Positions 1-64,000 of a stretch of 64,000 nucleotides of DNA are shown here, piece by piece. Origin of the DNA: Phallusia mammillata (Eukaryota); the NCBI GenBank assembly GCA_965637545.1, contig OZ281500.1, forward strand, positions 22,816,001 to 22,880,000, in the 5' to 3' direction. A model generated the notes under the pieces. The model did not search any database, was not told the origin of the DNA, and saw nothing but the letters and a program-made list of their open reading frames with translations. The translations under genes were made by a program, and so were the position numbers. Every line of letters begins with the position of its first letter. Position 1 is the stretch's first letter.

Positions 1-554
1 TCAAATCATCTTGTTGCAAAAAAATGTCTAACATCTGAAAAAGTGTACTTATATTTAGATGTGTAACCAGTCAGTGGGAAATAACAGAAAAATTTTAAAC
101 ATAAAGACGACGCCTTTGAACAAAAAGATGACTAATATCCCTGCTCCATGTCGCCATTTTGTTGCTTTTTGGTGAAAAGACAATGACCCAGCTAAACAAT
201 TCAAATTGGCGCTGTACTGTGGTTGGAGATTTCATTGGGGTAACGGTCCTGTCTTTTGACAACAAGTTTTTAGGTTTTTATTGTTGTGGCAGTTGTTTTT
301 TGTGCGTTTACATGAGCAAGGGACTTGAATATGATTGCTTCACTGACAGTGAAAGGAACTGACTTTGATTAAAACGTAGTACGGTTTGTTGTGAGCAACG
401 CATAAAGGGGCCGGATAAAAGACATACAAATTCATTTATCTCACAAGCATGTTTACATAAATAGTTTCTTCTACGCATACGACTGACGAGTCTGAAAACC
501 TACACAAGCAATCCCAGGTCTCATAAATGTCAGCAAAAACACAATATTTTTACC

Positions 555-1542
555 TTATTCCAAAAAAGCTTTTTGTGGATAAATGTTTCTTCCTATTGTC
601 TCCGCTCTTCTATTAAAATCGAAAACCGATATTTCGATGTGGACGGGAGGTTGAAAAACCTTTCTCGTCATTTTACTCCTACCGACGTCCACTTCTTGCT
701 CCGGAGTGGGAGCTTCTCTTGAGGCGGTTTCGTCTTCCTATAAAAAAATTAACAAACTACCTTACATGCTCTGGTCTAAATTGACGGTCTTGATAGGATT
801 TTATTACTATTCATTGGCTTTTGTTTCCTAAATTAACCAACTATCATTTTGATGCGTTTTATATTTTAATATGTTTTTGACAAATAACGGCCTTTTAAGA
901 GATGTTTAAACATTTTTGCTTTGTTACTTAGGTAATCTTTACGCATTTGCTGTTTCACCAAAAAATTCATGCTTAAATTTAAAAACTAAAAAAAAACTAT
1001 TCTTAAAACTATAAAGAAAGTCAAACGTGTTTTAGTGTATAATGTTGCGAAATGTGTCGCGAATATTACAACCAAGACTTTCTTTTGATTGCCACCGCAC
1101 CCAACTAAACCTTGTTCCAAATTAGCACGCTGTTTTATCATCAGTATGTGTCAGTATACAAGCTTGCGCAATTCTATGATTGTTAATTAAACAAGACATG
1201 ACGCATTTCCTATGACCAACTCCATCCAATCAGCTGAAAGGGAAAGGCAGAGACATGACAAAGGAATTGTCAACAAAGACACAAAGGTGCTGAACAAATA
1301 TAACGAAACAATTCTGAATTAACCGACTGCAGTATTTATCAACAGACAACTATTAGATAAAGAAATATGCGATTAGCACGTTTTCGTCACGTGTTATATG
1401 CACATGTACGAAGTTGTATTATTTAAACTTACCAAAAATTGAAAACTGCCGCTGTCAGTTGGTGTGTTCGGGTTGCTTTGGTCATACAATGACATTGCAT
1501 TATGGTTTAAATTAAGCAGATCAGAATCTATTGGTTCTTGTT
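555..1542 (-). CDS. Divergent member of the small-protein family; last two coding exons (1542-1433, 737-555); 5' exon(s) not identified
   Basis: AG/GT boundaries with compatible phases (110-nt exon phase 1 to 0; 183-nt terminal exon). Terminal exon translates EDETASREAPTPEQEVDVGRSKMTRKVFQPPVHIEISVFDFNRRAETIGRNIYPQKAFLE*, which aligns with the family motif. The terminal exon is absent from the ORF track. Confidence 0.7.
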
Positions 1543-2030
1543 CTGCGAAAAAAAGAAGAAAAACGTTTAAAGGAAAGCAGTAAATACAAATTATACACTT
1601 TAAAAGCTGAACAATTTTGCAAACCACACACAAAAATCACGTTGCAATGACAAGAATTTACAATTGCGTACACATTTTGTTTTACACAAATCAAGTACAA
1701 AAAACAAATTCATTTTGTCACTACTTGTTACGCTACGACTTGATTGCTCTGGTGTAAATTGGGTTTGTATGTTTTCCTTTACCAAGCAAAAGATACTTTA
1801 TCACTTAAATTAAATACGTCGACCTAGTTTTTTGCAAACAAACTTGCTGTAAACGTTTGAACGTGCACAAGAGATAGTATCAACAACATACCAGATGCTT
1901 GGAAAAAGTATTGTCGGTCATGGGTGTAAGAAATGCGCATGTGACTTGCATCGATGACGAGTTATTCTTTGTTTTGAAAAACGAATTCCTAAGTTTAAAT
2001 TAGCGAATATCAGCCAAATTATCCCTAGAC

Positions 2031-2508
2031 CAGTGGTTCCCAACCTGGGGTTCGCGGACCCCCAAGGGGTCCGTGAACTGCTTTCAGGGGGTCCGTGGAG
2101 GCAAACATTTGTAGCATTAACAGCAGTACAATATTTTTAAGTTCCCAAAGCGTTTTTCCATTCCTGCGTATGAGTGCAAACCATTTATCAAACCTCTGGA
2201 TCAGGAAAACTTGTGATTGTTACCTCCATTGTGACATCACAACACACATTAACAACATAACTTATTGTGCTTTGTTTCAAGTATTGTACACCAGAAAGGC
2301 TCTTGTTGCATTTGACTGCTACAGTACAGTACTTTATTGAGATTAAAGGACTGTGAACGTTGAATAAAATTCTGCCCCCAAAACGAAAGTATAATAAAGT
2401 ATAATGCAGGAATCGACAAACATAACAAGACTAAATTACGTTGGGGGTCCGCGGACCTATAAAATTTCTAAAAGGGGTCCGTGACTACAAAAAGGTTGGG
2501 AACCACTG
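2031..2508. mobile_element. Non-autonomous hAT-type MITE
   Basis: TIRs cagtggttcccaacct / aggttgggaaccactg; perfect 8-bp TSD ccctagac (2023-2030 and 2509-2516). Confidence 0.9.
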
Positions 2509-3246
2509 CCCTAGACAAATGTTAACTCATGCGAACGTGTTTTTTTCAAAAGAACATACAAACAAACTAGTATAGCATCTGGTGTTAAAAAGAAAACCGG
2601 ACAAAAATATTTACCAGTTTTTACCAAACAAACCTGCAAAACTGCAGAGTTATCCACCATCTAAGTTACTTACACAGCAAGCCAAAAGATTTGTAAAAAA
2701 CTTAATAGCAGCAAGCTGTTATAGCAGGCAAGACAGCAGTCTTACCCACGCATTGTAAATCACCACAACCACAGGCAATTAATCAAACGCTGTTGACTCA
2801 CAACTCCAAACTAATACACACACAAGCCATCTACCTAGATATTTATACACGTTGCACTTCCGGATATAACGACGAGTGTGCATTGTCTTGGATTAATGAA
2901 CAGTTGGCCCCACTCCAAAGATTTCCTGGGGAATTTTTTGTTGGTGTCATTCCGTTTACAACTACACCTAAGAACAAAAAATGTTTCGATAACTTAATTT
3001 TTGATTACTAGATTAATAGTAGTAAACTTTAAAAACAAGATGCACAATGTACAATGTACGGTTTTGAATATTTTGAGCAGATAGAATGGAGCCAGTATTT
3101 GCGTGTAAAACATGACTACGTTTCGACAATTTATTTTGTATTTTACGCAAATACTAGCTTTGATTATTCTGCTCTCAACACACAAGTGCACATCTCTTTT
3201 CTGATTGTGGCCCATGGTTTTAGAATTAATCTGATGTATGTGTAGT

Positions 3247-4060
3247 CAGGGGCGTATCCAGAAATTTTTAAAGGGGGGGGTCCAACAATTTTGGGGGGGG
3301 GAATCCCTAATGACGTCATTATGACGTCACACGTCGTTCAAAACGACGCGTTATGCGGCAAAGCACTTTTTCCAAAATTGGCGGTTTCTCTACCCATCTA
3401 ATTGACAGGAAGAACAGGTAATTTTAGCGAAAGCTTTGTAGTTTTCTGATTTCGCCGCTGCTATCTAGCTTACTCAGCCAAACTGCAGCTGCAAAATAAG
3501 CGTGACTGTCAGGTAATCAAAATCGTTGCTTAAAAATACAGGGTCCAATTTCTAAAGAACTAAATCTCTTGCTGAAGCGGTAATCCTACTGTTAAGTTGC
3601 GCAAAGTCACGAATGCACCAAAGGTGGTAACTGCAGAAGGCATAAATTGTGCCTGGCAAGTAACAAATTACCCTAATAACATAACTCGATTTACATCGAT
3701 CTAATGTTTTGACAAACTATTACGTGTTTGGCGGATCAAAGCAACACAACATTACACGTATTTAACCCTTTTACATTGTTAAAACAGTTTGATATGTTGC
3801 ACTTAGTGCAGTTACCACTTAGCAAGAAACTGCTACCAGCGTCCTAGCCGGAACGTAACTTTCCGATTGTTAGCGCAAAAACCTCCTTATTAAACCCTTG
3901 TTACGTCACAAATGGCGATTAGATAACAAGCGAATACAAGAGATTGAAGGCTTGCGTCTTTGAGATAACGACTCCCTGTTATCACGCAGTGGTAAACGGA
4001 ACGATTTTGGCCTATTTAATTTACGCACAACTTTTTGAAAAGGGGGGGGTCCGGACCCCC
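3247..4060. mobile_element. Possible degenerate non-autonomous DNA transposon
   Basis: Starts caggggcgtatccagaaatttt with G-runs and has a gggggtccggacccc end-like motif near 4040-4058; no clean right TIR or TSD seen. Confidence 0.3.
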
Positions 4061-7000
4061 AAACGAATTTTAGCTTGTGATGGCATTTTTTTATAGCAAC
4101 CTGATGTATCATGCTTTTAATTAAGGTACAAAAATTGTAAAGAAGGAAGGGTTACTATGGCTGCTGGTCTATTCAGTAGGGGGTTTCGTGTACTGCGGAA
4201 AGGCAGCACCCGAATTTTTTCGCTGTGAGGCGCAGCCCGCAACTCGATGTCACAAAGTAGCCCAATTGGTCGACAAAAGCGCAGCCTAGTAGCGCTATAC
4301 ACTGTCGCTTAATACCGAATAGAGCAAGAAAGAGCATCGTTGCTCCTGGAGCGTAAAAAGAGGAACCAGTGAGAGCACTGGCGCCCTGGGATAGGGGGGA
4401 ACGGAGAGAGTGAGCTTTGTTGCCCCAGCGAAGTTAAAACAAGTGATAAGTACCCTGTCGTTGCCACTTCCAATCTGCCCAAAGTCGCTGTTTTTTAATT
4501 ATAAGGTTTAAACAAATAAGTTTGTATTGTTAGGAAATGTTATATTTTTTGTGAAACGGAGAAAAAAGGCAATAACTTGTCAATTTTATTTCTGGTCATT
4601 TCGGGCATTTTTTTTAAAATCTTCGGACATGTTTTTACACAAATTTTGACGTATCCTTGAAGTTCCGGACGCACAATAGCCGTAGGGCCTATTGTTGAAC
4701 AAACCTAAAAGCCCGCGGTAAATACCCAGGGAGATCCCCGCGCAAATCACCACCTCGTTGTTGTCTGGCGAGCTGGGCGTTTCAAATCGCAAATCATACA
4801 TAGCTATTTATGGACTATATGCCGTTTGTCTGCAAGAATAGGAAAGTTACATTAGTTTTTCCATTGCCTGCGTAGGTACACACATTACGTGAGTGCAAAC
4901 GGACCTAGCTTTGCTTAGGACGAGCCCCTGTACACAGACTCGCTTCGTCAAACTTTGTTTGTTTAGGAGTCTACTAAAGGCAAATCGGTGCGATCACACA
5001 TTAACAAGGTCTTATTTAAACAACTCCAAAATGACCTACTAAGATCATTGTCCAATATCGTTAAACAGTCCAAGAAGCCTATTACAAGCAATCATTGATG
5101 TATTGTTTATTTCATACCGACAAAAAGCAGTTGAAAACAAAAAAGTTTTAGTTGAAAAAAAAAACGCCCCATACGCGTTTTAAACCAAATCTTGACTCAA
5201 ACAAGGTACAATAAAGAGGTATCTTGGCTGAATGTCGTTCCAACGTGTAAAGTCTGTTTATAATTTGAAAAATAACTTGGTTTTAAACTCGAATAAAGCC
5301 CCCACTTTACTCGTAAAAGTCGAGAGTTTGACAAATGCCTTTGCCTGAAAAATCTATTTAGTGAACTCCAAGCGCTTGTAACATAATTTTAAGTGCAACC
5401 AAAGTTACCAACTGTTACACAGAAATTGTTTAAATCCACTAAAAAAAAATTAAATTAATTACGTCAAATTTATTTTTAAGTCCTAAATATTGTGAGACAT
5501 CAATGAATACCTGGTGAACATCCATAAGTTTCAGTCTTAATTTTCAGTTCCTCTTTTTTGAGCAAGTGGCCAAAGTCCACACCCTGACGGTCATACATGT
5601 CGAGAAATGAACGCCGAAAACCTTTGACAGAAGGATGTATTGTAAATCAATGTTTTTGAATTAGATTTAACATCGATAAATCTAAAAGGTGGTAACCTAC
5701 ACATGGACCATGGCAAACAAATATTGTTATTTGTTTTGTTGCGCTTGATATATCTTAAATGATTTAAAATTCGCTCAAGGCTTTTAAAAAATTCCAAGTG
5801 TTGCAACAAGTGTATTAACAGGGTCGCAAAAGGGTTTAAAACGCCGCAGAGAAGTAGCAAATAGGTAAAAAGCCATGATGCCCTGGGTGTTGGTCACGTA
5901 CGCCCATATTTAAATGGCTGATGACACTACCCTTTTAAACAGGTTCGGAACATTGCGACTTGCTTTCGTGGCGGATCAGTTCCGCTAAACCAGAAACCCA
6001 CTTTATCGTCACAGCCTATGTGAGTAGGTTGCATTTTGTTTTCGTTGAAGTTGTCACAATCATTTCAAGGGGCAAACAAATGTTTTAATTAGTGTCGGTT
6101 GTGTATCGGTTCCGTAAAGCTATTGTAGCAAATAATGTAACCAATAACGGAGAAACGTCTCAAATTAAGTCGTACGTTGTTTCGTCATGTAATGAAAAAA
6201 CGTATGTCACTGTGCAATTTAATCTTTGTTTTGAGTTTGTGAATGTTCGAAGTGCTTAGTGTAATTGCTTAGGCCACGTGATTTGCTGAGGCCTTTTGAT
6301 TGGTTCGATCGATTTCTGTGGTTTTGAATGGCAATGGGCGCCAATTTGCAATTTTTGCGTTTATTCGATTCGGCCACATTTTATGTTTACCTTATACGCA
6401 ATGACTTCAAATAAAATAACATAGTTAAGTATTTTTCAACGATGATGAAATCGAAACAGGCACAAATCAGGCATATTGTTAGTGGTCCAATGTAACTGAA
6501 TCCATGGTTTGTCACGTAACAGACATAATATGTCCGCATAGGCACGGCAAGCCTAGGCTCAGCCTTGCGACAACAATTTAACGATTCTTTCGGCCGTGGT
6601 ATAAGCGATTCTTCTTGGTAATGATGTCTAAACATATTGTTGACAGTTGGTACAAGGTCTTGATACAGTTTACAATACGGCTTTACTTGTACACCCATGT
6701 TTGCTAAATAATGTTTAACCACGAATGCATATTTACAAACCTCTTCTTAAGAATCGCTGGTTTAAAAAAAACATTTTGAAGTGATCTTACCGGTGTTATT
6801 GTCTTGCTTGGTGCAGAATGTTGCAACTTGTTTCAAGTATTGTGGAACTTTGTGGACTGAGATCGATCTTGTGCGAAGTGCACAAAAGACCTCGAGAATT
6901 TGACACGTCACACATACTCTTCCATATAAGGTTGAACTTCGGATTGTTTGTGTTGTGTTCGGAACGCCCACCTAGATCAGATTTCTTGACGTCAGCCTCG

Positions 7001-7166
7001 TCATAGCGACCAGTGTTTAGGCTTGCGCCGGAGTTTTTGTTTCGTTTCGGTTGTCTCCGTTTCAGCGTCGAACCTTTGCAACCGTTGCTGGATATAATTC
7101 TGGTTCCGCTTTTTTTGGGCGACAGTGCCGTCAGTGAAATTGCTTGAGCATCGAAACGGCAGAATC

Positions 7167-7281
7167 AATTGTTTGTGCATTAAATGGCCAAATAATTGTT
7201 TGTGCATCAAATAGGCCAAACAAGTTTTTTGTGCATCGAATAGGCCAAATAAATTGTTTGTGCATCAAAAAGGCAAAATAA
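7167..7281. repeat. Minisatellite, about 4 copies of a 28-29 bp unit
   Basis: Unit approximately aattgtttgtgcatcaaataggccaaat. Confidence 0.8.
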
Positions 7282-8257
7282 ATGCATCACATTATTGCGG
7301 CTGGGTAAAATAATGTTTATGGCCTGAAAGGCCCCAGGAATGTCTTTTCGACCCACCAAAGACAGTCAGTAAGATGCGCGTTGGGCAAAGGGCAAACAAT
7401 AAAAACACATTACTGTACACTTTAAAAGGCATATCAATGTGCCGAAAGAATACTCAATCAAGTATAATGTAAATGGTGTCTACCACTGGGATGTAAAATT
7501 AGATTAAAATGTTTCGTGACTTGGGTTGTTATTTTTTTAACGGAATGAAATTCTATAACCTAGATGTAGGTAACAACTACAATATCAAGGTAATTGTTCT
7601 GTTGAATGAACTTTGACGTTATTGGTGACTTAGTATGAGATAAACCGGTATTTGCGATTTTGTAGTATGTTTGTAGTTATTACAAGTAGGGCACTTTTGC
7701 AACGAGAAGCTTTTTAGCACGTTACATACTACATAACTTTGTTTGCCAAGAATAAGTTGTAAGACCTGAAACGAATGATCAAAAATGGGCAACAATTGAA
7801 TTAGCACCGATTTTTTGCTTTTGGCAAAACTATTTTAAAATTAGGGTCCAAATATACCAGTTTAGCACAGACATAATGCACATGATAAAACGTCCCAGCG
7901 CCTAAAATATATGGCACCACGGAAAATGTTTGGTTAAATAAATGGCGTTTTGCTAAAACAAAAAGTTGTTTGCGAAATATTAATCATCAAATTTGCACTA
8001 AAATTGAAATAAAGTTCTACTATTATATGGAGTTCAGGATCACATTAGAAATAACTAACAAACAAAACAGAATTAGAGTTGCCAAAAAACGTCAGGTAGT
8101 GCGTTTTAAGAACTTTTTCTGCAAGCAAAAGCTATACAACAATCAATAAATAAACGATTGTAATAATTAACACACTACCCGAACATTTTTTGACAATTCT
8201 AATTAGAAAATATTATCAATATTAACAGTAAAAACACACACAACATTAGGAATTATT

Positions 8258-8449
8258 TCATATAAATGCCCTTGGCCCGAAACCCGGATCGTCCCAGTCT
8301 AAAGCCCGGCGCCTTGCATGGGCTTCCGATACCGATATTTCATTTCCAACCGGGGGATTGCAAACTTTTCTAATCATTTTCTCATCCCCGATGTCAACTT
8401 CTGATACACTGACTTGTACCGGAGCTGGGCATATGTCGGAAGGCGGCAA
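8258..8449 (-). CDS. Divergent member of the small-protein family, terminal exon; candidate upstream exon 8637-8586
   Basis: Acceptor tttctacag, then 192 nt giving LPPSDICPAPVQVSVSEVDIGDEKMIRKVCNPPVGNEISVSEAHARRRALDWDDPGFGPRAFI*; matches the DxGxxxMxRKV..P...EISV...RAF motif. Confidence 0.65.
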   Translation of the reverse strand: MPPSDICPAPVQVSVSEVDIGDEKMIRKVCNPPVGNEISVSEAHARRRALDWDDPGFGPRAFI

Positions 8450-11180
8450 CTGTAGAAAGATACAGTTTATTTTCCAAACAAAACTGTATTTCTTTATTAA
8501 AATAGTTTCGTTGTTGGCACCCTTTAAAATCAACAACTAGTTCTTAGACTGAAAGATTTTCGCAAAATTGCAATTGCTCCCTTACCTGATAATTCCGCGT
8601 CCTTGCAGCCCTTATAATAGTGAGTGGTTTGTAACCCCTGAATTGAATTAGTATAAACAGATCAATAAGTTAATTACTCTTAGCTGGACGTCCATGTGTA
8701 TTTGTGGTGGGCTTTCTCTGGTACTTTTGGCAGCTTGTTTCCGTTTTTGATCGTTGGGCGTGTTATCTATACCGACGGAAAACTGATACAACGATGGTAA
8801 TTTCGGTCATGGAATGCTCTTCGGTTTTCAAAATGATCTTCTTCGAAAGCATAGGTATTATGCCTGTCATGGCCGTCCTAATTGGACATCATCAAACAAC
8901 TATTCTTGTTGAAGTATAATAAGCCGGGTTCAGAACAGATTTGAGCAATGCAATATTAATATCACTTTATTACAACTTCATATGAAACAACAGGTATACT
9001 TGTTATTTAAAAAACACTCTTAAAACTGTAGTTTACCAACATAACTCGCGGTGAAATTTGAACACAAGTGTTTAATTTATGACATGACAAATGGCAAGAA
9101 TTTGTCTGCATAACTCGTGAAAATACGAATTTACATTACTGACCGAAAAATGATAACCCACTGCATGGATCAAATATTCTGATGATACCCACTGCATGGA
9201 AGTACTGCGCGGCATTTCGTTTACCATACACTGAAGATTATGAAACCAATTCTGTACTCAAATACGAGTGCCTAGTTGGGCAAATACAGTACAACTAAGG
9301 ATTTGACCGTCTACTCAACATGGTCTGAAATCATACATGCCAAATTTAAAAGTTCTTTTAAGAGAACAACCTTACAGATGTGGTATCGAATTGCCGCTTA
9401 AACTTTTTATCGACTCGTATTGACTCGGTGGTCGTGAACTTCAGACTGTGCTGATAGACAAACACAGTGGTATACTTGCATTTGACGAAAACACCAAGTT
9501 ACGGTGTTATCATTGCATAAATTGTGTAAAAACAGCCGCATAATAATGTTAACCACAGTTAAAATGCAGCTTTAGCTTTGTTTTAAACGTATTCGCCAGA
9601 CGATGGTAACCTTACAAACGTCTTCTGGTTTCATTCCGTTCCCATTATAACTTCAGCGTTCCGTTCCCATTATAACTTCCCATTATAACTTTAACTTTTG
9701 TATTTGCTTGTAAAACGCTGGTTTATTTGACAAGTTAAAGACACAGCTCAACCACATTTTAATTCACAGGCGTTTTCTCCATTCCGCAACCGAGCTTCGT
9801 TTTGTCTGGCGTTTGACCTTGCAACGTGCGGCGCGTATTTCAAGGTCACGCCACATCCAAATTGTGGTTTTCTTAACGAGAGGTTTGGTGCGAAAAGCGA
9901 ACTTCTCTGACAATGTTTTAATGATGTCACATATCAAAACAACAAGGACATAAATATGACGTCTTTGCTCTGATAAGAATAAAATGCACAACATTACACA
10001 ACTTAAAAAGTGCTTGTCATAAGCTTGATCACTCAACAATTGCAACGACTAACATATGTTTGCAAATAAAACCACCAAAAATTGTGACATGTACACTTTT
10101 TACACTGAGAATTATTCTTCAGTTTTACAACAATTGCGTGATGGATTCAGGAAACACTTTCTAGCCTGCTTTATCCCAGAAAGACTGCTTGCATCCAAAA
10201 CCACATAACTACAATAAAATCTGTCTGATTGTTGTGCACAGTTATAGGCTAAAAACTCATCCACATTTATACTGTTTGTTGTGGACCCTGAGGCAACCCA
10301 CCAGCAAGTTTTAAGACCTTTTGTTCTGGCAAGCAACTTGCGTTGTCAACTATGTAACGTTTCGAAAACTGACTGCTGTATTTTGTGAACCAAACAGCAA
10401 CCGGTCTTTGTTGACTACATCAGCTGATACGCTGCGCTGCGTCGAAAAAAAGGTCCAGACAGGAACCAAAACCTGAGTTTCGATTGGTGTGTACCGTGTG
10501 TTAGCAATGGCTCCGCAGCGTCATTTAGGGGAAAGTTGAATTTTCTTGTTTGTGTGTAAAATGTTCTAAAGTAGTGGAAATAATTTTTGTTCCTTCAAGG
10601 CTTTTTGCAGAAACAAATAACGACGTAAGCCTAGTCGATTTTCTCACTGGTTTCTCAATCAATCGCAACAGTAGTGCATACATGCAACTCTGATGTATCT
10701 GATATGCACTATAAAACCATCTCACGAAATTTTATGAGATCAGTAACCCGGTTAGCATTACTGGTTACTGTCAATGGACTTTTTCTAACAGAACCGGCGG
10801 AAAAATATGATTTTTGTGATAGAACCGGCTGACAAAAATTTGAATTCCACCACTGCTTTTATGGGTATCAAGATTTAAAATTCGACCAAATTGTCGGTTA
10901 AGTATTCGTCGATTATTGATTTTACGAAAAATAGTAAATAATTGTGTGATTCTGGCCAACTTTTGAGATAAATGTGCTTGTGGTGCATGGTAAAACTGTT
11001 TATTGGCAAGTTAAACAGTCTGCTCAAAAATGTTTTATTCAAAAGGCCCTCTCTCCTTACTATGGGTTGCGGTCTGTTTGCACTTTTGTCATGCAGCGCG
11101 TATTTGAAGGTTACCCTCAAACTTGACTGGGGCTTTTCAGAACGATTTGTTTTTACGCCAAACGCGAAAATTGTCTAACC

Positions 11181-11490
11181 CAGGGGTCGGCAACCCCTGG
11201 CACGCGTGCCAAGGTTGGCACGCTGTTGGTGATTTTTCATGGCACGCCAACCGATTTGCGTGTTTATATTGAAGTAACAATTTAACCTGGTACACTGCTT
11301 GTTTTCAGTTTTATCATACCATTGTCTTAAAATTCAGCCTTACATGCACAAAACACTCTGCTGTCTCTTTATTATTGATATGTGCTGGCACGAACCACTA
11401 TTAGTCAGAAAACTTTGGCACGCGAGGTCATTAACGCATGGAAACTACAAGTAAATTGGCACGCGTCGCTTAAAAGGTTGCCGACCCCTG
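11181..11490. mobile_element. Non-autonomous hAT-type MITE
   Basis: TIRs caggggtcggcaacc / ggttgccgacccctg; 8-bp TSD gtctaacc on both sides. Confidence 0.9.
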
Positions 11491-12598
11491 GTCTAACCAT
11501 TATTTGATTGTTTTAATATAACAATTCGTTTTTTTATCCTTTACGCATCTGGTTTCACTCAGTACTTCATATCATTCAACATTAATGACTGTCATATCAA
11601 CCATGATACATAACTTGTTGAATTTGACAGAAGAAACAAAATTCACAACCTTTCTCATGTTAACTGGCGTTTTTGCGAAAATGCTAGCCAGTAAACACCA
11701 TTTACCACCAAAACTTATTCACAAAGTGGCCTGATACACCTTCCCCCTGCTTTGATGCTTTGTACCCGGTTTAAGAATTGATTTTATGACTATTGTATGT
11801 TTTTGTTTCGGAAATATGTTCTAGTCGGCATCAATCCAAGTTGTATGCTTACTGTAGTAAAACTGTAACTGTAGTGCCGGTCCAACTACAATATTACCTT
11901 TTTGCCTGCTTTGCACACTTTCTGGCTAAAAATCTATCTCAGTTTGTTTTTTTCTTTAAGGGCCAGATATAGCCTACAAGCTTGGACATACTTTTGCTTT
12001 AGTAAGACCTTAATACTTTTGATCTAGTAAACCTCTGCCGTTGTCTGGTAGGCTAGCGTCCACCAACAATGCTGTATTTTCCCAATTGAACTTTTTTGTT
12101 CATTGGCGAAGTTGACTCGTGACCCGAACTGAGCCGAAAATTTTGTTTCGTTATCTGCGTTGTGTGGCTCTGCTGCGCTGTTTAGCGGTATGTTTTTCGT
12201 TAAATATTACTCACTGTGAGTGTGAGTGTAATTAGGCTGATTATTAGTGGCAACTGGTTGTGTTTGTTGCTATAGGAGACTATATGTTTTGTTTAGCGGC
12301 AGAGATACGCAGTTTGCTTTCTCATGTTTGTTTTTTTAATGTTAATGGAAATTGTTTTAGGCTGGCTGAAATTTTATAATAGGTATGATTTCAACGCGTC
12401 AAGAAAAAAGTTTAGTCATTAACCTAAAAGTTGAAAGAATTCGTGACTCAAACAAACAAAATTGAAGCGCCCGTTACACACGTTGTACCACATAGCCTTG
12501 TGATGGATTTGTTTTTATGATTAAACAACCACAAAATGGAATCCATCCGAAAGCATGGTTTTGTCCAACTTTCTTGAACAATAAATGCCCATATACGG

Positions 12599-12728
12599 GT
12601 TCATAAGTTTAATGAGAAAAAAACGGCCCAAATACACATAAAAAGCAACATGCTTTATTAATTAAATCGTTTGATTTACAAAGCATGTCACTTTAAAGTC
12701 TATTTTGGCCGTTATTTTCGTCTTTAAA
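12599..12728. mobile_element. Short hairpin interspersed element, diverged copy of the 33948-34085 element
   Basis: Same gttcataagtttaatg leader and aaaxaacggcccaaata / tattttggccgttatttt inverted arms. Confidence 0.5.
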
Positions 12729-13653
12729 CAAATACCCACTTGTGCATCTTTTTCTTTTTAATGGTTGACAATTCAAGATGTGAAAAGTGACACTAGTTTT
12801 TTCCTCAGCCACGGATTTCCCTTCTCATGATTAAGTAAGCTTCCAACACCAGCCCCAAATGTACACACCGAATTTATGCGATTGTAAAGGGAGATCAACT
12901 TACAGTTTTTATGACGAAGTAAATGTAAATACGGATCAAATAGCACGATTTCATTGGGCGTGTTAGTGGCGAGAAAGACAAAAAGAACGTTATTTTAAAG
13001 ACAAATATTGTGAAACAACTAACGTGACTATATAAACGGATTAGGTGGTTTACCGATTATGTTGTTTTTAGAAACATTGAAGTTAATTGTTTTGTTACAA
13101 ATATGTTTTTTACTGCCTAACGCAACACTAAATTATTAAGTCATTATGACTCGTTTTTTCGAAAACTTTTTACTTTAGAAATACTTCACTTGACATGGAT
13201 TTCTGCCTCACAGACTAGACGAGTTTTTTCGAAGCGCATCGTTACGCGTGTACTAGATGTTTTTGCTTAAAAACCTTCCACAAACTTACAGTAGTACACC
13301 GACCTAATTATTTGAGAGTTTAGTTTTATTCAAGCTTTGTCCACTGCCTTTAAGAGCGTAAAAACATGCGTTTTTCAGATTAGTCGCTAGTCAAACGACA
13401 GAAAAACAAAACATATCGAAATAATAAAAAAAAACACTCTCACTAAATTGAACTGCAATCACCAAAACGCGACTTAAAGACTTGGACAGCGTACCTAAGC
13501 TTTCAAAATAGTTTTTTTGAATTGCAAAAAAACGTGAAATTGCAAAAAGGAAAAAAAAACTAAGTAAATTGCTTTTTGACGAACCTCAGGAACTTCCTAA
13601 CACAAAGCTGCACTTTTATGAACGACAGTTTAAAGAAAAATAAACAGACTATC

Positions 13654-13667
13654 GTTACTATGGCAAC
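13654..13667. promoter_or_regulatory. RFX X-box consensus match
   Basis: gttactatggcaac fits GTHNYYATRGNAAC; function untested. Confidence 0.3.
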
Positions 13668-14700
13668 TCCAAGCTACTATTTAATCTGGTAATATCCACA
13701 CAAAAACGAAAAATATCGACAACCTTTATTACATGGGTCACAAGATGATGCTAAAGAGTTTATAAAAAACAAACACATGCAGTGCTTTGCACACAAACAT
13801 TATCAAAATCGTACAAAAATTGGAACAACAACAGGTTACTTATTTCGCCTTTGATTATTTTTGTATAAAGTCACAGTGCAACAAAAATAACAAAAGCATC
13901 AATACACCGACGTAAGACACAGTTTGCAAATAACACTCGCGTTTCTACAAAACGTCTGTCACAAAGTCACTACCAACACACTTACTGATATTTACAGGGC
14001 GTTATAGGCAAGTTCAGAATGCATTTTTACAATTTCGCAACAAGATTATGCCATGGTTTTAGCCCTTGTGATGGCTTAAATGTACATAGAAAATGTTAAC
14101 AGGCGTTTATCCCCACAAATTATTAGTTGTAACAAAAAGAGCCGCAAAACAGCCATAACGCATTTTAAGGCGATGCATTTTTTGTCTTTTAACCCCAAAT
14201 GTGCACCGGCCACCAAGCTGCTATAAGTTTTATCATTAACACAGTAATTGCACACACGAGGATCTTGATTTGTCCTTTGTCTAAACTCTAAAGTATGACA
14301 AATTCACTCACAGTAGACGGTTACTGTATATCAATTAAAATTTTGAAATAATGTGCCGTTAAGCGTAAAGGTGAATGGATGTTGGTGAAAACCTAGGAAA
14401 ACTAGCTGCAGACAGTGCACATTGTTTTAACCAATATAGTTACATGAGCGTGGCTGGTGGCAAGACATTGGTCGTAGAGTGGTATAGCAAGGCTACGGCA
14501 CTCCAGTCTGTAGCTAACTTGTCATTATGCCGGCACATCGCTTTAAAGACTAGAACTATGAAATAAAATCGCATTGAACTGTTTAGGCAGGCTATTAAAA
14601 AGGCCACTAATATTAAAAAAGGTTAAGACTAGTAAAAGAATAGACCTAGAACGCAATATATTGCACAAGCATAAACAGAAACGTCTAAACAAGAAATATT

Positions 14701-16153
14701 TTATGTAAAAACCCTTCCATTCTCTCTGTATATTGCAGTTCGTTGTCTGTTGAAATGTGCCACCGAAATTTCGACAAGAAAAGGTCGTTGAAAAACTTTC
14801 CTGATCATTTTTTTCATCGCCACATCAGTTTCTGTGCTCATGTCTCCCTCAGGATGAGCAATTACTCCCTCCATATCATCTTCGGGATGCATTGTATTGG
14901 AAAGTTGCTGAAGCTAAAATATACACAAATTTGGGTTATGAAGAGTTTTATGCAATTTTTAAGTCCAAAATCTACAAGCGCAAACTTTTCCTCTGCAAAA
15001 ACACTGTCAAACTGCCTTGGTCTTACTTGCGATGTAATGCCAGAATTTTTGCTGCCATGCATAATTGCAAATTTGTAAAGCTCTTCTGGCAAGTATTATT
15101 TATTCCGCCGTTTCGACGTTCTATGCAGGTCGTCTTTATCAGGGTAAATAACACTGAATGCGCGTAGTACAGTGCACGATACACAAAGAAAAAAGAGAAG
15201 TAAACGCAAGCATGCTTTCTTTTTTCCTTTGTTTATGGTGCACTGTATACTAATCGCATTCAGTGTTATTTTGTCAAAATCGTCTAATGACAATTGCAGA
15301 TGTGCAGCGAATAAGCAATAATTTGCTGACAAAAATGTTGGTGAGTCGTGTTGCCAGGTTGCGCTTTTGTCGCCGAATTGGGCTACTTTTGACATCGAGT
15401 TGCGGGCTTTTTTCATGAGTTGCGGGTTGCGTCTTTTTGGGCGGGTTTGTAAATGACATTTTCTACCGTATGGCGAGTGATGATTGCATTATATATGATC
15501 AAAAACGTTGTGAGTTTAATTTTGACAAAAGAACTAATGAAACTGCCCGGAGCGTCGGGGATTTAACATCCAGCTGGGCAAAAGAATGCTTTCAGCCCAC
15601 GCAATGCAACGTTCATTTTTTAATCAAAGAAACTTAATAAACGGCTTTGTTGCCACGTAATAAGAATTACCTCTTGGCAAAAATCATTGTTTCAAAGGTC
15701 ACCTTTCTTTGTTATTAATGCGAACATGTTTGTTTTAAAGTGGAGATACGTAATTAAAAAAAAAGCTTGGAAAAGGGGTAACTAGAGTGTGTTCCATACA
15801 GTGTTTCTAAACAGCCCAAAATTAATTTTAAAATGCACAAAAATTAAATCTGAATCGTTGAAACCTGAATAATTGTCACACAAACAGGCGAAAGCAGTGA
15901 AAATCAATTGTATTTCAGGTGTTTGCAAAATTGGGCTCGTTTTGGGCTACTTTTGACGGGTAAAGTTGCGCTTTTCCAATATTTGAGCTGGCAACTTGAC
16001 TTCAAATTAAAAAATAAAACAATTTACTGCCAAACGATGTAAATAACAACGAACATTAAAATATTTGCACCACTGCAACTAGCAACTGGTCTATATTAAT
16101 TTAGAAATACTTACAGCAGCATATTGGTCCATAAGATGGTCAGATTCCGACAT
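14701..16153 (-). CDS. Small-protein family, spliced type I copy A; coding exons 16153-16115 and 14913-14701; 83 aa
   Basis: MSESDHLMDQYAA followed by donor gtaagt; acceptor attttag; LQQLSNTMHPEDDMEGVIAHPEGDMSTETDVAMKKMIRKVFQRPFLVEISVAHFNRQRTAIYRENGRVFT*. Phase 0/0; same structure in copy B. Confidence 0.75.
15071..15152 (-). ncRNA. Degenerate copy of the hammerhead-ribozyme-like element (core reads CTGATAA)
   Basis: Minus strand ttatttacc-CTGATAA-agacgacctgcatagaacgtc-GAAA-cggc-ggaataaataa; homologous to 54132-54215 including the flank tgccagaagagct. Confidence 0.4.
15345..15996. mobile_element. Probable non-autonomous DNA transposon remnant (hAT-like ends) in the intron of copy A
   Basis: Inverted ends gttgccag / ctggcaac and internal repeats ttgggctacttttgac; related fragment at about 4255-4295; TSD not seen. 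Confidence 0.45.
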
Positions 16154-16261
16154 TGTTATTGGTTTCAGTTTATTTGTATTCTTTTAAGCAACTTGTTTTA
16201 ATCACAAACACTTGATGAAACGACAATTCAAGTGTGTAAGATTACTACTTGCAACCCTACG

Positions 16262-16545
16262 TACAAATAAGTCTAATTTCCCAAACTGACATGAAATATC
16301 GGTAGATTGCAAACGGTGTTGCTTTCAAAAGCGATATTTATGACAACCACATGGTAAACCTAAACCAATTCGGTAAATTTCACAGCAACTACTATCTCTG
16401 TAAGATTGCATTATCTGTTTGAAATCAAGTGGTGCTGTCAATTCTCTTGTCACTAGCTGAGGCTGAACACTGCAAGTTTGTGGCTGATAGTTAAAGTTTA
16501 CATTTAGGTTCGTTTTTTACTTCTTTAACAAAACCTGCAGCTTCA
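16262..16545. repeat. Duplicated 5' UTR/promoter block of type I genes; near-identical copy at about 20306-20600, more diverged copies near 19280-19420, 22190-22450 and 45050-45330
   Basis: Direct similarity, e.g. tacaaataagtctaatttcccaaactgacatgaa and cggtagattgcaaacggtgttgcttt. Confidence 0.8.
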
Positions 16546-17903
16546 AAACCAACTATAACGAAGCAGAACATGCTTTCCTTTGTATGCTATGATCAGGTGG
16601 CTTGAAAAGACAGGTGGACACGGTTGACAATTTTGCCTTTTTCTTCAATCTCTGCAAACGATCGTGGGGAAGTACCGTCTGGTACAACGCAGACTGATGT
16701 AAGGTGGTCGCCGCCGCGATGGATTAACAAGAGAATCGGGGCAGGATGCCGTTTGTCGCCTGACACAGGGTCTTTGTGTTGCGCGTAAGGCTGTGTATTT
16801 CACTCAACTGTCGTCGATTGGTCGTGCAGCTATTATTGTCATGTAACACAAAAATATGTTCATTTACACAGGCGCGAGATGATGCTAGAGAGCGTTATAG
16901 AGGAACAGTTAAAAAATACTTTGTAAAAAAAATCGGAATTTAAACAAAATTGGGATCACAACATAGTATTGAGTTGACTACAAAGTAACAGTACCATAAT
17001 ATTGCCATAAAATCGACACGCCCATGTAAGTCACAGATTTGTAAATAACACTTACATATCGACAAACTTTTATAACAGTGGCTCAAAAAAACTTAGTGAG
17101 CTGAATTTATTTACCTAAAATTGATCGTTTAGTTACGGTCGTCTTTAAAAACGTTTTCAGAAAAGCCGGTGAGAGATAGCCCATAGCTTTTAGTGGGAAA
17201 GTTGTTGTGTATGAAATATTCAAACGTTGAAAAAAAATACGACGTCTTCACCTAAACTATGACGTCACTTTGTATTTTTTCAAAAATATATTTTCATGAC
17301 GTCATAAATTAGCTTGTGATGTCATAAGCCGTGTTACCCAAGCGTAAAAGCGTTTTACATTTTAAAACTTTTGTTGTTTTTTCGTTTTGGCTTTACTGTA
17401 AAGCATTTTTTAAACCTATAATTTTTTGACCCAAACAAAATCTACAGCAGCTTTCAAATTAACCTCAGTTGAGAAAAAAATTCGGACCAATATGCATTCT
17501 ATCGCCATTTACAATTGACCCTGTCTTGGTGCCCATTTATTTCCCCGTCACGACTAATGCTCTTGTCTGCCGTGATGACTGAATGACACAGAATAACCCC
17601 AGACAGGTGTTTGGTAGTAACCCACACGAGGCGTACAAAGCACACGCGCCGCGCAAAAAAATGACGTCATGCAAATGCGAGACGCAAAGTACACGCGCCG
17701 CGCAAAAAAATGACGTCATGCAATGCGAGATAGAGCGAGAAAGTGAAGCGATGATGGTGGGAACGAATTATTATCTATAAAAACTAAAAATAAATATGAA
17801 ATTGCGTTGAACTGTTAAGGCACGTTACAATGATAAAAAAGGAAAGCATCTTAACAGATTATATTGCACAAACATAAACAGAAGTGTCCAAATTGCAAAT
17901 GTT

Positions 17904-19152
17904 TTATGTGAAAGCTCTTCCATTCTCCCCCTATATCGTAATATGCAGTCTGTTGAACTCTGCCACAGAGACCTCCACATGAAAAGGTCGTTCAAAAACT
18001 TTCCTGAGCATATTTTCCGCAGCCACATCGATTTCTGTGATTTCTTCTGTGATATCTCCTTCGGGATGAGCACTTGCTGCCACCAAGTCACCTTCCGGGT
18101 GTATTGGATTGAAAGGCTGTCGAAGCTAAAATAGACACAATTATAGGTTCACAAGAGTTTCAATGCCAAGATGTACAACCGCTATTTGTTTCCTCATTAA
18201 AAAACACTGCTTGCGTTTTAATGCCTTGCGTTTTACTTGCGATGTAATACTAACGGTCACCAGGTTTTGTGAAGGATTTTATGGCATTTTGAGTTGAGTC
18301 GTGTAGTTATCGGCTGGATAAAGGTGCATAAATACATCATTACCAACAGACGAAGTTTAGCCAAATTAAATTACGACACCATAATCCGACGTAAAGCAAA
18401 AATTGGGATTGCCAACTTAAAAATATACAATTTTATAACTTAGTGATGTGTATCACTAAACGCGAGGCATCTTTTATAACGATGATTTGCTTTTCAAGTA
18501 AATGTTTAAAGATGGTTAGTATCACTGTTGCTCTTAACTTTTACCATCTCCACTGCAACAAAGATAAGCCCATTTCAACCAAGTTATTAGTATATTGAGG
18601 ATACGACATTTTCGACAAACAGAATCATGTTTTAACGCCAAAGGAATCAGTGTCAAGTTGAGGCGACCACAACCACTAGGCTACCGTTCAAATGGTCACC
18701 AAAAAAATAGTGACTTGCTGCAAATTCAGCAAAACCCTAATTGTTAACTACGATCGATTGTTTGGTAATGTCGTGAACTGAAACAAAACAGTTTTCGTTT
18801 TTTTGTCACCGCGAAAACAAATAGCCGCTTGGGGTATGCAGCTAATATCGAAGAGGTTGCCAATCCAGACAAGTAAAAAAGGAGAGCAAAATGAAAGAAA
18901 CTAGTCAATCAGTACCAGTAGGTTACGTCATTTGCACCTCATTCTCGTCACAGTGTATTTCGTATTTCGAGCAGGATTATTTGTACAACTCGCAACTTTC
19001 TTTAGTTATATCTGTTTTCCTACATCAAGTGATACAATGCCTAAATCGGGTCTGAACGGGTTGTTAACCAACAAACCGCAGTTAACGATCTATATTGGTT
19101 TTGAAATACTTACGGCAGCATGTTGGTCCAAAGGATGGTCAGATCCAGACAT
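17904..19152 (-). CDS. Small-protein family, spliced type I copy B; coding exons 19152-19114 and 18125-17931; 77 aa because of a premature TAG (ancestral stop at 17904-17906)
   Basis: MSGSDHPLDQHAA | LRQPFNPIHPEGDLVAASAHPEGDITEEITEIDVAAENMLRKVFERPFHVEVSVAEFNRLHITI*GENGRAFT*; splice sites match copy A. Confidence 0.7.
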
Positions 19153-19624
19153 TGTTATCGATTTGACTTCTGTGTCTTCTTTTCAACAACGAGTTTACAA
19201 AACAACAATTTGCAGAAACGACAATTTAAGTGTGTAACGTTGGAGATGCTAGTTGCAATCCTAGGTGCAAAATAGTCTTATTTGCTTTACAAACTCACAT
19301 GAAATACCGATAGTTTTTAAACCGTGTTGCTCTTTATCCTTTTTCGACATAACCATATGGCAAACTTTATTTTAAATCCTTTTCACGTCCTCAGCTAAGG
19401 CTTAAAACTGCAAGTTTACGGTTAACCAAACTTCCCTAACATTACAGACTTTACTTCAAATAATAACTCATCGCTGTTTATGCCTTTAATTCCATGCGTG
19501 TGAGATGGTAATAGTAGAAAATGGCAGACATTAAGCGACTTACCAACGATGACGCCTCCATTATATATAATGACGTCGCAGTAAACGAAGAGTGCGTTTT
19601 TTCAGACAGGAAATTTTACTAACA

Positions 19625-19718
19625 CCATACCTTACGGGAGACCCACATTTAGATGTCCATACCTTACGGGAGACCCACATTTAGATATCCATGCCTTACG
19701 GGAGACCCACATTTAGAT
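19625..19718. repeat. Tandem repeat, 3 x 32 bp
   Basis: Unit ccataccttacgggagacccacatttagatgt starting at 19625, 19657 and 19689. Confidence 0.9.
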
Positions 19719-22700
19719 AATTTCCGATAGGTAGCGCAAAGGGCACCTTTTCCATTTAAAACGATATATCTCAAAAAATGGATACGGTTGGAGCTAATAG
19801 GGTCGACCCCATTGTGTGAAACGCAACTCTTGTTTACATGTGTAACGAAGCGTGATTGCTTTGTGTACGCTTAGTCTGAGCGCAGATCCATTCCTTAAAA
19901 TCAGCTGACAAGTTTGTTGTTTCACTATGAGTTCGATGTGCTCATTGCCAAATTCGGTTCTTAATTAGATACTTTGGTGCGGTTTTGATATTATTGTTGT
20001 GGCAATTTTCAAGTGAAAAATGTTTAGTTTTAGCACCACATCTTTAAGCAAATGTTTACTTTCTGTAGTCTTTGATCACGCACATCTTATAGTTTATATC
20101 CCCACGTTGATAAACATTCTCCTCAAAAGGCATAAACTACAACCAGCAAGTTTCTCGGCGGGGCTGACTTCCACATCATTTACCCCACTAACCCTTAAAA
20201 TGGTTGAATTTAACAAACAATTGCCAGATGGAATAAAATTGGGACAGTCACCTACCTCATATAAAATGAACATTTAAGCAGAGTATTTGTTGAATGTTTT
20301 AACTTCTACAAATAAGTCTAATTTCCCAAACTGACATGAAGTGTCGGTAGATTGCAAACGGTGTTGCTTTCAAAATCGATATTTACGACAACCACATGGT
20401 AAACCTAAACCAATTTGGTAAATTTCACAGCAACTACTGTCTCTTCAAGCTTGTATTTACTATTTGAAATTAAATGCTATTGTCAATTCTCTTGTCGCTA
20501 GCTGAGGCCAATAAGAAGCGAACGTTTGCTAACAAATAAATTTCACTCATCCTTTATCTTTAAAGTAAAAAAAAACCTTTATCTTTAACACAACCTGTAA
20601 TAACACAATCAATATAGTTTGTTATCAATAAAAAGCAATTTGGCTAAACTCTAATCTGAAACACTCCCATCTCGCTGCTTGTACCAGCTAAACTGATACA
20701 GAATCCAACGCTTGAACATAAAATCGCGAAAATGGTGTGCGCTCGAGCACATACATAAAGTGTTCATTGACGCGAGCTCTCCGGTACAGCGTAAGGTAGA
20801 GTCCCGAGCTAAACAGTACCCACGTTTTTGTTACAAGCTCGAATAAAACTCCTTCCCTCAACAATAGAAATAAAAACATGTTAAGTAATTTAAGTACCCG
20901 CTATCTGGAACTTAATAATTTCTCTTTCTACATTTACTAATCTTTTCAAGAGCCCAAAAGATATTATTTTAATTACAGTCCTCGTTTCGTAAACATGGGA
21001 TGATGTTAAATAGTTGTAATTCAGGCAGTTTTTATTTGCGCTTCAACGAATGAGTATACCCATCGTTGGTAACATATGAATTAATTGTAAGCCCTGCGCC
21101 GGGTTGCCGTTGTTTGCGTTCAGACAAAGCCGTCATGCGCGAATGGCAAAGAAGGCTAATATAGTTCATCCACGCTCCGCTTGGGTTATGAAACGTGGTT
21201 TCAAAAAACATAATCTACAAAATAACAACAACTATAGGTTGTCTTGTACTAAAATGTTTTGCCATACAACAAAAACATTTGCGCCAACTACCGTAACACC
21301 TGTACATATTTGAATAACAAAGTTAACTTCTCAATTGTAACAAATCCATGTATATTCTCAGTTGCTGTATTTAAAGGCGATATTCTCTTCACGAACCAGA
21401 GAAGAACTCCGCCCTAAAACTTCTGTCCGACTGCAGCCCAGTTTGCTGTAAAAGCGACAAGTGCACATATTTTCCAGCGAAAGTTCCCTGGTCTATTGCG
21501 TTGTTGGCTTTTACAAATCGCCTATTTTTTTCACCCACTGCATAGTTTTGTTTGTGGACAACACCACAACGCCAATCATCAGCGACTTAAAAAAATTAAA
21601 CTGATCTAAATTTGTAGGAAATATTTAATTGTTGTATTTGTTGTCCACAAACGGTTAATTCTAGCGAGTTTAGCATGGTGCACAGTTTTACATAAACGGC
21701 CGCGCAAATTACTCAATCGATCACACCTTCGCTACCCTACTTGTTATAGATGCGTAAGGTTGTTGCATCAACTTACCTTTTATCGTCTTTTACCACGTAT
21801 GCTGGCTTATACCTTTACACATTTCAAAATAACATTTATCTTTAACTTTTTCGTTTATTGCTTTTTAAATCTAAGACTACAGCAAGGTGTATCGCCACAC
21901 ACTTTTTTAGTATTCGGTATGACTTGGACATTTTTTATATGATTATAATAACATAAAGGACTTGGTTTCAGGTTCGTTTTTTTCTTCTAACTAGTTCCTG
22001 GTTCGTTTTTGCTACAAATTCTTTTCTAATTCTACTACAATCAAATACGTGTTGGGCGATACAGCGCGCACGAAACGCCCCGACTGTTCTCCAGCATGGT
22101 TGACTGAAAAGCCGCTAAAGACCGTTCACCAGTACTCAGCGACTCCGAAGTGTTCCAGAAATGTGTGTTTCGCATACCTTAACGCTTTTAGGAAACATCG
22201 TGCGAATGCAATATTGGTAGATTGTAAAATGTAAACCGTGTTGTTTTCAAAAATAACGAACCTGAACCAACACCTGGTAACTATGTATAAAAAAGGATGA
22301 AGTACAAGACTTTACCGACTGAATACTGAAAACCTTTAAACTGATCTAAATCACCCGCACCTTACTCGCAATCAACACCGCGCTACTTTAAAATATTCAA
22401 TCACATATAAGGCTGTTTTATGCAAGATGCAGAACCTAATGGAAACAAACCGTTTCGCGCTAAAAACCTGCAACGACTTTTTACTTATTATTTGGACTAA
22501 TTAAAATGTGCCACTTTTACAAAAACAGTTTTGCCTCTGACACATACAATTTGGATATATTTCGGTAAAAGAAGCAGATTTGGAAATTTAAAAAAAATTT
22601 AGGGAACAAAGTTTATCTTTATCAAATTATACAAACTGCCTTACTGGCATAAGTATTTTTGATATTTTCATTCTCGTCTAAATAACAAAACGTACTGTGA

Positions 22701-23498
22701 TCAATTTTTAACATACTTTCTGTTTTGTTAGGTTTTGCTCTCCTAAATATGCATTTTTGAAGTGTCAAAAGCTGATTAACAGTTTGAATTTGATTTAAGC
22801 ATAAAATCTACTTTAACGAAACCTTATTTACTATTTATATCCTTGAAGTTTCGTGTTTTTATATCGTACGTCATACACATATATCGACATATTTTAAAAA
22901 TTTGTCCTCACTTGTCACATACTAAAAATACTTAAAACTTTTATTTGGTATATTTGCATCATTTTACGAAATTATCGAACCTATCATCCAAAATGTTTCA
23001 TTTTAAATTCACGCATCAGCTGCATGAAGCAAATATTTGTCAAGGTTTATGTTGACCAGGTGGGATGAGGCGTCGTTCATAGTAGGGGGGTTGCGTGGAC
23101 CCCCTTGAATCGGCGGGACCAGTCTTGGATTCGCTGCAGCGATTTGGAGGGTAAATAAGGAGGGAACAGACCAACTGGAACGCTTCCTGATTGTCCTTGG
23201 CACTTTTCGATCCTCGGTTGTTTTAAAAACATTTGAACCCAAGTAAGTCAACTTTTACATGTATGTCGTCATAAAGGTTTGTTTTGTTAAATTAAACAAC
23301 ATTTTTTTATTGAAAACTTTAACTAACTTGCTTTAATCCGTTGCTATGATAGTTACCTAAAGGAACCTTCATAAAAAAATCAACAAAACAATATTTTCTG
23401 GCGAATTTAATGAGCAAGGCCGCCCAACTTACAGTCTTGGATAAATCCTGACGTAATTTGGTACACTGGTGACGTCACCAACTCCATATTTGGCCGGG

Positions 23499-23901
23499 CC
23501 ACGCTTGAGTGCTTCTAGACGTCGTTGCATTCCGGCCACGCTTGAGTGCTTCTAGACGTCGTTGTTTTCCGGCCACGCTTGAGTGCTACTAGACGTCGTT
23601 GTTTTCCGGCCAAGCTTGAGTGCTTCTAGACGTCGTTGTTTTCCGGCCAAGCTTGAGTGCTTCTAGACGTCGTTGTTTTCCGGCCACGCTTGAGTGCTTC
23701 TAGACGTCGTTGTTTTCCGGCCAAGCTTGAGTGCTTCTAGACGTCGTTGCATTCCGGCCACGCTTGAGTGCTTCTAGACGTCGTTGTTTTCCGGCCACGC
23801 TTGAGTGCTACTAGACGTCGTTGTTTTCCGGCCAAGCTTGAGTGCTTCTAGACGTCGTTGTTTTCCGGCCACGCTTGAGTGCTTCTAGACGTCGTTGCAT
23901 T
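23499..23901. repeat. Minisatellite, 11 x 37 bp, derived from coding exon 6
   Basis: Unit cc(a/c)-type ccacgcttgagtgcttctagacgtcgttg(ca/tt)ttccgg; starts every 37 nt from 23499 to 23869; single-copy counterpart at about 46689-46720. Confidence 0.95.
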
Positions 23902-24172
23902 CTCAGTCTTGCTCAATTACTCAATTAAAATTAAATTAAAAATGCTCAATTAAAAAAAGATCAATTACTAGTAGTAAAGTATTTTGTTATTCTTAATTTA
24001 TGACGAGCTATTGCAGTAGTTTGTTTAAAATGTAAATATATATTAAACAAAGCAAGGAGCCATAAGATATGCAGCACAGACCAGGAAATGTGCACATGTC
24101 GTTACCAAGCAGCGGCACGCCTAAAAATTATACAGTCTCGGAACGTAAAAAGAGATTTGAATTCAGGCTTTA

Positions 24173-24284
24173 CTTTTTTTCACATGATTCGAACCCAGGA
24201 CACTCCCGGGGACGAATCCCGATCAGGGTTTTCATATCTGTATATGGGTCAGTCGCGCTGGACCATTCGGCCAAGCTCTTGCCC
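24173..24284 (-). mobile_element. tRNA-derived (Leu/Ser-like) SINE or tRNA retropseudogene
   Basis: Minus strand A box tggccgaatggt, B box gggttcgaatc, A-rich tail; 14-bp TSD gaattc(a/c)ggcttta at 24159-24172 and 24285-24298; empty site in the paralogous intron at about 46880. Confidence 0.75.
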
Positions 24285-26741
24285 GAATTCCGGCTTTACA
24301 GTAACTCACGTTTTTCGACCGTTCATCGGTTTCCAGTTCGCGGGAAAGTTTCTGCAAAAACATATCCACGCGTCGGCGCTGTTGAGCTTCTTTATCTCTA
24401 GCGTCGTCGAGAAGTTTTTCGCGTTGTAATCGCTCTCTGTAAACCACAGTTTTTGTGTTTTTACTTTACCGATTCAGTATTATAAATGGACAGTTAAATA
24501 CAAAACCACTTCCCCTCCCCCTTCTTGTACACTGTCACGTCATAGGACTTTCCAGGGTCGCTTAAGGGCTAAATAACCAAGTTGGGGGCGGAGAGTGTGT
24601 TGTTTAAGTAAGTAGACTCATGTGACTGAACACTTATGATTCGTTGACTTTAATTTAAATTCTGCACACAATTTGTCAGTTTGTTATTCACTTACTTCTC
24701 CTCTACCTTTAGTTAAATTTCAAATAAACAAGATATTGGGTGCCTTGCATTGCCGACGATGAGCAGCGGTGGTTTGTTGTGATTTTTTCTTTGTGTATGG
24801 CTGACCTGCATTGAACCGCACACCAGCGTCTTTTGTCCAACGCGCAACTCAAGCCTTTGTTGTGAAACTTAAACCAATCTATTTTGAAACCTCGGATTTA
24901 TGTATTGTGCTAAACCGAATATGTTGTCATTCTTTAAATTGCACAAATGTGACAGACAGAGGAAAAGTGGAGTGCTACTTAACCGGGGCTGACTTAGTCG
25001 AGTGCGTTACAGTAATTTGAATCCTCGTTCAATAAGGAGGTATTACGTCAATACAACCGCTTTCTCCAATTTTCCAACCCAATGGCACGTGCACCTAAAC
25101 TTGAAGGCATTTCACGACCAATAACAGAAGTAAGCAAACAATCAATCTAATTGCTATTTTTTTCAATATTTTACACGCCAGGTGAAATGAAAAAACAAAA
25201 CCGAAACCCCCACTTTCGCAATTACTGCAGCATAAACATTTAAAAAAAAGAATGTAAAATGCTTTTGAGAATACCGCCGTTGTAAAACCCTCTCTACAAC
25301 CAAACCTTTTCTGCATTGCACTATGAAGAGAAGAAACGACACACACACAAAAGTCCCGTGGGAAAGTACCGTAATCCCACGCACCTATCGATGTCAACCC
25401 GCTCTGCAGCATCACCAAGCGAAATGTTGTTTATTTAAAATCCACTCTTTAAAATAAAAACAGCTTTGCCTACACTACACAACTGCCCTTAGTACAGCCA
25501 CGGCAGTTTTTGTGTCGAAATACCATATGTTGGTTATTTAACTTTACAATAACGAAAAGCATTTATTTAAAGCAGCCAGCCACGAAATGATGCTAAAAAG
25601 CATATGAATAAATACGTAAAGTGTAAACAGAACTGGCACTAGTGTAAAGCGTAAAAAAATCAATGCAATTTTACACACAAATTGGAACAACATTACAACT
25701 TTTTCCAAGCATTTTTTAACTGTTTTGAGATTACAGAGACAAAGATTAAAAAGTTGTCAAACAACTTCATCTTTTTGACGCTTTTTGATTTTTAAATTTT
25801 ATTTTAAAATTGTCTTACTTTACAATTTTGTCACAAAATAAAGGGTAGAATTAGGCGAAGCCAAGTTTGCCATACACAAAATATGCTTTTGGGTACAATA
25901 TTAAATTTTCTTAAACCACGTGCGCTAAACTTTTACAATCTCATTACAATGGGGCTCGAGAACAGATAGACAGATGCTTGGCACAAAAGAACAAGACAGA
26001 GGTAACACAGTTGATGAGCAAACATAACTGAATATCACTCAAAGGGTGTATAATAGTCACAATCATGGCGATGGAATGAAACAAATACATTCGTGTTGGT
26101 TTTGTAAAGAACGCATTGTAGCATTTGCATACAATACGGACACATACATCATGCTAACCGGGACATTCAAAGATTCAACCTTTTTAAGTTTTTGACTTTT
26201 GTTACGATCATGTAACTTGAAAATCTTGGTTTAAAACCAAAGTGTTGAAATTAGCTTTTGGATTGTAGCTAGACAGTAAAATTGTTTTCAGGTTTTTGCA
26301 GAAAAATGGCAATGGTTCTATTTGCGGTAAAATATATAAAGTAGCGATGTAATGAAAAATAATTAAAACCAATCTTTAAAATAAATAAAGATTAAGGCCA
26401 CGAAGTAAATATTTTACTATTCAGCAGTCTCAGTGGATCTAAAAAAATTATGAAGTAATATGAAGGTTCTACGCTCTAAGAACTTTGTTACAGGGTGAAC
26501 ATGACATCAAAATAATATATTTTAGAACTCAAACACCCCTTGGAGGTCCGTGTGTTTGACACCTCTGATGGAAATACGAAAATAAATTTACGGTATACAA
26601 GCAAGTAAACGTCTACAGGATAGAAACTTGTAAAATATGATTTAATTTAAAGTGGCAATGTTGCATTTAAGCCAAATTGTTACACACATTATTGAAAAAA
26701 AGTCAAAAATCACCAACGGCTATATAACTTGATAAAATAGT

Positions 26742-26951
26742 TCATGCAAAAGCCCGTTCATTTTCCCTGTATATTAATGCACGCTGTCTGTTGAAATCTG
26801 CGACCGATATTTCCACATGGAAAGGTCGTTCAAAGACTTTTCTGATCATGTTTTTCAAGCCTACATCGACTTTTGTAGAAACGTCTCCTTCTGGGTGAGC
26901 TACAAAACTCCAAGTCGTGCTCACTTGTGAAGCAGAAGTCAAGTTGTTCAT
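26742..26951 (-). CDS. Small-protein family, single-exon type II copy, 69 aa
   Basis: MNNLTSASQVSTTWSFVAHPEGDVSTKVDVGLKNMIRKVFERPFHVEISVADFNRQRALIYRENERAFA*; frame kept in four paralogues with only codon-multiple indels. Confidence 0.7.
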   Translation of the reverse strand: MNNLTSASQVSTTWSFVAHPEGDVSTKVDVGLKNMIRKVFERPFHVEISVADFNRQRALIYRENERAFA

Positions 26952-27262
26952 GTCTTGTATTTTTGTAATCAAAATCAAATTTAACTTTCTTTCTATCTTC
27001 TCTAAATCTTCAAAGTATAACAAATTTTATGTTTGTTTGGGTTTGTGTCCAACCGATTTCAATAACTTTACAGATAAAGTTTTAGTTCAATTTTGTACTT
27101 TTGCAATAATAACTTATTGCTGGTTGCCTTAGCTACAAATTTCTCGCCTAACTGAATTCTTGTTTTAATTGCGGCGATTGTTCGCGTACAAAGAAACGCG
27201 ACCACGAAACCCACACGTGACTGCGCTTAAAAAGACGCGCTTAAAAAGACGTGAAAAGAAGA

Positions 27263-27272
27263 GGGAGTTCCC
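27263..27272. promoter_or_regulatory. NF-kappaB consensus site GGGAGTTCCC, about 310 bp upstream of the type II ATG
   Basis: Exact match to GGGRNWYYCC. Confidence 0.4.
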
Positions 27273-27372
27273 CGTTCTCTAGTGATACAAAAAGGCCCAT
27301 TCACTAGTGGTACGCGTACCACAGATTGGGAACCCTTAGTTTAAATGCTGCCGCGCGCATGTCATGCCAGAA

Positions 27373-28580
27373 CCAACATGAAAAAGTAAACTGGTGTGGC
27401 TTGGGCGTCTTTCCTCTAGTTTTTTTGGACTGCGCGTTGATCAGTGTCAAAAGCGACGGACAAACATGAAAAAGTAAACTGGTGTGGCATGGGCCTTTTT
27501 GTCGCGAGGTTTTGCGATTGCGCGAGGAACTGTTTTAAAGCGTCGCATGTTCTGAATGGACAGACGTGAAAAAGTAAAGTGGTGTGGCATGGGTGTCTTT
27601 CCGCTAGTTTTTTTGGACTGCGCGTTGAACAGTGTGAAAAGCGACGGACAAACATGAAAAAGTAAACTGGTGTGGCATGGGCCTTTTTGTCGCTAGGTTT
27701 TGCGATTGCGCGAGGAACTGTTTTAAAGCGTCGCATGTTCTGAATGGACAGACGTGAAAAAATAAACTGGTGTGGCATGGGTGTCTTTCCGCTAGTTTTT
27801 TTGGACTGCGCGTTGAACAGTGTGAAAAGCGACGGACAAACATGAAAAAGTAAACTGGTGTGGCATGGGCGTCTTCTCGCTAGTTTTGAAAAGCGACCCA
27901 CAAACATGAAAAAGTAAACTGGTGTGGCATGGGCGTCTTCTCGCTAGTTTTTTTGGACTGCGCGTTGAACAGTGTGAAAAGCGACGGACAAACATGAAAA
28001 AGTAAACTGGTGTGGCATGGGCGTCTTCTCGCTAGTTTTGAAAAGCGACCCACAAACATGAAAAAGTAAACTGGTGTGGCATGGGCGTCTTCTCGCTAGT
28101 TTTGAAAAGCGACCCACAAACATGAAAAAGTAAACTGGTGTGGCATGGGCCTTTTTGTCGCGAGGTTTTGCGATTGCGCGAGGAACTGTTTTAAAGCGTC
28201 GCATGTTTTGATTGGACAGACGTGAAAAAATAAATTGGTGTGGCATGGGTGTCTTTCCGCTAGTTTTTTTGGACTGCGCGTTGAACAGTGTGAAAAGCGA
28301 CGGACAAACATGAAAAAGTAAACTGGTGTGGCATGGGCGTCTTCTCGCTAGTTTTGAAAAGCGACCCACAAACATGAAAAAGTAAACTGGTGTGGCATGG
28401 GCGTCTTCTCGCTAGTTTTGAAAAGCGACCCACAAACGTGAAAAAGTGAACTGGTGTGGCATGGGCGTCTTCTCGCTAGTTTTGAAAAGCGACGCACAAA
28501 CGTAAAAAAGTAAACTGGTGTGGCATGGGCTTTTTTGTCGCTAGGTTTTGCGATTGCGCAAAGAACTGTTTTAAAGCGTT
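27373..28580. repeat. Composite satellite: 15 units sharing a ~33-bp core with three recurring variable parts (64, 88, 100 bp)
   Basis: Core caaacatgaaaaagtaaactggtgtggcatggg at 27373, 27461, 27561, 27649, 27749, 27837, 27901, 27989, 28053, 28117, 28217, 28305, 28369, 28433, 28497. Confidence 0.95.
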
Positions 28581-29713
28581 CCCAACACAATGTGTAGAAT
28601 GTGACCATCTTACTCGCTCAATCATTGTGCTCAGCATCTTTGTTCACATCTCGTCGGATCACTAGAAAAGTCGCCAATATTTATGAAACGACAACCTACT
28701 GGTAACGGTAACGCAGTATTATTTGGATTGGCTGCCGTTACCTTTAAAATGTTATGACGTAATAATTGTTACAAAGACACATTTCTGACTCTCATCAGTC
28801 AGCGTAAACGTGAATGTCGTTGCTGAAAAGCGGAAGTAATGGTTTCAAAAGATCTGAAAACCTAGAAACGGACTGTTGAAATATACACGCGTTCTCTCGC
28901 AAACAAACATTATGTTGTCAGTTTAAAAATATTGTTGCGTGGCACTATAAAAACAGGAGAGAACTTACGTAGTTAATAAGCAAACATCATTGAATATCAC
29001 TTAAAAGGGTGAAAAAACAACAAAAATTCATCAGTGCGATACTATTTGAAATTCTTAATTCAAGTAAGTCAGCTTTATGTGCAAGACGTCGAAATGCTTT
29101 GACGTTACAAATTACAATCAAGTCGTGCGATAATATTTGAAATCACTGCGATAAATTGAAACCAATCCACTCGTGTTGGCTTTGTGAAGAACACGTTGTA
29201 ACATTCGCATATCGTCAATCCAATACATAGAATGCAAATTTCACAATGAAACATAAACGCAACAAAGGAACAGAGTGGTATATGGTTCTATTTGCTGTAA
29301 AATACATATAAAGTAGCGATGTAATGAAGAATCATTAAAACCAATCAAGATAAAGAAGTAAGATAAAGATTGACGGCGCGAAGTAAATATTTTACTACTC
29401 AGCAGTCTCAGTGGATCTAGAAAAATTATGAAGTAATATGAAGGTTGCACTCAAAGAACTATGTTACAGTGGGAACATGACAACAAAATAATATATTTCA
29501 GAACTCAAACACCTCTTGGAGGTCCGTGTCTTCGGCACCTCTGATCGAAATACGTTAAAAAATTGGCGGTAATCAAGCATGTAAACGTCTACAGGATGGA
29601 AACTTGTAAAATATGAACTAATTTAAAGTGGCAATGTTGGATTTAAGCCACAGTATTACACAGTTTTTTGAAAAAAATTAAATCACCAAAGGGTATATAA
29701 CTTGACAAAATGT

Positions 29714-29917
29714 TCATGCAAAAGCCCGTTCATTTTCCCTGTATATTAATGAACGCTGTCCGTTAAAATCCGCAACTGATATTTCCACATGGGAAGGTCG
29801 TTCAAAGACTTTTCTGATCATGTTTTTCAAGCCTACATCGACTTCTGTAGAAACGTCTCCTTCTGGGTGAGCTACAAAACTCCAAGTCGTACTCACTTGT
29901 GAAGCAGAAATGTCCAT
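29714..29917 (-). CDS. Small-protein family, type II copy, 67 aa
   Basis: MDISASQVSTTWSFVAHPEGDVSTEVDVGLKNMIRKVFERPSHVEISVADFNGQRSLIYRENERAFA*. Confidence 0.7.
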   Translation of the reverse strand: MDISASQVSTTWSFVAHPEGDVSTEVDVGLKNMIRKVFERPSHVEISVADFNGQRSLIYRENERAFA

Positions 29918-30284
29918 ATCTTGTATTTTTTCTAAACAAAATCAAATCTAGTTTTCCTTCTATCTTCTGTAAATCTTCAAAGTATAACAAATTTTTTGTT
30001 TGTTTTCTTGTTTGTTTGGGTTTGTGTTCAACCTATTTCAATAACTTCACGGACAAAGTTTTAATTCAATTTTCTATTTTCGCAATAATAACTTATTGCT
30101 GGTTGCCTTAGCTACAAATTTCTTTCCTGACTAAATTCTTGTTTGAATTGCGACGATGGTCCGCGGACAACCCAGAAAAGAAATGCGACCATGAAAACCA
30201 AACGTGACTTGTGCTATTGTATAAACGCTGTGGGTGAGTTATTTCGCTGTAATGCGACACCACCCATGGCAGATGAAAAGAAGA

Positions 30285-30294
30285 GGGAGTTCCC
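30285..30294. promoter_or_regulatory. NF-kappaB consensus site GGGAGTTCCC upstream of the 29.7-kb copy
   Basis: Exact consensus match; homologous to 27263-27272. Confidence 0.4.
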
Positions 30295-31950
30295 CGTTCT
30301 ATATAGGCGGGAGTTGGGCGGGACAAGTAGGGTTTAAAAGAATGGTTCACCATTCATTTGGATTTGGAAGAATAAGCCTGCTCCTATTCTATCACCTTCG
30401 TAGAGTAAAACTACAAAGTGTAAAAGTTACAAACAAAGAATCAATAAATAATTAGACCTATTTACGTATTTGTATTAACTTGTCAATTGTACCGTTACCG
30501 TAGCTTTGTTACCGTTACGCCTGACTACCGGTTGCTTTAAATCCCACCACCATAACCTCAATTTTTTCTGGATGACTTACTTTGACCCTTAATTAGTCGC
30601 ATCAGGTTTGTCGATGGTAACACTTCATCACCCTTTTACAGTAAAAAGGCTAATCAAGCAAAACTAAAATTCAACTAATGAAACCAAGTTTGATTTATTA
30701 CTTCTTTTTACGACTCTTTAATTCATGCCTTCAATTCTTAAGTCCGTAATACTGAACTGCTTGTAATAATTTGTACTGAACATGTTGAAGCAATATATAT
30801 TATCTAAAATTTGCGCATGTCATCGTCAAACACAGCTCTTGTCTGGTTTGAGTAGATTGCGTGAGAAAAAAGTGTGACGAAATTGGTTCGCGTGCCCGGG
30901 CGCAGGATTTCCGAACTGAAGAAAAACCGCACCCCACGCGTGCGCGACACATTCAAAAATCAAATGGAACGATCACGTGTATCGCCACCCACTGCCTAAG
31001 TATTTGGTATGACTGGGACATAACACAAGTTTGTTTTTAACCGACCTTAAGTTTCTGGTTGCCTTTACCTACAAATGCTTATCTAATTCTACTGCAGTCA
31101 AATGTCTTTTGCCAATAAATTGCTCAATACAAGTGCATGTCATATTCTTTTCTCCGACAACTAGTCCTGTTTGAACAAACGTAAAAAGCAGACTGGTGTT
31201 CGCGTGGGCGTCTTCTCGCTAGGTCTTGAACTGCGCGTTTGGCGTGAAATTCGACTTCTTTTTGACATTGAGTTGCAGTTTTTGCATTTTTGGATGGATA
31301 TTTTTCCTTGCATTGTTAACGATGAGCAGCGTTGATTTGCCACTTATGTGTGTTTCGGAAAGCCGACACGCTCTAAACCAAACAATAATATAGATTTTCC
31401 CATGCGCGACTCAAGCCTTTAGTTGTGAAACTTAAATCAATTCAGTTTTTGAAATCTCCCACATTTTGCAAACTTTGCTAAACTCCAATTTGTTTTCATA
31501 CTTTCAATAGCAATCTTTTTCGCTTCAATTGCACACGCACCTATATTTTAAAGCATTTTACGACCTGTAGCAGTCATCTAACAATTAAGCTGCCTGATAT
31601 TTTTTACAACTTAGCACACTGCAGCTGAAATACTTCAAATATCCCGAATCTGCAAACAATCACACTCAAAACAATACTCAAAAACAATTCTCACGTATAT
31701 TTTACACACTGTGGTTGCTACACAAAAGAACGTGGGGATCTCTCGGCCTCCCTCTCTCTCACTGCCAAGAAAAAGGCACGCACAAAATAGTCCCGCGGGG
31801 AAGTACCTTGTTTCTGCAGAGAATGTTCAAACAAATTTAAATGAACAGATTCCGTTAATATGTTAGTACTGTTCTGTCATTAAAGTATTTTAATTAATCA
31901 AACTTAAACGTTTTTTACCAAAAGACCAATAAAACGCCATGCTACTAGTG

Positions 31951-32262
31951 CAGGGGTGGCCAATCTTTTTTACCAGAGGGCCAAATATGCAACTGTCTTG
32001 CCACTGGAGGGCCGAATTAAATGAGATTTACGTAAAATTTGTCGTAACTGGTTGCCATCTTTATGAAAATTAACGCTGCAAGGGCATTTATTCTAAAAAT
32101 AATAACGCTTGCCACAAGCTACTGCTAGCAGCAGCCAGCGCCGCTTGTTCACAGTGGTAAATATGGTGCTTGGAAAAAAACCAGGCAAGGTGTTTGGCGG
32201 GCCGGATAAAACAGGACTGGGGGGCCGGATGCGGCCCGCGGGCCGTAGTTTGGCCACCACTG
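31951..32262. mobile_element. Non-autonomous hAT-type MITE
   Basis: TIRs caggggtggccaa / ttggccaccactg; 8-bp TSD tactagtg; empty site gctactagtggaaccg in the paralogous segment at about 38115. Confidence 0.92.
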
Positions 32263-32269
32263 TACTAGT

Positions 32270-34600
32270 GGAACCGTTGAAACAATGCCACAATGTCACG
32301 GTTGATTGCAGACACAAACGTTAATCAGTAATTTAACACATTTGTAACAGCGTAACTTTTGGAAACCGAAACCGCTTTGCGTCCAGGGTTAGTCTTGTGT
32401 AAAACAAACAAGCAAGCCCCCGTTGCTATACCAACACTTTACGCTATTGCGTTCACCTTCAATCTACAAGACTTACCCAATTTTTAATAGCCTTACGTTG
32501 AATGCTACTAATGCTGTCCGCGGTTCATCTCGTGTATTTCTGTTTTAAGGGTCCTCTGTTACAATACAAACACTTTCGTTTGTCGTTTGTCGCGTTCTCC
32601 TGCACTGTACAAGAATATTAGACACCAAAGGAATATTTATAAAAGAAAGAAATGTTGCAGGCTACGTTGAGGCAGTTATTATCATCACCGACATCACATT
32701 TACTGCAGATATTCGAATATTTTTCAACACGCGACAATGTTTACACGAAAAACTGCTGCGAGGAAAAAAAACGAGAATGAAAGGATTTTCCTCCCACAGC
32801 AGACAACGGCTTACGTTCCCATTAATTTGACAACAGCGTTGACAATAAAGCAGAAATCTTTGCCTGGTGCTAGAAATAGTAGTGGTGTTTTTTTAACGCC
32901 TTGATCGAGTGCTGCAATGTTCCCAACGTTGTTTAGCTTGCCTGTGAAGTTTACTCCACTGGAACGATACGCTACAGTGAATGTAACTGTATGCGTTCTT
33001 GTTACGAAAACTGACTGACCTTTCTATTGAGTTGACAGCGGCGTTGACAATAGACGAAACATTGGTAAATAATGTTGCAGTACTTGGTAACTATCGCTTT
33101 GTGGACCAATCATAACATCACGTGGTGTAATGTTACACATTCTGATCCAAGCGACCCAACGGTATATTTTAGATGTACCCGCTTATTGGGTCTTACTTAG
33201 CTTATACATGAAATTTGACACGTAAATACAACGCAATAACAGTTCTTTGTTTTAATTTGTGTTGAACTTCGATTCTTCATAAAAACGTAACAGCAGGAAA
33301 TTTAAATTTAAGTGTAATAAACTGTTTTGGTAAATATAAAAATCTTTTTGTTTTGTCTGATAGCATATATCTTATGTCTAACGTTTTATTTTAAAATCTT
33401 TGCATAGGCAACAGGCATTGAAGTTTCTGGATTTCTTCTCTGCAGCGATTTGAAATACAGAACAGATCGTTTGCACTTTTTCATGCGTTCGTCGTCCCCG
33501 AAACAATTAATTCTTAATTCAAGTAAGTGCATGACGTCATGAATGTTGTAAGCGTTCTTGCAATCACGTCACAAAATTGTTGGGTCATACCGAATCGCCG
33601 AATAGTCTTTAAAGTATAAACAAACTCTGGTATAATTTGCCACATTGGCGACGCCACCAAAGTCTTTCTATTCACAAGTTTACTTATCGATAGCAACAGG
33701 CTCTACAGCGCAACCTTGCGAAATGTTGTTTCACTAAATTCAGTTCTTAAAAAAATCCCGACACAGCTACTGCCCTTGAGTGAAACCAAGGCAGTTTTAG
33801 TGTCGAAAAATACATTTGTTTACTTTACGGCAACAAAAACATTTTAAAGTTTTATTGAACCTTGCCACGAGTTAATGCTAAAGAGCATAAAAATAGATAT
33901 GTAAAGCGGAAACAGAATTGACACAAATGAAAAACAAACAAAAGGAACACTATATACAGATCTGTTCATAAGTTTAATGGTGAAAATAACGGCCCAAATA
34001 GACGTTAAAAGCGATATGCCGAAACGTTTGAACAATAAAGCATGTCGTCTTTTACGTCTATTTGGGCCGTTATTTTCTCCATTAAACAAAAGGAAATTTA
34101 CAACATTACAACTTTTCCAAGTATGTTTCTTTTAGAGATCCATTATTTGCTGTTGTTTTGGAATTAAAGGCTTTGGAATATGTAAGTTAAACAGTTGAAT
34201 TATAGTTATCATTCTGATGCGCGTTTAAATTATTGTAAAAAAGTCTTATTTGTAATTTTGTTACAAATTAAATAATTGAATTAAACTGGTCACCAATGTT
34301 TATCTTAAATTGGTAATACAATGAGTTTTGTTTTTTGAGCTTTTATTGTGCGAGATAAAATAAGATGCGCTAAAGCGAGTAGGTATAAAGTAAGTCGGTA
34401 ACATAAGGTACTATTTTACTGTTACACTGACAAATCACAAAAAACAAAGAATGCGCGAAAATACAGCGACATGTAATTTTTTAAATGGTTTATGTAAACG
34501 CAGTTGGTCCATTTCAACACACGACTCTTTACAGTCTGTTTAAGTAAGCTAATATTTCCACGCAAAACGGTTCTGATTACCTGTGTTCTCAACACAGAGC
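32270..34600. repeat. Segmental duplicate of about 38120-41220; no supported coding frame
   Basis: Collinear similarity throughout; in the stretch I compared, differences were spread over all codon positions, with frameshifts. Confidence 0.75.
33948..34085. mobile_element. Short hairpin interspersed element with asymmetric leader
   Basis: 33-bp inverted repeat with 1 mismatch (33973-34005 / 34054-34086); flanking direct repeat acaaaaggaa (33938-33947, 34086-34095); absent from the paralogous site near 40700. Confidence 0.65.
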
Positions 34601-35953
34601 CCACAGTTCTCAATTGTTAGAATAAATACGTTCGTTTACCTACTGTTTTATGTGAAAATAGCAACTGACAATAACATAATAACAGTCTTAATACTGATAT
34701 TTAGTTGATTAGTATTTTCCACAAACGTACATGCTAAAATGCTTGGGTCGCGAGAATTTAGAGCAATTTTTTTAGGGTCGCACCAAAAAGTATTTGCGGA
34801 CTCCTGATATAGATAATGCCAAATAAGGAACAAAAAGCAAGCAACGCTAACAGAATGTTCGAAGAAAAGTGGACATGTGTGCAGCCATTTCTAAGATTAC
34901 AAATTAGCAGTAAACACTCAAGTGGCCCGCGCAATCATTCGTAAACGGCATGTGGGCCTTTGGCCAAAAAGGTTGGACACCCCTGACCTAATGTCTCGTG
35001 AACAAACACTCTGATGGCCTGCAGTGAACAAATATTGTTGCGTGGCACTAAAAAAACAGGAGAACTTATAAAACATCATTGAGTATCACTTAAAAGGGTG
35101 AAACAACAACTACATAAAAATTCATCAGTGCGATAATATTATAAATTCTTAATTCAAGTAAGTCAACATTACGTGCATGACGTCGTAAATGTTTTATCGT
35201 TGTTACAATCGATAAGACTTGAAATCATTTCGATGAATTGAAACCAACCCACTCGTGTTGGCTTTGTGAAGAACACGTTGTACCATTCGCATATCGTCAA
35301 TCCAATACATAGAATGCAAACACCAACAATATACTAACTGGATCATTTAAGGAGTCAGCCTTTTTAGGTTTTATACTTTTGTGTCGATCATAAAACTCGA
35401 AAATCTAGTTTAAAACCAACGATGTGGGAATTAGCTTCTGTTTTGAAATTATCTATACAGCAAAATTGCTTTCAGGTTTTCGCAGAAAATTACAATTCAC
35501 AATGAAACATAAACGCAACAATAGAACAAAGTGGTGCATGGTTCTATTTGCTTGAAGAAAAAACATATAAAGTAGCCATGTAATGAAAATCATTAAAACC
35601 AATCAAAATAAAGAAAAATAAAAAGATTGAAAAAGATAGTAAATATTTTACTATTCAGCAGCCTCAGCATGTCTAGAAAAAATATGAAGTAATATGAAGG
35701 TTACACTCAAAGAACTATGTTACAGGGTGAACATGACAACAAAATAATATAGTTCAGAAATCAAACACCCCTTGGAATATGAAAATATAATACGAAAAAT
35801 AAATTTACGGTATACAAGCAAGTAAAGGTCTACAGGATGGAAACTTGTAAATATGAACTAATTTAAAGTGGCAATGTTGCATTTAAGCCACATTGTTACA
35901 CACATTATTGAAAAGTCAAAAATCACCAACGGCTATATAACTTGATAAAAAGT

Positions 35954-36163
35954 TCATGTAAAAGCCCGTTCATTTTCCCTGTATATTAATGCATGCTGTC
36001 TGTTGAAATCTGCGACCGATATTTCCACATGGAAAGGTCGTTCAAAGACTTTTCTGATCATGTTTTCCAAGCCTACATCGACTTCTGTAGAAACGTCTCC
36101 TTCTGGGTGAGCTACAAAACTCCAAGTCGTGCTCGCTTGTGAAGCAGAAATGAAGTTGTTCAT
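35954..36163 (-). CDS. Small-protein family, type II copy, 69 aa
   Basis: MNNFISASQASTTWSFVAHPEGDVSTEVDVGLENMIRKVFERPFHVEISVADFNRQHALIYRENERAFT*. Confidence 0.7.
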   Translation of the reverse strand: MNNFISASQASTTWSFVAHPEGDVSTEVDVGLENMIRKVFERPFHVEISVADFNRQHALIYRENERAFT

Positions 36164-36402
36164 ATCTTGTATTTTTTGTAAACAAAATCAAATCTAACTT
36201 TTTTTCTACTCTCTGTAAATCGTCAAAGTATAACAAATGTGTTTTTTATTATTATTGTTTAAGTTTGTTTGCAACCGATTTCAATAACTTTACGGATATA
36301 GTTTTAATTCAATTTCCTACTTAACAAACCAGATAAGAAACACGACCACGAATACCAAACGTTATACTTGCGCTCTTTAGCATAATAATACAACTGCGGT
36401 TG

Positions 36403-36636
36403 CTCTGTCCAACCCCTACCACGCCACCTATGTATGTCCAACCCCTACCACGCCACCTATGTATGTCCAACCCCTGCCACGCCACCTATGTATGTCCAAC
36501 CCCTACCACGCCACCTATGTATGTCCAACCCCTACCACGCCACCTATGTATGTCCAACCCCTGCCACGCCACCTATGTATGTCCAACCCCTGCCACGCCA
36601 CCTATGTATGTCCAACCCCTGCCACGCCACCTATGT
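36403..36636. repeat. Minisatellite, about 8 x 29 bp
   Basis: Unit cctatgtatgtccaacccct(a/g)ccacgcca; single-copy counterpart at about 43278-43306. Confidence 0.95.
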
Positions 36637-37237
36637 GGGAGCGCCATAAGAGAGAATTGAGGCATAAAAAAACCATCCCCCGCCACGCCACCGATGGCAT
36701 GACACTTAGAGACCCGTTGGATTGTCATCTTTTAGTACCTTTTAACAACTCGGCAGTATTTTGGCAAATACAAATCTGTGTCTTTTTTTTTAAACTCATG
36801 ACTTCTTCAGTCTGTACAACTTAATTGCGTACAATAAATTGTAGTTAACTGCAGCAGTAACGTTTTGCGTGCTTGGGCACAGAAAACCTTCAATTGCGTG
36901 CTTGATGGGCGCAGAAAATCTACAAATGTCGGAATGTGCGTTTCTCCGACGACTAGTCCTGTTTGCACAATCGTAAAAAGCGGTCTGGTATTTGCTTTGG
37001 CCTCGTCTCGCTAGGTCTTGAACTGCGCGTTTGGCGTAAAAATAGATTTTTTTGGGCTTCGAGTTGCAGTTTTTGGCATTTATTGATGGATATTTATACT
37101 ATGCATTGTTAACGATGAGCAGCGGTGATTTGGCACTTATGTTTGTTTCGGGATGCCGACACGCTCCAAACCAAACAATAATATAGATTTTCCCATGCGC
37201 GACTCAAGCCTTTAGTTGTGAAACTTAAATCAATCAA

Positions 37238-37444
37238 TCACAGTACGCGTAGGCCCATTGAAGGCGCTATACCGAATCAGCCGGTCACCAAGCATTCACC
37301 ACCATATGGCAAGGCGTAGGCTAGAAAAATCTAGCCTGCGGTGGGACTCGAACCCACGACAGGAGTCTTTCCGGGACTCGCGCTGACCGCTGGTCTGCAT
37401 AGACGCTTCAGGGCTGATCCCAGTTATGAATTTATGTTCATCTT
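37238..37444 (-). mobile_element. tRNA-derived SINE
   Basis: Minus strand cagaccagcggt (A-box-like) and gggttcgagtccc (B box); 16-bp TSD aacttaaatcaatcaa (37222-37237, 37445-37460); empty site in the paralogue at about 31430; related fragments near 49760, 55343-55482 and 56015. Confidence 0.8.
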
Positions 37445-38585
37445 AACTTAAATCAATCAAGTTTAAGAAATCTCCCACATTATGCAAATTTGCTATTGCA
37501 CACGCGCCTATATTTTAAAGCATTTTACGACCTGCAGCTGGCATTTAACAAACAAGCTGCCTGATATTTTTTCCAACTTAGCACACTGCTGCTGTAATCA
37601 AAAAAAATCTTTGGTACTTTTTGGTAATAATTTGCTTTTTCGCACATACGGACTCGACGCCTAAAACTTATTTCATAAAAAATGCTTCCAATTAAATTTC
37701 CTTACATAGTTCAGTTTACAAATGCTATAAGCCAGTGGTTTAAAATAATATTAAAGCTTAATTTTAAACTTTCGAAATCTGCAAACAACCACAAAACCAC
37801 AACAATGCGAATCAAACAATATCAATTACTTTTTACCCACCGTGGTTGCTACATTTGACACGAAAACATGGAATCACTTTTAACCTCCACTTTTCTTACT
37901 CGCTAACCTTTTTTTTCATTCTCGATGAGATGGTGAAGAAAAGGGAACACGCTAAATAGTCCCGCGGGGAAGTACCGATATGGAGTTTTTTGTTTCTGCA
38001 GAGAATATTCAACCAAATTTGAATCAAGGGATTTCGTATAAAATATGTTAGTCCTGTTCTGCCATGAAAGTTTTTCAAACGTTTTTTTCATAAAAATACC
38101 AATAAAACGGTCTGCTACTAGTGGAACCGTTGAAACAATGCAATTGTTGGTTTCAGACACAAACGTAATCAGTAAATTACCCTATTTTAACAGCGTAAAG
38201 TTTGCAGGGTCAGTCTTGTGTACGACAGTTATGCAATCCCCCGTTGCTATATCAGCACTTTACTCTATCGCGTTCACCTTCAATGTATTGGATCTACCAC
38301 GTTTTAACAACCTAACTTACGTTGGAAACCACTTTGCATGTTCTGTCCAGGGTTCCTCCTGACGATTCCTGTTTAGAGACTTCAATTACAATACCAGCAT
38401 TTTACTTTGTCACGTTCTTCTGTATTGTACAAGACTGTTAGACACCAAAGTAATATTTATAAATGAAATGAATGTTGCAGGCAATATTTACGCAGTTAAT
38501 ATCGTCAGCGACACGACATTTACTTCTGATATTCGTTTTATAGGCAATATTTACGCAGTTAATATCGTCAGCGACACGACATTTA

Positions 38586-39495
38586 GGGTACCTGAATAAT
38601 AAGGCCCACTGCTAATATTTTTTATGTGCTAGAAAAAATGCTTCCGTTTTGATGTAATTTTAAAATATATATGTAAAATGATTTATAAAGTTTTGGACCT
38701 GCAAGTTATATGTAATTGTTATCATGACCAATCCAAATTAAGAAGGGTTTATTTTCAACTTTTTATTATTTTTTGTTAAAATTGGTAGCAAAAATGAACA
38801 AGGTTGTGTTGTCGAAATCAAAACTTATTGAGATATATTAGTAATGGGGTCATTTTAGTTTAATTGGAGCATTATCCGATCTGGAAAAAAGAATTACTTC
38901 AAATAAATTTTATTACGGTTTTGTTTATCAGGCATTGCTTGCAATAAGGCCCAACTATAATTTGTTATTTTCTCAAGTGTCTTTTATAGTAAAGGCGACT
39001 GATATGCACAAAATTTGCTTTTTTGCTCTCTTAGGGAGATAAAATGTCTGAATAAGATGTTTGTGGAAGTAATTTTTCGTTTAGTATTTTTGGTTATCAA
39101 ATGACAAGGGGTCGTATATTATTTTTTTAGTACCTTCAGATTACCAGTTATATGTCTTAGTTAACAGTATATGTGTATTATGAGTTAATAACGTTGCTTG
39201 TTTGAACTTTCATTTGACCGAAGCAAAGTATAAATGAGTGTGATTGGTTTCTAGACTATTTTTAAAAACATGAAAATGTTGGGCTTTATTAACAGCATAT
39301 AGGTTTGTATTAAGGCCCAAGTTTTATTTTTTTTTAAACTGTTATCCTACTAAAACAAAACTTGCAAACGTCCTCAAAATCAAATGGATGTTTAATATCA
39401 ACCTCAACATTCATGCCGAATTTGGCCTGGAACGGTTAAATGGTTTTTTAGTATGCGCAATAGTTTTTTAATGGGCCTTGTTAGCTGCAGGTACC
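38586..39495. mobile_element. Non-autonomous TIR transposon (TTA or TA target; PIF/Harbinger-like is inference)
   Basis: Ends gggtacctgaataataaggccca / tgggccttgttagctgcaggtacc; inserted at cattta^cttctg, with the empty site visible in the adjacent ~62-bp tandem duplicate (about 38478-38540). Confidence 0.75.
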
Positions 39496-41234
39496 TTACT
39501 TCTGATATTCGTTATATACTTTTACCTTCACTGTAAATCTGACTACCAAACATTTGTTTCGCCAAAGTTGAAGCACGAATCGCCGCCTGGTGCTAGGTGT
39601 GGTAGTGGTGTTTTTCTACTCGCCTGTGGAGCCCATTTACTAGAACAATACGCTGCAGTGAATGCAAGCATACGTTCCCTGTTACGAAAACCGTCAGATG
39701 TATGCCTGATGGGCTGATGTTTTTGTTGAGTTGACAGCGTTGACAATATACGAAACATTGGCAAATAGTGTTGCAGTACTTGGTTACTATCACTTTGTCG
39801 TAACATCACTTGGTTCAGTTTTATATTGCATGCTGCATTGTTATACCGATTGGTGGTATGTTCCACAATGTGATCCAAGCGATGTCTATTATAGATATAC
39901 CCGCTAATTGCTATTAATAGATGTTTCAATTTTGTTTAGGGTCTTACACCTAAATACAGCGCAATAACTGTTCGTCCTTTTAATTTGTGTTGAACTTCGA
40001 TTCTTCAAAATAAAAAATAAAAACGGCAGGAAAATTAAATTTAAGTGTAATAAATTGTTTTGGTGAATATGATTTTTTTGTTTCGGTTGGTAGCATAAAT
40101 CTCATGTCTAACATTTGGTAATTAATTTGTTGCACAGATGGATGAGGCAACAGGAGTCGAAGCTTCTGGATTTCTTCACTTCAGCGATTTGAAAGACAGA
40201 ACGGTCCGTTTTTTTCATTGTCATTAGTTCTTCGTTCACAAAACATTTCTCAAGTAAGTCAACTTTATGTGAATGTCGTCATTAATGTTTTTTGCGTTTT
40301 TAGAATCACGTCACAAAATTGTTGGGGCATCACAAATTGCCGAATAGGTTTTATAGTTTAACCAAGTTCTAATGTAACTTGCCACATTGGCGAGGCCAAC
40401 AACGCCAAGTCTTTCTATTTACAAGTTTACGTGACGATAGCAACCGACTCTACAACGCAACCTAGCGGAAGTTGTTTCATTAAATTGTGTTATTAAAAAT
40501 AATTTCCCGACACAATTACTGCCCTTGGGTGAAACAAAGGCAGTTTTAGTGTCGAAAGATACATTATTTTCAACTTTACAGCAACAAAAACATTTTAAAG
40601 CTTTAATGAACCTAGCCACGATTTGATGCTCGAGAGCATATAAATGAACATGTAAAACGGAAACAGAATTGACACAAATGTAAAGCGCAAAACAAACTAA
40701 AGTAAATTTACAACATTACAACTTTTTCAAGTATGTTTCTGTTAGGGATTCATTATTTGCTGCTGTTTTTGAATTACGGTAAGGCAAAGATATGAGTTAA
40801 ACAGTTGAACTATAGTTGTTATTCTGATTTAAATTATTGTAAAAAAGTCTTATTTGTAATTTTGTTACAAAATATACGATTTAATTAAACGAAGCCAAGT
40901 TGGCAGAACAAAAATTATGCTTTTAGGTGAATTGTTGTTCTTTGGAAACAAAACCAACGGCACCATTAAGGTAAAGCGTTGACTTCAGGCCACAAATATT
41001 TATCTTTGAAATAAAAATACAAAGAGTTTTGTCTTTTGAACTGTATTGTTTAAGATAAAATAAGATGCGACAGTAAACCAAAAAATGTACTTTTTTATTG
41101 TTACACTGTCAAGTCACCAAAAACAAAGAATGTATGAAAATACAGCGACCTGTAATTTTTAAAAGGTTTATGTAAACGCATTAGGTCCATCTCAACATAC
41201 GACTCTTCGCAGTCTGTTTTACTCAATTAAGAAT

Positions 41235-41375
41235 ATTTCAAAAAAGATCGCTTGAAAACCTTTTTGATCATTTTTTTACAGCCATATAAGTTTATGTAAC
41301 TAGATATCCTGCGGGATGAGCAATTACAGCCATTAGGTTGCCTTCGGGGTGTATTGGATAGCATGTTTGCGAAAG
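41235..41375 (-). pseudogene. Pseudogene of the spliced type I small-protein exon
   Basis: Acceptor mutated (attttac instead of attttag); LSQTCYPIHPEGNLMAVIAHPAGYLVT* then frameshifted MIKKVFKRSF; 3' end truncated. Confidence 0.8.
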
Positions 41376-42799
41376 GTAAAATAGAAACAAATTGCAGACA
41401 TGTAAACTCTTTAATTTGCTGGTTACAGTTAAGCAAAACAAGTATTTATGCCATTCATGTTTTGTCGTCCACTTATTGTTGTTTGGGATGCTTTAAATTC
41501 ACGGTAAAGATCTTTTTTAAATTCTCTGAAATTCAAAAGAACTGGAATAGGTTATTTCATGCTGACACACGCACATAGTACACCAAACCAAAATTTTATA
41601 TATGGGTTTGTCTATTAATCCCAAAGACAACATGACATATCTGATGTAACCCTTCTGTAACTCCAAGTGTACGGTGGTTGCTTACGAAGAAGGGTGACGC
41701 ATTTTTATTTGGATTGGATACCCTTACCTGTAAAATGTTTATGACGTAATAAAAATAAAAACTTATTTCTGACTTCCACATTAAATTAGCACTAATCAAA
41801 ATAATACTTTCGCTTCTCTTTCTCTTCTCAATGTTACGTTTACGGATTGTTGGACCTCGTCATGCGTAATGCACAAAATATACACGTGATCTCTCGCGAA
41901 CAAATACTCTGTTGGCCTGCGGTTTAAAATATGCGTGGCAATAAAATTCAGGAGAAAACTTATACAGTTAATGGGCAAACATCATTGCATATCACTTAAG
42001 AGGTTGAAACAACTACATAAAAATTCATCAGTGCGATAAGATTTTAAATCATTGCGATAAGTTGAAACCAACCCACTCTTTTGGCTTTGTAAAGAACACA
42101 TTGTACCATTCGCATACAGGCAATCCAATAGATAAAATGCAAGTACTAACAACATACTAACCGGTTTATTTAGGGAGTCAACCTTTTTGAAGTTTTATGC
42201 CTTTGTGTAGATCATGAAACTCGAAAATCGTGTTTAAAACCAACAGAGTGGAAATCAGCTTCTGTTTTGATTTTTTAGCTATACAGAGAATTGCTTTCAG
42301 GTTTTCGCATATAAATGGCAATTCACAATGAAACATAAACGCAACAAAGGAACAAAGTGGTACATGGTTCTATTTGCTGTACAATACATATAAAGTAGCG
42401 ATGTAATGAAAAATCATTAAAACCAATCTTTAAAATAAATAAAGATTGACGGCGCGAAGTAAATATTTTACTATTCAGTAGTCACACTCTTAGCGCGTCT
42501 AGAAAATTGTATGAAGTAATATAAAGGTTAAACTCAAAGAGCTATGTTACAGAGGGAACATGACAACAAAATAATATATTTCAGAACTCAAACACCCCTT
42601 GGAGGTCCGTGTGTTTGACACCTCTGATGGAAATACGAAAATAAATTTATGGTATACAAGCAAGTAAGCGTCTACAGGATGGAAACTTGTAAAATATGAT
42701 TTAATTTAAAGTGGCAATGTTGCATTTAAGCCACAGTATTACACACATTATTGAAAAAAGTTCAAAATCGCCAAAGGATGTATAACTTGACAAAAAAGT

Positions 42800-43006
42800 T
42801 CATGCAAAAGCCCGTTCACTTTCCCTGTATATTAATGCACGCTGTCTGTTGAAATCTGCGACCGATATTTCCAAATGGAAAGGTCGTTCAAAGACTTTTC
42901 TGATCATGTTTTCCAAGCCTACATCGAATTCTGGATAAACGTCTCCTTCTGGGTGAGCCACAATAGAAGTCGTATTCCCTTGTGAAGCAGAAATTAAGTT
43001 GTCCAT
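42800..43006 (-). CDS. Small-protein family, type II copy, 68 aa
   Basis: MDNLISASQGNTTSIVAHPEGDVYPEFDVGLENMIRKVFERPFHLEISVADFNRQRALIYRESERAFA*. Confidence 0.7.
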   Translation of the reverse strand: MDNLISASQGNTTSIVAHPEGDVYPEFDVGLENMIRKVFERPFHLEISVADFNRQRALIYRESERAFA

Positions 43007-43316
43007 ATCTTGTATTTTTTGTAAACAAAATCAAATCTAGCTTTTTTTACTTTCTGTAAATCGTCAAAGTACAACAACTATGTTTTTTATTATTATTGTT
43101 TAAGTTTGTTTGTAACCGATTTCAATAACTTTACGGATATAGTTTTAATTCAATTTCCTACTTAACAAACCAGATAAGAAACACGACCACGAATACCAAA
43201 CGTTACTTGCGCTCTAGCATAAGCCTAGATAGACGCTGTGGGCCAAACGTAATTATCCGAATAATACCACGGCGGTAGCTCTGCCCAACTCCTGCCACGC
43301 CACCTGTATAGTCTGA

Positions 43317-43326
43317 GGGAATCCCC
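43317..43326. promoter_or_regulatory. NF-kappaB consensus site GGGAATCCCC, about 310 bp upstream of the 43006 ATG; a second site GGGAGTTCCC at 44072-44081
   Basis: Both match GGGRNWYYCC exactly. Confidence 0.4.
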
Positions 43327-43419
43327 CCACCGACTAGAGAAATTATGCGTTAGTTAAGCTTGACTTGGCGTGTGGGTTATGGGGAGTAAAGTAATATAAG
43401 TTGTTTGTTGGTACTAATG

Positions 43420-44640
43420 CAAACTGTATTGCATTTACCTTTCTAAAAGATGGGTTTAAATAATGCAACCCCCAACCAAAAAAAGCCTTGTGATGTTCAC
43501 CATTCATTTGGAAGAATAAGCCTGCTCATTTTCTATCACTCTCGAATGGTAAAACTACAACGCCTAAAAGTTGCAAACAAAAGAACATTGAAATAATTTG
43601 ACCCTTTCACGTATCTGTAGTCACTTGTCAATTGCATCGCTTCGTTGCCTTTTGTTAAAGAAGTGAGAATGAAGTTAACTCAAGTTTAGCTTGTAACGCC
43701 AAAAGTCATTTATACCACGTTTAAAAAACTCCTTTCCACTCGGCACTATTTTAATAAATACAAGTTTATGTCATATTCTTCAAACTCGTGCCTTAAGTCC
43801 GCACAACTAAACTACGTGTAATAAACTGTAGTTAACTGGAACAGATATCAGCTGAAACCTACAATAGCGCGCTTGAACACAGATCTGCGAGTGTTGGCTT
43901 GAGCGCAGTCGAGAGGTTCAGGGAAAATTACGCCAAAAACTGTCGACAGCAAGCCACCACCACTGGGTCCATAAGAGAGAATTGAGGCAAAAAAGGTAAC
44001 CATCCCCCGCCACACCACCTATGGCATATAAAAAAAAGAGAGAGTTCCGCGTTCTATTTATAAATATAGGCGGGAGTTCCCCCTCCGATGTTCGCATAAT
44101 GGATTTGTTCTGTCGATTGGGTTACGGGTAGAAAAGTAATAGAAGTTGTTTGTTAGCATTTATGCAAACAATACTGCTTTTACCTTTGGATAGGTTTAAA
44201 TAATGCAACCTCTAACAAATAAGCCTTGTGATTATGTTCACCATTCATTTGGAAGAATAAGCCTTCTACTTTACTATCACCTTCGTACATGGTAAAACTA
44301 CAACGTCTAAAAGTTGCAAACAAAAAATCATTGAAATAATTTGACCCTTTCACGTATCTGTATTCACTTGTCAATTGCATCGCTTCGTTACCTTTTGTCA
44401 AAGAAGTGAGAATGAAGTTTTTTTCTTTTGTCAAAGAAACTCAAGTTTAGCTTGTAACGCCAAAAGTCATTTATACCACGTTTGAAAACAACTTTTTCAA
44501 CTCGGCAGTATTTTGGCAAATACAAATCTATGTCATGTTCTTCAAACTCTTGCCTTAAGTCCGTGCAACTAAACTACGTGGAATAAACTGTAGTTAACTG
44601 GAACAGATATCATCTAATTCTAAAACCTGCAATATATCGT
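43420..44640. repeat. Local tandem duplication (about 43420-43900 vs 44150-44640), also homologous to about 30340-30800
   Basis: Shared blocks such as tgttcaccattcatttggaagaataagcc and gaaataatttgaccctttcacgtatctgta. Confidence 0.8.
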
Positions 44641-46139
44641 GCTTGAACGGGTCTGCGAATGTCGGCTTGGGTGCAACCGAGAGAGTAGGGAAAAAAGAGG
44701 CCAGAAAACCGCGTTAGGTTTTACGACTAAGTAACGGTTGCAGTGTCGCCTTGAACGTGATTGAACTTGGTGGGAGAAAAGAGGACGAAGGAAATCTGGT
44801 ATTTAAAACGGAATACATTTTCACGTTATTTTCTTACTTGAGTTGCATTTCTACTTGACATCAGACAAAATTATTATAGTTCTCACTGTCAACGGCAATC
44901 CGTGAGGGTGTGCATGTTACGTACGAGAAAACTTTCATTCATCCAAAAACCATTAAAATTCAACAATTAGTTAACCGAAAGTTTAGTTTGATAAAAATAA
45001 AAACGACCAGGGGCTGCAGGAATGTCATTTTTACAATTCATTACGATTTTAGCAAATTTTGCGCAATGAAATATCGGTAGATTGTAAACCGTGTTGTTTT
45101 CAAAACATTTTTACGACAAACACATGAAAAGCCTAAACCCAAACCATGGTAACTATTTAAGCAACCAAATCGAACTGAGGCGTTTTTTCTGCTTGAAATC
45201 GAATGACATGCTGTAAGGCCATACAAATACCGTTTGCTAACAAAAAGGATTAATCTAAACTGCCCGCATCTCGCTCGCAATTCAACACAGCGACTTTCAG
45301 TAAACACGAAACAGCCGCTTGAAACGGTTAAAGTAACAGACACGTGATTTATTTTGTTTATTCGTGGTGTTCGTTTCTTTTTCAGTCTGTGCAAGTCGAG
45401 GATCGGATCTTGTGGCCGCTAAATCGTTAAATGTTATTTTTCATGTTTTAGTTTTAATAAAAATTATTCCAAGTCCTTATTTTTGGTAGATTTTCCCCCG
45501 ACCACTAATATGAAGTACTCATATCACCGTCCTTCTTGTGTTAAGGAAAATTAATGAAAGGCGAGCTCTAGTAATTCAACCCTGTAACTTATAAAGTATT
45601 TGGAAAGCACAAACTAGAACATGTTTTAATTGTTTCTACACGTTAGCAAAGATAGCCCGTGACCACTTACGTAGCAGCGAATTCATAATTCCTGTTTCAC
45701 CGTTCGGTGCTTTGCCGTTTAGTGCTTCCCCTTGGGCTTCGGTTAACGCTTTTGTTATCTTTTTGTAGGTTCAATGCCTTCTGTATATGTCAGATACATT
45801 TTCAACCAAACAAAAGTATCCACTATTGCTTTAACTTGCAGGTGGTTTGACAACACACACTGGGTACTAGTTTTGCACAAAGACATCAACATGTTAAGAC
45901 AAACGCACATATGCGTACTGTGATCATTTTTTATGATACTGTTTGTTTTGATGTAAGATTTTGGCATCGTAAAAAGCATGTGGCAAAAGTGAAAAAGTTA
46001 TTACAGTCCTACAGGAATCAGCCTGTGCTAAAAGGTGGCCACTGGCGGATCTGCCCTCACTTGTTAAATATTAAAAAAACTTTACTTTTATTTTGTATAT
46101 TTGCATCATTTTACGAAACTCACAAAAAATCATTTAAAT

Positions 46140-49100
46140 TTACGCATCAGCTGCATGAAGCAAATATTTGTCAAGGTTTATGTTGACCAGGTGGGATGAG
46201 GCATCGTTCATAGTAGGGGGGTTGCGTGGACCCCCTTGAATCGGCGGGACAAGTCTTGGATTCGCTGCAGCGATTTGGAGGGTAAACAAGGAGGGCACAG
46301 ACCAACTGGAACGTTTCCTGATTGTCCTTGGTACTTTTCTTTCCTCCGTCGTCCTGAAAACATTAGAACCTAAGTAAGTAAACTGTCACATGTATGTTGT
46401 CATAAAGGTTTTCATTATGATATCACAAAATCGTCGCATCATTAATCATTTCCGATGAGGGCTTGTTAAGTTCTTTTATTAAATTAAACAACGTTTTTTA
46501 TTGAAAACTTTAACTAACTTGCTTTAATCCGTTGCTATAATAGTTACCTAAAGGAACCTTCATAAAAAATCAACAAAACAATATTTTCTGGCGAATTTAA
46601 TGAGCAAGGCCGCCCAACTTACAGTCTTGGATAAATCCTGACGTAATTTGGTACACTGGTGACGTCACCAACCCCATATTTGGGTGGACCACGCTTGAGT
46701 GCTTCCAGGCGTCGTTGCATTCTCAGTCTTGCTTCTTCAGCGTCACGGTTGTACTGCGAAAAGTAAAAGGATCAATTACTAGTAGTAAAGTATTTTATAT
46801 TGCTAATTTATGACAAGCTATTGCATAATGCAGCTTTTTTAATATGTATGTATATATTAAACAAAGCAAAGAGAGATTTGAATTTTGGCGTTAACTTACG
46901 TTTTTCGACCGTTCATCTGTTTCCAGTTCGCGGGAAAGTTTCTGTAAAAACATATCCACGCGTCGGCGCTGCTGAGCTTCTTTATCTCTCGCGTCTTCGA
47001 GGAGTTTTTCGCGTTGTAATCGCTCTCTGTAAACGACAGTTTTTGTGTTTTTACTTTACCAATTCAGTATTATAAATGGACAGTTAAATACAAAACCACT
47101 TCTAAGTTCTAAACAATACATTCAAATTCATTGAAAAGCAGATATGGTTACTCTCGTTTTTTTTACCAAATTGGATACTATAGCCTAATTCTGCTCTAAC
47201 TTTACCAACCTTCTTGATGACAAGTGAAAATACTTTGCCACGTCAACCGTGGTGCTCCATGACGTCACATCCCCCTCAAGGTCGCCCGCCTCCCCCTTCT
47301 TGTACACTGTGACGTCATAGGACTTTCCAGGGCGCACCTTTGTGACAAAACAAAATGATAATCGCTTAAGGGCTAAATAACCAAGTTGGGGGCGGAGAGT
47401 GTGTTGTTTAAGTAAGTATAGACTCATGTGATTAAGCACTTATCATCCGTTGACTTTAATTTAAATTTTGCACACAATTTTTCATTTATTAGTTTTGTTT
47501 AAAACAGTTCTTTGTTTTTTAGTCATGTAAAACTATCTAAAAATTAAAAAAAATCATGTTGTGCGTTTAAAATATATACAACTGCCATCGTTTGGAACTT
47601 TTTTCAAATCTGTAGATTTCGTAATCAAACAAGGGTATATTATACGGCTAATGTAAGAGCATGGAATGAATTAGCTTTTACAACTTACAGCAATAGTGGA
47701 ATTGTTGATCAACTCCTCAGTTGGATCAGGCTTGTTTGATTTCAGTTTTAATCTCCTCCGCTTTGGTTTGTTCCGTTTCTGTCGAATTTTCGGCAAAACA
47801 GTTTCAATTTCGTCATTGCTAGTCTTTGGTACGGGAAAAACATCGTCCAAATTATTGCCTGCATCTTTAAAACCAAACTCTTGGTCTTCATAAGACTCGA
47901 AATCCATCGGATATGCGTCCAAGTGAAGCGAAGACTTTGTTGTGTCCAAATCTGTATCGTTTTCTTCAGTTAAAGCTTTGGAAAGCCCCAACGGCAAAAA
48001 CTTGGTGGTTTTAAGTCTTTGTGCATGCAGAGGCCGTAACACAGAAAAACTAGAACTTTGGGCGGCTTCATCACCATTACTACTTGCTTTTAAATGAACT
48101 TGACCCAATGCCAAGCCGCTGTGGTCTTTATTAGAAGGTTTAATATCATTTGCTTTGCCTACAGCATCAATAGCCTGGTCTGGTTCGCATTGTAATAATC
48201 CGGTTTGTGACGTAACAATGCCATTGTCAGGTATAGAACTCTTGCATTGTTGTTTTGTGTAATGGGGAAAGTAGATGCTTGACTGCTGTGATTTTGAAAG
48301 CTGTTTGGCGATACTGTGATGCAAATCCCGCGAATTTTGTTGTTCAGCTTCCACATCATGCTGAATTCTTGGAGAATGTTGTTCAATCTGCTGCTTGTTA
48401 TGCTTAGCCAGATTGTCTAAACTGAGTACTTTAGTTTGTTGTTCACTCTGTGTATCATTGCTCGGTGACATTTTTCCTTTGACACTTTGAGGGTTCGGGT
48501 GGACAATCTTCAATACGTTTGAACCCCCAGGGTGTAAGGTTGGTTTGTATTCTTCCTTGTTAGCTTCTGTAACGTTACATGCAGGAAAAAAATCAGAGCC
48601 AATATATTTGTGTAGAGCATAACTACGTTTCGAATATTGGTTCTGGCTCTGATTTTTTTGCTTAGATTACCGGTATTCAAAACCGTGACGTCTTATATCA
48701 TAGCTTTAATTTGACTCTTATTGAATTTTGCTCATTCTATTATGCTTTATTGAGAAAATTAAAATGTGTAGAAAAGCAATACCTTTGACCTAAAATCAGT
48801 CATAGTAAATTTTGTTAAAGAACACCTGGTAATAAACTTTGAGTTTCTATCTGTGCTATTACCTCCACTTAACTGACTTAGAGATTCTGGGTTAACTTGG
48901 ACAGCAGGGCGTCGGTTTCCTCGTTTCGAATTGATCCAATTTCGTAAATCTTCTCTGTCTTTCTGTTTGTCCAGTTTAACAATTTTGATTTCTTTCTTAG
49001 TCTTGCTCAACTTCAGCAGAGCTCTGTACATGTCATCTTGTTTCTTTGTTACTTTACGCACAGCAAAGTTGGTGTCCTTGTGCCAGATGTCCAACTGAAA

Positions 49101-49702
49101 AATAGGAGTTTTTCAAACTATATGTAAAGCTATAAAGTCAAATACTAAAAGTAACTAAGAAGTAACTAAAGTTTGCATAAAATATTTTGCACCTGATAAA
49201 GTTTGTTTAATGATTTTCTGTGTGGAATTGTTTTTTTAAACAGTTAAAAAAAGTTGTGGTGTTGAGTTTTAACCTAAACATTCAGACCATTTCGTTTTTC
49301 TGACTAGATTTAGCACACCACATTTTCAAAAAAATTTTGATTTTTTAATTGCACATAAATGCGTTGTAAAGGTATTTCTTAATTTGGTTTTTTGGCGACA
49401 CTTTCTGCTTTTGAGTCAAAGTTTCTGTATTATTTTTAAATATGTTTCACTTGTGATATGCATTCTCTCATTTACACAATTATTAGTAAAACTTATCACA
49501 CTAAACTGTATCATAAACTAAATACTACACAGTAACCAACCTCTTTCCTCAGAGCATAATTTTCGGCCTTGTTGCAATTTTTAACAAAACTCGAAACTTC
49601 ACTTGTCCTGGTGGATCTCAGTGAAACACCAGCACCAGTTGTGCTTCGTAATGCAATATTTCTCCTTAGTGCAGCGGCGGCGGCCATTCTATTTGATGTC
49701 AT
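46140..49702 (-). CDS. Uncharacterised 623-aa protein with N- and C-terminal coiled-coil-like segments and a disordered middle; exons 49702-49541, 49094-48863, 48566-47689, 47337-47210, 47026-46900, 46753-46623, 46353-46140
   Basis: All six introns are GT-AG with matching phases (0,1,0,2,0,2); total 1872 nt open. Exons 5 and 7 differ from the 23-24 kb duplicate mostly by synonymous changes, which confirms the frame. Confidence 0.85.
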
Positions 49703-52700
49703 GATTTTGTCACACTTAAACACCTGGTATCAAAAAATAGTTTTATAATACGTTGTGGTGCTGTCGTGGGTTCGAATCTCACTAAAGGCGAAGGCTAAGT
49801 CTTTCCAATGACGACTTTGCTGAACAGAACGCTCGGAGGACAGACTAGATTAGAATTTGGGTAATCGACACTGCCGGTGACCTATTTCTAAAATGTTGAA
49901 CAGCTGTCTGTCATGTTGTGGGTTGGAATCCCACAAAAGGCAAATGCAAAATTTCCTAGTCTCTGCTTTTCCGCAAAGAATGTTTGACAGACTGACGTAC
50001 GTTAGCAGCAAGTTTTTTAATAAAGGTTTGTGGTTTTACCTGTTCACACCTTGTTCAAACTTGAACCCTGTTCAAACATATCCTGGGTTCAAAACTTGTA
50101 TTGTGTTTTAGTTTCGTTTCTTATGTGAGTTTAAGACGATGTAACCACTTGAAATCCTTCACTGAACAAATCCTTTCTTATAAAACCGTCAAGCTTACCC
50201 GTTTTCCTATTAAACCCCTTTACCACATATTTCCATAACTGTTAATGCAAGTTTATTTTTCTGATGTGACCTTCTACCTAAATTGCTTTTTTATGCTCTA
50301 CACACGTTTAGTGGCTTCAAATCAAGTCGCGAAAGTTGACTTACTTCCAGAGAGTTTTTCCGAAGTGAACATATACTTCCCACGTTTCAGCAATCATTAT
50401 AAGTAAAAAAAACTGAACAGGTCATTATAAGTTACAAAAATATCGTCGCGCTGCCAAAACCACGAAACCTCACAACAAGGACAAAAAACAACAAATTTCC
50501 GACGAATGTAAAGTTCTCGCCACAACGCTTGTCTGTTCGAGAAATCTCGCTGCTAAAACAACAACTTTCTTTGGTTCAGAATTTGTTCCTAAGTCACCTC
50601 GCGCCGACTCTTTGGGCGTTTTGCGATTTATTTGCGATCTCAGTGTACAAAGTAAACGACAACTTTTGGTGCTATTGTGACGCCAAAGCGCTACCGTCAT
50701 TCGACAACCCTATGTGTGACGTCACAATGCTTTTCGATTCTTTTCCTTAAGGTCAGTATCCGGTAGCGATAACGCGATTTTTGTGCGGATTGTGGTTGTG
50801 TGGCTGGCTAAGTGTGTTTTTTTCATCACGCTTATCGGCTCAATGGTTTAGCGAATTCCAAGCCTTTGCTTTTACAAAATAACGCCGAAACGTTGTTTTT
50901 AAAAACAATTTATCATAAAAAACAGTTTTATCTTTATTTGGTTTGCTGGTTCGTTAAAAGTTTTTATAACGCTAAAATCAGTCGAGTGCCGTGCTAGCAT
51001 TACAGTTTTGTAATATATTTAACTTTTGTAAACTTCAGTACCCACTGTCCCATAGAACCGTTCAAGTATTTCAAGTCCTTTCTTTTTATTGAAAAAAGTC
51101 AGTTGGACAGTTGAGCTACAAAGACCCTTGAGAACGTAATCATAGCAAAACCTTACGACCGTGCATACAAGGTTGTTGCACAGTGTTTTCCCGAGAAAGT
51201 TGATTTCATAACGTATGCAGAACGTATAACTATAATTTTCATATATACGCTTTTTCAACGTATGAAGTCCTGCAATGAAACATACCACTTTGGCCGAGTA
51301 ACGTAATTTGTAACGTTGGACCAGAACCCCCTGTTAAACTACAGATTTTTTCTGAAACAATAAGCTGTAAACTCATCAGTTTGCCCAATCTCTTTTTAGA
51401 CGTCTATAATGCCCAAGGCCCAATACAAGTTGTATTTTTGACCCCAATAGGCAACACGGTTGTAAATATTTTGCTCGAAAAAATACATAAAAAAACATGT
51501 CAACAATTTGAAGTTGATATTAGCTCAGGATCCGCTAAATCGTCTTGAAATGCTATAAATACAATTAACATTGTCTACGACAGTTAAAGATACTTACACT
51601 ACATAAATTTAAAGCAAAAACAAATTATCTTCCAATTTCAGTTTTACGATTCTGGAACAAACAAGGTTTTACACATTTTGAGCTTTCCACAATTGGTTGG
51701 ATTTTTTCAACGATAATTCTGCGTACAGTCGTTGTTCTTCATTAAAAATCTGTATTTTTCCCAATCATTTGGTCATGTAAACCACAAATGTTTCACAAAA
51801 CTTATGAGTGGGGAATATTTCTGAATATCTATTGTTGTTCAAACAATAAATACTCAAGTACTATCTCTCGTGTTTATAAGTGGCGTCTCGAGAACTTTTC
51901 AACAGTTGCTCAGGAAGCAATTAGACAATTGTTTCGAAATCCTTCACCGTGTCTGAGCGGTGTTTGGCTTCAAATTGAAAAAGTTCATATGATGTCCATT
52001 GAAAACTGTGCTAGACGATATTACTTGACCATACATTTCACCCATTTTAGAGGATTAGTAAGGGTATTGGCAAAAATTCCAAACCACTAAATTTTTCCAC
52101 GAAAGACATTAGAAGCTGCAACATGTAAAGATTTCAGCAATTTGTGGCATTAATTCTTTGAAATAAGAACCTTTTCCCTACAAATGTAATTAACTTTTTT
52201 TAAAGAATAACTTGCCCGAATAGGTTTATGCGAAACGCGAAGAGTTCGCCGAAATACATAAACATATTAATCTTTAAAAAAAAACTGGACTGATGATGAC
52301 AACGGCGATTGTTAAAACGTCTGCATATTGTGTTCTTTATACAAGTTCTCTGGCAGTTATGTTTTTGATTAAAAATATAAAAATCTGAATCTATTGTTTT
52401 GTCATCCATAAACTTCACGTTTGCCAATCGGAAATTTTGACGCATGCTGAATCGGTGATATGTATGACAATGTATCGGGTAATTACAACAACAAAATTTA
52501 AAACGCTTTATACTTTAGCACAGATATTTGGAACTAGCACATCGTTTGCTCCAAACATATCGTGGCAATCATTTACAAACACATACATCTTGAGTCGCAT
52601 ACTCCTCGAGTTATTTTGAAGCAAAAACTGAAAAACTATATCTCACTTACTGTTTTCAAAACACCCATTCAATAATCCATTTAACTTGACCTTTACAATG

Positions 52701-54131
52701 CAAAAAGCTAATTTTCTGATCACGTATACCAATTATACAATTTTTCTGATCACATGTAACTACTGAACAGACGGCCATATGCCCTTAGCACAATTGGCCC
52801 GATACATAAACTCAACACAACTTTATGCAAACAGCGAGCCGCCACAGTAAGGCAAGTAAATCCTTAACAAAGCCCGACGACAGCGCTTATTTATACACAA
52901 GCGATTGTATTTCACTCTCAAGTCGCTGTTCCTTAATCCGCCTAATATTGAATTGAACCCATGGTCACGTAAACTCTTGTTAAGGCGGTGAGATTGCTTT
53001 AAGTTCTAATGCTTTGTAACATTTTGAACTTGGGTGGTTGTTTTAAAGTCAATTTAACACTTGAAGTCAGTATTTATATATCCTTTTTCGTTCCTGCCAT
53101 TTGTCACACTCCTGTCTCTTCCGAGATTTTATTAAACACCTACAGCTTTGCGCCCAGGGTAGTTCCCTATCGAGGTTAAGTTTTACTGCCAAGTGAAGTC
53201 GTGCTAAAAACGTGAAAGCTGTATTGGTAAACTTAAAAATACTGATTTTTTTCTCTTTGTTTGCCTCACTGAAAAATATACCAAACTAACACGATTGCTT
53301 GATATATTATTTTTTTGTTAATGTAACCAAAGTTTTTCGCTGTATTCTTTTCATCTGACCGTTTTTCATAGCATTGATCTATTTTTGTGAGGCGCAAGGT
53401 GTCTCTTGGCCAACGTTTTGAACTCTTATGAGAAAAGGATTATCTCTTCATTGTTTTGTGCTCTATGTGTACAAAATTACTGAGACTGTTGTTCTTCTCT
53501 ATCCGTTTAGGCTTACTGCAAATAGGACTAAACTCTAATGATTTAAATCAAGCATTCAACTGCGACTTATAATATAAACCTTACACGACGCGTCGGGTCT
53601 TCAAGCCCTCTCACAATGTTTATATACAGGCCGCGGAGCTTAAAACAGCTGCTTCCAGGGTCAAATTCAGGCCTTTCCTAGTCGAGAACCCTCTTAACAA
53701 TCAATTGTTTTGTTCTCAAGATGTTTAGACGCAGAACGGTGTAAGTCTTACCCGGTGCTTAACTTTATACCGATGCCTTAAGAGTCTCTTGTATGCCTAT
53801 CTAGCTGTGTCAGGTTTTTGTGAATCACTTCTAATCCAGTGTCGTCCACTATTCGCGGTCTGGAGCACGCACTAGAGGCGTTGGTGGTCTCAGTTAGGCG
53901 GGATGTGCTACTGTTACCAACTTTCTTTGTTTTTCTCTACTCAGCTGTCTTTATATGCTGGGATTTCTTACAATATGTTCTGGCCGAACCCCACGACGTT
54001 AAAAAAATCCAAACTTGTTTTACACAATATACGTATTTCAAACCAAAATCAGTTTGATAATTGCTAATAGCATATGAAGAAAGAGGAAATGGAATACGAT
54101 GTAGACAAAGAAAGCTTAGGAATTAAAATAC

Positions 54132-54215
54132 TTATTTACCCTGATGAAGACGACCTGTATAGGACGTCGAAACGTCGGAATAAAAATACATTTGCCAGAA
54201 GAGCTCTATAAACTT
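54132..54215 (+). ncRNA. Hammerhead-ribozyme-like motif (minimal type I architecture) in a short interspersed element
   Basis: ttatttacc-CTGATGA(54141-54147)-a-gacg/cct gtat agg/cgtc hairpin-GAAA(54169-54172)-cGTC-ggaataaaaata; second copy at 15071-15152. Confidence 0.5.
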
Positions 54216-54738
54216 AATTAAACTACTTCTTTAACTGAAGACCGGAAGATCGAACTGAATAATATAGCGTCCGCGATTGTTTGCATAAAAGTTGTGAAGA
54301 AAGTTTGTAAATTTGTAAGCTCTTTACGCAATTTGGCTAATTCTGTCTTTCAACATTGCACTAATTCTATTTGGTCTTACACTCCCTTTTTTGGTAGACA
54401 ATCGCGCCATGTTTTAAATGTCGATCGAAGTAAAATCCCCAAACAAAACATTTAGTTGGGATGTCTGTTATCTGTAAGTCGAGATTGACTTCTAAAAATT
54501 CACCTAACCTCTTTCCAAACTGCATTGTGATTTTTACCATTTTACACACTCTTGATGAACAAAGACGCTTGTCAAAACGTTAAAATCATGAATAAAACAC
54601 ACGGTTTTGTATTTTTTCAGGCATATTGGATACAAAAAGCGTGTCGTCTTAAAGTTCGTCACACAGATCATTATACGTGATTAAATGGAGATACACACAC
54701 AACATTAAACAGTTGATGCCATTCTGTTTCGTCTTTTT

Positions 54739-57321
54739 TTACTTCTTGCTTGATCCGCTGCCGCTGTTATTATTACGTCTTCTGTAGTAATAACGCCTGT
54801 AGTAATTGTAGTGATTTGCTTGGTTTCCTCCACTTGAGCTGCCACTGTCGCTTGAACCTCCATTATTTATCTTTGGGACGCTTTTTGGACTATTGCTGGA
54901 GTCGTTTCCCTTATTTCCGCTGCTGGAACCTCCATTATTCCGGTTCCCACTTTTCGGACTCCCGGAGTTACTCGATCCGCTATTTGAACTATTTTTCCGT
55001 TTTCCGCTGTTTGAACTTCCCTGGTTTGAACTTCCCTCGTTTGAGCTTCCCTTGGGACTGGTTGAGCCCTTGCTGCTTCCGGAGTTGTTTGATCTGCATT
55101 TTCTTCCCCATCTGCATTCCTGCTTCTTGGGACTCGGTGTCGGAGTTTTTTCCTCTTCTTCACAAACTAAGAGGAAAATAAAACGGTAACTTAATAAAGG
55201 TTGCATCAAGGCTACGGGTTTAAAACACTGCAATTCTATCACCCCCAAAATGAAAAGGTGATCGACGTGTGAGATAGTTAAGCAGTGGTACATGAATATC
55301 GAAGACAGTAAACATTGGTCATTTAATGTTTTTTTTAAGTAAGATGAACATAATTTCGTAACTGGGATTAGCCCTGAGCGTCTATGCAGCGATCACGGCA
55401 CACTCATATATATATAAATCACTGTACGCCCATTGAAGGCGTCATACCGAATCAGCCCGTCACCAAGCATTCACAACCACATTGTTTTTTTCAAGAGGTT
55501 TATATTGTGCTTACAACTAGTTGTTTAAGCAACGTCAGGACCTTATTCAAATAGAGTATGTGGATTGTATGTGGACAAACTTTTTCAAATTTGAAAAATT
55601 TCTTAAAAACAATATTTATTTCGACATACATAAATATAAAAGTCACTTAAATCTTTTTGAACCCTTGTTGGCGCGAAATACCTTCCCCTTGTTTTATACA
55701 GCCTACTTATCCTACAAAATCACTACTGAATAAGTATCGAAATAACCAGACATATGTATATTCCTAAACATGTCTATGTGTCTTACTTTGGGTTTCAGTA
55801 AGTACTGGGCATTCCTCCCCTTGACCTTGACGGTCGACCTCCACAATCCTGGCTCTTTCCTTGACCAAGATATTTTCGCCAGTACCAACGTCCAGCTCAA
55901 AACAATCACTGAACTCAGACCACTGAGAAACCTGGCAATCCTGGTTGTTGGTCTCCATCACACAGTCTGCAAATACAAGGAAGTTTAGTCAAACTCTATC
56001 ATAAAGTCTTTGTGTCGTGGGATCGAATCCCATTATGTCGTTTACGATTCTAAAGTAGAAAACAAGACTTGGGAACACTGCACAAGTGTAGCTGGATCAA
56101 CAAACTAATTGTTATAGAAGTTACTTTACGGTTTGTAAGGCCCTGAAGCGTCTAATCCAGTGGTTCTTAAACATTTTTATTGTCGGGGCCAAATGGTAGT
56201 TTTTTTATGTGTTGGGAGCCGCAAAAAAACGAAACATTGAGAAAATCACTAAAAATTATTACTTTAAAAGCTAAAATAGCAATCTTTGGTGGTTTTCTGA
56301 GGTTTGGTGGGAGCCGCAAAATAAATAGTTGGAAGCAGCGTTTGAGAATCACTGGTCTAATCGATAACGGCACATTCATACATAAATCGTACTACGCCAG
56401 GCTTATTGATAGCTTTATACAGAATTAGCCAGACACCAAACATTCCCAAATGGCAAGGTATTCTGTGGTGGAATTCGAACCCACGAAAGGAGAACAACGT
56501 GTTTTACCTTCGATTTCACTGAGTTCAGGGCAGGCTTTGCCGCCGTACTTGGCTTCGACGATTACTTCCCGGAATCTCTCCTGGACAGTTCGAGAGTTGG
56601 GGGCGTTTGTTTCTGGGGAGCAGTAACTCCAGTGCGACCACTGTCCAACTTCACAGTTCAGTGGGGTGTTTTCGTCACATTCTGGTGATAAAATGGATTT
56701 GTTAATCAAATTCAAAACATTTTCAGTAAATGTTGTAAAGCAACTGGATTCGTACCAGAGTTGCAAACGGGCCTGAAATCAGAGCCCGAACCCGAAACTA
56801 CAAGTCCGAAACACGGCCCGAACCCGAATCGTTTTTGAGAAGCCCGTTTTGGCCTGACAGTTTGATTGACAGGCCCAGACATTCAGGCTTAAAGAAAGAC
56901 CAAGATAACAAATACCACAGACAATTGATCTTAAACAAGGCGTTTTAAAGTTGTTTGACATTGGGTCAGGTCCAGTAACTGGCTATTTAGCTAGTTATTT
57001 TCATTTAATACTGACGAAAAGTGTAAAGTCAGGCCCGTTTTTTTAGGAAACCTAAGCCCGACCCGGCCCGACCCGACCCGACCAGACCCGGCCCGACCCG
57101 ACCCGACTTGCAACTGTGGATCGAGCTGTCTTGTAACCACCCTTTACCTTCAATTTCTTGAATGGGTGGGCAAACTTTTCCATTTCCTCGGGGCCACTGC
57201 ACTACAGGTCGGAATCGAGTTCGCGTCATCACAGTAAAGAGAAATGGATCAGTAAAATCTAACAAGCATGGCGACCACGAACGCCAGTTGCTCACCACAC
57301 AGTCCGTTGATGGAGAGCGGT
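54739..57321 (-). CDS. Thrombospondin type-1 (spondin-like) repeat protein, 3' part; exons 57321-57148, 56681-56508, 55966-55787, 55166-54739
   Basis: Three phase 1-1 exons (174, 174, 180 nt), each with CxVxxWxxWSxC (FSDC in the third)...RxRxV...GxxCP, the closing Cys lying in the next exon. Terminal exon is low-complexity S/G/N with YNYYRRYYYRRR. 5' exons not found. Confidence 0.88.
55343..55482. mobile_element. Rearranged fragments of the 37.3-kb SINE family (two termini in opposite orientation)
   Basis: 55343-55390 matches the reverse complement of the SINE right end; 55418-55482 matches its left end. Confidence 0.6.
56158..56354. mobile_element. Non-autonomous hAT-type MITE
   Basis: Ends cagtggttcttaaac / gtttgagaatcactg; 8-bp TSD gtctaatc (56150-56157, 56355-56362). 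Confidence 0.88.
56756..57118. mobile_element. Non-autonomous TIR element with subterminal (a/g)cccga repeats
   Basis: Ends cagagttgcaa / ttgcaactgtg; multiple cccgaa/cccgac pentamer-type repeats inside both ends; TSD not recognisable. Confidence 0.6.
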
Positions 57322-60300
57322 CTAAAAAACACATGTTGCAAAAGTTTTAAACATTATAGAGTAAAAGGCAATTTGTGAAATAAATACCCTAGCACAGTAA
57401 TAGGCTAACTAACGCTGTCAAATTTTTTAAACGTTATAGAGCCAAAAATAAATTATCACATTATACTAAGTAACAACACTAGACAGAACTAAGTTTGTTC
57501 AAATTAAAAAAGTCTTTTCTGTTTACACTTAAATGAGGTTTTTTTACTCCTCGTTGCACAATTGTGATTTAAACGTTCGCAAAAAGTTGAAGCTTTACAA
57601 AAAAATTATGTGTATTATTTTCAAACTTTTTTAAAATTGACAAACCTTTACTACGACTTACCATAAAAACTCCATGCCATGCATGTGCTTGCTGATAAAA
57701 GTATAAGTGCCACACATCTCATCATGTTTTTGCTTGACATTTTTCGTTGCTATTCTTGCTGTTGTTGTGCTAATCAAACTTGTCATGTCCATTGAGTCCT
57801 AGCGAAGCCCTTATATACTCGAAAATCAGCACCAAAACGTGCTGTTTTGTTGTCACTTATTCCCGTTAATGTAAACTCCAACAAGTAAATATTAAACATT
57901 TCAAAATCGTGGCGTTAAGTAATTTGTGTGGCACAATGGCCAGGCCGCCAGCCGACGCAATTTAAACCAGCCCGAGCTGGCAATTATCTACTTAATTATG
58001 ACGTCACAGACGAGATGAATCAAAGCAGATCGCGTATGTTTACAACCGCTTTGTGGGCATCTGTCAACAGTTTGTAGGAGTTTTGTGACGCAATAAACGC
58101 TTATTGTTGAAAATTTGGGAGAATATCTTCCAGGGCCTTCGGTCTTCGTCATTTCGAAAAATCTCCGCGGGGATAAACGCAGCCAAAATCTATTGTGACG
58201 CCATATACACATTGTGACTTGAAATATTAGGAATAAAGAAACAAAAAAATTTGGCATATCGTTAAAGTAGGATTGTAAATCAGGCGTAAGCTTGAATTAG
58301 GCCTGACCACTAAGCTAACTTGTATGCCTTACCCGGGCTTTTCTAGTTTTAAAAAATCTGGTTTAAAATCCGAATTCGGTCCGATTTTTGGTGACAAATT
58401 TGGGATTTCCCATACATAAGAACAATTATTGGTATGCATGCTTATGTATTATGTAGACACCTTTTCCCAATTGGTTAAGCGACTTTTGAGCCAAAATGCA
58501 TCGTATGTAAATATGTTAGTGTTTTTTTCCTAATATGGAGAGCCTGGTTACCACTCCAGTCCTATATGGGCACGTTGTATGTCAAGCCTATCGACAAAAA
58601 AATGCTTCAACCATGCCATGTTCTTTTGTGACACGGTTACGATGTAAAATGACACAAAAACAATCAACATGCTGCTTCCTTTGAGTCATTTTCTTGTAAT
58701 GCAGGAAATGCTTTACAGGTATGAATAACACGTTGAGCGATGGTTTTTTTTTTCGGGTCATAGTAAACCCTGGAAAGAATTATTGAATGGTTTCGTAAGT
58801 GCCAGGCAGCGGAAGAATGGTTTCGTATATAACAGGCTTACACCATGTGCATAACAACAAAAGTATGAATGTGTATGTCAAAGTATAAACGTTTATACAT
58901 TATGCCTGTCAAGTTTAGTGCATGACAAAGTATAAACGTTTATACATTACATAAGCTATTACTCCCAGGCATAATATCAAGTTTATAGAGCTCTTCTCGC
59001 AAATGTATTTTTTATACATTATGCCTGGCAGCAATAGCTTATTTATTTATGATAACGGTTGCTTTGCTTGAATAATATGATTAAAGTGGGCTTATAGAGT
59101 GACTTCTTATTTCTTTATTATTAATGCCATTCGGTAGCTTCGTTGTATAAGCTAAAAAAATGTTTTTGCATTTGCTTGTCAAAAGGTTGTTCAAGGCTTT
59201 TCAATAGTTTGTGGTTTGACAAATAACACAAATTCACTAAGTTTAGATATAGCAGCTTTTCTCTTTTTAAATAAGTGTGCACTGCTGCAACAACAACTAA
59301 TACCCTAATTTATTTCATGTTAGCTAATGATGGTTTATCCTCTTCAAGCACTCTGATTTGGGCAGATGGATTGCCTTGAGTGACCTAAATTTGACTTCTA
59401 AAAGTTCTTCTAAAACCTTTGTGGAAAATGGTAGAAATCTTTTCAACGCATTGGTTAAACTATAGCAATAAATCGACTAATTTTTATGCCCACACCATGC
59501 GGCCAATTGTTTATCGGTTTGATAAGCCTACTTAGGTTTTGACACAACGTTTTATTTTAGCACAAGTCCCACCAAATCACCTAAAAACAATGTTCACTAT
59601 AGAGTCAAATATGTGTAGTGGTTAAGTCAAGTCATTATTTCTAATTTGGATGACCTGAATTTCGCGATGAGTAGAGGTGTAGCCTACACTTCCCTATGTA
59701 TTTAATATAGGTCGGTCTATCAAAATGGTTTACCAACTTTTATAAGCCAAACTTTCGCACCAAATCAAAACGTTTGCAAACATATGTTTATTAGGGTTTT
59801 AACTAAGAGATGGTCTATTCGACCCCCTATGGCGATCCTACTGAAAGCTTTAACTGTCACATGGTTTATTGCAAGGGTGGGTTTGTGTTCTTAACTTGGA
59901 ACTGTGTCATAGAGTTGTATTGAAGTTTACTGTGTGATTGAGTTTGTTTCGCTTGGTGAAAGACAACATAGTAACACAATAGCACTAAAACAATTACCAA
60001 GCCGGAAATAGTTGCGCAACGTTTAAACGTTATTGAGCGCAAAAAAAGTGTCGGGCACAATTGGTGGATAGTGGTACAACTCGCTGCAGCTACACTGTAT
60101 TGTAAGGCGTTATGTGGTGGGAGCTTGCAAGGAGGTGAGTGTGGCGTAAGGTGAGTATAACACGTCTGGGGAGAAACGATGGTGGGACCAGTCGAGGGGT
60201 TCCTAAAATCTAACCACCCGTGTAAGGGAAAGAGGGCGGGGTTCGACTGGGCAATGACTGCTAGTATCTGAAGTAAACCTGTCCAAGCTAATGTTTAACC

Positions 60301-61663
60301 AAACAAGAACTGTAGTTTACTTGATAACTGTACATATTCACATCTCACACATGTGATTCAAACACTTAAATGCTTATGCTTGCCTACACTTCTACGTTAT
60401 TGCATGAGCATCGTTACATCCCGATCAACTAAAAGGTCGTCAACCTTCATTGGTTTGTTGTGACGTAAAATAAAACATATCAAAATACATGACTGTATTC
60501 ATTATATCCATGTCTATACGTAGGATTAAGCAGGAAATGCTACTGAGCAATTACTAGCGCATCGGGCAATGTTGTGTATTGGCTTTTTCGGGTGATGGAA
60601 TAAGCTGTACATATATAAGTGCATTCGAATTTAGCTATGGCAGAAAAGTGTCAAGCAGTGGAAGTACCGTTTCGTATAACGGACGCATATCTTAATCAAA
60701 AACAATTTAGGTTTGAGTCTATGCTAAAAGTTGATGATTTGTGTCTATGCTAAAAGGAGTGATGAATTCTTCAAGCTAATGCCATTTGGTCGCTTCGTTG
60801 TATGTTTTCGTGACGAACAAAGAATTTTTTTTCGCGTTTGGTTGTCAAAACTCTGATCAACTAGAACAGTAGGCGTATAAATAAATTGAGTTTTGGAAAA
60901 TCTACTTAAGGTTCGGGTTTATTCTCGACTGCTTTTGTTATTTAAACCGAGTTAGCAATGAATTTTACCTCTAAAACAACTCTGTTTTACAGCTGGTAGA
61001 TTACTTTTAATGACCTATTGTCGGTTTCTTGAAGTTACACGTGGTTTGGTTTTTACTTATAGTTTGTTCCAAACCTTTCTGTGGTCGCGTACCACTTTAA
61101 GGTTACGCATAGTCACCGTGTTCCACCCATAAAGAATTATATATATAATTAGAAACTTTTTACATACAGAATCTAAAATGTAGTACAACTAAGAGTTTAT
61201 CAAACTAATGCACAGTCTATTACTGCTTGCTTTCAATAAACCGATCAATGCATAGCAAAACGTCATTCGACACAATATTCCGTAAGTCATGTTTTAGCTT
61301 CGACATGGTATGAAAAGTATTTGTAATCGAATACCTTTAATGCTGTTTTGCACTTGCAGTACACCTTTATTTCCTGAAAACTAAAGCCGACAGCTGTTAG
61401 ATTGTCCTTCAGTGGCGGAACGTCGGTTTCTTAATGTTGCACACGGCGGTTTGTTTTTTATGACCTTTCTAAATTACCTAAAAAAACTAAAATATTCTCT
61501 TGCCGCTAAAAAAATCTAAATTCATGCATCAACGGTTTTGAGCAAGATAGGCAAATGAAAAACGAACTGTGTGTTTTATAAGCGTGCTATGTCGTAAATT
61601 TAAATTAATCTTTTTTATAAACAGCCGTTATTAGGAGTTGTTTTAAACTTCATAAAAGCCAGC

Positions 61664-63482
61664 ATGTATCGTAAAAATGTCAATACATTTAAAATACTGG
61701 TTGTGTTCGCTTTCTTTTCCTTGGTGTCAGTTTTTCTTGTGAAGCAAGACAGTGAGACGCTTGTAAGATTGCTTCAATGGAACAAACTCAGGACAGCAGA
61801 TGTTTACATCACAGTGAAGACAAGCCAGAAATTTCACGAGACCCGTCTGCAGCTTATTCTTGATACTTGGTACAATGATGTGAAAAAAGGAAACGTAAGC
61901 TGGTGTGAAGTTAGTATTTAGGCCGAGTAAAAGTTAGTATCATGTGACATGTTGTACAGTTGGTTTTGCTTGGGCTTATGTTTTTATTCGTTTGTGACAC
62001 TTTTTACACTTGATCCAAATTTCGAAAGTTGTTTATTATGATGAGTGATATTACTTTGGTGCAAAATGAGGTTTAGACGTTATAATACTCGCCCGAATTT
62101 TGACATTAAAGTCTTAAACATGCAATGATATAATAGTTGCACTCTTCAAAATTAATTATTAAGGTAGACTTGGAAACCTTTTGAGCCTTTAAACACATTA
62201 TTAAATATTTAAACACATTATTAAATGTTTTTTACAGATTGCATTTATAACAGATCATGGAGACGAAACGTACACAAGAAAAACTGAAGGTCTCCTTGTT
62301 ACAACCAAATGTGGAGACATGCATTCAACGTAAGGGTTGTACTAATATAGCCCTAAATAATTGTGTTTGTTATGTGCATCGAGCTACTGAGCAATTTATG
62401 CTCCTGGGCTCCGTCTCGTATTTTACTCTCTTAGTGCCTTATTAAGGGTTATTTGTATTTCTGTGTAGTTTAATTACATTCCTTAGTTCCGCTTAAAGTC
62501 TCTCGTTTTCTTGTTGCTTTCCTCAGTTGTAGTTTTCGCGTTTACTTGACATTTTGTGTTAACTTCTATTTTACATTACAGGACTTCTAGTGTCGATCTC
62601 TGTTGTTTAAAGCTAATAAACATTATTACGTTAATATAGTCAATTACTGCATTATGCACATATTCTCACACGTCCTGTAAAACGTAACTTAAAAACCACG
62701 TCGATTTAATTTGCTTGTGTCAGTTTCCAACTCTATCATACATATTTCAGTTACCAACTCTGCTGCAAGACTGGTTTTGAGTTCGACCAATTTATGAAAA
62801 CCTTAAGGCCACGGTGAGTAAAAAAGCCTTAGTTGTTTCATACAAGCTATTTGTCATGAAGCCAGCAATTTGAAAAGAATTGGGTGTGTTGGTCCCGATT
62901 GTATGAAGATCTTGATCAACTGATGTAAACTAGTGTAGACAAGCCTTACCACATTACAAATCATTTGTACTAAAAGTTATGTCCGAATTAGGCATAGATT
63001 TTATGCGCACAAAACGACCAACGAATCAAAACCACTTACAAAATGCATAACTTTTTTAGCATATATTTGGTAAGTGTTACTTTCTCAAACGAACAAACAA
63101 TAAAAAATATGCCACTGTGCCAGGGAAGTATTAACCCAGTGATTTTGCAGGTTTTAATTTTGGCCAGCTTGTTTTGCTTTTCCAGCAAAGAGCTTGAGTT
63201 TTTTTTAATGCAACTGTGTAAATTCTAATCGTACATTTAAAATTACGCAGAGTAGCATGCTTTACAGTGCGTCAATTTGTAACAATGTGAATCGTAACTA
63301 TGCGTATTAAAAACAAATTTATCGTGGTTTGTTTGCAGAAATTGACATGTTGTGTTTGCAGATGGTGGTGTCACTTCGATGATGATAACTACGTCAACAT
63401 AAAGCGATTGCTTGAAGTTTTGGAAGAGTACGACAGCAAAGAGAATGTTTACCTGGGAAAGAAGACCAAAGAGATTGATTCC
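61664..63482 (+). CDS. fng: Fringe-family O-fucosylpeptide beta-1,3-N-acetylglucosaminyltransferase, 5' part; exons 61664-61894, 62238-62329, 62751-62813, 63362-about 63482; continues beyond the window
   Basis: N-terminal type II membrane anchor, then DVYITVKTSQKFHETRLQLILDTW, FITDHGD, LCCKTGFEFDQF and WWCHFDDDNYVN...VYLGK, matching the fringe motifs (DVFIAVKTT, TD, LSCK, WFCHVDDDNYVN); GT-AG phases 0,2,2. Confidence 0.93.
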
Positions 63483-64000
63483 GTTCGTAAAAATACATTA
63501 AAAATCATTTTCTGTTAAAACGATCATAAGTCTTGTAAAAAAATTGTACTTAACCTAGAATTATAGATTCAAGTACTATTGTGATAGTTGTCTGTCTTTT
63601 GGGGTTTTTATGTTTATACACCTTTTGTACATACCGTACAAAAGGTATTTGAACACAGACCAACGGTGTTTAAGTATAAGCTCTGTTTTTCTTTTTAACA
63701 CAACTTGGCAATTGACGATCTCTTTCTTGTCGAAAATACTTGTGGAACAGAATCAGTTTATGTCTCTATGTGGAACATTTTTTGAAAACTTATTTATGTA
63801 TTTTGCATCGTCAATTCCTTACTCAAATAGAGCCTACACAAACTAAAAAACTATAGCTTAAAAACTTTCATGAACAGGTTTAAAACTACTTTAACGAGTT
63901 TTGCATTGTCATGCAAATTGTGTACGCGAAGTCGTGAAAATATATGCCCATTGTTTTTTATTAGGTAATGTATAACGGCAAAGAAGTTTTCTTTTACTTC

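What the first reader, a model, noticed from the sequence alone, without database searches (positions are those of the whole stretch)
555..43006. Tandem array of at least nine genes for an unrecognised family of microproteins
Terminal exons or ORFs at 555, 8258, 14701, 17904, 26742, 29714, 35954, 41235 (pseudo) and 42800 are all on the minus strand. They share D[VI][GA]xx[KN]MxRKVxxxPxxxE[IV]SV and, apart from the truncated pseudogene, a terminal [RK][AV]Fx(x)-stop. The two left-most members are very diverged at the DNA level yet keep the motif, and indels among type II copies are codon multiples, which argues for real protein selection. The six models with an identified start are 67-83 aa (86 for copy B read to its ancestral stop), lack an evident signal peptide, and are small enough for annotation pipelines to miss. 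I recognise no known domain. Novelty is inference until searched.
Basis: partly seen in the sequence, partly recalled or inferred. Interest (0 to 1): 0.8.

Follow-up and report, generated by a model that had tools for sequence, protein, structure and literature searches.

The report
Orphan sea-squirt small-protein gene array
A 47-kb stretch of the sea squirt Phallusia mammillata genome carries ten head-to-tail copies (about seven intact) of a gene for a 67-84-residue soluble protein with a conserved core that matches no known family; at least one copy is transcribed, but its function is untested.

Summary
Eight minus-strand ORFs carry the strict motif, there is one frameshifted relic, and I found a tenth copy 4.2 kb left of the window. 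A profile search of the whole 240-Mb genome finds the family only at this locus. By an identical PSMD9 protein, the genome is Phallusia mammillata.

The ORFs are coding. Between subtypes, codon positions 1/2/3 are 55/64/39% identical, and dN/dS is 0.17-0.32 with synonymous sites saturated. In the young type II copies, indels are seven times rarer in the CDS than in the flanks, and all are in frame. Their core has pN/pS 0.56 and their N-terminal tail 1.4.

Copy C is transcribed. RNA-like contigs in four runs from two studies run from the predicted acceptor (14913) to the first AATAAA after the stop. The predicted first exon and the junctions were not seen.

Pfam, PDB, the ESM Atlas and two very large protein searches gave no relative. 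Those libraries lack even the window's own copies, so absence elsewhere is weakly tested. A faint Nas2/PSMD9 resemblance failed a profile-profile test. The AlphaFold model has low confidence.

Best reading: a lineage-restricted, birth-and-death family of small, largely disordered intracellular proteins that dock on a partner through the conserved core. That function is inferred.

The parts
555..737 (-). Copy A (type III), terminal coding exon including the stop codon
   Evidence: It carries the strict motif. The acceptor is TTTTTTTATAG. It is 75% identical in DNA to copy A' outside the window. An AATAAA lies 273 nt after the stop, at the same distance as in A'.
1433..1495 (-). Copy A, first coding exon (21 codons, begins MS, GTAAGT donor, phase 0)
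   Evidence: Its 3' part is 92% identical to the matching exon of A', whose ATG follows an in-frame stop. No RNA evidence was obtained.
8258..8449 (-). Copy B (singleton type), terminal coding exon including the stop codon; start not identified
   Evidence: It has the motif and the PRAFI end and the acceptor TTTCTACAG. A scan for an upstream ATG-to-GTRAG exon in phase 0 gave no convincing candidate.
13709..14700 (-). Copy C, 3' UTR
   Evidence: RNA-like contigs of 1202 and 1221 nt reach about 13728 and 13709. The first AATAAA after the stop is at 13730-13725.
14701..14913 (-). Copy C (type I), terminal coding exon including the stop codon; transcribed
   Evidence: Contigs in four runs from two studies cover it. 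In one run the contig ends exactly at 14913. The acceptor TTTTAG is conserved with copy D.
16115..16153 (-). Copy C, predicted first coding exon (13 codons, GTAAGT donor)
   Evidence: Over 70 nt it is 87% identical to the copy D exon, against 72-77% elsewhere in the unit. It is not covered by the RNA contigs.
17904..18125 (-). Copy D (type I), terminal exon with a premature TAG at 17931-17933; the ancestral stop is at 17904-17906
   Evidence: Searches show 1 TAG inside. It is not covered by RNA contigs. It is probably a pseudogene or a truncated product.
19114..19152 (-). Copy D, predicted first coding exon (13 codons)
26742..26951 (-). Copy E (type II), single-exon CDS of 69 codons plus the stop codon
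   Evidence: The upstream 270 nt and downstream 690 nt are conserved with copies F, G and I.
29714..29917 (-). Copy F (type II), CDS of 67 codons plus the stop codon
35954..36163 (-). Copy G (type II), CDS of 69 codons plus the stop codon
41242..41393 (-). Copy H, type-I-like relic with frameshifts and stops (pseudogene)
   Evidence: It is 71% identical in DNA to copy C. The motif is split over two frames, with stops.
42800..43006 (-). Copy I (type II), CDS of 68 codons plus the stop codon

Best explanation
This is a real tandem family of small protein-coding genes in the ascidian Phallusia mammillata, and it is restricted to this lineage as far as the searches could see.

**The array.** Ten head-to-tail copies lie on the minus strand over 47 kb, in four subtypes:
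- A'/A
- B
- C/D/H
- E/F/G/I

**Gene structure.** The ancestral gene has two coding exons. The first is a short polar exon of 13-21 codons. The terminal exon carries an acidic, variable tail and a conserved core of about 40 residues, E-[VI]-D-[VI]-[GA]-x2-[KN]-[ML]-x-RKV-x3-P-x3-E-[IV]-SV, with [RK][AVT]F near the C-terminus. In the youngest subtype (E, F, G, I) the first exon was lost. A new ATG arose in sequence homologous to the 3' end of the old intron, giving intronless genes of 67-69 codons.

**Evolution.** The array evolves by birth and death. One copy is a relic, one has a premature stop, and one has no recognisable start.

**Proposed mechanism (inferred, not shown).** The products are soluble, intracellular and mostly disordered. 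They have no signal peptide or membrane segment, and seven of the nine aligned terminal-exon peptides are acidic (pI 4.8-6.3; E 8.2 and A' 9.5). They act by docking the constrained core on a partner protein and folding on binding, as small inhibitor or adaptor proteins do. The N-terminal tail is free to vary.

I put about 0.85 on 'real coding family' and about 0.3 on this mechanism.
For: **Shown**
- The motif occurs in eight ORFs plus a relic. A tenth copy lies outside the window, and the profile finds no other locus in the genome.
- Between subtypes, identity at codon positions 1/2/3 is 0.55/0.64/0.39.
- Between subtypes, dN/dS is 0.17-0.32 with pS near saturation. It is 0.39 for C-D and 0.49 for A-A'. 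Fisher p is 3e-5 to 0.01 for four of the five pairs tested; A-A' is not significant at p = 0.1.
- In type II, CDS indels occur at 4.9 per kb per pair against 35.2 in the flanks. All 6 CDS indels are in frame, against 37 of 173 in the flanks.
- In type II, pN/pS is 0.56 in the core and 1.40 in the tail.
- Short first exons are conserved, with ATG, GTAAGT and phase 0. In A' an in-frame stop sits just before the ATG.
- The type II ATG maps to the old intron end, and the old acceptor now codes ISASQ.
- Copy C is transcribed. Contigs of 1.05-1.22 kb in four runs from two studies cover 14913/14929 down to about 13709-13728, where the first AATAAA lies. The rest of the 6 kb laid is bare apart from short repeat-derived pieces, so these runs behave as RNA.
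- No hydrophobic segment is present: the maximum 11-residue Kyte-Doolittle value is 1.36 or less. Seven of the nine aligned terminal-exon peptides have no cysteine; B has two, and D was scored only up to its premature stop.
- The AlphaFold2 model has mean pLDDT 57.8 and only two helices.

**Inferred**
- The intracellular location.
- The docking mechanism.
Against: - No read or contig joins the predicted exons, and exon 1 of copy C has zero depth in the four runs.
- RNA also covers at least 115 nt upstream of the copy C acceptor at a third to a half of the depth. An unspliced form, or one initiated inside the intron and encoding a 63-residue product from an internal ATG, therefore exists.
- Trans-splicing to a short leader could not be excluded.
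- Polymorphism in the transcribed copy C looks neutral: 8 replacement against 2 silent differences. These include E to K at the invariant E of E[IV]SV and V to L in D[VI]. Diversity is like that of the 3' UTR.
- Whole-CDS dN/dS among type II copies is about 0.3-2.
- Expression of type II, A, A' and B was not tested.
- No partner, localisation or translation evidence exists.
Confidence: 0.6

Rival explanations
1. The family was once protein-coding but is now decaying. The loci are still transcribed, the ORFs are drifting towards pseudogenes, and they have no present protein function.
For: - Two of the ten copies are broken (D, H) and one has no recognisable start (B).
- Within type II, third codon positions are no more variable than first and second positions: 0.91/0.94/0.95.
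- Whole-CDS dN/dS within type II is around 1.
- Polymorphism in the transcribed copy C is 8 replacement to 2 silent, and it hits two conserved residues.
Against: - Four type II copies, 3-9% diverged, keep intact frames. Their flanks carry seven times more indels, mostly out of frame.
- The type II core still shows pN/pS 0.56.
- The motif has survived divergence that saturated synonymous sites and erased DNA similarity.
Confidence: 0.17
2. The ORFs are the last exons of larger multi-exon genes, not microprotein genes.
For: - No junction was observed, so the 5' structure is unverified.
- In copy A the frame stays open upstream of the proposed ATG, back to an acceptor-like site.
Against: - The copies lie 1.6-9 kb apart.
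- The only conserved upstream blocks are the short ATG exons and their promoter-like flanks.
- In A', C and D an in-frame stop lies closely upstream of the ATG.
- Type II homology ends about 270 nt upstream of the ATG.
- None of the longest intervening ORFs scanned has a Pfam domain; only the longest ones were tested.
Confidence: 0.05
3. The family is a truncated, highly diverged derivative of the N-terminal domain of the proteasome assembly chaperone PSMD9/p27/Nas2. It stops where the PDZ domain would begin and acts on proteasome base assembly.
For: - The only PDB matches to the family profile are two yeast Nas2 chains, both at the N-domain segment. The motif aligned is P-[ED]-G-x5-V-D-V-x4-M-I-R-K, with E = 0.31.
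- hhalign picks the same region of the metazoan PSMD9 alignment.
- The terminal RAF resembles the residues that open the PDZ domain in vertebrate PSMD9. This last point is from my own recall and was not tested.
Against: - hhalign gives probability 0.3% and E = 0.2 for one pairwise comparison.
- Pfam Nas2_N does not hit any copy at E up to 10.
- The species' own PSMD9, on another chromosome, resembles the family less than yeast Nas2 does. That is the opposite of what descent within tunicates predicts.
- The segment between the two look-alike spots differs in length and sequence.
Confidence: 0.03
4. This is a non-coding repeat or transposon fragment whose ORFs and motif are incidental.
For: The array is interspersed with repeats and minisatellites.
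Against: - Codon periodicity of conservation is present, dN is below dS, and indels are in frame only.
- The family sits at a single locus in 240 Mb.
- Splice and poly(A) signals lie at conserved positions.
Confidence: 0.02

Closest known systems
Taxonomically restricted (orphan) tandem gene families of ascidians, such as the other unmatched arrays noted in this same genome by earlier follow-ups of this scan
   Same: Head-to-tail array, birth-and-death turnover with pseudogenes, no match outside the lineage, and few exons.
   Different: The products are far smaller (67-84 residues), lack cysteines, a signal peptide and a membrane segment, and are predicted to be mostly disordered. The family has only ten copies at one locus.
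Small intrinsically disordered docking or inhibitor proteins of animals (PKI, PP1 inhibitor-2, ARPP-19/ENSA), as a functional analogy from general knowledge
   Same: Similar size, soluble, acidic and low-complexity flanks, and a short conserved core that could fold on a partner.
   Different: No sequence relationship was found. The core does not fit the PP1 RVxF pattern, because RKVF lacks the spacer residue. No kinase pseudosubstrate or ENSA-type motif is present. A partner is entirely hypothetical.
PSMD9/p27/Nas2 N-terminal domain (Pfam PF18265)
   Same: A local look-alike of about 20 residues around [PA]-E-G ... D-[VI]-D-[VI] ... R-x-K.
   Different: The match is not significant in profile-profile comparison (0.3%). 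There is no PDZ domain. The own-species PSMD9 is less similar than the yeast protein.
Ascidian haemocyte antimicrobial peptide precursors (clavanins, styelins, Ci-MAM and similar), from general knowledge
   Same: Small precursors of about 80 residues, in multigene families in sea squirts.
   Different: Those have N-terminal signal peptides and cationic mature peptides. These proteins have polar N-termini, no hydrophobic segment, and most are acidic.

Membership tests
PSMD9/Nas2 N-domain (PF18265) | Significant sequence or profile match to the Nas2_N model | tested here: not met
   There is no Pfam hit at E up to 10. The PDB profile hit has E = 0.31. hhalign against a 30-sequence PSMD9 alignment gives probability 0.3%.
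PSMD9/Nas2 N-domain (PF18265) | N-domain followed by a PDZ domain | tested here: not met
   The ORFs stop after [RK][AVT]F plus 1-2 residues, and no PDZ match was found.
PP1-binding regulators with an RVxF motif | [RK]-x(0,1)-[VI]-{P}-[FW] docking motif | tested here: not met
   Read directly from alignment A1: the invariant R-K-V is followed at once by F or C, so no residue separates V and F. The consensus pattern is from general knowledge.
Secreted peptide or antimicrobial peptide precursors | N-terminal signal peptide | tested here: not met
   The first-exon peptides are polar. The maximum 11-residue hydropathy is 1.36 or less. No dedicated signal-peptide predictor was available.
AbrB/SpoVT-type swapped-hairpin domain (a lead from memory: an [IV]RKV strand followed by a second strand and a helix) | Sequence match to the domain or to solved members | tested here: not met
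   There is no Pfam hit. No AbrB, MazE or SpoVT chain appears among the PDB profile matches at E up to 10. AlphaFold2 predicts helix, not strand, for that segment, at low confidence.
Translated microprotein (smORF) gene | Evidence of translation (Ribo-seq or peptides) | not testable with these tools
   Only transcription of copy C and evolutionary signatures of coding are available.
Translated microprotein (smORF) gene | Purifying selection on the ORF | tested here: met
   Between subtypes, dN/dS is 0.17-0.32 and codon-position identity is 0.55/0.64/0.39. The type II core has pN/pS 0.56. The test is weak or absent for the tail and for polymorphism in copy C.

The most novel reading that the evidence does not exclude
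The array encodes a new class of chordate-lineage-specific small regulators. A constrained core of about 40 residues that folds on binding targets a conserved cellular machine. A fast-evolving acidic tail and copy-number turnover reflect an ongoing conflict, for example gamete or self/non-self recognition, or defence. On this reading it would define a new docking motif and a new protein family.
Probability: 0.2. Interest if true: 0.65.

Novelty: new variant of a known kind. Interest (0 to 1): 0.4.

Why it matters
If the products are made, this is an unannotated protein family in a widely used embryological model, Phallusia mammillata. mRNA injection, live imaging and CRISPR are routine there, so function could be tested quickly.

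It is also a compact case of how small genes are remodelled. The youngest subtype lost its first exon and recruited the end of the old intron as 5' UTR and start codon.

The wider point is methodological. Neither the species' public protein set nor libraries of billions of proteins contain these ORFs, so small two-exon genes of this kind are invisible to standard annotation.

The biological importance is unknown. Orphan arrays are common in tunicates, and the recent evolution of this one is close to neutral outside the core.

Tried and rejected
**Searches that found nothing**
- Pfam on five terminal-exon peptides: nothing.
- Word-indexed protein search with one copy, and with the nine-sequence alignment at E up to 10: nothing.
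- Full HMMER profile search of 1.84 billion representatives: 0 hits. It did not return even the window's own proteins, so the library does not hold such small ORFs and the blank is weak evidence.
- JGI metagenome contig scan with the core pattern: 165 pattern matches, none confirmed.
- ESM Atlas feature search for copies E and C: best scores 0.78 and 0.82, with recognition 1519 and 1217. These are below the level that marks known families.

**Structure**
- AlphaFold2 with the nine-sequence alignment gave pLDDT 57.8. I did not send this model to fold search, because matches to a low-confidence model are meaningless.

**Leads rejected**
- The Nas2/PSMD9 lead from the PDB profile search (E = 0.31). 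I followed it to the species' own PSMD9 and rejected it by hhalign.
- A weak genomic look-alike on another chromosome (E = 0.5). It lies antisense within an integrin-alpha-like gene and is probably chance.
- The loose ends of RNA contigs inside the copy C intron. They match nothing in the 84 kb examined, so they come from dispersed repeats, not from splice partners.

**Steps that failed or were left out**
- A scan for a first exon of copy B gave no credible candidate.
- Linear motifs checked by eye and found not to fit all copies: PP1 RVxF, calcineurin PxIxIT, D-box, PIP box, Mad2-interaction motif, WH2 LKKV, C-terminal HbYX.
- Exons were searched one by one, by reference.
- The first-exon peptides (13-21 residues) are too short to search.
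Full report
**Observation**

The stop-to-stop ORFs that contain them are 60-94 codons long.

I label the copies A (555), B (8258), C (14701), D (17904/17931), E (26742), F (29714), G (35954), H (relic, 41242-41393) and I (42800).
- D carries a premature TAG eight codons before the ancestral stop.
- H is type-I-like in DNA (71% to C), but its motif is split across frames with stops.

A single-sequence search and a profile search of the window's whole 240-Mb assembly find the family only here. They add one more copy, A', 4.2 kb left of the window at G000:C7:22811810-22812004. The array therefore has ten members over 47 kb, all in the same orientation.

One further hit at E = 0.5 on another chromosome lies antisense inside an integrin-alpha-like gene. 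I take it for chance.

**Organism**

Earlier notes of this scan call the genome a sea squirt. I checked this. The genome's PSMD9 protein is 100% identical to the UniRef entry for Phallusia mammillata, and the next hits are other ascidians.

**Gene structure**

For C and D, a 13-codon ORF starting with ATG and ending at GTAAGT in phase 0 lies 1.0-1.2 kb upstream, at 16115-16153 and 19114-19152. It is 87% identical between the two copies over 70 nt, against 72-77% for the rest of the unit.

The acceptor TTTTAG directly before the terminal ORF is conserved between C and D.

For A and A', a 21- or 19-codon first coding exon is 92% identical at its 3' end. In A' it is preceded by an in-frame stop.

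Both candidate acceptors of C are in phase 0.

B has a good acceptor but no convincing first exon.

The four type II copies (E, F, G, I) have their ATG in the same exon and give 67-69 residues. A DNA alignment shows that the type I acceptor region (TTTTAG|CTTCAG) is homologous to type II codons for ISASQ. The type II ATG sits in an inserted or diverged stretch that corresponds to the 3' end of the type I intron. Type II is therefore a 5'-truncated derivative that recruited intron sequence as 5' UTR and start codon. Its conserved unit runs from about 270 nt upstream of the ATG to about 690 nt past the stop.

**Is it coding?**

Between the four subtypes, DNA similarity is mostly gone, yet the peptide core is kept. 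The invariant residues are D, R-K-V, P, E, S and V.

| Comparison | Measure | Value |
|---|---|---|
| Between subtypes | Identity at codon positions 1/2/3 | 0.55/0.64/0.39 |
| Between subtypes | Nei-Gojobori dN/dS (pS 0.6-0.85, saturated) | 0.17-0.32 |
| C vs D | dN/dS | 0.39 |
| A vs A' | dN/dS | 0.49 |
| Five representative pairs | Fisher test on substitution counts | p = 3e-5 to 0.01 for four pairs; A-A' p = 0.1 |
| Within type II | Identity at codon positions 1/2/3 | 0.91/0.94/0.95 |
| Within type II | Whole-CDS dN/dS | 0.3-2 |
| Within type II | Indel events per kb per pair, CDS vs flanks | 4.9 vs 35.2 |
| Within type II | Indels in frame, CDS vs flanks | 6 of 6 vs 37 of 173 |
| Within type II | pN/pS, core vs N-terminal tail | 0.56 vs 1.40 |

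Within the young type II group, whole-CDS measures show no constraint. Two finer tests do show it: the indel counts and the split of pN/pS between core and tail.

The picture is long-term purifying selection on the core, with a free or diversifying tail.

**Transcription**

The run search returned five small RNA-like runs (two studies, 2020) holding 5-7% of the words of 14601-19400. It also returned two DNA-like holders.

I laid four of the RNA-like runs on 14501-20500.
- Contigs of 1048-1221 nt cover copy C's terminal exon. They run left for about 1 kb, to about 13728 and 13709.
- The first AATAAA after the stop is at 13730-13725.
- In one run the contig ends exactly at the predicted acceptor, 14913. 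In two others it reads 16 nt into the intron.
- A separate 120-nt contig (14907-15026) has a third to a half of the depth.
- The remaining 5 kb has no depth, apart from short high-depth pieces. Their loose ends match nothing nearby, so they are dispersed repeats. The runs therefore behave as RNA, not DNA.

Copy C is thus transcribed and ends at a poly(A) signal.

What was not seen: exon 1 of C (zero depth), any joint, and any cover of copy D. Contigs cannot show starts. They also drop short or rare pieces, and a 16-nt spliced leader would fall below the reporting length. The two-exon model therefore rests on conservation, not on RNA.

The upstream cover suggests that an unspliced or intron-initiated form exists. 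It would encode a 63-residue product from the first in-exon ATG, which parallels the type II arrangement.

**Polymorphism**

The RNA contigs differ from the reference at 2-3.5% of positions, in the 3' UTR and the CDS alike. In the CDS I count 8 replacement and 2 silent differences over two haplotypes. They include E to K at the invariant E of E[IV]SV and V to L in D[VI]. This is what neutrality predicts (sites are about 3.6:1). It argues against strong present constraint on copy C. The sample is tiny, and the contigs could stem from a copy-number variant.

**What is the protein?**

There is no hydrophobic segment, and seven of the nine aligned peptides have no cysteine (B has two). Seven of the nine have pI 4.8-6.3; the exceptions are E at 8.2 and A' at 9.5. 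The first-exon peptides are polar.

AlphaFold2 with the nine-row alignment gives mean pLDDT 57.8 and pTM 0.24. Only two helices appear, at residues 29-38 and 49-66 of copy I. The best block means are 68-74 in the core.

No relative was found:
- Pfam gives nothing.
- The ESM Atlas gives scores of 0.78-0.82 with low recognition.
- The word-indexed search gives nothing, with one copy or with the alignment at E up to 10.
- The exhaustive HMMER profile search of 1.84 billion representatives gives 0 hits.
- A JGI metagenome scan gives nothing.

There is an important limit. The exhaustive search did not return even this species' own copies, although Phallusia proteins such as PSMD9 are in the library. 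The family is therefore unannotated, and small ORFs of this kind are not in the libraries. A 66-position profile would also need about 40 bits to pass in a library of that size. Absence from other tunicates is thus not established, and no tool here reaches other tunicate genomes.

**The one lead**

The PDB profile search returned only two yeast Nas2 (p27/PSMD9) chains, both matching at the N-domain, with E = 0.31. The striking local alignment runs over P-[ED]-G ... V-D-V ... M-I-R-K.

I located the species' own PSMD9, an apparently intronless ORF on another chromosome. I built a 30-sequence metazoan alignment and ran hhalign. The result was probability 0.3% and E = 0.2 over 19 columns. The ascidian PSMD9 is less like the family than the yeast protein is, which is the reverse of what descent would give. 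I reject the lead and keep it at about 3%.

**Mechanism**

Shown:
- A tandem, lineage-restricted family with coding signatures.
- One transcribed member.
- Exon loss and start-codon gain in the youngest subtype.
- Birth-and-death turnover.

Inferred:
- The products are small, soluble, largely disordered intracellular proteins.
- Their constrained core docks on a partner and folds there.
- The acidic tail varies freely.

The core alternates hydrophobic and polar residues around the invariant P. It is followed by an amphipathic stretch, and the aromatic residue near the C-terminus is conserved.

I checked common docking motifs by eye, and none fits all copies. I put about 0.85 on the coding-family statement and about 0.3 on the docking mechanism. 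The main rival (0.17) is that the family is now decaying.

**Novelty and score**

The sequence family is unmatched and unannotated. The kind of thing, a small taxonomically restricted tandem family in a tunicate, is familiar, and this scan has already noted several other orphan arrays in this genome, though none on this DNA. Function is unknown, and recent evolution is near neutral outside the core. Interest is 0.4.

Noticed in passing
window 27372-28580; 36406-36636; 23497-23897: Minisatellites sit directly upstream of type II copies. A 64/88/152-nt array of about 1.2 kb starts 150 nt beyond the conserved upstream block of copy E. A 29-nt x 8 array abuts that of copy G, and a degenerate copy of the same unit lies upstream of copy I. 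A 37-nt x 10.8 array is at 23.5 kb. Two long minus-strand ORFs (27416-27907, 27944-28375) lie inside the first array and have no Pfam match.
   Followed up: partly
window 14907-15026: RNA-like contigs continue upstream of the copy C acceptor at a third to a half of the exon's depth. This suggests intron retention or a start site inside the intron, which would parallel the way type II copies acquired their 5' end.
   Followed up: partly
window 56425-56766 and 57029-57334, minus strand: Two ORFs match the spondin-like thrombospondin type 1 repeat (PF19028, E = 5e-10 and 8e-7, both below the curated cut-off). They are probably exons of a TSP1-repeat gene flanking the array on the right.
   Followed up: no
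window 47671-48513, minus strand: This 280-codon ORF is the longest in the window. It has no Pfam or PDB sequence match, and its nature is unknown.
   Followed up: partly
window 22900-24686 vs 46049-47491: Blocks 77-96% identical, in the same order, lie on either side of the type II part of the array. This looks like a segmental duplication or a shared repeat bracketing copies E to I.
   Followed up: no
window 16262-16463, 20307-20508, 45066-45105: A dispersed repeat, 90-97% identical between copies, forms the distal part of the conserved region upstream of copy C exon 1.
   Followed up: no
L018:1501-1584 (G000:C6:3817531-3817614, plus strand): A 28-residue look-alike of the core (KVF-x2-P-x3-D-ISVA-x-F) was found at E = 0.5. 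It lies antisense within a gene with integrin-alpha-like FG-GAP and VWA-type exons, and is probably chance.
   Followed up: partly
L021:1489-2076 (G000:C6): The PSMD9 (p27) gene of this genome reads as a single uninterrupted ORF. It is 100% identical to the Phallusia mammillata UniRef protein, which identifies the species.
   Followed up: yes
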